A stretch of 64,000 nt of DNA, taken from positions 15,066,001 through 15,130,000 of the forward strand of contig OZ024757.1 of the NCBI GenBank assembly GCA_964016885.1, given 5' to 3'. A program made the translations under genes and the position numbers. Origin of the DNA: Eledone cirrhosa. Lineage: Eukaryota. Positions 1-64,000 of the stretch are shown in pieces; the first letter of the stretch is position 1, and every line of letters begins with the position of its first letter. Under the pieces are notes generated by a model. That model worked only from the letters and a program-made list of their open reading frames with translations. It did no database searches and had not been told where the DNA came from.

Positions 1-3000
1 CAAAGAGCCGGGCCATGTTCCTTGTAAGAGCGCCGGCTCACTGGATTTGACCCACCGGAGGTTTCAAATACCGACTATACTAGTTCGTAGGGATACACCC
101 GATAAATTTATTCTGGAGTACCCAACCCACGCTTTGGTTTTGAGAGGCAAGCAACTGCCGTCGTGGCTCGCGTGCGACCCCATGGACTCTGTCTGTGAGG
201 TTGGGCAAACAGTCGCGGGGGAGGACTGTCTCGAGATTCCGTGTAAGAGCGTAGTCATGTTCTGCTCGTGCTGTTCGCGTCATTTCTCGGACCCGTCTGG
301 TGGGGCGGAGCATTTGCTGCGCTGTCATGAGCGAAAGGCAGTTTTTAGGTGCAGCAAATGCGGTAGGGAGAGTTGCCACCTGCATTCGCTCCGGGTGCAC
401 GTGGGCCGATGCACGGGCAGGAGATGGGACGACATGCCCGCCGTCTCGGACTTGATCCACAGGTGCGGAGAGTGCGACCGTGCCTTCCGTACGGTCGCAG
501 GAAGATCGCAGCACGAGAGGCATCGTCATCCAGTGGCAGCCAATCGCCGCAGGATCGCGAAACACGCAGAGGAGATCGGAAAGAAGCGTGCCTCTCGTGC
601 TGCTGCTGCAGCCTCTCGTGAGAGAGCTGGGCAACCCCGCACCCGGGTTGGCCGTGGTTGTTGGTCCGAGCAGGAGGTTTCGGTCCTTCTCGAGAAGGAG
701 GACGAGCTTCTTAGGGCGGGGTGTCGTCGTGTCAATCTTGGGATCGCTCCTTTCCTGCCCGGAAAGACTGTGAAACAGATTAGTTCGAAGAGGAGCGATC
801 TAAGGAATAAAAAGAAACACTGTAAACAGTCCCCTACCCGTTCTGCAGGGTCGTTAGAAAGACGGCCGCCTAACCAGCCGAGTGGGGCGTCCATCCCGGT
901 TGCATCTGATAGCGATTGGAGGAACTTGTTTGGCGAGGCGGTGGAGCAGGGGCGCTCCCAATGGTCCGCCGCTTTTGCCGAGTATCTTGTTACATTCTGT
1001 GATGAGATCACGGATGAGAGCTGGGATGCGTTCGCCGGGTTTGTCGACGAATGGGTGAACAATGTGTGCTCGAATAGAAGGCGTGGTGGAGCGCGAAACA
1101 CACGGAAAAAGAGTAGATTTAAAAGGCCCTATAAGAAAACTGGTAGAAAGAGTGCAAAGAGTTTGCTCTACGCTCGCTACCAGTTTTTGTATGACCGAGA
1201 CAGGAAGAAGCTCCTTACAGTAATTTTAGGCGAAGAGATGCAGGGGGTGTGTCCTGTCCCGATGGCGGACATCGCGTCTGCTTACGAGGACAGATTCTCC
1301 GTCCCTGGACCAGATGTGGATCTTAGCGCGTATCCCGCAACGGAGATGGTTAACAATGAGCCGCTTTTGCAGCCGTTTACCGTGTCCGAGGTGGTGGGTG
1401 CGCGTAGGTGTATGGATCCGCATTCGGCTCCGGGGCCCGACGGAATCACGCCCCAACAGGTGCGCGCAATCGACCCTGCAACTCTAGTGAACTTATTCAA
1501 CTGTTTGCTGCTAGCCGGGAGAGTTCCTGATATCTTGAAGCAGGGAAGGTCAGTCCTCATTCGCAAAAAGATGGACGGTCCGATCGACCTTTCCAATTGG
1601 AGACCCCTAACGATATGCTCTGCCATGTATCGTCTATACAGCAGGATTCTCTCCAAAAGAATGCTTCAGGTAACACCCCTGAACCCGGCCCAACGAGGGT
1701 TCATTAATGCGGACGGCTGCAGTGAGAATTTATTCTTACTGCAGCAACTAATCGCTCGCACTAGGGGTGGGCTAGCTCGATCGAGGATTCGGCAGTTGAA
1801 CGTGGCCTTCTTGGACCTTGCCAAGGCCTTCGATACTGTTCCGCACTCACTTGTGTTTGCGGGCATGAGAAGACTTGGATTTCACGAACACATGGTCGAA
1901 GTCGTGAGAGGTCTATACGAGGGCTGTGTCACAAAATTCTCGGTCGGAGCGGAAACGAGCAGAGCCATCTCGATCAGGCGAGGAGTACGGCAAGGAGATG
2001 CCCTCTCGCCCCTTCTCTTCAACATTGCCACTGATCCGCTGTTGGACGCCTTGTCCAACGATTGTGGTTTATGGATTGGAGAGTTGGGTTTGTCGAGTTT
2101 GGCGTACGCGGATGACAATGCTCTGGTGTCCGGCTCCTCGGTGGGGATGCAGCGCCTAGTTGACAGGTGTGTGTCTTTCTACCGGGAGATGGGGCTAGCA
2201 GTGAATGTCTCCAAATGCGCCTTTTTCTCGATTAAAGCGTGGGGAAAGTCTTTCTTGGTCAACACGGACTCCGCCCCTGAGATTGATGGGATTCAGCTCT
2301 TGAGAATCGACCCTGCGGAGAAGTGTTCTTACTTAGGTGTTAGTGCCGGCCCGTGGTCGAACCTCGAGTTGAAAGTTTCGGCGGAGCAGGTGTCACAGTG
2401 TGTCGATCAGATTTGCTGTGCTCCACTGAAGCCCCGGCAGAAACTCCATCTACTACAGCAGTATTACCTGCCTAGATTGTTTTAGTCTGGTGCAGGTGAT
2501 GCCGAGCCGGATTAAACTTTAGGAGCTAGACGCGGCGATTCGCGCGGGAACACGTAAGATTATGCATCTGCATGCGTCGACCTCGGTTTCCTTCTTGTAC
2601 TGTAGCAGGCGGCACGGTGGATTGGGTCTTTGCCATCTGGCGAAGTTAATCCCATCCATCGTGATTTGTAAGAATCTCCGCCTGCTAGCCTCTCGATATG
2701 ACGCGGTTCGTCTCATGGCGGAATCGGCGGGCCTCGCTATGCGGAACAGCGAGATAGCGTTACGCTATGGGCTACCTCCGGTCTCGCCTGGCGCGTCCAC
2801 GTACGAGCCCGATCTTGGACGGCAGGCCGCCGAGGCCTGGGGCTCCCAGCCCGCCCAGGGGCTGTGTGCGGGGTCGTTTTGGGCTGACTGAATCGGCAAC
2901 GATTGGTTGCTCCGCCCGGGTGTGGTTTCTGAGGGGACCTTTTTGAGTCTTCTCAAATTGCGAACCAATACGTTTCCCACCCGGGAATGCTTGACGAGAG

Positions 3001-3003
3001 GAG
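1..3003 (+). mobile_element. R2-A clade non-LTR retrotransposon, copy 1 (5' end outside window, 3' truncated at ~3003; disrupted ORF)
   Basis: ORF 47-2485 has three N-terminal zinc fingers (CSCC..H..H, CSKC..H..C, CGEC..H..H), a Myb-like motif (WSEQEV..LPGKTVKQISSKR) and RT motifs (APGPDG, AFLDLAKAFD, GVRQGDALSP, YADD). The reading continues in another frame after TTT-TAG at 2480-2485 (GGLGL, LRTNTFPTREC) and stops before the CCHC/RLE domain. Confidence 0.92.
47..2485 (+). CDS. R2-type ZF-Myb-reverse transcriptase ORF (N-terminus open, ends at frameshift/stop)
   Basis: 812-aa ORF with C2H2/CCHC/C2H2 fingers, Myb and a complete RT core with YADD. Confidence 0.85.
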   Translation: MTHRRFQIPTILVRRDTPDKFILEYPTHALVLRGKQLPSWLACDPMDSVCEVGQTVAGEDCLEIPCKSVVMFCSCCSRHFSDPSGGAEHLLRCHERKAVFRCSKCGRESCHLHSLRVHVGRCTGRRWDDMPAVSDLIHRCGECDRAFRTVAGRSQHERHRHPVAANRRRIAKHAEEIGKKRASRAAAAASRERAGQPRTRVGRGCWSEQEVSVLLEKEDELLRAGCRRVNLGIAPFLPGKTVKQISSKRSDLRNKKKHCKQSPTRSAGSLERRPPNQPSGASIPVASDSDWRNLFGEAVEQGRSQWSAAFAEYLVTFCDEITDESWDAFAGFVDEWVNNVCSNRRRGGARNTRKKSRFKRPYKKTGRKSAKSLLYARYQFLYDRDRKKLLTVILGEEMQGVCPVPMADIASAYEDRFSVPGPDVDLSAYPATEMVNNEPLLQPFTVSEVVGARRCMDPHSAPGPDGITPQQVRAIDPATLVNLFNCLLLAGRVPDILKQGRSVLIRKKMDGPIDLSNWRPLTICSAMYRLYSRILSKRMLQVTPLNPAQRGFINADGCSENLFLLQQLIARTRGGLARSRIRQLNVAFLDLAKAFDTVPHSLVFAGMRRLGFHEHMVEVVRGLYEGCVTKFSVGAETSRAISIRRGVRQGDALSPLLFNIATDPLLDALSNDCGLWIGELGLSSLAYADDNALVSGSSVGMQRLVDRCVSFYREMGLAVNVSKCAFFSIKAWGKSFLVNTDSAPEIDGIQLLRIDPAEKCSYLGVSAGPWSNLELKVSAEQVSQCVDQICCAPLKPRQKLHLLQQYYLPRLF

Positions 3004-4989
3004 GTGCTGAAAGAAGGCAGGTCCATTCTTCTGCCTAAAAGCGGAAGAAACCCGAACGACCTGTCCGACTGGAGGCCCCTGACGATTTGCTCTGCGATTT
3101 ATCGTCTCTACACGAAGGTTCTGGCGAGGCGCTTCTTGCAAGCCACTCCCCTGAACCAGGCGCAGAGGGGATTCATTAAGGCAGACGGGTGCGGCGAGAA
3201 CGTTTTTGTGATTCGCGAACTGATTGCGATGGCGCAGGGTCGGAGAGGTGCCCGACGTCTGGGCCGTCTCGATGTCGCCTTTTTGGATCTCGCAAAGGCC
3301 TTCGACACGATTCCCCATCAGTTGGTGGCCGCCGGTATGAGGCGGAAGGGATTTTGCGCTCACATCACTGACCTTGTCGCCGACCTGTACACGGGGGCGA
3401 CGACCAGGTTCGAGTTGCGCTCGGGGAGGAGCGACCCCATACCGATTCTGAGAGGAGTCCGACAGGGTGATGCGCTTTCCCCGATTCTGTTTAACATAGC
3501 GACGGACTCGCTGCTGGATCGCCTCTCTGAGCAGAGGGGTGTTTGCGTCGGAGCGGCGGGCATATCGTGCTTGGCGTACGCGGACGACACGGCACTGTTG
3601 TCCGGCTCCTCAGGGGGCCTGCAGCGTCTGCTCGATCAGAGCGCGAGCTTCTTCAGGGAGGTCGGCATGGCGGTGAATGTGTCTAAGTGTACGTCGTTCG
3701 CGCTGGAGTCGCGGTCCCGTACCTTCTTTGTGAATAGGGATGCGTCCCCGGTGATCGGCGGTAGGCCTCTGCCGCGGTTTGACCCTGCCGACAGGTCCTT
3801 CCGATATCTCGGGGTGGAGGTCGATACTTGGTCCGGTGGTGGCGAGGTGGTCTCCGTGGAGTGGTTGCGCGGATCCCTCGAAAAAATCCGCGCTGCACCC
3901 CTCAGGCCGAGACAGATGTTGGATCTGGTTCAGACCTTTCTCCTCCCGAGATTCCTCTACGGTCTGACGATGAATCTTCCGGCGCGATGCGTGCTCGAGT
4001 CACTGGATGCGGTGGTGCGTTCCGGGGTGCAGTCGTTCTTACATCTCCACGAGTCGACATCGTCCCATTTCCTCTACAGTTCCAGGGCGGATGGCGGACT
4101 CGGCCTCCAGGAGCTGGCGAGATCTATCCCGGCGAACGTGATTAAACTCTACCGCAGACTCGAGACATCTAGCTCGGCTGCAGTCCGGGGGCTTGCGGAC
4201 GCGGCTGGTCTGCGTGCGAGGTGCGCCGAGATCGCCACCAGGTACGGACTGCCGCTGCCGCCTTCTGACCCGGAGCGGCCTTATGATCCCGGCATCCGAG
4301 CGTTCCACTCGCGGGCGTGGGAGTCGCAGCCGGTGCAGGGGCTATGTGCGGCCGCCTATCGTGGGAACGTAGAAGGCAACGACTGGCTATACAGTGGCGG
4401 CCCTGGCCCCCTCGAGGAATGGACGTTTCTGTGCTGCCTTAAGATCCGTACGAACACGTTTCCCACGCGGGAATGCCTCGCAAGGGGAGATCGCTCATGT
4501 CGTAGATGCGGAGCGAGGGTCGAGTCGCTCTCGCATCTGAGCGGGGCGTGCGCCGCGCTCGGGCGCCTTCGGCTTCACAGGCACAACTCGGTGTGCGGTT
4601 GGATCGGAAAGGAAGCGGAGCGCCTGGGCTGGTCGGTCGCGGTGGAGCCGGTCTTCTTCGTGGAGGGCCGAACGCTCATTCCGGATCTGGTATTTAGCAA
4701 GCCGGGTTGGAGGGTCATAATTGATGCGACGATTCGGCTCGAGCAGGGTTCGGCCCTTGAGAGGGCGGCCGAGGAGAAAGTGTCGGAATATTCCCCGTTG
4801 GCGGATTCGCTTCGGGAGGGCGATCCCCGGACGACGGTCTTCGTGCACGGTTTTCCAATTGGGGCTTGTGGCAGCTGGTCCGTCGCGGCCGAGGCAGCTT
4901 TGAACGATCTTGGAGTTGGGGGCGGTGCGTTCCAGAGATTCCTCTGCAGGCGCACTCTCTGTAACACCATGGGGTTGTTACGTGATTGA
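3004..4989 (+). CDS. R2-like RT + CCHC zinc knuckle + restriction-like endonuclease (5'-truncated, otherwise uninterrupted)
   Basis: 661-aa ORF with AFLDLAKAFD, GVRQGDALSP, YADD, GGLGL, CRRC..ESLSHLSGAC, HRHNSV and PDLV..IIDATI..EEK..Y (PD..D..K RLE). Confidence 0.9.
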   Translation: MLKEGRSILLPKSGRNPNDLSDWRPLTICSAIYRLYTKVLARRFLQATPLNQAQRGFIKADGCGENVFVIRELIAMAQGRRGARRLGRLDVAFLDLAKAFDTIPHQLVAAGMRRKGFCAHITDLVADLYTGATTRFELRSGRSDPIPILRGVRQGDALSPILFNIATDSLLDRLSEQRGVCVGAAGISCLAYADDTALLSGSSGGLQRLLDQSASFFREVGMAVNVSKCTSFALESRSRTFFVNRDASPVIGGRPLPRFDPADRSFRYLGVEVDTWSGGGEVVSVEWLRGSLEKIRAAPLRPRQMLDLVQTFLLPRFLYGLTMNLPARCVLESLDAVVRSGVQSFLHLHESTSSHFLYSSRADGGLGLQELARSIPANVIKLYRRLETSSSAAVRGLADAAGLRARCAEIATRYGLPLPPSDPERPYDPGIRAFHSRAWESQPVQGLCAAAYRGNVEGNDWLYSGGPGPLEEWTFLCCLKIRTNTFPTRECLARGDRSCRRCGARVESLSHLSGACAALGRLRLHRHNSVCGWIGKEAERLGWSVAVEPVFFVEGRTLIPDLVFSKPGWRVIIDATIRLEQGSALERAAEEKVSEYSPLADSLREGDPRTTVFVHGFPIGACGSWSVAAEAALNDLGVGGGAFQRFLCRRTLCNTMGLLRD

Positions 4990-5888
4990 GCACGTCCGCG
5001 GGGCGCCTCCTTTGCTTTGTTTTAGACCTTTCGGGCCCATCGATGGCGACCTCCCGTAAAATCTCACCTTGGCCGAGCTCGACCCCCCTCCACTGGGCTT
5101 AGTGTCGGTCGTTGAGGTCCAGTCGCCAACGATCCGGCTCCCCGTTCTTTGTTTTAGAAAGACTCCCGTTCTTTGTTTTAGACCATTCGAGCCTATCGAT
5201 GGCGACCTCCCGTAAAAACTCACCGTGGCCGAGCCCGCCCTCCCGACTAAAACTGGGCTGGGTGTCGGCCGTTGAGTTACAGTCGCCAACGATACGGCTC
5301 CCCGCTTTTTGTTTCAGACACGGATCCCCGCCACAGGGCGACGCGTCGGTGTCCGAACCTCGAGCTCCACCCCCCCCCCCGCAGACGGGAGGCTCGGTTG
5401 GGACGATTCGGCTCCGTCGACCCTTCAAGGCGGGGACAAACGCGACGTCGCACTGGTATGCCCCCCCTCGGGGTCAGCGGAGCGTTTGCTCCGGGCGTGG
5501 GTCTAACGCGTTATCGGACTTACACTACCGGAAAAGACAAGCGGCCTAAGACCGCGATACCGACAAGTCGTGACGAATACCCATCCGTCGTGGCTTGCTA
5601 GTCTGGGTCGGACTCGAGCCCGACATGGAAGCTAGACAGCGCAGTTTAGGTCTGCCAAATAGAGCGGTGGATTTCTCCCCGGCGGTCAGAGTAGCTCCCC
5701 AGTCCGATAGGCTCGAGTTCTTCCTGCCCCAACTCGGGGGTCCCGCCGTCGAGCAGTTCTCCGATGGAAGAGCTTTGTTTGGGTCATGGGTCTCCCGCAT
5801 CCGTTGATGTCGCCATTATTTGGCGGGGTTAGTGTCTCTCCACGCAAATGAGATAACGTCATAATTTATTATTGACATCGAAAACTAT
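3004..5888 (+). mobile_element. Second R2-like family element, 5'-truncated, with long 3' UTR
   Basis: Begins abruptly inside the RT (LKEGRSILLPK) and is clearly divergent from copy 1. A GC-rich 3' UTR with an internal ~160-bp duplication follows. The 3' boundary is approximate. Confidence 0.85.
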
Positions 5889-6087
5889 GTAACTATGACT
5901 CTCTCTTGTCGGCACCACCCTTGGCGTGGGAAGAGAGCTTAAGTCAGTGGTTTTGAGCTGTATGAGAGAGGCAGCTCTGTCCCGCTTCCCTTTTTTCTTT
6001 TTTTTTTTTTGCGGTGGTCAGTGTTGACTCGGCAGGTTCTACCATTCTCGGTTGGTCGGCCACATTAATGACGAACTAATTGGTGCC
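5889..6087 (+). ncRNA. 28S-rRNA-derived leader plus HDV-like self-cleaving ribozyme fold at the R2 5' end
   Basis: GTAACTATGACTCTCT (5889-5904) matches 28S just upstream of the R2 target. P1 CTCTCTT(5901-5907)/AAGAGAG(5931-5937); P2 GGCACCA(5911-5917)/TGGTGCC(6081-6087); P3 CCC/GGG with a 7-nt loop; CTAA (6076-6079) at the catalytic J4/2 position. Confidence 0.72.
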
Positions 6088-6093
6088 TAAATT

Positions 6094-9000
6094 ATGATGA
6101 TACAAAATTTGAAGTCCACACGGCAGCTGGGGGCCGAAAAACCAGTGGCCGGAGGGAATGGGATGGGTCCCTCCGGCCTGTCGCAGCGTTCAGTAATGGC
6201 CCGCTGCGATTGGCAACTGTCTCCGAGGACTGGCAAAGAGCCGGGCCATGTTCCTCATAAGAGCGCCGGCTCACTGGATTTGACCCACCGGAGGTTTCAA
6301 ATACCGACTATACTAGTTCGTAGGGATACACCCGATAAATTTATTCTGGAGTACCCAACCCACGCTTTGGTTTTGAGAGGCAAGCCACTGCCGTCGTGGC
6401 TCGCGCGCTACCCCATGGACTGTCTGTGAGGTTGGGCCAACAGTCGCGGGGGAGGACTGTCTCGAGATTCCGTGTAAGAGCGTAGTCTTGTTTTGCTCGT
6501 GCTGTTCGCGTCATTTCTCGGGCCCGTCTGGTGGGCGGAGCATTTGCTGCGCTGTCATGAGCGAAAGGCAGTTTTTAGGTGCAGCAAATGCGGTAGGGAG
6601 AGTTGCCACCTGCATTCGCTCCGGGTGCACGTGGGCCGATGCACGGGCAGGAGACGGGACGGCATGCCCGCCGTCTCGGACTTGATCCACAGGTGCGGAG
6701 AGTGCGACCGTGCCTTCCGTACGGTCGCAGGAAGCTCGCAGCACGAGAGACATCGTCATCCAGTGGCAGCCAATCGCCGCAGGATCGCGAAACACGCGGA
6801 GGAGATCGGAAAGAAGCGTGCCTCTCGTGCTGCTGCTGCAGCCTCTCGTGAGCAGGCTGGGCAGCCCCGCACCCGGGTTGGCCGTGGTTGTTGGTCCGAG
6901 CAGGAGGTTTCGGTCCTTCTCGAGAAGGAGGACGAGCTTCTTAGGGCGGGGTGTCGTCGTGTCAATCTTGGGATCGCTCCTTTCCTGCCCGGAAAGACTG
7001 TGAAACAGATTAGTTCGAAGAGGAGCGATCTAAGGAATAAAAAGAAACACTGTAAACAGTCCCCTACCCGTTCTGCAGGGTCGTTAGAGAGACGGCCGCC
7101 TAACCAGCCGAGTGGGGCGTCCATCCCGGTTGCCTCTGATAACGATTGGAGGAACTGGTTTGGCGAGGCGGTGGTGCCTGGGCGCTCTCGATGGTCCGCC
7201 GCTTTTGCCGAGTGTCTAGTTACATTCTGTGATGAGATCACGGATGAGAGCTGGGATGCGTTCGCCGGGTTTGTCGATGAATGGGTGAACAATGTGTGCT
7301 CGAACAGAGGGCGTGGTAGAGCGCGAAATACACGGAAAAAGAGTAGATTTAAAAGGCCCTATAAGAAAACTGGTAGAAAGAGTGAAAAGAGTTTGCTCTA
7401 CGCTCGCTACCAGTTTTTGTACGACCGAGACAGGAAGAAGCTCCTTACAGTAATTTTAGGCGAAGAGATGCAGGGGGTGTGTCCTGTCCCACATGGCGGA
7501 CATCGCGTCTGCTTACGAAGACAGATTCTCCGTCCCTGGACCAGATGTGGATCTTAGCGCGTATCCCGCAACGGAGATGGTGAACAATGAGCCGCTTTTG
7601 CGGCCGTTTACCGTGTCCGAAGTGGTGGGTGCGCGTAGGTGTATGGACCTGCATTCGGCTCCGGGGCCCGACGGAATCACGCCCCAACAGGTACGCGCAA
7701 TCGACCCTGCAACTCTAGTGAACTTATTCAACTGTTTGCTGCTAGCCGGGAGAGTTCCCGATATCTTGAAGCAGGGAAGGTCAGTCCTCATTCGCAAAAA
7801 GATGGACGGTCCGATCGACCTTTCCAATTGGAGACCCCTAACGATATGCTCTGCCGTGTATCGTCTATACACCAGGATTCTCTCCAAAAGAATGCTTCAG
7901 GTAACACCCCTGAACCCGGCCCAACGAGGGTTCATTAATGCGGACGGCTGCAGTGAGAATTTATTCTTACTGCAGCAACTAATCGCTCGCACTAGGGGTG
8001 GGCTAGCTCGATCGAGGATTCGGCAGTTGAACGTGGCCTTCTTGGACCTTGCCAAGGCCTTCGATACTGTTCCGCACTCACTTGTGTTTGCGGGCACGAG
8101 AAGACTTGGATTTCACGAACACATGGTCGAAGTCGTGAGAGGTCTATACGAGGGTTGTGTTACAAAATTCTCGGTCGGAGCGGAAACGAGCAGAGCCATC
8201 TCGATCAGGCGAGGAGTACGGCAAGGAGATGCCCTCTCGCCCCTTCTCTTCAACATTGCCACTGATCCGCTGTTGGACGCCTTGTCCAACGACTGTGGTT
8301 TATGGATTGGAGAGTTGGGTTTGTCGAGTTTGGCGTACGCGGATGACAATGCTCTGGTGTCCGGCTCCTCGGTGGAGATGCAGCGCCTAGTTGACAGGTG
8401 TGTGTCTTTCTACCGGGAGATGGGGCTAGCAGTAAATGTCTCCAAATGCGCCTCTTTCTCGATTAAAGCGTGGGGAAAGTCTTTCTTGGTCAACACGGAC
8501 TCCGCCCCTGAGACTGATGGGATTCAGCTCTTGAGAATCGACCCTGCGGAGAAGTGTTCTTACTTAGGTGTTAGTGTCGGCCCGTGGTCGAACCTCGAGT
8601 TGAAAGTTTCGGTGGAGCAGGTGTCAAAGTGTGTCGATCAGATTTGCTGTGCTCCACTGAAGCCCCGGCAGAAACTCCATCTACTACAGCAGTATTACCT
8701 GCCTAGATTGTTTTAGTCTAGTGCAGGTGATGCCTAGCAGGATTAAACTCGAGGAGCTAGACGCGGCGATTCGCGCGGGAACACGTAAGATTATGCATCT
8801 GCATGCGTCGACCTCGGTTTCCTTCTTGTACTGTAGCAGGCGGCACGGTGGATTGGGTCTTTGCCATCTGGCGAAGTTAATCCCATCCATCGTGATTCGT
8901 AAGAATCTCCGCCTGCTTGCCTCTCGATATGACGCGGTTCCTCTCATGGCGGAATCGGCGGGCCTTGCTGTGCGAAACAGCGAGATAGAGATGCGTTATG

Positions 9001-9673
9001 GTTTGCCTACGGTTCCTCCGGGCTCGACCACGTACGCGCCTGATCTTGGGCGGGAATGCACCGAGTTTGGCCTCTCAGCCCGTCCAGGGGTGACCGAATC
9101 GGTAACGATTGGCTGCTCCGCCCGGGTGTGGTTTCTGAGGGGACCTTTCTAAGTTGCCTTAAACTGCGAACCAATACGTTTCCCACCCGGGAATGCCTGG
9201 CGGTCGCGGTGATAAGACCTGCCGACGTTGTGGAACGGCCGCTGACACAATCGCCTACATCAGCGGCCAGTGCCCTCTTCTGAAGAGAAGGCACTTGGCC
9301 CGGCATGACCAGCTGATAGCGGACGAATCCATACGCCTTGGTTGGAGGGTCGGCTGGGAGCCCTCTTACCGAGTGAATAATGCGAGACTCATTCCGGATC
9401 TGGTAATGACGAGATGGGGTACGACGGTGGACGGTGAGATATGAGCAGGGAAGTGCTTTGAATGATGCCGCGGCAGAGAAGGTACGTAAGTACCTTCCGT
9501 TGACTGCGCTGCTAGAAAATGAAACAGATGGGAGTCTTGGTTCATGGCTGTCCCATCGGAGCTTGGTCGAACACGGCTGAAGAGACACTAACTGCTCTCG
9601 GGATTGAGGACGATGCGTTCAGGAGGCTTCTGTGCCGTCGAGCGATGCTAGCGACGCTGGAAATGCTTGAGTA
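6094..9673 (+). pseudogene. Disrupted R2 ORF (ZF-Myb-RT-RLE)
   Basis: ATG at 6094 is in frame with the copy-1 N-terminus. Indels lie at ~6421, ~6533, ~7491, ~8713 and several places in the endonuclease region. Confidence 0.85.
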
Positions 9674-10265
9674 GGGTCCGGCTGGATTCGACTTGTTGGC
9701 TGGCTCTCGGGATGGGGCTTTCCGGGCGCTTCTGGTCCCTCTCACTTTGACTGACTGTCGTCCAATCCCCTTTTCTCTTGTATGAACCCGTGCCGGGTTC
9801 GGGGGATGATTGCCTCAGGTTTTATTTTGTTTGTTTGTTTGTGCGCGTTAGAGCCTAGAATCTCTCTTCCTACTTCCGACTAACCAATTAACCCGGTAAG
9901 CGGTCGGATGGATAATCCGACTCCGCCGGTTCCGCGAGTCGGGGCGTTCGTATTGGGTGTACGATAGCACGCCCTTACCCCTCGCTGCAGGGTTACGCGT
10001 TGTTATTGTGTTTTTTATTGTTGTTTATTAATGTTTATTAATTTAGTTTATAATAGGAGAGTAGGAAACACAGGTCTCGAAGCGCGGTATTTACGGGTGG
10101 TTGAGCGGTGCACGACCACCTTATTTTAGTTTATGAAACAGAACAAGGATTGGACTTTATCTACCGGAAGTGACAGATGGCGGCTGGAATTGCGGTTGGC
10201 GTGACATGATGACTCTGCCACGGCCGAGACATTTTTCCCAAACGGTAGATTACTACGGCATACCA

Positions 10266-11059
10266 ATGGCTTCCCACTCTGTTCTGCCAACGTACACGGG
10301 CGACGTAAGGTTATGGTTCTCGCAATTAGAAGCTTTCTTCAGGGCGAACAGAGTCGACGAGGAACTACAGCATTCTGTGGTCCTTAGCGCAATTCCGCCG
10401 GCAATTCTCCCAGCGGTCAAGGACCTCGTGTTAGAGGCAACGACAGAATCGTCGTACACGTCTCTGAAGGCTGAAATACTCAGCCGGACAGAACAGTCGT
10501 CAGAGAAGAGATTTAGGGCTCTGGTTCACCTAGAGCAAATAGGGGATGGCACCCCATCGAACCTCCTTAGGCGAATGAAGGACCTAACGGAGGGGTCTGC
10601 AGCGGAAACTGTCCTGCTGAAGCAGTTGTTCTTTTCGCGTCTGCCGACAAACGTACAGGCAATTTTGGCCCCCATGAGGGATACAAGCACGGCGGATCAG
10701 CTTGCCTCATCTGCGGACAAAATATTTGAGGTGACGAATGCTGGAGACAGCGACCCCCTCGCCGCTGTTCAACACCCAGCTCGGGCCACACACGCCATGC
10801 GATCTACGCGGCAGCACCAACAGATAGCTCGACAATCATTGCGATGCAAAGGTCCATTCAGGAGCTCACCATGGAGCTCCACAAGATGAAGGCCTTGTGT
10901 GGTGGCTGTTCGCGCTCCCGCAGTCGCGGGAGATCACAAAGTTTCGGACGGCGTTCCAAATCACCAGCTTCATCCCTATGCTGGTACCACGAGCGATTCG
11001 CTGAGAACGCGAAGCACTGCGTGCAACCTTGCTCCTATCATAAGGCGGGAAACGCATAA
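10266..11059 (+). CDS. Gypsy/Ty3 gag (one internal frameshift)
   Basis: [19 protein letters not shown]..., [15 protein letters not shown], then RSRSRGRS and the CWYH..F...A..C...C knuckle in the shifted frame (10844-11059). Confidence 0.85.
11047..11053 (+). promoter_or_regulatory. -1 ribosomal frameshift slippery site G GGA AAC at the gag/pol junction
   Basis: The heptamer is in the gag frame just before the gag stop, and its -1 frame is open and continuous with the pol ORF at 11071. Confidence 0.75.
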
Positions 11060-11070
11060 GAGGTCCTCTG

Positions 11071-13558
11071 ATGGGGACAGATGGCCTCAACATAAAGCCG
11101 CCAAACCGCCATTTTTTCATTAAGGACCTAATATCCGGAAGAGGTTTCCTCGTGGATACAGGAGCCTCCTGTAGTATCTGGCCGGTCCATTGCCTGAAAG
11201 ATACCCCCATAGAGTCATCTGTTACGCTGCAGGCAGTTAACCACTCGTCTATAAAGACGTACGGGCAAATCTCGCTCCCTCTTAAATTCCTAAATCTTCG
11301 AAGGGATTTTAAGTGGATTTTTACGGTTGCCGATTTGCCATATCCCATCTTAGGAGCGGATTTCCTCCACAACTTATCTTTAACTGTGGACGTCCGTGGC
11401 CAGCGCCTGGTGGATAACATCACCGGCTTTTCAATTCATGGCCAGGAAGCCAATGCCCCAATAATCAGCCCCGTGTTCTTTATCGCTGCCGCTGGTGACG
11501 CTTACCATGCGTTACTGGGTGCTTTCCCGGAGCTCACGGATGGAAATTTTCGAGTCACTGACCCAACACACTCGACCGAACATTTCGTTTCCACCACCGG
11601 TGCCCCAGTGTTTTCGCGTCTACGCCGCTTACCGACGGAAAAATTAAAGGCAGCACGGTCCGAGTTCGACCATATGCTGCAGATGGGCATTATTCGCCCA
11701 TCTACGAGTCCTTGGGCTTCACCGTTACACATGGTGCCCAAGACTTCCGGCGACTGGAGACCCACGGGGGATTATAGGAGGTTAAATGTCATGACCGTCC
11801 CGGATAGGTATCCCATTCCCCATCTCCACGATTTTGCATCTTCACTGCAGGGGTGTAAGATTTTTTCTAAGTTAGATTTAGTGCGAGCCTACCCCCAAAT
11901 TCCGGTCAGGAAGGAGGATATTCCGAAAACTGCAATTACAACCCCTTTCGGATCATTCGAATTTTTGACCATGCCTTTCGGACTCAGGAACGCCGCTAGC
12001 ACTTTTCAGCGGTTCATAGAGGTCACGCGTGGTCTGGACTTCGTCTATGCTTACATAGACGATATTCTCGTCGCTAGTTCCTCTCCGGAAGAGCATATGC
12101 ACCACATGCTTCTCTTACTTCGGCAACTTCAGGATTACCGCGTTCGCGTGAATCCTGCAAAGTGTGTTTTCGGTTCCACTTCCCTACATTTTTTAGGCCA
12201 CCTCATCGACGCCGAAGGTATTAGGCCGCTCCCTCAGCGAGTTCAAGCCATACAGGAGTTACCGCCGCCTACTACACTTCACCAGTTGCGTCACTTCTTA
12301 GGCCTAATCAATTTCTATAGGCGTTTCATTCCTCATTGTGCTAATTGGCTATCTTCCCTTACTGACATTTTAAAAAAACGTCGTAAGAAGAATGAAGACA
12401 TTTCCTTGACACAAGGACAGCTTCAGGACTTCCAGTCTGCCAAGACAGCCCTCGCTAGTTCTTCTTTGCTAGCCCACCCGGTACCAGAGGCCAAGCTTTC
12501 GCTTTGTGTTGATGCATCTGATACCGCTATGGGAGCAGTTTTACAGCAGTCTTACGCTGAAAACCAACAACCTTTGGCATTTTTCTCGAGGAAGTTGAAA
12601 CCAGCAGAAACGCGTTATAGCACGTTTGGGCGGGAATTATTAGCCATATATCTGTCGGTGAAACATTTCTCTCATATCCTTGAGGGGAGAAATTTTACGG
12701 TTTTTACCGACCACAAACCGTTGACCTTCGCTTTGAGGGCCAAAGCCGACAGATATTCGCCCAGAGAGACAAGGCACCTGGACTACGTTTCACAATTTAC
12801 AAACGATATCCAGCACATTGTCGGCTCGCACAACATAGTTGCAGACGCATTATCACGTTTGCCAATTAGCTCCATCTCGTCATCCCAGGATATCGACTTA
12901 GGTCGTTTAGCTGCAGACCAACCTGCACTCCAATCGTTGGACACTCTTTCTACTGAATTTGCGACTTGCATTTTCAAATATCTGCCCTTGTCCACCACCG
13001 ACAGGCAGATTCTTTGTGATGTATCCACTGATGCGCCACGACCACTTGTTCCTGAGACTCACCGTCGAATTGTGTTCCTGGCTCTGCACAACATTTCTCA
13101 TCCAGGATCTGCTGCCACAGTTAAACTCATAACAGCCAGATTCTTCTGGCCTAATATGAGGCGCGACATTGCTGCTTGGTGCCGTTCCTGTATCGCTTGC
13201 CAGAAATCGAAGATCTATAGACACACCCGGACTCCACTGGGTACTTTCACCACTCCAGATGCTCGGTTCCAACACATCCACATTGACATCGTTGGACCTT
13301 GGCCATTCAGCAGTGGATATTCCTACATATTGACGTGTGTCGATCGTTTTTCGCGATGGCCTGAAGCCATCCCTTTACAAGACATGACTGCTGAGACTGT
13401 AGCACGTGCCCTGGTATCAGGGTGGATTACCCGCTTTGGGGTACCAACTACACTCACCACAGACCGCGGTAGACAATTCGAGTCCCACCTCTTCTCTGAG
13501 CTCACCAAAATAATTGGAGCTCAACGGATTCGGACCACAGCCTATCATCCTGCTTCAA
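11071..13558 (+). CDS. Gypsy pol: protease, RT, RNase H, integrase truncated after TTAYHPAS
   Basis: FLVDTGAS; [28 protein letters not shown]; VDAS, RELLAI, TDHKPL, ADALSR; HHCC (H..SH..C..CQ), HIDIVGP, TDRG. The catalytic E is missing. Confidence 0.93.
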
Positions 13559-14575
13559 AGAACAACGCTATATGTCACAAAAAAGAGTGGAACGCGTTCA
13601 ATCACTTCCACATCATCTGGCATAGCATGCAACGACCGGGCGAAAACCAAAGATTAAAGTATATACGGAGTCTGTATAAGAAAGCCACGAAACTCAACAG
13701 ATACATCCCTGAATGTCAGAGGATTAAATTCCCGTCTAGCATGGCGAATTACTTTTGCCAGCCTCCGAGGTACATTCTAAGAAAAGGGCAGGACAGTACC
13801 AACGAACTGTTCACGGAGTGGTGCATGCAAGAATACATAGCAAAACCAGAAATAGCACCTAAACCAACAGTAGAAGAACCAACATTCAAATCCAAATCAG
13901 GAACGACTCTCACTTTATTCAACTACTTGTCCTATATATTCACATCGAAAAGATTTCGAAGCGAACAGGATATGAAATCGCATTGGTTGCACAGACCAAA
14001 TAATGATAATTTGATGTGAGCTATCTCGCACCCTATGTATGACTCGGTGATGAAAAAAGTGTTAGAGTGTGAGAAACTGAAAAGTTTAAACCAAGGCTTC
14101 AAGGAGAAATTCGAGAATATGAATTGGGAATATTTTGATAATAATAAGAATTATATGGACAGGGATGTATCATTGAAAATATTTAAATCTATCCTATTAA
14201 CGCAAGACATCAATGAACAAAGTATAGTAACTACGGTGTGGGAGTTACTAACACAAAAAAAAACTAAAAGGAACCTGTTAGTATTGAGAGGAATACCAAA
14301 TACCAGTAAATCGATGGTAGCCAGAAGTATTGCAGATATGTTCACGCCTGTCTCCACAATACAAGGTACAAGCAGCTTCCCATTTCAGAACTTAATAAAC
14401 GTGGAAATAGGTCTTATCGAAGAACCTAATTTTAACCTAGAAACGCTACAAACGTTTAAGAAACTAGCTGAAGGAGTAGACACGGAAGTAGCAATTAAAT
14501 TCAAGCAAGACCAAATAGTACATCGAACACCATTAATAATAACTAGCAACAATAAATTTGATCAAAATGCGCCTT
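13559..14575 (+). pseudogene. Endogenous parvovirus-like NS1/Rep, 5' part (HUH endonuclease + SF3 helicase)
   Basis: HFHIIWH (HUH motif) and downstream Y residues. An in-frame TGA at 14017-14019 is followed by Walker A-like LRGIPNTSKS, FPFQ, Walker B GLIEEP, B' FKKLAEG..VAIKFK and motif C PLIITSNN. Composition shifts sharply to A-rich. Confidence 0.85.
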
Positions 14576-15420
14576 TGTAACAAATAACACTTCCTTCTCC
14601 AAGCCTAGATTCGAAACCGAATCTAAGAATTCTCGCTGTTCAAAATCACGAAGACAGGCGCCAAAGAAAGGTTTTTCTTTGTCCTGTCAAAAAGTGATTG
14701 ATCGCCTCCCTTTGACCTACGACCTCAGCTAGGTCAAGCCAAAGTCAAATTGACCGAAGGACGTAGAAACCCTGTTGCGGTATGTCTATCATTCTAGCCA
14801 CCGCAACATTATATATATGAGAGTCAAGGGAAACCCGACACAGAGAGACCTGGCAAAGCAAGCGTAATGAACTACTGTGTCAGATGAACTACACACACAC
14901 ACTCACACAAACATATTCATTCTAACACACCAGTTCCACAAATGTATCCTGGTTCTATTTTCTTACATAACCACAAATTAAGTTCCAGTGAAATAAATTA
15001 TTTTTATAATGAATCCATTCACCTACTTGTTCATTTTTCCGGCATACACATGCCTTATCAATATTTCACCATTATACACACACAACCACTACTTTTGGTG
15101 ACCCCGTAAACGAATTGCGGCCTTCCTTTGAACCAGCTTCACCAACCAAACTGCATTTGGAAACAAAAACAGAACTGAGAATTCCGCGAACACAATGGCT
15201 CTCCCAGAACAGAATGCAGCGGCGAACACATCTATCGACATGGCATTCCAAGCGGCAGTTACTTTGAGAATTCCCCCATTGTGGACACACGACCCTGCAT
15301 TATGGTTTTACCATATAGAGGCCCAGTTTTCTTCTAACCGAGTAAACTGCGATGCGTTCATTTTTCCGGCATACACATGCCTTATCAATATTTCACCATT
15401 ATACACACACAACCACTACA
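14576..15420 (+). mobile_element. Internally deleted Gypsy LTR element inserted into NS1
   Basis: TG...CA termini; 4-bp TSD CCTT (14572-14575 / 15421-15424); 5' LTR ~14576-15092; PBS TGGTGACCCCG at 15096-15106; gag start LRIPPLWTHDPALWFYHIEAQF (15195-~15350); last ~65 bp of the LTR repeated at 15356-15420. Confidence 0.88.
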
Positions 15421-15829
15421 CCTTTATCTGAAAGAATAGCCTTCGTTACAAGGTATACGGAATTCATGTTCACCATTTCTTAAACATGTAAAAAGAAAAC
15501 TCAATCCATTTATATGGAACATACTTTTCTACGAATATTGTTTCAGCAATCTCGTCAATGAAGACAGTTCATCTTCAGACGATAACTTGAATTTTATTCT
15601 AGACGAGTACGAAAAACTCCAAGAGGAAGACTGGAACTGACGAAAGCGATTTCGGACTCCGTCTCCAAATCGAAGCGGGGACACCCTCAAATTGGAATGT
15701 AGCGAACGGGAGTTGTCAGATTCAGACAAAGAAAACAATGAAGGAGAATGCCGATGGAGGAAATACTCCAAAATGATGAGATCCAACAGAAATGCACCGT
15801 CTCCAGAACCATTTACAGAAGAATTATAA
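15421..15829 (+). pseudogene. Endogenous parvovirus-like NS1, 3' part
   Basis: Removing the LTR element restores ...DQNAPL-SERIAFVTRY (candidate Arg finger). After a frameshift it reads SPFLKHVKRKLNPFIW, resembling densoviral NS1 C-termini, followed by an acidic tail. Confidence 0.7.
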
Positions 15830-15851
15830 TTGGTAATTATCCTAGAGATAA

Positions 15852-15890
15852 AATAAAACTTGTATTCCTTTTTTGTGATTAAAAAAAAAA
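15852..15890 (+). terminator. Polyadenylation signal AATAAA and A10 tract after NS1
   Basis: AATAAA at 15852-15857; A10 at 15881-15890, 23 nt downstream. Confidence 0.5.
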
Positions 15891-16053
15891 TATATGAAAA
15901 GAAATAGCGAGCAACCGGCCAAGTGGTCGGTTGCTCGCTTATTTTTTTAAATATTATTTTAAAAAAGCGTTAATGCACTGCTCAAAGAACTCTGCCCGGT
16001 CGGGAGGGAGGTTGTTGACCTAAATACAATGATGCAATAATAAGCCGATTATA

Positions 16054-17780
16054 TTGCACATGGGAAAAAGAACGGCCCGTCTCCGCATTCCCAGAATCCC
16101 ACCAGGACTTGACATGTGGTGGCTTCTGGGATGTGTGATTGTGGAGGGGACAGATACCGTCTCTATAGAAGTGACCAGAACAGCAAGAGAGGACTGGTCC
16201 GGGGTTGACCTGGAGATCCTTCTCCAGATCAGGCCCGAGAATGTGAAGACAATCCCAGACCACATCCGCCTTCAGAATGGGACGGTCATTCACATTATGA
16301 CCGAAGGCAAACGGCCGCAGTGTTTTGTTTGTGGGGAAAAAACCCATTTGCGAGCCTTCTGCCCTCAACTGCTGAAAGAGGCAAGGGGTCGAAAGGCTCC
16401 ACTGCTGCCAACGCCGGGGCGAGGACCACAACCAACACCAGCCCCGGCAAAACCACCAACAACAACACCAATAGAAAGACCACCACCAACATTGACCACC
16501 CAGGGGGGAAACGAGGAAAGCTGTCAAATTCCCCCTCCCCCCAAAAATACACACACCAATAAAACCATAAACATACATACGGAAACAGACCCCTCATCTA
16601 CCAGTAGTGAAGATGAGGGAAAACCAAAATCCCCCAAAATACAAAAAAGGAAACACAAAAAGAAAAAAAACTCAACAAAGCACAAAATCACCCACAATAA
16701 AAAACGCAGACACCACCCACGCAAACATCTCTCCAATGACACCACCATCACCATCACCGGAATCCCCCAAACGCAAACAACCTAAACAGATGCAAGAACA
16801 AATATACACACAAACATCTGAAACCACAGACACCGCACTCACAACAAACACAGATACAACCGAAACCACACCACCAAAGCCACGCAAACAAATAAAATCA
16901 CACCAACAAAACATACAAAACTTTGTGCTCGTCAGGAGGGCAAACAAGGAACTGATGGCCCTCGTAGCACGAAGTGAAAATACACAAAAAGAGGGGGAAA
17001 TTTTTAAATCGAGCACATTTCGCGTGCCAGAAGATTTGGTTCTGGTGCGAATGTCGCTCGATATATTCAAAGAAATACGAGACAGCTTTCCACGGGATGT
17101 GGGAACCCCGAACGTAAAACCCACTTCAAGACTTTTAAAGAGGTTCCAAAAAGAAACCCCACCAACTATGGAGGTCGAACAACCCGACCTTCACAAGAGC
17201 CCGGAAGGTAAGTAAACCTTCCTCTCTCTCTTTTTAACCTGCCAACATGGCTGTATTAAGAGTAGGATGTTTAAATGTTCGAGGCCTGGGATTGTCCTGG
17301 AAGCAGGGTCACCTGCTCAACGACCTCAGGTCTATAGAAATGGACGTAATTGCCGTCAGCGAGACCAGGATTTCCGACGACTATCAGATCTTTGCATCTG
17401 TTAACCGGCCGGGAATGGGAGGCGGGGTGGCAGTGCTGTTTAGGAAAGGCCTGGATCTCGAGGTAAAGTCGATCTTCCGGGAAGTTGGTGGTCCTGGACG
17501 TGAACAGCTTTTGTCACGTGTAGAACGGATCCGGCTATCGGCCGAGTCCATAGTGAAGATCGACCCGCCACCTTCTTTTGGCCAGGAAGGGCAGGCAATT
17601 TTCCTCTGTCTGGTTTCAGTAGCGAAAGAGGTTGTATGGTGGACGAAGTTGAAAGGACTGAAGACAGACACTTTTCTCTTCGGCCAATCCCTCATCAACT
17701 TTTTCAAGTTTCACTTGGAAAGGAAGGTGAGGGTGGAGAGAGAAGTGCTGAAAAGGACACAAAAAATATTGGGGCCATGA
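16054..17780 (+). mobile_element. Tx1/L1-like non-LTR element, internally deleted
   Basis: ORF1 has a CCHC knuckle (CFVCGEKTHLRAFC) and a Pro/Thr-rich tail. ORF2 starts as an APE endonuclease (CLNVRGL, VIAVSETR, GGGVAVL) and jumps directly to C-terminal sequence (KEVVWWT), with no RT. Confidence 0.75.
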
Positions 17781-17956
17781 GCCCAAAACTTAAACTTTTT
17801 ATTTATCAAACAAAATATTTCTTTGAAAAAAAAAAACATGGACGACAAATTTACTGTTTTTAACAGACCCTCCCCCACCAACACCATTGTAAGCCTTGCT
17901 ATGGTTCCCAACACTGAAAATATAATTAATACCAGTCTGAATTATTTAGAATTGCC

Positions 17957-18853
17957 ATGGATTTCCCGCCATTACCAATAACTGCAGGTGTTAAAGCCGC
18001 CACCCCCACCACCACAATGTCAAAAAGAACAACGAACACCACTGATACCACCACCACAGTGACAACAGAAACCCCAAAAAAATAAATTATTATCTCGTGA
18101 CATCAACATGGATTCATCCAGAATCGACTCTTCCATGCCGAACACCACTGACACCTCCACCACAACTGAAGCTAAAAATAACAATAACAACATCAACACC
18201 ACCGCAAAGCAAAATGTGTCGTTTGCCAAAGCAGCCAAGAAAAGCGAAACAATCGAGGTAAGCCAGGATGAATTAAATGAAGCCAAGAGAATGGTAAAAA
18301 AAGATGGGTACAGGGTCAGCCTCACCCGCCCACCTAATAAAATGGAGCAACGTCGCCTATGCACCGTGTCTTATCGGACGATTAACACAAAATAACAACA
18401 GCAACAATGAAATTAAGAAAACTACCCTGAGTTTTGCCAGAGTAGCAAAAACATGCGAAGCGATCCAGGTAACTCAGGAGGAATTAGAACAAGCCAAAGG
18501 AATGGTAAAGAAAGATGGGTACAGGGTCAGCCTCATCCCCCACCCCACCTAATAAAATGGACCATCGGCGCCTATGCACCGTGTCTTATTGGACGATTTA
18601 CACAAAATCACGCTGAATGGAATGGGCATCCGAGTCCCAAATACAAAAAGCTTTGGGACATGTGGGCGAAAAAAACCCACATCAGCCGTGGGCAGAAATA
18701 TGGAACCGTGGACGTGTTCTTTGGAACACCACAGGAAGCCAGAGAGCACTCCATGGCTCCATTAAGAAGCGACGACTTCACACTCGTCCCAAGCTATTGT
18801 GGCCAGAGACTCGTGAAGATCAGGGTGACCCACGTTCCATCGCATGTAGACTG
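17957..18853 (+). mobile_element. Degenerate ORF1-like fragment of a non-LTR element with an internal ~170-bp duplication
   Basis: SFAKAAK motif; KKDGYRVSL occurs twice (near 18300 and 18510); Thr/Asn-rich composition like the upstream ORF1. Confidence 0.45.
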
Positions 18854-19379
18854 AGGAGTGGGAAAACTGAGAGAGGGTGCTTGCCCTGGTGGTCAGCGTG
18901 GCCGTGGTCTTTTGTGTGGTTTTCGCCATGAGTGACCTTCAGAAGCTTCCCCCCTATTGGGGAATTTTTTGTTGTTTGAATTTTTTTGATATTTCTACCT
19001 TGTTATAACCTTCTTTACATGGCCAAAACCAACTTTGTATCGTTCTGTGCCATCTGTAATGTTTTTCTTCATGTTAGCCCTTGTGACCAATAAAGAAACC
19101 ATTATTATTGACTTTCTCTGATCTTGCAGACAATATGGCAATGAAAATGAGAATAGGTAATGAGACAGTCAAAGCCTTCAGCAGCAAGGAGGAAGTTATC
19201 ACCAGGATGAGAAAGATTAAATCGGTCGCCACACTGCAAGGCATCAAAAATGTGGTTGGCCTCATGGCACTATCTCAATGGCAACACATTAGCATTATAC
19301 CTCAAAATGGATATGTCAAACCAATCGAACACAGAGAAAATAGAACATCTCAAGGGAAATGTTCAATGAAGGACTTTAT

Positions 19380-21140
19380 GTTGCTTTTGACAAGCTAGGC
19401 AAAGTGAGATGGACGGGAGAGCAGGTGGACTTATTTGCAGCAGAAATACAGCAATACAGCAATGAAATTTTGACAGGCAACAAGAAAATGAACATGAGTG
19501 AGCTAATCACACAGACCTGGGGATGCTAGAAGTGAGTTTCCGGGAGATGTGTAAAGATGGATCATGGAGGGCATATCATTTGATCCGTTGCAAAGAGGAG
19601 ATAAAGAATGAAGTGTTGTTGTTAATGGCAGTAGTGCAAGCAACAAAGGACAAGGTGAGAGCAGTGCTGGACTTTTGGGAACTGAATAAGTGTCATGCCA
19701 CACAGGCAGGGAAACCTTGCAAGAGTGGAGACAAATAATGGGAGCCTCCATGATTGTTGGCACATCTGCACTACACGTGACTGAGAAACTGTGGAAGTAT
19801 CAGCTGGTCAGGTATAAGGGCCAGACATACTGCCTGACCAGACTGGCGTTCAGGTTGAAGTCAGCACGAAAGATCATGGTCATTCTGAGGAAGGTAGACA
19901 AGTTGAAGAGGGCCACCAATTCCTATATTGATGATATCTTGGTAAACGAGACTGTGGTATCAGCAGCAGAGGTCTCAAGCCCCCTAGGAAGGTTCAGGTT
20001 AATGGCAAAACCACCAGAGGCGATGGAAGGAGGCTCTGGGACTGAAGCTGCGCTGAGACAAGACGTGCACACTGGTATTTCGGAGGGAAAACGAAGGCCC
20101 AGAACTGGGCACTGACATGGATAGACGAGAACTTTTCTCAATGTGTGAGAAATTGGTAGGTAACTATCCAATAGAAGGGAGGCTCCGAACAGTGTGCTAA
20201 TATGTCATGAGACAAATGGACGGGGTGAGGTGGGGAGACAGGGTAGGAAAGGGGATGGTGGCCATGATGCAGGAGATCGTGGAGAGGATAAAAGTGGCAT
20301 CAACATGGCCGAATTGGATGCCGTGCTGAGGGGAGTGAATCTTGCTCTGAGATGGAGGCTGCGTACCATAGAGATTCGTACTGATTTGGCCACTGTGCTT
20401 GGATGGGTGCTCATCAGTGAGAGGAGGGTGGGAATGAGGGGTGGCAGATATGTTAATAAAGCGCCGCCTGCTGAGTTTGACTTGAAGTTGAGTGTGGCCT
20501 TTGTGACCTCAGAGTAAAATAGGGTGGACATTCTGACCAGGTTGAAGAAAGCCTGGCTAGAATCGCCAGACTATGTGGAAAAGGGGATCGCTGAAGTATG
20601 TCGACTGAGTGACTCAGTGTCAAGGTTGCACACCATGCATCATATGGGAGAGGATAGGACCCTGTTCCTAGCCAGGAAAGTCGACTCCGACATTACCAGA
20701 TAGAGTGTCCAGAAAGTGGTTGGGAGTTGAGTTGTGACAGATGCCAGTCTAACGACCCTACCCTGGGCGTGCACGAGACGGGTAACATCCTGGTGGAGCA
20801 CAACTGAAAGCAGTGGATGTGAAACATTACCCACAGGAGATATATCTTTCAATGGTCGATTGTGGACCGGCGTGGATGGCAATATTGATCCTTTAGTGCA
20901 GAGGAGATATTGTTGGAAGCGAGGGACCAGTGACGCCACATCAGGGTTTGTGGGCCTGTCACTTCCTCTTTCGTCAGGATGTGGTACCATGTGGACATGG
21001 TATCATTATGTGTGAGAGAGAGACTGTATTTTCATGGTCAAACATAAACCATGTGAACATCCATGTAGGAGCATTAAATCCGGACTCAAGTGGAGAGGCA
21101 AGGTCGGCTCATTCGCTTCCTCACCACAATATTAAAGATT
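19380..21140 (+). mobile_element. Highly degenerate Gypsy-like pol relic
   Basis: YCLTRLAF, SYIDDILV, NMAELDAVLRG..IEIRTD (RNase H-like), N..D.LTR and an H...H integrase zinc-finger remnant across several frames. Confidence 0.6.
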
Positions 21141-21147
21141 AGCAAAA

Positions 21148-21179
<32 letters not shown>

Positions 21180-21194
21180 AAGAAAAAAAAAAAT

Positions 21195-21420
21195 CTATGC
21201 AGAAATAATGAGGAATCTGCAGATACTCCACACTGACTATACTTTTAGATTTATCCCTCTGATCATTGGGGCACTGGGATATGTTAATAACTACCTCCGT
21301 ACAAGTCTTGAGAAGCTGGGCTTCACAGAACCAGAAAGGCTATAACTAGTTAGGAAATTACAACTACAATCCATTAATGGAATTGTAAAAATACATAAAA
21401 CATTTCAAAAATTCTGCATG
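21195..21420 (+). mobile_element. 3' fragment of an RLE-type non-LTR element (R4/NeSL-like)
   Basis: Translates as YTFRFIPLIIGALGYV..LEKLG, typical of the RLE C-terminus; preceded by an A-tract. Confidence 0.45.
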
Positions 21421-21676
21421 TATGCATATATAGATACAAACATATACATGTGTACATATATAACTCAAAACATACAGATCCACAAATACAACATCCATAC
21501 TAACACACGTGCACACATACAGACATGCATACATATTTACCTAGTTGATGATGTCTAAATAAGAATGAAAGAGTCTTGTGGAATATATATATACACGCAG
21601 GCATACATGCATGTAAATATAAAGTCCAAATATGTGGTGAAATAAGAGAGTTCTGTGGTAAAAAATTATTCCTTTC

Positions 21677-21714
21677 TTATTCCAACAATGGCTGCAACTT
21701 CTTTGTTCCAACTG
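21677..21714 (-). CDS. FAN1: FAN1 terminal coding exon 15
   Basis: ttttcacag acceptor, phase 1, gives [12 protein letters not shown] (cf. vertebrate AVGAK). Confidence 0.75.
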
Positions 21715-24700
21715 CTGTGAAAACATGAATGGAATAAAAAAAAAATTAATAATTTCAGCATTTCATTTAGTGTCAAAATTGTTTCTACTGAACTGGACTG
21801 GAGGGGACTTTTGGAGTAAATGTTGTGAAGCTGGAGCTGCTTCTTATGACACACAAGGATAATATATCTAGTCTATATCAGATATATATGAATATACAGG
21901 GTGAGGACGATATTTGTTCGCAACTTTCAACTGCTATTTTTATGCAAATTTTTTTTACTTCCATTGTCACTCTTGTCTTCATGAAAACAGTGACTATATT
22001 TCCATTATTTATTTTCAGAATAATTTTGAACTTCCAAATTTGTGGAAGAGACACATAGTTCTTCTTGGAATCCGCTCCGGGAGGACAAATAAGGAAATTT
22101 CAGACTTTCTTAGCGTCAGCAGGAGAATGGTGTCTCATCCAAAGACGTGCCCAGAGTCATGCAAAGTTTCCAGCGACAACATTGGTCTTAGGTGTCGTCA
22201 GCAGCCAAGGTGACGTCATGCCACCTCACTTCTTCCCTGAGGGCCTCAAGCTGAACACCGATGGCTACATCCGCGTTCTGAGCAAGGTAGTAAAGCCCTG
22301 GATCGACCAGGTAGCTGCAGGTAGGCCGTACGTGTGGCAGCAACACTTAGCGCCCTGTCATACCAGCCGAAAGACCCAAGCCTGGCTGTCAGAGAACTTT
22401 GTCGACCACACTTCACCAGACATCTGGCCTCCCAGCTCGCCTGACTGCAACCCCCTCAACTTCTTTGTGTGGGGCGCAGTTGAACGAGACACCAACAGAT
22501 CTATCTGCAATACGAAAGACGATCTGAAGGCCAGGATCACAAGTGCCTTTAGGGGCCTAAGTCGGGAGACGGTGACGAAGGCCTGTAGCCGGTTCCGAGG
22601 CCGCCTTGAGGCCGTCATCAAAGCCAATGGCGGGTTTATCTTAAAAAATAAAACTACTGTTATTTTTTTCTTAGACAGTAATCTTGCAAACAAATATCGT
22701 CCGCACCCTGTATATATCATCGTTTTGGTGCTGACATACGTTAGACAGGACTTTTGGAGACAATCTTTGGAAGCTGGAGTTGCTTCTTATGACACACAAG
22801 GATACAGTGTATTTATTCTATACCAGATATACACAAATATGTCAACTTTTTGGTGCTAGCATATTAGACCGGACTTTTGGAGACAATGTTTTGAAGCTGG
22901 AGTCATTTCTTATGAAACTCAGGCATAGTGTATCTATTCTCCATCAGATATATATATATATATATCATCATCATCGTTTAACGTCGATTTTCCACGCTAG
23001 CATGGGCAGGACAGGTTGACCCTTTAAGAGAGAATCAGGTCAGAAGTCAGTGTTTCACTCACCGGGGTTGATTTTGGCTTAGTTTCTACAGTTGGATGCC
23101 TTTCCTAATGCCAACCACATTTACAGTGTGGCCTCGGTACTTTTTGTAGGGTCACCGACATATATATGTATATTATATATCATCGTTTTTTCATCAACTT
23201 TTTGGTGCTGGCATACGCTAGACAGATTTTTGGAGACAATGCTTTAGAACCAAATGTCCTTTCTGACACTAATCCTCTTTATAACACAAAGGGACATGGT
23301 GTACCTCTTCTACATTGGATACACAGTGAATCATAAACTCAGTTAGGACAAGCTGTCCAAGATATGAACTGCATATGAAGCTGCACTCAAAAATATGAAG
23401 CATAATTGGGACAAGATGTCTTAATTCTCAACACTGTATGCTAAAATCTTGTCATGGAGGACTCTGTTCTTTATTTCACTGCAGTTGATTAATAAAATTG
23501 GTACCAGTAATACACCAGTATATGCAGCAAATTAGCAGAGCCATTATAATGTCAGGTAGAGTGTTTTGCAGTATTTGTTCTGGCTGTCTGAGTTCAAACC
23601 CCACCAAGTTAAACTTTACCTTTCTTCCTTTCCAGGTTGATCAAGAAAGTACCAGTTCACTACTGAGGTTGATTCTTCCTCTATATCTCTTTACTCTCTC
23701 TCTCTCTCTGGAAGTAATCAGTTGTGTTGTGCGATGCAATTCACGTTGTGAGTCACTATGGAACGGCACTCCGTTGGCTACGACGAGTGTTCCAATTGAT
23801 CCGATCAACGGAAAAGTGTTCTTGTAAAATTAATGTGCAAGTGACTGAGCATTCCATAGATAAGCGTGCCCTTAACATAGTTCTCAGGGAGATTCAGCAT
23901 GATACAGAATGTGACAAGGCTGGTCCTTCGAATTACAAGTACAACTCATTTTTGCCAGCTGAGCGGACTGGAGCAATGTGAAATAATGTGTCTTGCTCAA
24001 GGACACAACGCACTGCTGTGAATCAAATTCACGGCCTTAACCACACAGCCACGCACCTATAGTACCCCTACAACTCCATAGGGAGTTATGGGTCCATATC
24101 TCCAATGCAGAAATTTGTTTCTATGACATTAACAGTTTCATTACTATATTTCTAACTAAGATACTATGTGTTTTAGTTAAATACTAAAATAACCAAGAAT
24201 TACTATGGTAAGGGCACCCTGCTGTAGAAACCATGACAAAAGGATTACAGGTAAATACAGGTGAACCTTGTAAAATATAAAGGTAATCTTTTTAGAGATA
24301 TATGAATGTCGTATTTGGAACATAACGAAACTGAAGGTTCTTAAATAAATATATAGACCACTGTGCTACCATTACACCAACACATCACCCATCTCTTTCC
24401 ATTCAAATTAGAAACTACATTCTTAGCGAGTTTAAATGGCAAGTAAGTATGTTTTGAAACAGTGAGCGAGTTTGAAATTAGAAAATATATAGCTTTCACC
24501 GTATTTTAACTAAAGGAATTTTAGCTTGATAATGGGGTTTAGAACCCTCAGATAAATGGAAAAAGATGAGTATTGACGTACATGAGTTTTATTTTAAAAC
24601 TACTCTAATTGCAGGCACATACAGGTAAACTTTGTAAGGTTATTTAAATTCTGTTTGAACATCACTATATAATGGATGTAAAACACCAACTCAAATAATG

Positions 24701-27700
24701 TTTCTACTTTTGGCTCAAGGCCAGCAATTTGAAGGGAAGAGGGGAAGTTGATTAAATTGACCAAGTTTGTTACTGGTACTTTTTATTGACCTAGTAAGGA
24801 TGAAAGGCAAATCTAAACTTGAAACACAAAGGGATGTAACTATATGCTGCAAAGCATGTCCAACCCTCTACCGAATATAGGACGTTTGCACTTACGTTTT
24901 ATATGAGTGACCTCTGCATCAACTCCTAATTTGATGAGGTGATCCAACCACAGCATTTGTTTAGTAGATAACCGGTCACCGGGGCCTTTCACTTCCGAGA
25001 TCTGTAATGAGGTTAATACATATATTAGCAACTATAATTTAACATAACTATGAGCAGCTGGTTATGCCCGGTTTGAAGTGAAAGAAGTGAGAGAATTCTG
25101 GCCGGATACAGCCGGTTTAAATGCTAAAGGGTTAATGAGCATTTTCTCTGCTAGCAAGGGTTGGTGAGGCCTTCACAGACCGAGTCAGTAATCAAGCAGG
25201 GCTACAGGCTTCTCAGATGGGCTGGGGGCAAGCACCTTGCTTACATATGTTCCCTTGTGAGTTTATTTTATTGTGACACCAACACTCATGAGATTGTCAT
25301 GTCTTTGACACAACTGCAGAGTCATCCCAACCCTTTGTTTAGTAGGTTTTCTATGGCTGGGTGCCATTCCTATCCCCAACCACTTCACAGACTGTACGAG
25401 GTGCATTTCTGATGTAAATTACCAATACTTGGGAGGTTGTCATGTCTATGGCACAACTGAAGAGACTTCCAGACCCTTTATTTAACAGGTTTTCTACAAT
25501 TGACCTCAGCTGGACATGGTATAAAAAGAGTGTATAAACCAAAGAGAGAAAAGGTAGAGAAGTACAACAAACCTTGAATTTCTTAGTATTTACATTCCAA
25601 AGTGTCAAGTCAGGAAAACCACTTCGGGTGTGTCGAGGATTTTTGGCATATCTGCTAAAGATTCCTGCCAAAATCGTCCCTTCCATACAGCTAACCAGAC
25701 CCTGTAATTTAATACAAAGAAAATCAAGATGTGAAAGAGAAAAAAAAGGAGATATTTTTCTTTGGGAGGTGATAATACTGTAGATAAAAAGCACCCAGAT
25801 GTATTTAAGATTATATTGTCTAATGTCTCCTTTGAAAATAGTAATGTGTGATATGACCAGATACTGGGAGGAATCAGCAAAGCTTGGACTTGAGGTCAGC
25901 TGGGTGAAGACCAAGCTGAAGCATGTCGGATATGGTCCAGATTCTCCCCCACTTCATACTGACCCCGATGTCATGGAGTTTGTCAGCTCCTTCATTTACC
26001 TAGGCTTGTTATGCGATATGGTTAAAACCATACTGAGTCATATAATTTTTAAATAGTTGTATGTGATACAATAAAGATGTATTGAAGACTGTATTGTATT
26101 AAATTAATAAAGAGTGATATGAGAAAGATGTGTTTAACCCTTTACATTACTCTATATTTACTATTGTATTTTCACGATAAAGGCTTTATTTCACATAATA
26201 TCGAATCTACGAGATTTTGAAATTTATTTTGAGAAAAATACCTTAACATCAGTATGAATGGCCGGTGTGAACTGATAGAGGTGAGAGAATTCTGGCCAGA
26301 TATGGCTGGTTTAAATGCTAAAGGGTTAAACTATTATCTAATAAGTAATTTTAAAGTAGTGATGTGTGATATGAGAAACCATGATAAAAAATGCTACAAA
26401 CCTGTAATTCTGTGACTGAATTAAACATTTCCCAGTTACCAGCTGGAAGTATGCAGCCATAATTATCTTGCCACACTTTTGTTATGTCATCATTGAGTTC
26501 CTGCAACATAAACAAACTCATTAGCTCGAACAATTCATTAACTCATCACAGATTATGTAATTTTCATATTATATATCATCATCATCATTTTTACGTCTAT
26601 TTTTCCACACTTGTATGGGTATATAGATAAAAAAAACATCTTTCATGGGTGTGTATATATATATAAAAAAACTTCTTTCGTGGGTATATGTATAAAAAAA
26701 ATTCTTTTGTGGGTATATATATAATAAACATGTTTCATGGGTATATATCATCATCATCAACGTTTAACGTCCGTGTTCCACGCTTGCATGGGTTTGGACG
26801 GGGGTAGTCCCACTTGAGGCAAGAGTGATTGTCTTGCTCGCATAGGACTGTCTGGCAGGTTTTCTACAGTTGGATGCCCTTCCTAACACCAACCACATTT
26901 ACAGTGTGGGTCTGGGAGGTTTTTACCGTGTTGCCTACACGGCCACATTACAGCGTGGACTGTGTGTTTTTTTTGTCGTGACACCTACACGATCTCATTT
27001 GTTTCGGCCTGGATGGCGCGGCACCAACATAACTTTACATAGAAGGGGGCGGTGTGGATGGGGTGGGGGTGGTGGGACGGGAGTGTATTTTGTTAGAGAT
27101 GCCTACTGGCTGGAGTAGGTTTTACTATATATTTAGGTAAGGCGGGTCTTCTCTGTTTCTGAGTACCGCCAAAGGTCTCGGTCCAGTGACATTGTCTTGG
27201 AGAGGTGTAAGTGTGTGATGTCAGAGTTTATCAGCTCGTCCCAGGTTTTTCTAGGTCTGCCTACTCCGTGACTACCGTCTATCTTTATTGCCCTGCACTT
27301 TGTTATACAGCTATCGACTTTCATGCGCATCACGTGTCCATACCAACGTAGCCTTCTCTTGAGTAAACAACATCTGATCCCTCTTATCTCTAATTTTTTC
27401 CTTAGTTCGTTTATGCTTTGCCGTTCACGTATATTAGTTACACATCCAGCGGAGCATGCAAGCTTCGTTCCTCTCTAGTCTGCGTATATCCTCTACACAC
27501 AATGCCCAGGTCTCACTGCCATGCAGCATTGCTGTTCGTATGCAGGCATCGTGCAACCTGCCTTTCATTTTTAGGGAGAACCCTTTAGCAGCTAATAGTG
27601 GTATAAGCTCTCTGAACTTTTTCCAACCAGTTCTGACTCTAGCTACAATACTTTCAGAGCACCCTCCCCCACTGCTGATTTTATCACCCAGGTAACGGAA

Positions 27701-30700
27701 GCTGTCCACTATTTCTATAGAACCCTCTGCGCAATTGAAAGAGCTAGTATTTTGTGGGCACTTGCTGCTACTTATTGCACCAGAACACCGGCCACATGTA
27801 AAATCTATGTTCTTAGTTAGCTTACCTGTGATCCCACTACATCTTTTATGCACCCATACTTTGCATTTAGGACATAAAATGGAGTTTCTACCTACGCCTT
27901 TCCTACACACCGAGCACGACCATTTCCCAGAAGGGACCGCCGCCTTGTTTTCTTTCCTACAAACTAGAACTTTGGTCTTAGCCAGGTTAATTTTAAGTCC
28001 TTTTGACTCTAGGCCGTGCTTCCATGTTTGGAATTTCTTTATATATATATATATATAAAAAAAAACTTCTTTCATCTCGACTCCATTCTCGCATCCGTAG
28101 TAGCTGCCCTCCCCTCCCACGTATCTAGCACCAACCATGCCCTCCACCTTTTCAACTCCATCTTTCCACCTTTTATCTTCTGCTTTCCTCCTTGCAAAGT
28201 ATACTTGTCGCCTATCCTCTTTGTAGTGCACCCTGCTTCCCCTGTTCTTCCATTTTTTTCTAAGCCTGTATCTTGGCCTTGTCTCATCTACCTTATTATT
28301 CCACCACCAGGTCACTCTCCTCTCTGTAGCCCTGCTCTATTCACAGATCTCATCTCTCACCTTCAGTAGATTATCTTTCAGGAACTCCCAATGCTCTTCT
28401 ATATTCAATGTCTCTATTTGTTCTTCCTTACTGTTATATTCCACAAGCAAAATATCTCTAAATTTATTACTGGCTGAGGGTTCTTTCAACTTCCATATCC
28501 TTATCTTCTGGGTTGTTTGCTGTCTCCAAGTTCGCCTGGCTTTGACAATAACAACCTGTCTAACCTTCACCAGCGTGGAAAGTAGACATTAAACAAGGAT
28601 GATGATTACACAGAAACACACACAGACAGGCACAGAAATACATACACATACAGACATACATACACACACAAACACATACAGAAATACATACACACACACA
28701 GACAGAAATACACAGACACCCAGACACAGAAATACATACACACAGAGACTCAGAAATACATACGCACACATACACACAGACACAGAAATACACATATAGC
28801 TTTACCTGTTCAGATGCAGTGGAGATATATTGCAAACGTGCATCAATTAATTCTTTTCTGTTTAAATAGAAGTCAACAGATGCCAGATCAAGGGGTGCCG
28901 CCTGAAATGGGTTAATGAATACATCTGGTATATCCATATACAGTATCTCCCAGAATAACAGAGTAAAAAGGAACAGCACAACAGACCCTTCAGCATGGAT
29001 ACCTGTAACAGAGAACAAACGGTATAGAATTAAAGAATTGAGCATCGCTAACTCTTCAGCATGGGTCACATGAAATTAATCCTTTAGCATTTACATTACT
29101 CTATATTTACTATCATATTTTCACAGTAAAGGCTTTACCTCACATAACATTTTCATTACTCTATATTTACTATCATATGTTCACAGTAAAGGCTTTACTT
29201 CACATAACATTTTCATTACTCTATATTTACTATTACATTTTCACAGTAAAGGCTTTACCTCACATAACATTTTCATTACTCTATATTTACTATTACATTT
29301 TCACAGTAAAGGCTTTACCTCACATAACATTTACATTACTCTATATTTACTATCATATTTTCACAGTAAAGGCTTTACCTCACATAACATTTTCATTACT
29401 CTATATTTACTATCATATTTTCACAGTAAAGGCTTTACCTCACATATTTTCATTACTCTATATTTACTATTACATTTTCACAGTAAAGGCTTTACCTCAC
29501 ATAACATTTTCATTACTCTATATTTACTATTACATTTTCACAGTAAAGGCTTTACCTCACATAACATTTTCATTACTCTATATTTACTATTACATTTTCA
29601 CAGTAAAGGCTTTACCTCACATAACATTTACATTACTCTATATTTACTATTATATTTTCACAGTAAAGGCTTTACCTCACATAACATTTTCATTACTCTA
29701 TATTTACTATCATATTTTCACAGTAAAGGCTTTACCTCACATAACATTTTCATTACTCTATATTTACTATTATATTTTCACAGTAAAGGCTTTACCTCAC
29801 ATAACATTTTCATTACTCTATATTTACTATTACATTTTCACAGTAAAGGCTTTACCTCACATAACATTTACATTACTCTATATTTACTATTATATTTTCA
29901 CAGTAAAGGCTTTACCTCACATAACATTTTCATTACTCTATATTTACTATCATATTTTCACAGTAAAGGCTTTACCTCACATAACATTTTCATTACTCTA
30001 TATTTACTATTATATTTTCACAGTAAAGGCTTTACCTCACATAACATTTACATTACTCTATATTTACTATTATATTTTCACAGTAAAGGCTTTACCTCAC
30101 ATAACATTTACATTACTCTATATTTACTATTATATTTTCACAGTAAAGGCTTTACTTCACATAATATTGAATCTATGAGATTTTGAGAACAATACCTTAA
30201 CATAACTATGAATAGCTAGTTACAGTCAGTTTGAATAGAAAGAGGTGAGAGAATTCTGGCCTGATATGGCTGGTTTAAATACTAAAGGGTTAACATCAGT
30301 ATGAGTGGCCGGTTGCCGGATATGGCCAGTTTAAATGGTAAAGAGTTAAAGAACAGAGCCTAACTAACCCTTCAAAATCATAGTAATAATAATGATTTCT
30401 GATTTAGGCACAAGGCCATCAATTTTAGGGGAGCAAAAGTTCAATTAAATTGACCCCAGTGCATTACTGGTATTTTATCTTACCAACCCTGTGGCAAATT
30501 TGAACTCAGAATGTAAAGGGCTGTAACTATGCTGCAAAGCATATTGTCTGGCGTTCTGATTATCTCAATCCACGACTCTAATAAGAACAACACAATTATA
30601 TATTCTTAAGTCTGTTGACAGGTATCAGTTAGAACTCAGTCATTGGACAGTATAACAAAGAAAAGAAAACAAATATATTTTAACAACAGCGTTTTTTACC

Positions 30701-33700
30701 TTGTGAGTAGCCATTACTCTTATAATGATTGAGAACCAGAACTTCTACAGAACACATTATCACATCTTCAGAGGAGGTACCATTTGTTGTGTCATGGTTA
30801 CTAGTTATAAACTGGTACCGGACACCTGGCAGACCACAGTCTAATGTCTTACCTGTGATAAACACCTGCAATACAAACACTCTATTGTAATTATTTCAAC
30901 TTAGCTTTAGAAAATTATTTTACTAAATCCAGCTAAATAATGGTTTCTGCTTTAGGCACAAGGCCAACAATTTTGGGAAAGGAAGGGAAAGTTGGTTAAA
31001 TCAACCCCAGTGCATTACTGGTACTGTTTTTTTATCAATACCATAAGGATGAAAGGCAAAGCTAACCTTGACTGGATCAAATAATAATAATAATTGTTTC
31101 TACTTTAGGCACAAGACCAGCAATTTTATGAGAGGTGATTAAAGTGACCCCAGTGCATTACAGGTACTTTATTTTATCGATCCTGTAAGGATGAAAGACG
31201 AAGCTAACTTCGACTGGATCAAATAATAATGAAAAAATTATAAAAAAACAAAAATAAAGCGTGGTTGGGAAATTGAATAGTGTTGAGGTCATCCAGGTAG
31301 ATGTTGGAACTTTTGCTGGCGCGACAAAAAGGATACAAAATTGGATACAAAAGGATTCAAAGATTAGTGTTGAAATGTGTAATGGGTTGCTGCAAAAGAC
31401 TGCATTCCTAGAAACAGACAGAAATTTGAGAAGGGAGCTACAGTTGGTGAGGAACTGTAGGGCCCTTGGTCCTGTCAGAAGCAACACTCTCCAAATGGTC
31501 TGGTTGGATCCCCAGGTGGGATCAACTGAGCTTATGGATGTTATCCAATCATGTTCCTTGTAGTTTCCTTCTTGGTTTTGCCCCTAAAATCTCTCCATTG
31601 ATTTTTTTTTCCTTAGACATTCTGACCACATGTGCATAACACTGGAGCTGTGATCTTTCAATTCGGAGAAGTAGCAGCTCTATCTGGAGTGACTCTTTGA
31701 TCTCCGAACTATGCAACCTATTGAATAACATTACTCCAAAAACCCTTCAAGGAACCTCATTTCAGACACTTTTGCAATCATAATCTTTCAATCATTACCC
31801 AAGATTCAAGACCAGGTGAGGATAAGCATGAACAATGAATTGAAGTTAGTGAGTTTGTTTTTACACCTAACTCCTTTTTCTGATCACCGAATGCTGAAGC
31901 TGCTGCATTACTCCACCAATTCTTGAACTTAATTCAGCCCCTTGTCTTACACCACTCAAGAAATTAGTCCCAATATACTTGAACTTCTCTGCTTACTTCA
32001 GTATAACTACATTCATAAACAGAATGCTCTATTATCATCATCATCATCACCGTTTTACGTCCTTTCTTCCACGCTAGCATGGGTTAGACGGGTTGTCCTG
32101 TTGTGGGCAGTGTCTGGTCGGCTGACCATGCCTTGCTCATACAGGAACTGATTTGGCTTGATTTCTACAGCTGGGTGCCCTTCCTAACACCAACCTTATT
32201 TACAGTGAGTGCTGGGTGCTTTTTCCTGGCGCCTACACGTCCACTTTACAGTGTGGGCTGGGTGCTTTTTTGCTGTGGCACCTCCACGACCACCTTGCGG
32301 TGGGGGTGTGGGGGCATATTGTCTATATGCTTCAGCTTGAACCCATGGGAGGTCGGGTACTCTGTATTACTGCGTGACGCCAGAGGTCACGGTCGTGTGT
32401 CATTGCCTTTGAGAGGTGTAATTGGGAAAGGTCATATGAAAATCATAGGTAATGTTTTCATCATCACTGTTTAACTCTTTAGCATTTACAATACTCTATA
32501 TATATACCCATGCTAGTGTGGAAAATGGACGTTAACCTATGATGATGATGATGACACTATTGTATTTTTGTGGTAAAGACTTTATCTCATAAAATCTATG
32601 AGATTTTGATACTATTTATTTTGAGAACAATACCTTAATGTAGGTATGAGTGGCTGGTTACAGCTGGTTTGAACAGAAAGATGTGAGAGAATTCTGGCCG
32701 GATACAGCCGGTTTAAATGCTAAAGGGTTAATGTATATTTTCACACATGCATGGATTAGACAGGCTGTCACATTATGACACAAGTCAGGTCAGTTGACCA
32801 TGTCTTCTTCATACGCAACTGTTTCTAGAATGGTTTCTATGGTTGGCTGACCATCCTAACACTAACCACACTACAGGGTGGACCGGGAACCTTTTATTTT
32901 AGATACCAACTTGACCATCTGACAGGGTGGACTGGGAACCTTTTGTTTTAGATACCAAATTGACCATCTGACAGGGTGGACTGGGTACCTTTTATTTTCA
33001 GCACCAAATTGACCATCTGACAGGGTGGACTGGGTACCTTTTATTTTCAGCACCAAATTGACCATCTGACAGGGTGGACTGGGTACCTTTTATTTTCAGC
33101 AGCACCAAATTGACCATCTGACAGGGTGGACTGGGTACCTTTTATTTTCAGCACCAAATTGACCATCTGACAGAGTGGACTGGGTACCTTTTATTTTCAG
33201 CACCAAATTGACCATCTGACAAGGTGGACTGGGTAGATTTTATTTTAGACACCAAATTGACCATCTAACAGGGTGGACTGGGTGCTTTTTCATTGTGGCA
33301 CCTTGTATTAGAAATATAAGGCAAGGGTTAAGAACCAGGAGGTATAAAACTTACCTTTGGGGCTTCAACAACAGGAACATGTTCCAGTTTCAATAATCTT
33401 TTATGCCATCGAGATTTGGTATCTTTGCAAATTTTTTCTGCCCTTAAATATAATGAATACCTATGGCCAACCGACACCCATGAGTCTTTTAAACTTTTTT
33501 CTATTACATCCAGAGCCTGGAAACAATAAACAAAAAGAAAATGAAGAAACGTTTATATATAAACAATGTAAGTAAAATGGTGCCCCTCTTCCCTTGATGC
33601 TCTAAATCCCAACTAGGAGTTTAGATATATGAAATGGAGGCACATGGCTTAGTGGTTAGAGCATTGGCTTTGCAATCGAAAGGTTGGGAGTTCAATTCTC

Positions 33701-36700
33701 AGACCGGGTGATGTGTTGTTTCCTTGAGAAGACACTTTATTTCACATTGCTTCAGTTTACTCAGCCGTAGAAATGAGATGATAGGGACTGGGGTCTCTAT
33801 CATTCCACTGCAAAGTGGTCGTGGAGGTGCCATGGCAAAAAAGCACCCAGCCCACACTGTAAAGTGGACGTGTAGGCGCCACGGAAAAAAAGCACCCAGC
33901 ACTCACTGTAAATGAGGTTGGTGTTAAGAAAGGCATCCAGCTGTAGAAATCAAGCCAGAATCAGTTCCCATCCCACACTTGCAAGCAGGGAAAAGCGGAC
34001 GTATGATGATGATGATGAAATGTTTAGGGGGAATTTGGCAGTGAAAACTTTCAGGAGACCTGCTAAGATTACCTGCTGGATGGTGTAAATAGTTTCTGTT
34101 ATCTAGATGACAGAATTAACACTAGAGGTAGTTATGGTGTAAATGAGTACCTAGCAGTAGCTGGGGTTTAACTCTGTGAATGACTGGTATTTTGTGCAAG
34201 GAAAAGTCTTGTACTATCAGTTGTTTAACACCGATGAAACTGAGATAAGGACTGATCTGATGAGCCACTGGGCTTGAGATAGACTTTAACCCTTTGGCAT
34301 TTAAACCGGCCAGAATTCTCTCACCTCTTTCTGTTCAAACAAGTCGTAACTGGCTGCTCAAACTGATGTTAAGGTATTGTTCTCAAAATAAATAATATCA
34401 AAATCTTGTAGATTCGATATTATGTGAGATAAAGCCTTTTCTGTGAAAATACAATAGTATATATATAGAGTAATGTGAATGCTAAAGGATTAACCCTGTG
34501 ATAGACTGGTGTCTTGTTCAGGGGTAAGTCTTTTACTCTCAGTTGCTTAACACTGATGAAACTGAGATAAGCACCAGCCTGATGGGCTTGGGACAGACCA
34601 TAACCCTGTGATGGACTGGTGTCCTGTCCAGGGGGGAAGTCTTTTACTCTCAGTCATCTAATGCTGAGAAAACTGGGATAAGGACAGATTTTAACCCTAT
34701 GATAGACTGGTGTCCTGTCCAGGGGGAAGTCTTTTACTCTTAGTCTTCTAATGCTGAATCAACTGGGATAAGGACAAGCCTAATGAGCCTCTGGGCTTGA
34801 GACAGACTTTAGACTTTTATAACACAGAGTAATTGCCCCTACCTTGCCTGGCGACTTTAAATGTTGATCCAAGTTCAATGCCAATCTATCATACCAACGC
34901 CCTCTGTCAGTGCAAGCATATGTGTCCTGGGACAACAACTCCTCTAATATCACAACAGCTTCTTTGTAGTTCTTCTGCCTTTGAAGCAGTTCAACCCCTT
35001 GGTAAAGGAGACGTGCACAAATATAGCCAGTGGTACAATGTCTCAGAAATAGGGGCAGCTTCATGTCCCACCTAAAACAAAATAAAACATTAAAAAAAAG
35101 AAAAGAATGGAAGATTATTTAATTTAAAAAAATAAATCAACAGAAATATTCTTTCTAATATAGGCACAAGGCCAGCAATTTTGGGGAAGCGAAAGTTGAT
35201 TATAGGCTCCAGTACTTAACTGGTACTTTTATCAACCTTGGAAGGAAGAAAGAAAAAATTAACACCCCGTTCATATGCGCTGTTTTTGGCTTGATGTTCT
35301 TTCTAATGCCAACAACCTTACAGAGTGGACTGGGTGCTTTTTGTTGTCGCACCAACATGACCATCTTACACTGTGAATTTGGAATCAAAAGGCCTGAGAG
35401 TAAGCTTAGTCAAAACTAAAGTGCTAGTGAGTAGGAGAGAAGAAGGGACCCTGATTCCTTCAGGGAAGTGGCCCAAATCAATATGTAGAAAAGGAGTAGG
35501 TATAAACTTCATACAATGTACACAAGAAATGTGGGATAACAAGTAGACTAACAGAAAAGGAAAACTTTGTATGCACAGTGGTAACTGAGGGGAAGATAGC
35601 CAGTGATATAAACCTTTTCAAGTCACAGGAAGGGTCCATAGAAGGGGCTGAGAGCTTCTGCTATCTAGGTGACTTAATTAACAGCAGAGGTGAGTGCTCT
35701 GAGAGCATAATAGCTAGAATAAGGATATGATGGTAAAAGTTTACTTTTACATCATATTCTAGTGGCTACTCTCACTGTTGACTACGAATGGTTTTTCCCT
35801 ATGTACAAAGGGATGACTGTATGATGTCTGTGTGCGAAGTGCGATGCTTCATGGTAGTGAAACATGGGCTGTGACAGCATAGGACATGCATAGACTGGAG
35901 AGAAATGAAGCAACCATGCTTTGTTGGATGTGTAATGAAAGTGTAAGAGCAAGGTAGAGCTTGGATGAGCTGGGTTTAAGAGGAATCCGAGGGGGTGTGC
36001 AGGAGAGAAGACTGCATTGGTTCGGACATGTGATGCGCATGGATGATGTTCAATGGTTTAAGAAGTGTCAGGAAATCCCAGTGGAAGGAAGCTGCAGTAT
36101 AGGTAGACCAAGAAAGACCTGGGCAGAGGTGGTGAGAGCTGACTTCAAATCACTGAGACTCCCAGAGGAGATGACAAAGGAATGTTGTGCTGAAAAGAAC
36201 CCATCCAACCCATGCAAGCATGGAAAAATGGACATAAAGTGATGATCATCATCATGATCATGATCATCATCATCATGATCATCATATCATCATAATATCA
36301 TCATCATATCATCACTATATCATCATCATCATATCACCATATCATCATCATATCATCATATCATCTCCACCATCACCATCATCATCATCATCTTCTTACG
36401 TCCGCTTTTCCCTGCTTGCAAGGGTGGGATGGGTCTTATTAAGCATGGCATCTCCCCATTCATGATGATAACAAATAGTAATTTCAAAGAAATCTTACTT
36501 TTTTAATTTTTTATCTTTTTTGTTTTCATCGTAGAGCAGTTTGGCACTAAGGTAGACTTCATAGGCACCGGATAAATCTTTCTTCTCCATTTTAGAGAAT
36601 ATCTCACTCTCCATTTGAACAGCGTCACCATATCTAAAGAAATAAAAACAAAAGGTATAATATAATAACTGTATTTACTTTTGGCACAAGGCCAGTAATT

Positions 36701-37919
36701 ATTCCAATGCATTACTGGTACTTTATTTTATCGACCCCGTAGGGATGAAAGGCAAAGTCAACTTCGGTGGGATTTGGAAGTTTTTGTCGTGTCACCGACT
36801 GGCAGGATATATATATATAAGAGGAATCAAATGCTGTGTGCAGGAGAGGCAGTTGCGCTGGTATGGACATGTGATGCGTATGAAGGATGACAGCTGCATA
36901 AAAAGGTGCAGAGCACGAGAAGTTGATGGAAACCGCGGAGTGGGGAGACCCAAGATGACCTGGGATGAGGTGATAAAAGCCGACCTTACCCAATTACACC
37001 TCTCAAAGACAATGACACACGACCGTGACTTCTGGCGTCACGCAGTAATACAGAGTACCCGACCTCCCATGGGTACATGCTGAAGCATATAAACAATATG
37101 CCCCCACACCCCCCACCGCAAGGTGGTCGTGGAGGTGCCACGGCAAAAAAGCACCCAGCCCACACTGTAAAGTGGACGTGTAGGCGCCACGAAAAAGCAC
37201 CCAGCACTCACTGTAAATGAGGTTGGTGTTAGGAAGGGCATCCAGCTGTAGAAATCAAGCCAGATCAGTTCCTGTATGAGCAAGGCATGGTCAGCCGACC
37301 AGACACTGCACACAACAGGACAACCCGTCTAACCCATGCTAGCGTGGAAGAACGGACGTAAAACGGTGATGATGATGATGATGATGATATATATATATGA
37401 TTAAGTCAGAAAAGAAGATGCAACATTTATAACGTATCTCATAGCCTCCATGTGTGATGGGAAGAAAGCTGGAAGTGGAAGCTATCCTCAGTCTGGTGAT
37501 GTAGTGCTAATGCTTACAATAGTGAGGACTTTGCTGAAGGCCTCCAAGAACCAGGTGGTGGTGTTAAACAAGGCAACACACTCTTATTAATAATCTTATT
37601 AGTATTCGATTTGTTTACAAGTAAACAGCCTTATAAAACACCACATGGTAGCGATGACAACATCATCCTTTTGTTCCAGAGTGTCTTGCTCCATGTCAAG
37701 TTTGTGTATTCTGCTCATTAGCTACCATCTGGAACTGCTGAGAATACATTAAATTCTCAAATGTATACATTGGCTGATTAGCCTCATTTGCATTCCCGAG
37801 CAATTTAATATATTTACTGTAAAAATAATTGAAAAAGCAGGAAGGTTAAGCCAACAGATTTAATCTAACCACAATATTCAGACTGTAGCCCAGATTGGTT
37901 TAATCAACTTTAAATGGTG

Positions 37920-37976
<57 letters not shown>

Positions 37977-40900
37977 CCCTCTGTCTGGTAAGACAACTAC
38001 AGAAGTATTTAGCTAAGAGTAAGCCTCTGTATCTAGCATTTGTGGATCTGGAGAAGGCCTTTAACAGGGTCTCATGTTCTATAATCTGGTAGGTACTTAG
38101 AAAGCTAGGTGTTGACAAATGGCTTGTGAGGGCCATGTATAAAGGATTAACCAGCAGAGTGTGAGTTGGCAATGAGTAGTGATGAATTTGAATTGCAGGT
38201 GCGGGTTCACCAGGGATCAGTCCTCAGTCAGTCCACTCCTGTTTATCATTGTACTTCAGGACATCACTGAGGAGTTTAAAACTGGTAATCCATGGGAGCT
38301 CCTATATGCGGATGACCTAGTCTTCATAACTGAATCCATAGGAGTTAGAAACAAAATTTCAAACATGGAAGAAAAACCTAGAGCTGAAAGGCCTTAAAGT
38401 GAATTTAGCAAAGACTAAAGTCTTAATAAGTAGGAAAGAAGACAGAAAAGTGACCTTGTTGAATATGTCGGAAGGGGGTGGGCAGTAATTCTATAAGGTA
38501 CACACAATGTAAATTATGAACAGACAAGGGGTGTAGTGGGATTGCAGGTAGGCTAATGTAAAAGACAGACTTTATATACAACAGATGCACAGGGGAAGTA
38601 AGCACAAAGACTCTCAGACTCAGAAGCTCCCGCGTCTTGCGATGCATGAGGCAATCATAGTGTTCCACCGCGTTCGGTCAGCAGCCTGTTGCACAGCGTC
38701 CTGCCATTATCTGTTTGTCGCTCGCAGGTCCCTCTCAACTGTCTGGCACCAGTTCATTTTGGGTCGCCCTCTCCGTCTGCTTCCCTGTGGTTTCCATTTA
38801 AGTACAAAGAGCACACATGAAAAAGATTCCCTCAACTGCCAGGGAAATTCTCTAGAACTTGTTGACAGCTTTTGCTATGTAAACGATAAAAATTAGTAGT
38901 GGGGGAGGATGTGCTGAAAATGTGATAGCTAGGATAAGAACAGGGTGGAAGAAGTTTAGAGATCTATTACTGTTGTTAACAACAAAATACTTTTCTTTCA
39001 GGAAAATAAGTATTGGGGTTGATATGGTCAACTAAATCAAGGCAGTGCCCCAGCATGGCCACAGTCTAATGACTGAAAAAAGTAAAAGAATAAAAGAAAA
39101 ATATACAAACAACAGCATTGAAGAGTTTTTACCTGATTAAATCATCCCTTGACCGGAAGATTTTAGCTTCTTTGTGTATTTTATAAGTGGGGAACACAAC
39201 ACGTCCAATATTTACTTGCAGCATCTGAAATCTGAAAATCCAGAAATTGAGGAAATATTATACACAACATGGCCATGATGCAGCACCACTGGATATGGTA
39301 GAGCTGTCTGGAAAATGTATATACAGATGGTAGTGGTGGTGCAATGTTAAAATGTACTCAGTAAGCTTTGTAAAGTGGAAGTGCTTATGCCACAATAAAA
39401 TGCACCAAGTTCACTCTGTAAAATGGTAGTGCTAGTGATGAGCTAAAATACACCCAGAACACTTTGTAAAGTGGTAGTGCTGATGACAAGATAAAATGTA
39501 CTTTGTAAACTCTGTAAAGTTGTAGTGTTGGTGTCCCGATAACATGTACTCAGTACACTCTGTAAAATGAACTCTTTTAAGTGATAGTCCTGATTCCACA
39601 ATAAAATGCACTTACTATACTCTGTAAAGTGGCAGTGCTGGTGACATAAAATGAACCCAATCCACTCAGTAAAGTTGTAGTACTTGTGTCATGATAAAAT
39701 GCACCTAGTACACTCTGTAAAATGGTAGTGTATATTCAGAGTAGACTCATTCACTTGAACCATGTTTGTCACTCGCATCCATCTTTCAACAAACTGGCTG
39801 GAAGGCAGCACTTCCTTCTCTACCTTGATTTTCCTCAAGTGAAACTTGGAAAACTCAATCAGGGCCTCACCAAGAAAAGTTCCTGTCCTTAACCCTTTTA
39901 ACTGCATCTATCACACAACCTCTTTCACCAATAACAACAACTATAACATAAAGTGACTTACAATTGAGCAGAAATAGCACCACTCGTTTCCTCTTCCAGT
40001 GAGTTCACACATAATGAAAACAGAGTTAACATGCGTATGAAAACTGACCGTTGAGATTCCACTAGCTTAAAGCAGGATCCTAGGAGCTTTTTGGACCTGT
40101 AATAAAACAAATGAACAGCTATCAGAATTCAGGAAATATTATTGAGGCACATGGCTTAGTGGTTAGAGCATTGGCCTTGCAATCGAAAGGTTGTGAGTTC
40201 ACTTCTCAGACTGGATGATGTGTTGTTTCCTTGAGCAAGACACTTTATTTCACATTGCTCCAGTTTACTCAGCTGTAGAAATGAGATGATAGGACTGGGG
40301 TCCCTATCATTCCACTGCAAAGTGGTCATGGAGGTGCCACGGAAAAAAAGCACCCAGCACTCACTGTAAATGCGGTTGGTGTTAGGAAGGGCATGCAGCT
40401 GTAGAAATCAAGCCAGAATCAGTTCCCGTCCCACCCTTGCAAGCAGGGAAAAAGCAGACGTAAAATGAAATGAATGAATGATGATGAAATGATTATATGA
40501 TGAGATTATAGAAATTTCAGCTTGAAATAGTTTTTATTCAGTCTAACTCTTTAGCATTTACATTACTCTATATTTACTATTGTATTTTCATGGTAAAATA
40601 CTGAATCTACGAGATTTTGATATTATTTATTTTAAGAATAATACCTTAACATCAGGATGAGTGGCTAGTTATGGCTGATTTGAACAGAAACAAGTGAAAG
40701 AATTCTGGCCGGATACAGACGGTTTTAATGCTAAAGGGTTAAGGCAAGGGTAGAGGATTGGCAACACATTCTATCTGATGTTCTAACAACTCTGACAATT
40801 TTCTGTCCATGAAGAGAAAAAGAACTCGGTAAATCATCGAATTATATCATCAATGGCCAAACTGTTGATATAATTCACTCTATTAACAAGTCAAGACCAA

Positions 40901-43900
40901 TGGATTGGCAGAGTTGTTAGAGTGTTAGACAAATGCTTAGCAGGATTTGTTCCAGCTCTTTACATCATGATTTCAAATCACATCGAGGTCAACTTTACCT
41001 TTCATCCTTTCGGGGTCAATAAAATAAAGTACCAGTCAACTATACCTTTAATCCTTTCAGGGTCAATAAAATAAAGTACCAACCACCTTTACATTTCAGG
41101 GTCAATAAAATAAAGTACCAACCACCTTTACCTTTCGGGGTCAATAAAATAAAGTAACAACCACCTTTACCTTTTGGGGTCAATAAAATAAAGTACCAAC
41201 CACCTTTACCTTTCGGGGTCAATAAAATAAAGTACCAACCACCTTTACCTTTCGGGGTCAATAAAATAAAGTACCAACCACCTTTACCTTTCGGGGTCAA
41301 TAAAATAAAGTACCAACCACCTTTACCTTTCAGGGTCAATAAAATAAAGTACCAACCACCTTTACCTTTCGGGGTCAATCAAATAAAGTACCAACCACCT
41401 TTACCTTTCATTTTTTCAGGGTCAAATTAATCAACATACCCTTTCTCCTAAATTATTGGGCCTGTGTCTAAATATAAAAAATCATAACAAAGGTTTACAA
41501 TACAACAAAATGTGATCTAAACAAATTGTTACCGATTCATCATTGATTTTTCAACAGTATTCGATCCATTTGGTTGAAAGAGAGATCTGACAGATTTCTG
41601 TTTACAGTGTTTCAATAAAAGTTCAACTATTTGAACTTTGGTCTGGTTGGAACAATTATGGTAAAATGATTTGGCAACTGTTCTTAAATCTGTGGCAGAC
41701 AACAAGTGTAGAGTTTCGTCTAGTTGGGTTAAATCTTGTTCTGAAATTGAGATATATGTCATTATAAATACTTGTGGATCTTAAATAGTTGTCTCCCCTC
41801 CCACTTATTAATTTTTTAGATTTTTTCCAACTGCCCTGCTCTTATTCCAACCAGCCCCTGCTCTTATTCCAACCACCCTCCACTCTTATTCGAACCAGCT
41901 CCTGCTCTTATTCCAACCACCTTGTACATTACTAGAAATCCCATATGTTACAAAATAAATAAGATAGGTTGGGGTCTCAATATGTAAACTAAATGACTAA
42001 CTCTGGTTTTTAAAAGTTCATTGGCCTTGCAATCAAAAGGTTGTGAGTTCAATTCTCAGATCGGGTCATGTGTTGTCTCCTTGAGCAAGACACTTTATTT
42101 CACATTGCTCCAGTTTACTCAGCTGTAGAAATGAGATGATAGGGACTGGGGTCCCTATCATTCCACTGCAAAGCAGCCATCCCACACTGTAAAGTGGACG
42201 TGTAGGCGCCACGGAAAAAAAGCACCCAGCACTCACTGTAAATGTGGTTGGTGTTAGGAAGGGCATCCAGCTGTAGAAATCAAGCCAAAATCAGTTCCCG
42301 TCCCACCCTTGCAAGCAGGGAAAAGTGGATGTAAAATAATGATGATGAATGGAGACAACTGAAAAAATAACCGACCCCCCCCCCCCCCCCCCCATTATTT
42401 TGGACCCAAGAGTATAGGATATAGATACATGCCAAATATGTAGAGTTTCAGATTGGTATGAAACTTGTCTCTGTGAGTATATGTATGATGCCCGAACGAG
42501 TATCTCACACCTTCAACTATCTTAGCCTTAGTCTCTTGGTCCCAGCCAACAGGATGGAGACACACTGGAACAATCACTACCTAGCGGGGTTTGCACCTGC
42601 AAGCAACCAACTCCACTCCGATATCATTGAGCAGGGATGTGGTCATGGGGCCCAAGAACACTGGAAGTCTCCACAGCTACTGGCTCTACTGCAAACCTAA
42701 CAGAGAGCAGCCGATACTTGGACAGTTTGTCCATTTCAGCCTGGCAAGTAGCAGAGCTTGAGCTGATAACTGAACACACCAGGTTTAGAAAGTGTCACAG
42801 CATATAGCATCCCAGATGAGAGGCCTACCCTTACAAAACAGGAAAAACCATCATGCTGTCTGGCCCTGCTGGCTTGAACTGAGAAGGGAAGCCTGCACCA
42901 TCAAGGCCATACATTATGATCTAGTTGAGAGCAGCATGGATTGGGAGGTGGCCAGCCCTGTGACAGCATGACAGTGGGTGGAGACTAAAAGGATCCACAG
43001 TGGTAGTGCAGTGGCATTTGTGAGGCTCACAGATTCGAAGGTTTTGAGACTCAGGGAAACATTGATGTGCAAGCACTTGCTGGCCAGCTGAGTGCTAGTC
43101 GCAAGTGATGGAGCTGCGTTGAACCAGGCACCAGTGGGGTTGGGAGGCCTAGCGGAAATATGTCAGAGGGTGCTGGTTGAGCTGGCACACCAACCTGTCT
43201 GAAATAATGTTGTAATGAACGGCATCTCATTTGTTTTGGGGAGACTGGACGTCTATGGAAGAGAGATATTAAATGGAGATAATTTTGATGATGATACAAG
43301 CCCAACAATATTAAACAGAAAAGGTAATAAAGGTAATTCTCACCTGAATGGGCCAAACCAGCTTCTATTAACTCCTTGATAAATTCAGAAAGGTCTTCAG
43401 CAATTTCTGAGTATTTTATCTTTGATTGCATTCTCCACATCAACTTGCGTGAAAACATTCGTACATACAATTTCTGGCCAACCTCTGTTTAAAGTAACAA
43501 TTTCCATCATCAACAATAATACTTTACATGTTCCTACCTACTTTTATATCTTTCAGTAAGTTTAATAACAAAGCAAGCATTTTGTTTTGAAGACAGCGAG
43601 TGAAGTTTGAAATTGAGTTAGAAATAGAAGCTTTTGCCGTATTTTGACTAAAGAAAATTAGTCTAATAGTGGGGTTTAAAACCCTCTAAATTGACAAGGA
43701 TGAGTATTGACGCACATGGGAGTCGAACCTATATCTTTGGTTATCCAGACCACTGTAACGTCAATACTCATCCCTTTCCATTTAGAGGGTTTTAAACACC
43801 ACTATCAAGCTAATTTTCAGTCAAAATACAGTGAAAGCTTCTATTTCTAACTAAATTTATATCTTTCAGTTTTACACACAAATATTTTTGTTCTTATATT

Positions 43901-46900
43901 TCTAATAAAAGGCACTGACTAGAATTTTCAAAGATTTCGTAATATAACAAACTTTCTTATTTAGAATTACAATGGAAGGTTTTTAGATAAATATAAACAC
44001 TTTACAATAAGTTTAGTATCAAAGAACCAAGGGCCTTGATTCTGCATGACTGAATGTGGTCCTTTTGAATGACTGAGTGTGACCCTTCTGAAAGACGAAG
44101 TGTGGCTCTTTTGAAGGACAAAGTGTGGCCTTCTGGAAGACTAAGTGTGGTCCTTTTGAAAAGGTTAATTATGCGTGCTGCTTTCTGAAAGAAGCAAAAT
44201 GTCTGAAGGCAATCCTTCATGTTGGGGCATATTTTTGCAGATTTCATTTTATTTAATTCTCATCATCATCGTTCAACGTCCATTTTCCATGCTAGCAGTA
44301 GTAGAATGGGCTGTCCTTTTGGGAAAGATCAGGTCAGAGGACCATGCTTCGCTCACCCAGGGTTGATTTTGGCTTGGTTTCTACAGCTGGATGCTCTTCC
44401 TAATGCCAACCACATTTACACTGTGTGCTTTTTGCCATGACACCAACATGGCCACTATACAGTGTGGATTGGGCGCTTCTTTTCAACTAATTATGGCTTG
44501 TAAAAAAAAAAGCTCAGCTATATTTCTTTATTTACATATATAATTCAATAATCAATCAAGTTTCCATAACTGGTGTAGCCAGTTGTTAGAGTATCACTGT
44601 AGATGTGCTACAGGTGCAGCCAGTCGTTAGGGTACTACTCTAAATATCTGTGTGTCCATCATGGCATTCAATAGACCTTAGAAATACTTGATGGTGCCCA
44701 TCTCCTCTCCAAGTGTATATTTATATATTTTAGAAAATAACTGAAGTTTAGTAAGATAATATTTTACAAAATGTGGCCTTGTTAGATGTCAGATAATTTC
44801 TATGCAGTCTCGTAAACACAAAACGATCCTCCCATTCTGAATATAAAATCTCTCCCAGCTTTCTATAATAGACATATAGAATTTATGTAGATAAACTGAA
44901 TTTGAATTTTGGGTAATGACTGAAAGAATACAATCGTGAATGGGGTTCCTCCAAAGGATCTTTGGAGTAACGTTACTCGATAGAGTGTGTAGCTCAGAGA
45001 TCAAAGAGTTACTCCTGGTAGAGCCACTACTTCTCTGAATTGAGAAATCACAACTTTGATACTATGGGCATGTGGTTAGAATGTCTCAGGAAAGAATCGC
45101 TGGACAGATTTTACAGACAAAACCAACCAACAAGAGACCCAGGGGTAGACTCCGAGCAAGATGGTTGGTCATGCTTGGGGATCCAGCCAGATCAGTTAGA
45201 GACAGTAGCTTCTGACATGACCCGCTGGAAAGAGTGTTTGAGGACTCTGCTCCCACGACCCTCCCAGAAATAAGTGGGTGAAGAAGAAGAACTAAATTTG
45301 AAAACTTAACTGACCTGAAAGTTTCTTAAACTTCTCCACAACTTTCATATCAGCATCATTGAAGAGACATTTATAATGCTCATCTTTAAGCACCTGTGTC
45401 ATCATCGCCACAAAGTTCTCAAGATAATAAGGAACACGGAACTGTACATCTCCATCTCCGTCAGCGTCCATCTCTTCAGGCTGTGAGCCTGTTCCTTCAT
45501 CAAAGAATTCATCTGATTTACATATATCTTCAGCGATTTCAATCTCTTTTAAAAGAGAGGAATCATTGTTAAAAGAATTTGAAGAACCCTGTTTTTCAAA
45601 ATCAGGTAAATTTAGCTGCTGCTGTTGTTTATCATCCATTCCATCACCTGCCTGTACAAATTTTCTAGAATCTTTAGATGTCTTTAGTTCACTGGGTTTA
45701 TCATCCATTCCATTACCTGATGATAGAAGTTTTCTAGAATCTTTGGATGTCTTCCGTTCACTGGGTTTATCATCCATTTCCTCACCTGCCTGTAGAGATC
45801 TTCTAGAATCTTTGGATGTCTTCAGTTCACTGGATTTATCATCCATTTCCTCACCTGCCTGTAGAGATTTTTTAGAATCTTTGGATGTCTTTAGTTCACT
45901 GGGTTTATCATCCATTCCTGCCTGTAGAGATTTGCTTGCATCTTTTGGAGTTTTTAGTTCACCAGATATATCATCACTTGTAAAATCTGCTGTACAGCCA
46001 TCAACAATGGCTGAACTCAAACTTTTCTCTGTTGCATTAGTTAGATTTAATTTACATGAGCTGTTAGTGTCATTAGTTTTACTTTGTGAGGACGGAATAT
46101 TTTGTATTCCTGACAGCAGATGTATTGAGTTATCACTGAGCTCACCATCAACCTTGTTGTTAACACCAAATACCGGTGCATGCTGTAATGCAGGTTTTGT
46201 TAATGGTGCAACTTCAGTTTGATCTGAAGTCAATACCAATTGATTATCTGATGTTTCAATACAACTGTTATTAACAAGTGATGGTAATGTTTTAAGTCTT
46301 GCCGAAGATTCAGTTTGGTTTTCTGAGTCTAGAGAATTACTTAAACAATCTTTTATTCCATTTTCAGAGGATATGTCGATTATTTCAATACCATTCTTTG
46401 GTAATTTTTCTGTTTGTTTCTCATTTCTTGTCCTCCTCTTCTTCAAAGACAACCGACTTTTTAGATACCTTCCTGACTGGTCACTATCACCACGTGGGTT
46501 ACATGATTCACTTTGTGTATCTCGGCATGTCTGTGCGGTCAAGTAGGATGATTCAACCTCTGGAGATAGAAAAAGATAAAACTATATATATATATATTCG
46601 TGTGTATGCAAAAAGTAAACAGAAATAACAAAGCAAATGACACAGTACAATGAAGAAAATACACTAGTTTAACATTTGATATAGTAGAAAAAGTCTTAAC
46701 ATTTCAGACACTAGCCCTTCATCACAAGATAGAATGAAAAGTAAAAGATGAAATAGAAAGATTGAGGACCATCGTGCATCTCTTCTGACAATTGCTAAAC
46801 AATTTGAAGTGGCTGAGGACACAGAGCACAGAGTCATTCAGGATGATCTGAACATGCAGAAAGTTTGTTCCCAAGGTGCCCTGAGTCTCTGGATCTACTG

Positions 46901-48507
46901 TTATGATCCAAAGACCAAGAGACAGAGTGCCCAGTGGAAACATTCTGACTCCCCCAAAACCCAGGCAAAGCTGGTCCACTGGAAAGCTCATGATGATCCC
47001 TTTCCTTGACAGCAAGGGCATCATCTATATCCACTGGGTCTCCAACACCCAGACAGTCAACAAACAGTACTATATAGAGGTTTTGAGGCAGTTCAGAAAG
47101 AGATTTCATTGCCAGACCAGAACCCTTCAAATCTGGCCAGTGGCTCCTTCACCAGGACAATGCTCTCTGCAACCAATCCATCCAGGTAACCAACTACTTG
47201 GCCAATATGGGAATCATGACTATCGCTCATCCTCCCTACACTCCAGACTTAGCCCCATGCAACTTCTGGATGTTCCCAAAGCTGAAGAAGCTCAGGAGTA
47301 TCCGCTTTGAGGATGTGGTGGAGATGAAGGAGGCTGTGACTAGTGTCCCGGACACCTTCACTTTGTAGGACTACAAGGAGGGGCCGTCCAGAAGTCGCCG
47401 GAATGCTTCAACAAGTGAATAGAAGTTGAAGAATCCTTCTTTGAGGGAGACTAGAATTTTGTGTTGATTTGAGTTAAATAAATGTCTCTTTGATAAGTCT
47501 CAAAACCTTTGGAGTGTAGCTCATATGTGTCTGTGGTTGTAAGTGTGTATGTGTAGTGAAGAACAGATTTTTAATGGATAAATGAGTAAAGGTGTGTAAG
47601 TGCAGTTTGGTCAGCAACAATTTTGCCTGCTAGCATTAGTCAAGCCAAACAAGGCTAGGAAACGAATGTTTGTTACACAGGACATCTGGCATGATGGCGT
47701 ATGTAGGTTGGGCAAGTTAAGATTAGCCATTCTGCCGCATTCCTTTCCATTCCATTATTAATGGGTGGTTATTCTTTTTTTGTCCATGTCTTGCATTTGA
47801 TGATGTGTTTGCGGAAGAGGAGTTGGTGTTGATGTGCTCTTTAATTCGAAGGTGTAAGGGTCAAATAGGGCTACCAATGTAATTGGCTGCCCTTGTCACA
47901 TTCCAACTTGTACACCACATGTGTAGTGGGTCAAGCAATTGCTTAGGGTGCATCTGTTCTCTTCCTTGTTGCTAGCAATGACTAAGTATCCATTCTCATA
48001 TTTTTGTTCTAGTTGGAAAGGTTTCTTTAATTATAACCAAAAATCTCACTAACTTCTTTCTTTCACATGCTAAATATCGCATTCATATAAGATGATGTTC
48101 TATGTGTATTGAGATGTACAATTTATCTGTGTGTGGAGGGCTGACATAGATATCAGCAACCTATCACTATCCTAAATATACAAGCCTGGACAGAACACCA
48201 ACCAACCATATCAATCTTATAAGACTTGGACGACCTATAAAAGTCAAGAATACTGCCTCTTCTTCCTGTAACAAAACAAAAATAACAGATACATACCCTC
48301 TGAATCATTTAATGGATTTCGTTTCCTTTTATGAACTTTAACAGGTGAGTCTGAAGTGCGAGGTCTTTTAACTTCAACACTTTCTACATTTTGTCTGTCA
48401 AATGAGGAATTTGTAGCACCCTTCTTGAAAAAATGTTCAATTTTGCACTGTTTGTCCGTGTTTGAAGAAACCCCTTTGGGCAAACGTTTATGACTTTTAG
48501 GAGCCAT
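21677..48507 (-). CDS. FAN1: Fanconi-associated nuclease 1 (FAN1), 15 coding exons, 1099 aa
   Basis: Exons with GT-AG boundaries and consistent phases sum to 3300 nt. Motifs include [22 protein letters not shown]-like [26 protein letters not shown], and [15 protein letters not shown] and [16 protein letters not shown]. Confidence 0.93.
21897..22710 (+). mobile_element. Tc1/mariner-superfamily transposon (DD37D/maT-like), internally deleted, in the last FAN1 intron
   Basis: ~27-bp TIRs CAGGGTGAGGACGATATTTGTTCGCAA / TTGCAAACAAATATCGTCCGCACCCTG with TA TSDs; transposase motifs WQQ.LAPCH and [15 protein letters not shown]. Confidence 0.9.
23720..24056 (-). mobile_element. tRNA-derived SINE
   Basis: Similar copy at ~56940-57200; reverse strand carries a ..ccttgagcaagacac.. 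head. Confidence 0.6.
24896..25001 (-). CDS. FAN1: FAN1 coding exon 14 (VRR-NUC)
   Basis: [25 protein letters not shown]; cag/gtaag. Confidence 0.93.
25573..25701 (-). CDS. FAN1: FAN1 coding exon 13 (VRR-NUC)
   Basis: [22 protein letters not shown]. Confidence 0.93.
26134..26328. mobile_element. piggyBac-like MITE
   Basis: TTAA-CCCTTTA...TAAAGGG-TTAA termini; same family at ~29077, 32471, 34286, 40543. Confidence 0.7.
26402..26500 (-). CDS. FAN1: FAN1 coding exon 12
   Basis: [15 protein letters not shown]; cag/gttt. Confidence 0.85.
26750..28560 (-). mobile_element. RTE-clade LINE fragment with 3' tail
   Basis: [13 protein letters not shown]-like CSVC..C..C..WVHKRC..C..C insert, [20 protein letters not shown]; (CAT)n tail. 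Confidence 0.85.
28806..29002 (-). CDS. FAN1: FAN1 coding exon 11
   Basis: [32 protein letters not shown]. Confidence 0.93.
29077..30293. mobile_element. piggyBac-like MITE containing an expanded 60-bp tandem array
   Basis: TTAATCCTTTAGCATT ... ACTAAAGGGTTAA termini flank the array. Confidence 0.7.
29088..30165. repeat. 60-bp tandem repeat (~18 copies)
   Basis: Unit CATTACTCTATATTTACTATYAYATTTTCACAGTAAAGGCTTTACCTCACATAACATTTW. Confidence 0.95.
30700..30865 (-). CDS. FAN1: FAN1 coding exon 10
   Basis: [24 protein letters not shown]. Confidence 0.9.
32035..32430 (-). mobile_element. RTE-associated 3' end / SINE
   Basis: Reverse complement of 37000-37386 and 61500-61890. Confidence 0.75.
32872..33290. 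repeat. 49-bp tandem repeat (~8 copies) derived from a SINE segment
   Basis: Unit CCATCTGACAGGGTGGACTGGGTACCTTTTATTTTCAGCACCAAATTGA. Confidence 0.9.
33355..33516 (-). CDS. FAN1: FAN1 coding exon 9
   Basis: [26 protein letters not shown]; cag/gtaag. Confidence 0.88.
33636..34018 (+). mobile_element. tRNA-derived SINE (full length)
   Basis: A-box TGGCTTAGTGG, B-box-like GAGTTCAATTC, (GAT)n tail; copies at ~40145, ~42020 and ~56413. Confidence 0.85.
34843..35071 (-). CDS. FAN1: FAN1 coding exon 8 (TPR)
   Basis: [28 protein letters not shown]. Confidence 0.92.
35375..36245 (+). mobile_element. Degenerate RTE LINE 3' fragment
   Basis: [27 protein letters not shown]. Confidence 0.8.
36499..36633 (-). 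CDS. FAN1: FAN1 coding exon 7
   Basis: [11 protein letters not shown]...; tag/gtaag; phase 2/2 fits neighbours. Confidence 0.85.
36818..37388 (+). mobile_element. RTE LINE 3' end
   Basis: [19 protein letters not shown]; near-identical to 61318-61890; (GAT)n tail. Confidence 0.85.
37980..39000 (+). mobile_element. Degenerate RTE LINE RT fragment
   Basis: [26 protein letters not shown]. Confidence 0.8.
39133..39231 (-). CDS. FAN1: FAN1 coding exon 6
   Basis: [22 protein letters not shown]; cag/gtaaa. Confidence 0.9.
39720..39930 (-). mobile_element. Tx1-like ORF2 3' fragment
   Basis: [24 protein letters not shown], homologous to 17620-17750. Confidence 0.6.
39962..40096 (-). CDS. FAN1: FAN1 coding exon 5
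   Basis: [24 protein letters not shown]; cag/gtaagt. Confidence 0.88.
40145..40490 (+). mobile_element. tRNA-derived SINE
   Basis: Same family as 33636-34018. Confidence 0.85.
40995..41410. repeat. 39-bp tandem repeat (~10 copies) amplified from a SINE core
   Basis: Unit AATAAAATAAAGTACCAACCACCTTTACCTTTCGGGGTC inside a SINE spanning ~40905-41480. Confidence 0.92.
41533..41740 (-). CDS. FAN1: FAN1 coding exon 4 (SAP-like)
   Basis: [20 protein letters not shown]; cag/gtaac. Confidence 0.9.
42020..42348 (+). mobile_element. tRNA-derived SINE, 5'-truncated
   Basis: Same family as 33636-34018. Confidence 0.8.
43344..43484 (-). CDS. FAN1: FAN1 coding exon 3
   Basis: [16 protein letters not shown]; cag/gtgag. 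Confidence 0.9.
43610..43858. repeat. ~100-bp inverted repeat with tRNA-like spacer
   Basis: Arms 43610-43712 and 43759-43858; a related single arm at ~24475-24580. Confidence 0.8.
45315..46559 (-). CDS. FAN1: FAN1 coding exon 2 (large, disordered region)
   Basis: Open 1245-nt exon ending RVPYYLENF...KFKKLS; ctccag/gtcag boundaries. Confidence 0.9.
46730..47520 (+). mobile_element. Degenerate mariner transposon
   Basis: [21 protein letters not shown] and PY.PDL.P-like remnants across frames; ends approximate. Confidence 0.8.
48297..48507 (-). CDS. FAN1: FAN1 coding exon 1
   Basis: tttcag acceptor, ATG at 48507, [16 protein letters not shown], donor gtatgt, phase 1. Confidence 0.8.
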
Positions 48508-48539
48508 GCCGCTGAAATTTAAGAAATCAAAACAATACA

Positions 48540-49553
48540 TTGTACAGGTGTATGTACAACATATATACATGTGAACATACAACATACCACACATATACAT
48601 ATGTACACACAACATATATACATTTGTATACACAACATACAATATATATACATATGTACTCACTACATACCACATATATACATGTATACACAACATACCA
48701 TATATACACATGCGTACACACAACATAACGCATACATGTGTACACACAACATACCACATATATACATGTGTACACACTACATCCAACATATATACATGTG
48801 TACACACTACATCCAACATATATACATGTGTACACACTACATACAACATATATACATGTGTACACACTACATACAACATATATACATGTGTACACACTAC
48901 ATACAACATATATACATGTGTACACACTACATACAACATACAACATATATACATGTGTACACACTACATACAACATATATACATGTGTACACACTACATA
49001 CAACATATATACATGTGTACACACTACATCCAACATATATACATGTGTACACACTACATACAACATATATACATGTGTACACACTACATACAACATATAT
49101 ACATGTGTACACACTACATCCAACATATATACATGTGTACACACTACATACAACATATATACATGTGTACACACTACATACAACATATATACATGTGTAC
49201 ACACTACATACAACATATATACATGTGTACACACTACATACAACATATATACATGTGTACACACTACATCCAACATATATACATGTGTACACACTACATC
49301 CAACATATATACATGTGTACACACTACATCCAACATATATACATGTGTACACACTACATCCAACATATATACATGTGTACACACTACATACAACATATAT
49401 ACATGTGTACACACTACATCCAACATATATACATGTGTACACACTACATACAACATATATACATGTGTACACACTACATACAACATATATACATGTGTAC
49501 ACACTACATACAACATATATATATGTGTACACACTACATACAACATATATATA
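48540..49553. repeat. 30-bp tandem repeat (~26 clean copies plus degenerate flank)
   Basis: Unit ACATATATACATGTGTACACACTACATMCA containing the palindromes ACATGT and TGTGTACACA. Confidence 0.95.
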
Positions 49554-49625
49554 TAGTTGTCCCCCGGTATTCGCAGGGGGTTATGTTCCTAGAGCACCTG
49601 CAAAGAGTGAAAAACCTCGAAAAGT
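49554..49625 (+). mobile_element. Tigger/pogo-like terminal fragment (second copy ~51146-51260)
   Basis: TAGTTGTCCC..TATTCGC..GGGTTAYGTTCCTAG occurs twice after TA runs. Confidence 0.5.
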
Positions 49626-50337
49626 CGACCTTACCCAATTACACCTGTCAAAGGCGATGACACACGACCGTGACCTCTGGCATCACGCAGTAATACAGAA
49701 GACCCGACACCCCATGGGTACAAGCCAAAGCTGAAGCATATAGACAATATGCCCCCACACCCTCCCACTGCAAAGAAGCACCCAGCCCACACTGTAAAGT
49801 GGACATGTAGGCGCCACGGAAAAAAGCACCCAGCACTCACTGTAAAATGGCCATGTAGGCGCCACAGAAAAAAGCACTCAGCACTCACTGTAAAGTGGAC
49901 ATGTAGGTGCCACGGAAAAAAGCACCCAGCACTCACTGTAAAGTGGACATGTATGTATGTGGTATGTTGTGTAGGCGCCACGGAAAAAAGCACCCAGCCC
50001 ACACTGTAAAGTGGACATGTAGGCGCCACGGCAAAAAGCACCCAGCACTCACTGTAAAAAAGCACCCAGCGCTAAACTGTAAATGAGGTTGGTGTTAGGA
50101 AGGGCATCCAGCCGTAGAAACAAAGCCAAAATCAGTTCAGTATAAGGAAGACATGGTCATCTGATCTGGCTTGTCGCACAATAGGACAACTCGTCTAACC
50201 CATGCTAGCGTTGAAAAATAGACGGGCACTGCTTGATATGCAACATTTTTTGTAATGCTCATGCTTAAGTATCAAGTGATGACATTACTCGAAATCGAAT
50301 TGCAGCCATCATGTATGTATGTGTGTGTATATATATA

Positions 50338-50992
50338 TTATAAAATGACAGGAGGCTAGACTGGTGTAATTCCTTAAAGATTTATTATACTATGGACATT
50401 TCAATGACCGGGTTCAGTATGAATCCGGTGACATCATCAGGTATTCCAAAATTTATCCAACAAAGGAACATAATGGTTTCTTATATAGGCACAAGGCCAT
50501 CAATTTTGGGGAAGGGGAAGTCGATTAAATCGACCCCAGTGCGTGTGTGAGTGGTACTTTATTTTATCGACCCCGTAATGATGAAAGGTAAAGTTATCTT
50601 CGGCAGGATTTGAACTCAGATCATGAAGGGCCGTAACTCTATGCTGCAAAGCATGGAGTCCGAATCCTCACCGATACTTCCAATCCACCGCCCTTCAACA
50701 AAGGAATATAATAGATACAATTCAAAGGGCTGAAAAGCAGAGAGAAATGTCCAAGACAAGAAGGCGGCCGCACAGACTAGCATCTGCTAATTTTTGGCCA
50801 CCGTCTCGTCTTGGGCATTTCTCTCTGCTTTTCATCCCCTTGGATTGTGTCTATTATTACATTCCTTTGTTGGATAAATTTCGGAATACCCGATGATGTC
50901 ACCGAATTCATACTGAACCCGATCATTGAAATGTTCATAGTATAATAAATCTTTAAGGAATTACACCAGTCGAGCCTCCTGTCATTTTATAA
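50338..50992. repeat. Long foldback (palindromic) element, probably Penelope-derived, interrupted by a SINE
   Basis: ~200-bp inverted arms centred near 50783; CTGATGA...GAAA motif plus AATAAA in the arms. Confidence 0.8.
50475..50695 (-). mobile_element. SINE with 17-bp TSD
   Basis: TSD CAACAAAGGAAYATAAT at 50458-50474 and 50696-50712; family present many times in the window (aggcacaaggcc...tttatcgacccc...gatgaaagg). Confidence 0.85.
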
Positions 50993-53900
50993 TAATTAAC
51001 TCCGTACTCGCACCACCAACAACACAAGCGAAAACGGGTGAGTTGCATTCCGTCGAGTGCTCTCCCTAATATTACATCAAGGTTGAGTCTACGGAATGAC
51101 CAATTCTATCCGGTGGTGAACTAACAAACCTAAATGAATATATATATAGTTGTCCCGTTATTCGCGAGGGTTACGTTCCTAGAACACAGGCAAAGAGTGA
51201 AAAAAAAAACGTGAATATTGGACGTAGTCCATAAAAATGCCTATAAACGTCAAATATAATTTAAAAAAGGGAACGTTTTATGCGAAGGGGTGTACTGGGT
51301 GAACTTTCGTGGAATCAACGCTAGATAGGTTGTTTGGTCCCTGTCCCAACGAATGAGTCCTCACTGCTCTGTAGGGGTTGAGCGGAACGGCAGAAGGGAG
51401 ATACGTACGAAGTTACGGCAAGTGTAGTGTGGTGAGATTTGACAAGACGATGAATGACAAAAACTATAGAAAAAACAATTTTCACCTTTAATACAAGATG
51501 GTTGTAATTATAAAAAAATTACCGAATTTTATTTACATTTGTTTCTTAGCGTGTTTTAAATAAATTCAGCTATGGAATTTACATTGACGATGGATAGAAT
51601 TGCAGCTACACAAATGAATAACATCCACGTGTGACGCCAGAGAGGTGGTAGCCTTTTATTGCTAAATTACACTGTACTTTATATTCTGTTAAAAAGTGAT
51701 ATATTACAAAAATGTAGTTCAAGATATACAACGTCAGAAATACTAAATAGCATGAAATGGTTACGGTTGGAATATCTATGAACAAAAAGTAGGCTTGGTT
51801 AGTCAGATATTTAGACAATGAACATGACTCCGTGAAATGAATTTCTATCGGAAAAATATTACACTAAACAACCCACCCTATAAATATAGAAAATATTAAA
51901 TAAATGTTACCAAAGACCCTTAACAAATTACATCATATAAAAATAAATTATATTACCTGACATTCGACGAAGCTGGTAACAAAATTTCTATCATTGATGG
52001 CGGCTCGTATTACTAAAATATTACATAATACTAATAAAGGTACTTGGCTAATAAAACACCTTAGCTTCAGTATTACCTGCGACAATATTGTGAACATTTT
52101 AGCTTGCTAAAAGATATTTAGAAGGAAACCCCAATATTCGCTGTTTCAGTGTTTAATGTGTGCATGTCTTATCGCGTTTTCTTTTTATTTTTGCCTTTTA
52201 ACTAGTAAATTTCTATTTACTTTTTCTTCATTTATAAATCATATTCATTAGTATAATTACTTATATATATATATATTGAAATAGCTGATATGATATAGAA
52301 AATAAAGATTAGTTTTGTAATATTTACAAAAATGTTTAACTTACAATTTCGCGGTTTACAGCATGTGCTTACCTTCGAAAGTTAGCAACACATTCTCAGT
52401 CATACTTTCGTAATTTTAACGTCAACATTTTTATTTAGTATAGTTGTTTTGGAATCAATTTTATGAAACAAATTTTAATTGAATTATACAATTTAATAAA
52501 AAAAAAAAAAGAATAGTTATGTCCTAACTGCGTCCCACAAAGAAATGGCAAAAACACTGTCGTAGAGAACAGCTACTCCACCTCACGGGGGAGTACTCCT
52601 CCTTATTTTGCGAAAGAAAATGGCAGGAAGAGGAAGACACCTGCGGTTTTGATTGAGGTGGGTTAAACCCCGGTATTTAGATATCTTCCTCTCCACCATA
52701 TTCCGGGTTTGTGGCCAAAACAACAGGGTTGGAGCTAGAGCAGTTTGGGGGTTCGAAGGAGACACCCGATGTCTCGATGGCGGTCGGTCAAGTCCCAGTA
52801 TTTGGCTATATTTCTCTCCACCATATTACGGGCAGCAGAGTCCAGGATTGCGACCAAAACAACAAGGTTGGAGCCGAAAAATGTGTCGCAACAAACATCT
52901 CAGATTAGAGATCCACCACCTATCTCATTTGGGCATTTATCATCACCACAGTCGATGGCGACAGGTTCCAGTGACTCCCTTTTCCACTGTGTGGATGAGG
53001 TTGATCTATTTATTGATGTGGGCCACTCCACTTCTTTTGTAGACAGCACCTTAAAACTTTTTATTTTCAACTATCAATTCTTATTACATTTTCTGGAACG
53101 AAATATATTGGTACATTTTAACAATTATATTCGTCTTGCGTTGGCGGTGAAATTGCTGTTTTTCTTATGGTTTCAGTTAACTGAAAAACGCATAATTTCT
53201 GAAGGTTTTGAAAGCCAATACAAGGCGGGTTTAATATTTATCCCCGCAAACACGAGAACTCCGCGGGACCCTCAAGCAAACGTTAATAACATTGATATAT
53301 ATATATAAAAAAACAAAACAAATAATTTCCGACGGTTTTAAGTCAGATTCGTTCAAAACACACACACACAGAGGGAAAGTTTACCTCCAAAGCGAGACGG
53401 GTGTAACTTGTAAAGCAAAATCCAAGGGTGCCACTACCTGTTATACCAGGTGAACTAAAAAAGTAAAACCATTTCGACAGTTTGCCAATGCGAGGCGAGT
53501 GTATCTGTGAAAATTTAACAATAAAATAAATTGTTAATCACTACAAATTCTTAAAATGTGTGTTGTATCATTAAATAGAATTCAACTTCACTGCTTATAG
53601 CAACAGGTAATATTGTCACCAGGAACTTATTTATAAGTTACACCGTTGTGTACTACGCCATGTGTAAAGGCAAATCGTTAACTTTCTAATTTTACAATCT
53701 AGTGAGTAATGGCATCAGACAGATTTTTTTTCTTCTTTCAAATGTTTCAATACTGTAGTTCTCTATCATTTATGTTAACCTTATCATTGAATTAATTTAT
53801 TTTATAAACTTCGGTGATTCTGTTTAAAATATCAATACCGTACATGGACTGTTTGAGTTGCCAACAGTAACTGCAGTAACGGAAGCTGTTGACAAACAAG

Positions 53901-55427
53901 TGTTTTTCACTATTTCGTACTTTATCTCTTGTTGCTTTTATCGTGTAATTGTTTGACAGATGACCAGCAAACTAATTTAAGTCCCAGACAAATATTTACC
54001 TTACTGTATTTACATACGTTGTGTTCAAATCTGAAATTACGAGTAACTATCGCCTAATTTGTGCGAGTGACACATCTGGAAATTGAGCTGATGGTGCATT
54101 GCTGGTGGTAAACATGGGCGACTCATTTGGTCTAGATGAGCACGGCATATCTATCGTTCTCATGGTCGTGACGGATCTCTCCGTAAGGGAATTGAAATGT
54201 CGAAGTGGTAAGGTTCTTGATTTCGTAGAGAACACTTCACTCACCCCGTCAAATCGAACTTACTCAATATCTTCATAATTCTGAAGCCAGTCGGATTGTC
54301 CAGGGTCGATGGGAAGAGGCCCTATAGTCTTTCTTACTCTTTGCCCCTGGGTTAAAGATAGTTGCTTCATATGGATGCCACTGTTAGCAACTTCTTCACC
54401 CATCTTAGAGAAGGGGGTGGGTAGGAAGAGGGGAGGTTACTGCATCCACAGAAAGGAATATACAACTTAAGTATTGTGATTTATCTATAAATTACATTTT
54501 TCAACCTATGGCATTCGAAACGTTATGGGGGAACTGGTCTGCTGGCAACGAAATTTTTTTTTACAGCGTTAGTGGCTTACTTCACTGAAATATCAGATGC
54601 TAATACGTTTATGGTATTAACACGTCTTCATTATACGCCGAGGTTAACTTTGCCTTTCATCCTTACGGGGTCGATAAAATAAAGTAGCAGTAACGTACTG
54701 GGTATTTGCTGGCCTTGTGCCAAAAGTAGAAACAATTATTTGTTATATAAATTCTATTCATGCCTACATCGTAGCTTTATGGAATTCACTTACCTCTTGT
54801 TTTCGTTTTTTGCAGTGCTCTGAAAATCCCGACATTTGTTTTTTCCCCATTTGAGAGGTACCAGCTACCTTTTGGGGAACCATTCTCAGTTTCTGTGACA
54901 TTGAATCTCTACTCTGGAATATGGTATTTACTCTGATGATCTCTCTGGTGGTTGATAAGTTCGACTACAACCAATTTGCCAAAGAAGTGAACCTCACGTT
55001 AATCTTCTTCTTCGATCTGGCTTGGAAACTGGGACAAGAAATTCCATCATTACTGACCATTGCCCTGACAATGGTCAGTATCTCTGAGGAAGAATAAGAG
55101 TGGCTAGAAAAAATAAATACAACAGCAGCACTTTACTGTCGATTGCTTTATGGTTCATCTGTTAGTTGAGCCAACCATGCAGTGGGTGTCTTCCTCTCAA
55201 CATTATTGGACTGATTTGGTGCGGACTGAATTCATGTTAAATGACTTGTCATGGAGATTTGAGCTGTTTACATCAACTGAAGTTCTCTTTTCTTCTATTA
55301 ATTACTAACATGTGAATATATGCTTATTACCTTAACTACTGTAGTTTATATTTATAAATTATACTGGGTTCACAATATATGTAAATTATTATATTAAGAA
55401 TTCAACTGTTTTCTTTCACACACACAC

Positions 55428-55463
<36 letters not shown>

Positions 55464-56412
55464 ATCACCCCAAAAATGCACACACTTCAACAGCATTCTA
55501 ATTCTAATAAATATTGTCTCTACAGGTAATCAAAGTGTGTATACATTTTTCGGGACACGCTATACATATATAATACATTCAATATTAGAAAAAGATCAAG
55601 ATTACAAACTTACATCTCTTCCTTTATTTCTACATCCATATTGAAACAGATATAGAAATAATGGAATAAATGTAAGTTGGAAGCTTTGGTTTATCTAATA
55701 TTGTATATTAATGATCTGCTACCTGAACTGTCCTTAAGATATTTAACTGTCGATAACTTAATTGTCTGACCTGAACTGTCCTTAAGATATTTAACTGTCG
55801 ATAACTTAATTGTCTGTTTTAAACTCCTGATGAACTGAGGGTTGTAATGTGCATAGAGCTTCTCTCACCTTACCTAAGATAATACCGAAGCACTACACTA
55901 TAATTACATATTTTATATATATATATATCTAGTTGATAAATGCAACAAAATAAACAAGGATGCCAAAAAGAAAGTCACATTCAGGCAACAATATACTGTA
56001 CCGTTTGTTTTGTTATTTCTGTTTACCTTTTACACACACACACACACACATATATATATATGAGTTCTGTATGAGTAAGACATGGTCACCTGACCTGGCA
56101 TTGCTCACAACAGGACAACCCATCTAACCCATGCTAGCATGGAAGAATGGACATGAAACTGATTATATATATATATATATATATAAATAATTGTTCCCTG
56201 AATGTGTGGTTGTAATCACTAAAGAAAGAGCCCTCAATATCTAATGATAGAGGTAAATATACTATATTGTATAAAATACATGGCATTTTCTGAATACGGC
56301 TGACAAACGAAGCAAGATCAGCTTGCTTCAGGAAACTCTGGCTACCTAGAAAGCTATATGCCTATTTGCCATGTATTTTATACAATATAGTATATATATA
56401 TATATATATGAT

Positions 56413-56760
56413 GGGGGCACACGGCTTAGTGGTTAGAGCATTGGCCTTGCAATCGAAAGGTTGTGAGTTCAATTCTCAGAGCGAGTGATGTGTTGTTTCC
56501 TTGAGCAAGACACTTTATTTCACATTGCTCCAGTTTACTCAGCTGTAGAAATGAGATGATAGGGAGTGGAGTCCATATCATTCCACTGCAAAGTGGTCGT
56601 GGAGGTGCCATGGCAAAAAACCACCCAGCTCTCACTGTAAATGAGGTTGGTGTTAGGAAGGGCATCCAGCTGTAGAAATCAAGCCAGAATCAGTTCCCGT
56701 CCGACCCTTGCAAGCAGGGAAAAGCGGACGTAAAATGAAATGAAAAATGAAAAAATGAAA
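56413..56760 (+). mobile_element. tRNA-derived SINE
   Basis: Same family as 33636-34018; (AAATG)n tail. Confidence 0.85.
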
Positions 56761-56902
56761 TATGTAGCAATATCCGTAGATATGAAAATGTAGAAGCCAT
56801 TTCTATACTAAACATGATGTTTTGAGTCTCTTACTTACTGTGGTTACCCCCCGATTGAACCCAGGACTCACACACACACATATGTATATATATATATATA
56901 TA

Positions 56903-56933
<31 letters not shown>

Positions 56934-57498
56934 GTATAGACTTTGGTCAGTTCTGTTGACAAGTATTCTATTTGATTCAAACAATGGAATAACTTGCTCA
57001 AGAAATTAATGTGCAAGTGGCTAGCTGAGTGTCCCACAGACACATGCACCTTTAATGTAATTCTCAGGGAGATTCAATGCGACAAGGTTTACCCTTTGAA
57101 TTACAAACACAACTCATTTTTGCCAGCTGAGTGGGTTGGAGCAATGACACAACTTGTCACTGCATGCTAAACACCCTAGCCATTAAGCCAGGCACCTTCA
57201 CCATTATTTTTTAATGTATACTACAGACACATACAGACATACCAAAAATGTAAAATGCCTTAGATCATAATTTTTAACAAACCTGTAATATGACCACCAC
57301 TACAAAAATTTGGCTGCAACAATCTTTTTTGAGGCATTTCTTAACTATTTTCTAATAAATATTTCCTCATAATTTTTCTCTTCAGAAGTTATTCGTTTTG
57401 CAAGAGTTTTGATGTGGAATCATGTGTGTGATTATATGTGTGATTAAAAACAATATACCTATAATCTTTGATTCATGTGGAACTTTACCCACCTTTTT

Positions 57499-57534
<36 letters not shown>

Positions 57535-57639
57535 TAGAATTGTTTGTTTAAAAAAGAAGTGACATAATCACTACTTTAAAACAATAGCTCAAGGTCTTCA
57601 AAATGCTTTTAATTAAGCATTCAGTGTATTACCAAATAC

Positions 57640-60600
57640 AATATATATATATATTTATATATATATATTTATATATATATTTATATATATATATATATAT
57701 TCATATATATATATATATATTCATATATATATATTCATATATATATATCATTCATATATATATATATATATCATTCATATATATATATATCATTCATATA
57801 TATATATATATATCATTCATATATATATATATATATCATTCATATATATATATATATATCATTCATATATATATATATATATCATTCATATATATATATA
57901 TCATTCATATATATATATATCATTCATATATATATATATCATTCATATATATATATATCATTCATATATATATATATCATTCATATATATATATCATTCA
58001 TACATATATATATATCATTCATACATATATATATATCATTCATACATATATATATATATCATTCATACATATATATATATATCATTCATACATATATATA
58101 TATCATTCATACATATATATATATATCATTCATACATATATATATATATATCATTCATACATATATATATATATATATCATTCATACATATATATATATA
58201 TATCATTCATACATATATATATATATATCATTCATACATATATATATATCATTCATACATATATATATATCATTCATACATATATATATATCATTCATAC
58301 ATATATATATATCATTCATACATATATATATATATATCATTCATACATATATATATATATATCATTCATACATATATATATATATATCATTCATACATAT
58401 ATATATATATATATCATTCATACATATATATATATATATCATTCATACATATATATATATATATCATTCATACATATATATATATATATCATTCATACAT
58501 ATATATATATATATCATTCATACATATATATATATATATCATTCATACATATATATATATATATCATTCATACATATATATATATATATATCATTCATAC
58601 ATATATATATATATATATCATTCATACATATATATATATATATATCATTCATACATATATATATATATATATCATTCATACATATATATATATATATATC
58701 ATTCATACATATATATATATATATATCATTCATATATATATATATATCATTCATACATATATATATATATATATCATTCATATATATATATATATCATTC
58801 ATATATATATATATATATCATTCATACATATATATATATATATATCATTCATACATATATATATATATATATCATTCATACATATATATATATATATATC
58901 ATTCATACATATATATATATATATATCATTCATACATATATATATATTTATATCATTCATACATATATATATATTTATATCATTCATACATATATATATA
59001 TATATATCATTCATACATATATATATATATATCATTCATACATATATATATATATATATCATTCATACATATATATATATATATATCATTCATACATATA
59101 TATATATATATATCATTCATACATATATATATATATATATCATTCATACATATATATATATATATATCATTCATACATATATATATATATATATCATTCA
59201 TACATATATATATATATCATTCATACATATATATATATATATATCATTCATACATATATATATATATATATCATTCATACATATATATATATATATATCA
59301 TTCATATATATATATATATCATTCATACATATATATATATATATATCATTCATACATATATATATATATATATCATTCATACATATATATATATATATAT
59401 CATTCATACATATATATATATATATATCATTCATACATATATATATATATATATCATTCATACATATATATATATATATATCATTCATACATATATATAT
59501 ATATATATCATTCATACATATATATATATATATATCATTCATACATATATATATATATATATCATTCATACATATATATATATATATATCATTCATACAT
59601 ATATATATATATATATCATTCATACATATATATATATATATATCATTCATACATATATATATATATATATATCATTCATACATATATATATATATATATA
59701 TCATTCATACATATATATATATATATATATCATTCATACATATATATATATATATATATCATTCATACATATATATATATATATATATCATTCATACATA
59801 TATATATATATATATATCATTCATACATATATATATATATATATATCATTCATACATATATATATATATATATATCATTCATACATATATATATATATAT
59901 ATATCATTCATACATATATATATATATATATATCATTCATACATATATATATATATATATATCATTCATACATATATATATATATATATATCATTCATAC
60001 ATATATATATATATATATCATTCATACATATATATATATATATATCATTCATACATATATATATATATATATCATTCATACATATATATATATATATATA
60101 TCATTCATACATATATATATATATATATCATTCATACATATATATATATATATATCATTCATACATATATATATATATATATCATTCATACATATATATA
60201 TATATATATCATTCATACATATATATATATATATATCATTCATACATATATATATATATATATATTCATTCATACATATATATATATATATATATATCAT
60301 TCATACATATATATATATATATATATATCATTCATACATATATATATATATATATATATCATTCATACATATATATATATATATATATATCATTCATACA
60401 TATATATATATATATATATATCATTCATACATATATATATATATATATATATCATTCATACATATATATATATATATATATATCATTCATACATATATAT
60501 ATATATATATATATCATTCATACATATATATATATATATATATATCATTCATACATATATATATATATATATATATCATTCATACATATATATATATATA

Positions 60601-60979
60601 TATATATCATTCATACATATATATATATATATATATATCATTCATACATATATATATATATATATATATCATTCATACATATATATATATATATATATAT
60701 CATTCATACATATATATATATATATATATATCATTCATACATATATATATATATATATATATCATTCATACATATATATATATATATATATATCATTCAT
60801 ACATATATATATATATATATATATCATTCATACATATATATATATATATATATATCATTCATACATATATATATATATATATATATCATTCATACATATA
60901 TATATATATATATATATCATTCATACATATATATATATATATATATATCATTCATACATATATATATATATATATCATT
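57640..60979. repeat. Compound microsatellite [(TA)n CATTCATACA]n
   Basis: 3.3 kb of ~22-32-bp units. Confidence 0.97.
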
Positions 60980-61890
60980 CTACTGTAGAAACAGTAGACA
61001 GCTTCTGCTACCTAGGTGACCGAATTAGCAACGGAGGTGGGTGCTCAGAAAGTACAATAACTAGGGTAAGAACGAGATGGAAGAAGTTTAGGGAACTACT
61101 ACCACTGCTAGCTGCAAAAGGCTTCTCCCTCAGAATGAAAGGCAGACTGTATGATGCGTGTATCCGAACAGCGATGTTGCATGGTAGTGAGACCTGGGCG
61201 CTGAAGGTGGAAGACTTACGTAGATTAGAGAGAAACGAAGCCTGCATGCTCCGATGGATGTGTAACAGTAATATACGTGAACGACAAAGCATAAATGAAT
61301 TGAGAGAGAGACTGAGCATAAGAGGAATCAAATGCTGCGTGCAGGAGAGGCGGTTGCGCTGGTATGGACATGTGATGCGTATGAAGGATGACAGCTGCAT
61401 AAAAAGGTGCAGAGCACTAGAAGTTGATGGAGACCGCGGAGTGGGGAGACCCAAGATGACTTGGGATGAGGTGATAAAAGCCGACCTTACCCAACTACAC
61501 CTCTCAAAGTCAATGACACACGACCGTGACTTCTGGCGTCACGCAGTAATACAGGGTACCCGACCTCCCATGGGTACATGCTGAAGCATATAAACAATAT
61601 GCCCCCCCCCCCCCCCACCGCAAGGTGGTCGTGGAGGTGCCACGGCAAAAAAGCACCCAGCCCACACTGTAAAGTGGACGTGTAGGCGCCACGAAAAAGC
61701 ACCCAGCACTCACTGTAAATGAGGTTGGTGTTAGGAAGGGCATCCAGCTGTAGAAATCAAGCCAGATCAGTTCCTGTATGAGCAAGGCATGGTCAGCCGA
61801 CCAGACACTGCCCACAACAGGACAACCCGTCTAACCCATGCTAGCGTGGAAGAACGGACGTAAAACGGTGATGATGATGATGATGATGAT
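60979..61890 (+). mobile_element. 5'-truncated RTE LINE embedded in the satellite
   Basis: [35 protein letters not shown]; (GAT)n tail. Confidence 0.9.
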
Positions 61891-62891
61891 ATATCATTCA
61901 TACATATATATATATATATATCATTCATACATATATATATATATATATCATTCATACATACATATATATATATATCATTCATACATATATATATATATAT
62001 ATCATTCATACATATATATATATATATATATCATTCATACATATATATATATATATATATCATTCATAAATATATATATATATATCATTCATAAATATAT
62101 ATATATATATCATTCATACATATATATATATATATATCATTCATACATATATATATATATATATCATTCATACATATATATATATATATATCATTCATAC
62201 ATATATATATATATATATCATTCATATATATATATATATATCATTCATACATATATATATATATCATTCGTACATATATATATATATATATCATTCATAC
62301 ATATATATATATATATATCATTCATACATATATATATATATATATCATTCATACATATATATATATATATATATCATTCATACATATATATATATATATA
62401 TCATTCATACATATATATATATATATATAATTCATACATATATATATATATATATCATTCATACATATATATATATATATATCATTCATACATATATATA
62501 TATATATATCATTCATACATATATATATATATATATCATTCATACATATATATATATATCATTCATACATATATATATATATCATTCGTACATATATATA
62601 TATATATATCATTCATACATATATATATATATATATCATTCATACATATATATATATATATATCATTCATACATATATATATATATATATCATTCATACA
62701 TATATATATATATATATCATTCATACATATATATATATATATATCATTCATACATATATATATATATATATAATTCATACATATATATATATATATATAT
62801 ATAATTCATACATATATATATATATATATATATAATTCATACATATATATATATATATATAATTCATACATATATATATATATATATCATT

Positions 62892-62924
<33 letters not shown>

Positions 62925-63508
62925 CATTCATACATATATATATATATATATCATTCATACATATATATATATATATATCATTCATACATATATATATATA
63001 TATATATCATTCATACATATATATATATCATTCATACATATATATATATATATATCATTCATACATATATATATATATATATCATTCATACATATATATA
63101 TATATATATCATTCATACATATATATATATATCATTCATACATATATATATATATCATTCATACATATATATATATATCATTCATACATATATATATCAT
63201 TCATACATACATATATGTATGTATACATATACCAAATATATATATATATACATATCATTCATACAAACATACATATATGTATGTATATATATATATATCA
63301 TTCATACATACATACATATATGTATGTATATATATATATATCATTCATACATACATACATATATGTATGTATACATATACCAAATATATATATATATATA
63401 TCATTCATACAAACATACATATATGTATGTATACATATACCAAATATATATGTATATATATACATATACCAAATATATATATATACCAAATATATATATA
63501 TATATATA
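61891..63508. repeat. Compound microsatellite continued
   Basis: Same unit, degenerating at the right end. Confidence 0.95.
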
Positions 63509-64000
63509 ATAAAGAAATGGCTTCTACATGACTAGAACTGTTTCATTCGGTAGAAATCATCAGATTGAACCTGGGATAAACATATATATATATATATATA
63601 TACAGACAATGCTATATCTTATTGACATATGAATACAAATGTCATGATAATTCTCGTTATCTTGTGAATGAGCTACTTAAAATATGTGTGCATTCAAACA
63701 TCTAAATATACGAGACACATGCATGCAGTTAAGTGGCTCTATGGTAATATGAACAATTGTTATGTTTAGTTTTTTGACAGACACGTTAAAGTGTCAGATA
63801 AAATGCCTTGTGCTCTTTAGATATATGTATATATATATGTATGTATACATATTCCAAATATATATATCATCATTATCATCATCATTGTTTAACGTCCACC
63901 TTCCACGCTAGCATGGGTTAGATGGGAATTGTCCCACTTGAGGCAAGATTGATCAGGTGACCGTGTCTCGCTCATATAGGACTGTATCAGGCAGGTTTTC

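Follow-up and report, generated by a model that had tools for sequence, protein, structure and literature searches.

The first 21 kb of the 64,000-nucleotide window analyzed here are filled with retroelement and parvovirus-like fragments that share one orientation, which raises the question of what arranged them in this way. The preliminary description treated them as a 21-kb cluster. All elements named there were present and on the plus strand, as judged from Pfam matches, upstream copies, and ORF strands (Table 1). The one-way stretch was confirmed; however, its true size was ~105 kb, with ~84 kb located left of the window edge and four minus-strand elements upstream. The sequence features presented below suggest that the 1–21 kb region, as the start of this co-oriented block, may well belong to a one-strand piRNA source whose transcript would extend FAN1 at its 3′ end, a reading that we hold with about even confidence.

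Table 1. Features at the start of the co-oriented block and at the adjacent FAN1 gene.
Feature	Position	Strand	Remarks
R2 family A copy	1–3005	+	Three zinc fingers, RT; start 316 nt before window; joined internally to family B
R2 family B fragment	3006–5884	+	RT, endonuclease tail, 3′ UTR; ~65% identical to family A
Frameshifted R2 family A copy	5885–10092	+	Last unit of 32-kb array
Gypsy LTR retrotransposon, gag-pol, cut short within integrase	10226–13559	+	
Parvovirus-like NS1, 5′ part	13560–14575	+	In frame with Gypsy integrase at common microhomology
Internally deleted LTR element inside NS1	14576–15420	+	TG...CA ends, primer-binding site, gag start, 4-bp target-site duplication
Parvovirus-like NS1, 3′ part	15421–15826	+	
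Perfect 15-bp hairpin directly after NS1	15906–15939	none	
Tx1-like LINE, ORF1 part and endonuclease start, internally deleted	16057–17750	+	
Second Tx1-like fragment, ORF1 region and 3′ end	17750–19109	+	Matches plus-strand copy ~77 kb upstream
Decayed Gypsy-type pol relic	19596–21060	+	Part 96% identical to copy ~25 kb upstream of window
50-nt A run (U run on FAN1 strand)	21144–21193	+	
High-copy retroelement 3′-end repeat (“RLE relic”)	21190–21580	+	First element antisense to FAN1
FAN1 coding exons	21677–48507	−	Proposed antisense-transcript driver
FAN1 last coding exon	21714–21677	−	AG acceptor 21716–21715; matches Octopus bimaculoides FAN1 C-terminus
Mariner-like element between TA sites	21897–22710	+	Outside block

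Over the interval from −84 kb to +21.4 kb, 31 coding segments lay on the plus strand and 4 on the minus strand, whereas the flanks were mixed (8/10 and 8/7 plus/minus; 16/17 together). After duplicates were collapsed by hand, the ratio was 22/4 (binomial p = 5e-4; Fisher’s test against the flanks, p = 0.006), and it was 20/4 (p = 0.0015) when both NS1 pieces were lumped with Gypsy. The minus-strand exceptions, three Penelope-like elements and one RTE, were all located upstream of the window. Mixed orientation in the neighboring sequence had been set beforehand as evidence against a cluster, but the upstream 84 kb alone still contained 24 plus and 4 minus segments. In a part of the window picked post hoc (1–21,580), eight of eight independent elements were on the plus strand (p = 0.008), or seven of seven (p = 0.016) with NS1 counted together with its Gypsy. 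Groups without kinship shared the strand, namely R2, Tx1-like, RTE, Gypsy, Helitron, piggyBac, and NS1. A Pfam scan of 100 ORFs from the gaps of the block gave matches in four plus-strand ORFs and in no minus-strand ORF. Independent plus-strand insertions with intact target sites were represented by the LTR element, with its target duplication, and by a piggyBac with TTAA ends. DNA transposons with TTAA ends and LTR elements insert without known strand preference.

Coding TE cover was ~70% in the block and 6–11% elsewhere, a roughly sevenfold difference; the TE library used for this comparison was derived from the region itself, which favors cover in the block over cover elsewhere. The block thus combined dense TE fragments with a strong one-strand bias, as uni-strand piRNA clusters do. 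The reported lack of SINEs and microsatellites largely held: microsatellite bases numbered 15 per 10 kb in 1–21420 vs. ~800 in both flanks, and common dispersed repeats, defined by a match in at least five of nine background windows, covered 0 bp there vs. 12.8% of 21421–64000. The absence of SINE-like repeats was nevertheless slightly overstated, because the terminal element, which we take to be an RLE relic, is a short repeat present in many copies. It had 2622 candidates and a tail ORF on the plus strand, and comparison of the tail with the family atlas yielded no family.

R2 ORFs with Pfam RT matches were found at 2–2485, 2995–4989, and 7460–8716. The 32-kb array to which they belong begins at a 28S fragment ~22 kb upstream of the window, where an LSU rRNA match (128.6 bits) runs up to the R2 target and is followed by the R2 5′ end, as in a fixed-orientation 28S insertion. 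Only ~400 nt of the upstream part of 28S is left at the array, and no downstream 28S was found there. A short 28S-derived target sequence (5889–5904) stands at the start of the third copy, whose 5′ junction is common to two upstream duplicates. Thus, the three R2 pieces, although correctly placed on the plus strand before, are not independent, because they go back to a single 28S-anchored insertion and local duplication, to which the array owes its polarity. The array would have entered the block once, as a piece of a 28S-inserted R2. An array of snRNA or tRNA targets was rejected as the cause of the polarity: no such gene was detected in 1–30000 and no tRNA in the window, and the anchor is the upstream 28S. 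Junctions of the same kind between 28S and R2 occur at many other places in the genome. As with R2 in 28S rDNA, R2 has a fixed orientation and the 28S fragment stops precisely at its target; unlike it, the array is a duplicated two-family mosaic that includes short derivatives and lies far from any intact rDNA unit. On the FAN1 strand it is not U-rich (19.7% U), and, among possible traces of transcription, it showed neither clear CpG decay (1.66-fold, p = 0.065) nor clear strand-asymmetric mutation.

Downstream of the array, Gypsy gag, RT, RNase H, and integrase gave Pfam matches at 10137–13559. NS1 (Parvo_NS1 match at 14020–14580; a stop codon at 14017–14019 breaks its 5′ part) was present on the plus strand, as described before, but was joined to the Gypsy integrase. 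Being fused at a microhomology, it may therefore not represent an independent insertion; it likely arrived by recombination with the Gypsy element, and unless shown otherwise it would count as a passenger in the block. The hairpin that follows it is a possible viral terminal remnant. The ORF beside NS1 gave a ZP-N-like lead that scored below the recognition threshold. Fuller plus-strand copies that match the Tx1-like and Gypsy-relic pieces lie upstream; the endonuclease match at 17238 was weak (E 0.004), and an RNase H-like match was found at 20164.

The block lies even closer to minus-strand FAN1 than was previously described. The FAN1 stop codon occupies 21679–21677 and the first antisense element ends at 21580, leaving a gap of 96 nt, so the block starts at a gene 3′ end on the putative precursor strand, as read-through clusters do. 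The position of the last exon ruled out a location of the block within the last FAN1 intron. The mariner-like element, considered as the first element of the block, was rejected since it sits in that intron. In the 3,873 nt after the stop, the FAN1 strand contains no AATAAA or ATTAAA, vs. nine on the other strand; this gap is weak evidence alone, as it recurred in 193/1000 resamples and at ~8% of background starts (276/3258; 266/3508), and non-canonical polyA signals are present near the FAN1 end. Between 10.1 and 21.6 kb, the FAN1 strand contains 31% U vs. 23.5% A. Among contigs of three sequencing runs of unrecorded type, those of run X4 gave patchy cover that included no FAN1 splice junction and is too incomplete to bear on transcription. 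Overall, the earlier interpretation stood with regard to one-way orientation and FAN1 adjacency but overlooked the source of the R2 polarity and the NS1–Gypsy junction.

Five further one-way NS1-bearing blocks were found in the genome. Three of them (3/38, 2/32, and 0/7 plus/minus segments) are faced by the 3′ ends of NAF1 (~3 kb away), an FKBP6-like gene, and a JADE-like gene (~12 kb away); in each case the gene lies 5′ on the antisense strand, and its 3′ end points at the block. With the FAN1 block included, a gene end faces four of the six blocks. At two blocks (7/0 and 13/0 segments), a facing gene was predicted beforehand, and none was found on the minus strand among 148 edge ORFs in a search that could miss short exons without a Pfam match. 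Canonical polyA signals occur ~220 and ~440 nt after the NAF1 stop and ~1.3 kb after that of JADE. Among the loci first chosen by an NS1 match, 7/10 were not one-way blocks; one-way blocks at 3/10 NS1 loci vs. 0/9 random windows are too few to establish an NS1 enrichment.

According to the proposed mechanism, Pol II would pass a weak 3′ end of FAN1 and continue into the block, and the resulting RNA, antisense to the elements, would be cut into piRNAs. Insertions that landed in the antisense direction would have been kept because they silence their family in trans, and local duplication would have enlarged the block.

Transcription alone, however, could suffice to produce the bias. If the block occupied a long FAN1 3′ UTR or read-through zone, only antisense insertions might survive, without any piRNA function, since the polyA and splice signals of sense insertions would disturb FAN1. 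The FAN1 strand of the block is indeed poorer in polyA signals (95 vs. 161), and random 40-kb windows are also partly co-oriented (16 neighboring segments on the same strand, 8 on different strands). Yet such a filter explains neither the TE coding density, nor the scarcity of microsatellites and common repeats, nor a bias extending over 100 kb, and the FAN1 introns carry TE segments in both directions (four antisense, two sense); we therefore regard it as unlikely, though not negligible. A purely mechanical origin, through site-specific R2 insertion, template switching, nesting, and tandem duplication without transcription or selection, applies to parts of the block: the duplicated R2 array, the NS1–Gypsy junction, and several duplications, one of 3.4 kb at 99.9% identity and others at 94–97%. 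As an account of the whole it is improbable, given that 20–22 plus vs. 4 minus segments remained after collapsing, the TTAA-ended DNA transposon and the LTR element with its target duplication among them, and that the pattern is repeated at five other loci.

A piRNA source could also function without FAN1. The flamenco locus is transcribed from a promoter of its own and consists predominantly of gypsy-type retroviruses, and a cluster of this kind, with FAN1 as a mere neighbor, would fit the two one-way blocks at which no facing gene was found. Stand-alone clusters are reported among mosquito core clusters (2/25; 10.1101/2022.08.22.504762). Nevertheless, the 96 nt between FAN1 and the first element leave no space for a promoter outside the gene, and most of the blocks face a gene end, so that we consider an own promoter rather improbable here. 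As for the virus, the two NS1 pieces of the block are unrelated to each other (~27% alike), and both lie antisense to FAN1, i.e., viral sequence would be antisense in the putative precursor, as is expected of EVEs that serve as a piRNA-based antiviral memory. The NS1 pieces in other blocks are also co-oriented, with one exception; the window NS1 is 77% identical to an unnamed database protein of undefined nature; and parvoviral EVEs are described as common in arthropod piRNA clusters (10.1101/396382). A selected antiviral memory, in which NS1-antisense piRNAs would restrict a circulating parvovirus, nonetheless appears very unlikely: a scan of viral contigs revealed no cognate exogenous parvovirus, with P0003 possibly endogenous as well; NS1-like sequences are widespread in the genome (23 DNA and 67 protein matches), and most of the loci first chosen by an NS1 match are not one-way; and densovirus targeting in a psyllid is reported to be independent of EVE piRNAs (PMC7527727). 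Apart from the antisense position of the two NS1 pieces, the block offers no support for such a memory.

The proposed transcription as an extension of FAN1 has counterparts elsewhere. Mosquito core clusters begin directly behind genes and contain viral pieces antisense to the gene, and they share with the FAN1 block its large one-strand extent behind a gene 3′ end and the existence of several loci per genome (Qu et al., 10.1101/2022.08.22.504762). In contrast, the FAN1 block is known from DNA alone, holds DNA-virus pieces, and belongs to a cephalopod-like mollusc. Mammalian piC-DoGs arise by read-through past a gene into stretches, from tens of kb to more than 100 kb long, in which antisense TE fragments are densely packed, and clusters of the slug Arion are mostly uni-strand and antisense to packed TE fragments (Konstantinidou et al., PMC11615739). 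Both resemble the FAN1 block in their packed antisense TE fragments, whereas the rDNA-derived R2 array is an additional component here; in the available text of that study, read-through is reported for mammals and not for the slug. In Drosophila, antisense 3′ UTR insertions trigger piRNAs (Rafanel et al., PMC13226689). An antisense TE in a host transcript as the putative trigger and the U-rich antisense strand, as at flamenco, are common features, but each of the fly 3′ UTR cases involves one insertion and not a mixed 105-kb block. Piwil1 and Piwil2 are reported to be conserved among molluscs in an analysis that included Octopus bimaculoides (PMC6128900). At the level of literature listings, neither a cephalopod piRNA cluster map nor a FAN1-linked cluster was found, and supplementary mollusc coordinates could bear on the novelty.

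A broader proposal, that cephalopods have genome-wide read-through piRNA clusters (FAN1, NAF1, FKBP6, JADE), convergent with those of mosquitoes and mammals, that archive parvoviral and R2 sequence as a heritable antiviral memory, is possible but doubtful on the present evidence. If confirmed, the FAN1 locus and its sister blocks would provide targets that have names and can be mapped, in a genome very rich in transposons, and molluscs would join insects and mammals as animals in which gene read-through gives rise to clusters. A single small-RNA library would then make it possible to test for EVE-based immunity to a DNA virus.

All elements that the preliminary description had placed at positions 1–21,420 were found, each on the plus strand. 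They form one end of a block of about 105 kb of transposon and NS1 (parvovirus-like) fragments, with limits at about −84 kb to +21.6 kb (negative coordinates lie upstream of window base 1), in an animal genome of 3.0 Gb; the window itself is C18:15,066,001–15,130,000. The analysis took in 280 kb of sequence upstream of the window and 120 kb downstream of it, and strands were mapped by tblastn, using a library compiled from ORFs of the same region that Pfam had identified. The bias noticed in the window continued in the adjacent sequence: 24 plus and 4 minus coding segments in the upstream part of the block and 7/0 within the window, whereas the two flanks had 8/10 and 8/7. The upstream part adds piggyBac, Helitron, RTE, and further Tx1-like and Gypsy pieces, together with a second NS1 fragment, distant from that of the window and with an open frame of 509 codons; of the four minus-strand elements, three are Penelope-like pieces and the other is an RTE. 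When 100 ORFs from the unannotated gaps were scanned, Pfam matched four, all on the plus strand, and 95 of 102 matches in a self-comparison were same-strand. After duplicates were collapsed by hand the ratio was 22/4 (p = 5e-4; Fisher test against the flanks, p = 0.006), and 20/4 (p = 0.0015) when both NS1 pieces were lumped with the adjacent Gypsy; these p values are optimistic, because the choice of region was post hoc and the library is biased towards it. The one-way orientation of the block is a genuine feature. The reported scarcity of microsatellites was also borne out (15 bases per 10 kb at 1–21,420 vs about 800 in the flanks), and common repeats, defined as those present in at least five of nine background windows, occupied 0 bp of this interval vs 12.8% of the remaining window. 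An additional decayed RLE-type LINE on the plus strand (fetched locus L003:3059-6738, about −26.9 to −23.3 kb), recognized by eye, was left out of the counts. L005:6566-6768 holds a perfect palindrome of about 200 bp, and L009/L010, near −89.4 kb, one of about 110 bp.

The three R2 pieces (R2 being a 28S-specific retrotransposon) are all on the plus strand, as described, but they are not independent: they belong to one duplicated, 28S-anchored array, which was therefore scored once in the strand counts. The array starts with a 28S rRNA fragment ending at the R2 target site (Rfam LSU, 128.6 bits), and an unusual 5' junction is common to three R2 units, which thus represent DNA-level duplicates; no downstream 28S is left at the array. 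Mutation spectra of the duplicates were uninformative. Elsewhere in the genome, 28S–R2 5' junctions recur at some 20 scattered sites across many chromosomes, and an ORF-less 1.2-kb R2 derivative lies at a 28S target in L084, with pieces also within the window's array. The piggyBac inside the array looks young, with an uninterrupted transposase frame of 547 codons. This element and the LTR element that splits the window NS1 (plus strand, 4-bp target duplication) are clean independent plus-strand insertions.

Coordinates of features at the R2 array and the FAN1 3' end
Feature	Position	Strand	Remark
28S fragment	L003:7824-8167, about −22.2 to −21.8 kb		joined to R2 5' end
R2 array	−21.9 kb to +10.1 kb, 32 kb	+	contains the window's R2 pieces
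piggyBac	L001:5324-7875, about −4.7 to −2.1 kb	+	TTAA ends, inside R2 array
FAN1 last coding exon	21,714-21,677	−	comparison with O. bimaculoides protein
mariner	21,897-22,710		within FAN1 intron

The minus-strand gene of the window is FAN1. Its nearest proteins are those of Octopus bimaculoides and O. vulgaris, which makes the host octopus-like. The position of the last coding exon makes the mariner intronic. The first plus-strand element ends at 21,580, 96 nt past the stop. DNA-like contigs cross 21,531–21,921 with zero differences; thus, the junction between this repeat and FAN1 is not an assembly join, although the contigs may come from the assembly's own sample. AATAAA/ATTAAA is absent from the FAN1 strand for 3,873 nt vs nine occurrences on the opposite strand; however, the same gap arose in 193 of 1000 resamples and at about 8% of background starts, and non-canonical hexamers occur nearby, so that the gap is only suggestive of a weak 3' end. 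The FAN1 strand contains 31% U and 23.5% A at 10.1–21.6 kb, and just 19.7% U in the R2 part. The last intron of FAN1 (window 24896) stays open in frame for 18 extra codons; the database model for O. vulgaris ends by intron read-through, and that for O. bimaculoides has a spliced last exon.

The NS1 of the window continues the reading frame of a Gypsy integrase that is truncated. Similarity to Gypsy stops at 13,559 and NS1 similarity starts at 13,556–13,578, depending on the copy, with the junction centred on a short motif common to both, which points to a putative fusion via recombination or template switching. The NS1 is interrupted by a stop codon and the LTR element, and its 3' part restarts at 15,421. 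Shortly past it lies a perfect 15-bp hairpin (15906–15939, z −7.4), a possible viral terminal remnant. An ORF without known family, 5' of NS1 on the same strand (L004:9576-9998, L070, L071, L172), gave a weak ZP-N-like Atlas lead and may belong to the viral genome.

Genome-wide, NS1-like matches numbered 23 at the DNA and 67 at the protein level. Ten loci were chosen by NS1 match as 40-kb windows and compared with nine random windows: three were one-way blocks and seven sparse or mixed, and no random window had at least seven segments all on one strand. When extended, the three blocks gave 3/38, 2/32, and 0/7 (plus/minus), and at each the predicted side and strand were occupied by a gene: NAF1 (Gar1/Naf1 Pfam matches; a Pro/Asn-rich terminal exon, recognized by eye, about 3 kb off), an FKBP6-like gene (TPR match; named by eye, last-exon position not fixed), and a JADE-like gene (PHD matches; named by eye, about 12 kb from the block). 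Canonical polyA signals follow soon after the NAF1 and JADE stops, which counts against a weak-3'-end pattern. For two further loci, one-way over stretches of 7/0 and 13/0 with limits taken from the map (8/9 and 15/5 over the full 100 kb), the facing-gene prediction was written before looking; a scan of 148 ORFs revealed no facing gene, the sole match being a weak innexin on the opposite strand. Overall, four of six blocks face a gene end, and at neither of the two predicted beforehand was one found. Two Gypsy elements of the block have relatives (87% and 96% identical) that lie nested and co-oriented in L183 (C3:219.56 Mb), possibly another one-way locus, and several co-oriented NS1-like matches per locus occur at C841:32-84 kb, C7:5.23 Mb, C19:32.06 Mb, and C6:30.59 Mb. 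A 3.4-kb duplication (99.94%; L006/L007, −61,595..−58,179 and −55,329..−51,913) in the block and a 10.4-kb unit in about three copies at the FKBP6 block (L076/L128/L129) are either very recent duplications or assembly artefacts.

The general anatomy of the block is apparently of an already known kind, and its membership among piRNA clusters is putative. Mosquito read-through clusters (10.1101/2022.08.22.504762), and the piC-DoGs of mammals and uni-strand clusters of slugs (PMC11615739), are similar in anatomy; the extended trap model (PMC13226689) likewise fits. piRNAs are described as ubiquitous in molluscs (PMC6128900); no cephalopod cluster map was found in the parts of the literature searched. 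Arthropod piRNA clusters are described as containing parvoviral EVEs (10.1101/396382). Nevertheless, a selected antiviral role of NS1 is very improbable as the main explanation: no cognate virus was found among the viral contigs searched, most NS1 loci lie outside one-way blocks, and densovirus targeting in a psyllid reportedly did not need EVE piRNAs (PMC7527727).

The most likely mechanism, to which we give an even chance, is read-through from FAN1. Transcription would pass a weak 3' end and enter the block; the resulting long RNA, antisense to the elements there, might be cut into piRNAs; antisense insertions would be kept by selection, and local duplication would enlarge the locus. Whichever promoter is used, the layout of the sequence makes the block a rather probable candidate for a one-strand piRNA source.

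Follow-up and report, generated by a model that had tools for sequence, protein, structure and literature searches.

Background

How does the replication gene of a DNA virus come to lie in an octopod chromosome, and did it enter as DNA or as messenger RNA? The question is raised by a stretch of 64,000 nucleotides of Eledone cirrhosa (contig OZ024757.1, positions 15,066,001 to 15,130,000 of the forward strand; hereafter the window), which holds a decayed parvoviral NS1 replication gene, an endogenous fossil. The lineage of this NS1 has already been noted in octopus, and such sequences were listed in 2016. A preliminary description of the locus, made from its letters alone, had read it as a captured NS mRNA that ends like a polyadenylated transcript.

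Structure and identity of the NS1 fossil

The features of the locus and of its flanks are listed below.

10137..11059, + strand: Gag region of an outer Gypsy-type LTR retrotransposon, in two overlapping frames (DUF7041, E 3e-15 in 10137-10886)
11044..13559, + strand: Gypsy pol with protease-like, RT, RNase H and integrase parts (RVT_1, RT_RNaseH, Integrase_H2C2, rve)
13560..14575, + strand: NS1 piece 1, the N-terminal part without about 60 codons plus the SF3 helicase (Parvo_NS1, E 1e-16)
14576..15420, + strand: nested, internally deleted LTR element (TG..CA ends; CCTT on both sides, a 4-bp target duplication)
15421..15829, + strand: NS1 piece 2, to the natural stop at 15827-15829 (alignment to P0002)
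15852..15857, + strand: polyadenylation signal AATAAA
15881..15890, + strand: A10 run, 23 nt past AATAAA
15897..15948, no strand: imperfect palindrome (hairpin core), candidate viral terminus (fold test, shuffles, inverted joint)
15956..16056, + strand: stretch of 100 nt after the hairpin, at least 59-65 nt of it apparently common to a second hairpin contig
16057..16785, + strand: 5'-truncated high-copy LINE-like element (depth >20,000; loose ends of 25-29 contigs just ahead of 16057)

Gypsy sequence matches through 13559, which puts the first viral base at 13560; the start at 13559 given in the preliminary description was corrected accordingly, and the features that it describes are real. Piece 1 is 74% identical to residues 60-412 of P0002, an intact relative of 547 aa on a Logan contig of 2093 nt which has about 60 more N-terminal residues and the same stop position, and which could represent viral, transcript or further endogenous sequence. 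Piece 2 is 71% identical to P0002 residues 411-427 and, after a frame change, 59% identical to residues 429-547. The flanking pieces match adjacent P0002 residues, which bears out the proposal that excision of the LTR element rejoins NS1. Since the alignment runs to the last residue of P0002, where the window NS1 also finishes, 15421-15829 is the true NS1 C-terminus; the rebuilt protein aligned there as the preliminary description had expected, and the failure to align that it had named as counter-evidence did not occur. Its view that the frame reads NS1 after one frameshift also holds for the C-terminus, while two in-frame stops and the missing N-terminal codons had gone unnoted. The disabling lesions comprise the loss of about 60 N-terminal codons, two stops (14017-14019 in piece 1 and 15638-15640 in piece 2), the LTR insertion, and one frameshift near 15464-15480 in piece 2, and the element most likely does nothing now.

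What remains of the nested LTR element is a 5' LTR and PBS-like site, the beginning of gag (DUF7041) and the last 64 nt of a 3' LTR, with the LTR-end repeat identical at 64/64 nt. An organism-B contig runs across 14405-14647 without a single difference. Both flanks and the LTR junction are covered by contigs and RAD fragments, so the integration is chromosomal. No second NS1 remnant was found in the window. A six-frame Pfam scan of 13000-25000, on long inputs of limited sensitivity, returned no capsid family, which agrees with the earlier statement that no capsid gene follows; a fragment need not carry one.

The parvoviral nature of the fossil, claimed at the outset, is upheld by the Parvo_NS1 match and by the alignment to intact P0002. 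When a profile of the clade was compared with PDB, parvoviral NS1 and AAV Rep ranked first, and the top Atlas clusters for P0002 were NS1. Alignment A1 shows a conserved His-x-His motif and a Tyr in the N-terminal part, a candidate HUH endonuclease motif that the window also has, although no Pfam Rep model matched. Assignment of the gene to the family Parvoviridae is firm.

Relatives and classification

The first protein search gave 28 matches. The two closest named ones were A0A0L8GWZ8 / KOF81493 from Octopus bimaculoides (P0017, 79% over the helicase) and CAI9727457.1 from O. vulgaris (P0008, 'nonstructural', 75% over the helicase), both with similarity reaching into piece 2; two more distant named matches came from the tubeworm Lamellibrachia. 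By these matches the host would be an octopod. P0017 and P0008 differ from the window copy in being shorter sequences with other C-termini. P0017 is an NS sequence in the supplement of PMC5013282, where its best viral match is an iteradensovirus at 32%. A literature search that reached few subscription journals yielded nothing on this locus, and nothing on cephalopod parvoviral elements beyond PMC5013282; the accessible text of PMC11357303 mentions neither octopus nor cephalopod.

A quick tree was built from the helicase regions of 170 of the 190 rows, the other 20 being omitted for not covering the helicase core. The window sequence, the two Octopus proteins and three unnamed sequences formed a 6-row clade (SH-aLRT 96), nested in a 44-row clade of its own (97) with Octopus and Lamellibrachia sequences. 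Most rows are unnamed and the backbone is without resolution; a named chaphamaparvovirus (P0082) falls outside the 44-row clade. The earlier label 'densovirus/hamaparvovirus-like' is supported at family level and no further, given the separate 44-row clade and the unresolved deep branches.

With the helicase piece, 0/4 IMG/VR candidates were confirmed as relatives' DNA; with alignment A1, 0/360 JGI metagenome candidates were confirmed, and seven IMG/VR loci, with no more than 24-32% identity, were set aside. Longer or fused relatives of P0002 were absent among 4263 candidates, which is weak evidence. The short contigs bearing NS1 relatives measure 1.1-4.0 kb and are compatible with NS-only and full genomes alike.

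Several relatives lie on much longer contigs whose lengths coincide: 835,705 nt (ENA) for each of P0015, P0019, P0024 and P0026, 168,177 nt for P0180, P0182 and P0185, and 1,007,605 nt for P0181 and P0184. Such clade members, several per contig and many with long open frames, suggest tandem arrays in another animal; P0015 itself has two NS1 stretches in permuted order. P0190 carries a long extension (aa 1-177) ahead of the usual NS1 start, without a Pfam match, which may represent an upstream gene read off frame.

The left junction with the Gypsy element

Gypsy pol stays open for 838 codons, is broken inside the integrase core and continues in frame into NS1, a continuation absent from the preliminary description, as was the hairpin described below. 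In the resulting 991-codon ORF (11044-14019), Gypsy protease, RT, RNase H and the cut integrase are followed by 152 codons from the start of the NS1 piece; this open-frame fusion is probably due to chance.

The junction itself is real. Contigs of the Gypsy family part from the window behind 13559, and one contig extends 29 letters into the Gypsy side, 2 short of the bridging rule. A RAD fragment of 155 nt (13475-13629; its begin and end places interpreted as one restriction fragment) spans the junction with 18-27 molecules, in a different sample and study. Beyond NS1, 0 matches were obtained for the continuation of the Gypsy family, and neither a repeat of the Gypsy 5' region nor a matching LTR was found downstream. 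No target-site duplication was detected around 13560-15890, the longest common word being 4 nt when 40 nt on each side were compared. A 13/14-nt direct repeat links the left junction (13550-13563) with 15978-15990 and was matched in 3/674 and 6/1418 controls; as the repeat was noticed after five candidate right ends had been tried, the p value, about 0.004, counts as post hoc.

Polyadenylation signal and A-run

The signal AATAAA at 15852 and the A10 at 15881-15890 are present as first described, and their combination is unusual locally: AATAAA followed by a run of A8 or longer occurred in 1/60 instances on the + strand of bases 1-57000 and in none on the - strand. A U/GU-rich tract (15868-15877) lies after the signal and before the A-run. 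The A10 may be a tail remnant or may be templated. A 50-nt A-rich run at 21144-21193, after a decayed LTR-element region, is longer than the A10 and has no AATAAA at canonical distance.

A hairpin beyond the A-run

Seven nucleotides beyond the A-run begins an imperfect palindrome with arms at 15897-15921 and 15924-15948. Its fold has a free energy of -21.9 kcal/mol (z -6.1), a stability reached by 0/200 shuffles, and the three most stable of 1676 low-GC segments of 80 nt all overlap it. The core alone is significant; pairing of the AT-rich outer arms (to about 15884-15960) is not. The A10 was also considered as part of the palindrome and rejected, since 1579/5000 shuffles and 170/1190 AT-rich controls pair equally well.

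Two runs of one sample, which may be the source of the assembly, contain a 709-nt contig identical to 15378-16086, and the window is therefore soundly assembled here. Among the joints listed, both runs also show one from 15890 to 15956 on opposite strands, with a shorter side of 59 and 65 letters and a depth of 9 and 5.9, symmetric exactly on the hairpin axis. The depth tables place the second hairpin contig at 15890 and rightwards only, and its depth resembles that of several NS1 paralogs of the same runs, unlike that of a high-copy element. Over 643 bases one of these paralogs differs at 87 positions and has 20 gap letters, and two further ones have joints across the LTR site; none in those runs extends across 15736-15849 at 80% or above. 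As contigs in assemblies of this kind are not known to have long words in common, we infer that the second contig is a diverged copy in which the palindrome is inverted and the downstream sequence is shared. It appears to carry the palindrome turned round exactly on its axis, as in the flip/flop ends of parvoviruses; a fold-back library chimera gives identical joint geometry.

The hairpin-arm pattern had 0 matches in IMG/VR. Its four JGI matches lie in GC-rich contexts unlike the window and were judged to be chance, as were short, AT-rich organism-B matches at 15869-15959. Rfam returned three matches on 13000-16500, all under the gathering score. Among the data sets listed for the region none was of RNA, which has no bearing on expression.

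The right flank and the rest of the window

The region 15830-16070 was tried as an NS1 start and as a repeat elsewhere in the window, and both were rejected: tblastn with 189 proteins gave no significant match and blastn no meaningful one. A G-rich tract followed by a TATA-like word at 15990-16030 could serve a following viral unit as promoter, or be coincidental. The high-copy element at 16057-16785, presumably a LINE, has an endonuclease-like ORF further to its right.

Elsewhere, bases 1-9700 hold non-LTR elements that are GC-rich and code for RT, and in which 1.2 kb is duplicated internally (1770-2996 / 8001-9202, 93%), and long AT-rich tandem arrays with periods of 27, 30 and 60 occupy 57600-63500, 48550-49550 and 29090-30170. 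A short VRR_NUC match (E 2e-6) on the - strand at about 24900-24995 may belong to an exon in a nuclease gene of the host.

Route of entry

Capture of an NS mRNA, the conclusion of the preliminary description, was not established by these results, in view of the missing target-site duplication, the missing resumption of Gypsy or LTR sequence and the strong hairpin 7 nt past the A-run. A strong DNA hairpin that resembles a viral genome end follows the short A-tail, and this leaves both entry as mRNA and entry as viral DNA in contention. A polyadenylation signal past the NS1 stop is expected in viral DNA too (PMC12297876), and therefore only the A-run and the sequence downstream of it discriminate: the A-run at canonical distance favours mRNA, and the adjacent hairpin, apparently low-copy and in two orientations, favours a viral end. 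On viral homology past the A-run, the second kind of counter-evidence named in the preliminary description, the hairpin bears only indirectly. The ranking of routes below is our judgement and was not computed.

The reading that we place first, with a confidence somewhat short of an even chance, is that viral DNA integrated in which the NS gene lies against a terminus. The source would be a parvovirus from an undescribed lineage associated with lophotrochozoans, which left a piece of DNA in the octopod germ line, extending from about NS1 codon 60 to the stop and on through a genome-encoded polyadenylation signal and an A-rich spacer to a palindromic genome end, and possibly reaching the start of the next unit (15956-16056). 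With NS1 leading into a palindromic end, the NS gene would adjoin the terminus, as it might on a segment with NS only or where units of a concatemer meet. The join to the Gypsy integrase may have arisen by end-joining at integration or by later deletion of the Gypsy 3' and NS1 5' ends, and later decay would have brought the two stops and the frameshift, with the LTR insertion being received as well. Flip/flop ends arise through rolling-hairpin replication (PMC11575299), and flip/flop palindromes of 41-55 nt are found in a whitefly parvovirus and its integrated copy (PMC12297876). Against a DNA terminus stand the local rarity of a signal and A-run at canonical spacing, and the occurrence of some clade members on contigs of 3.1-4.0 kb, which have room for an ordinary NS+VP genome.

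That rarity counts instead for a processed NS mRNA copied by a LINE through target-primed reverse transcription into an AT-rich site beside an unrelated host hairpin, its 5' target duplication having been lost later in the deletion that fused the copy to Gypsy, a scenario which as a whole we consider rather unlikely. Homology that runs to the natural stop and is followed by AATAAA, 23 nt and A10, a spacing inside the range of 10-35 nt, is what such a copy would show, and the 5' truncation, the lack of a detected capsid gene and the plentiful LINE-like elements nearby agree with it. A poly-A tail with a target-site duplication is moreover the known signature of RNA-virus elements in mammals, whereas elements from DNA viruses are mostly genomic fragments (PMC2987831). 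No such duplication was found in the comparison of 40 nt left of the junction with 40 nt past the A-run, and the best low-GC hairpin in 57 kb would have to sit 7 nt away by chance. In an mRNA a downstream element is normally cut off, and the presence of the U/GU-rich tract before the A-run is a further, weak point against the LINE scenario. Capture of an mRNA is thus possible, yet it is not the best-supported reading, and the hairpin is the more interesting lead.

Mixed or chance origins, in which a polyadenylated cDNA is fused to a separate viral end or a random NS+VP DNA fragment beside an unrelated A-run and hairpin, seem improbable to us. They would account for the stop of the second hairpin contig at 15890 on its left, and the direct repeat may be a repair footprint. 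The statistic for that repeat was obtained post hoc, however; to serve as a target-site duplication it would require that the Gypsy element had been cut beforehand at a distance of 4 nt, and sequence past it is apparently shared by the second contig.

Least probable, and in our view very doubtful, is capture of the NS mRNA by a Gypsy reverse transcriptase that switched templates, the 3' LTR having been lost afterwards: the sense, in-frame junction within pol, seen also in the RAD fragment from another study, the same three-residue motif just before the switch point in integrase and in the intact NS1 relative, and a spider gene model (P0131) that likewise joins RT and NS1 domains speak for it, but an in-frame sense junction is expected 1 in 6 times by chance, and as LTR-mediated retrocopies have the element on both sides and no poly-A (PMC5131818), whereas here the Gypsy element neither continues nor repeats its 5' region downstream and is present on one side only, this route fails its main test.

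If integrated viral DNA is the right reading, a broader one may be considered, of which we are doubtful: that a parvovirus lineage of octopods and tubeworms carries NS1 by itself on a unit of about 2 kb with hairpin ends, which integrates as DNA in flip and flop forms. Such a unit would be either one part of a segmented viral genome or a replicon that lacks a capsid gene, and genome segmentation or capsid loss would then have arisen a second time in Parvoviridae. At present the locus is one more parvoviral fossil, with an unusually complete 3' anatomy. Should the hairpin be viral, it would give the first hint of genome layout (NS beside a terminus) in an undescribed clade of marine invertebrate parvoviruses; should the A-run be untemplated, the locus would be a clear retrocopy of a DNA-virus mRNA in an invertebrate germ line.

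Comparison with known systems

The bornavirus and filovirus NP retrocopies of LINE type share with the window a single gene, 5' loss and an A-run (PMC2987831), and the window differs from LINE-made viral retrocopies in having no target-site duplication. LTR-mediated retrocopies share the sense junction inside an LTR element, which they have on both sides and the window on one (PMC5131818). Among integrated parvoviral DNAs, the tapeworm densovirus integrations kept terminal palindromes, with ITRs within concatemers that run head to tail, but their units have a second ORF 67 nt past NS1 and ITRs of up to 370 nt (PMC6880638). The endogenous copy of whitefly BtaDV is integrated parvoviral DNA that retains a 41-nt flip/flop palindrome; there it is the 5' end that is retained and not a hairpin past the NS1 stop (PMC12297876). 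A similar layout is that of the bipartite Acheta domesticus segmented densovirus, in which a hairpin-flanked segment carries NS genes with their own poly-A signals and no capsid gene (PMC10267136). That segment, from a Brevihamaparvovirus, measures 3316 nt, encodes an NS1 of 796 aa and has T-shaped hairpins of 208 and 220 nt (PMC10267136), whereas the window has a simple hairpin of about 52-77 nt, with one end seen and no VP segment; the likeness lies in layout.
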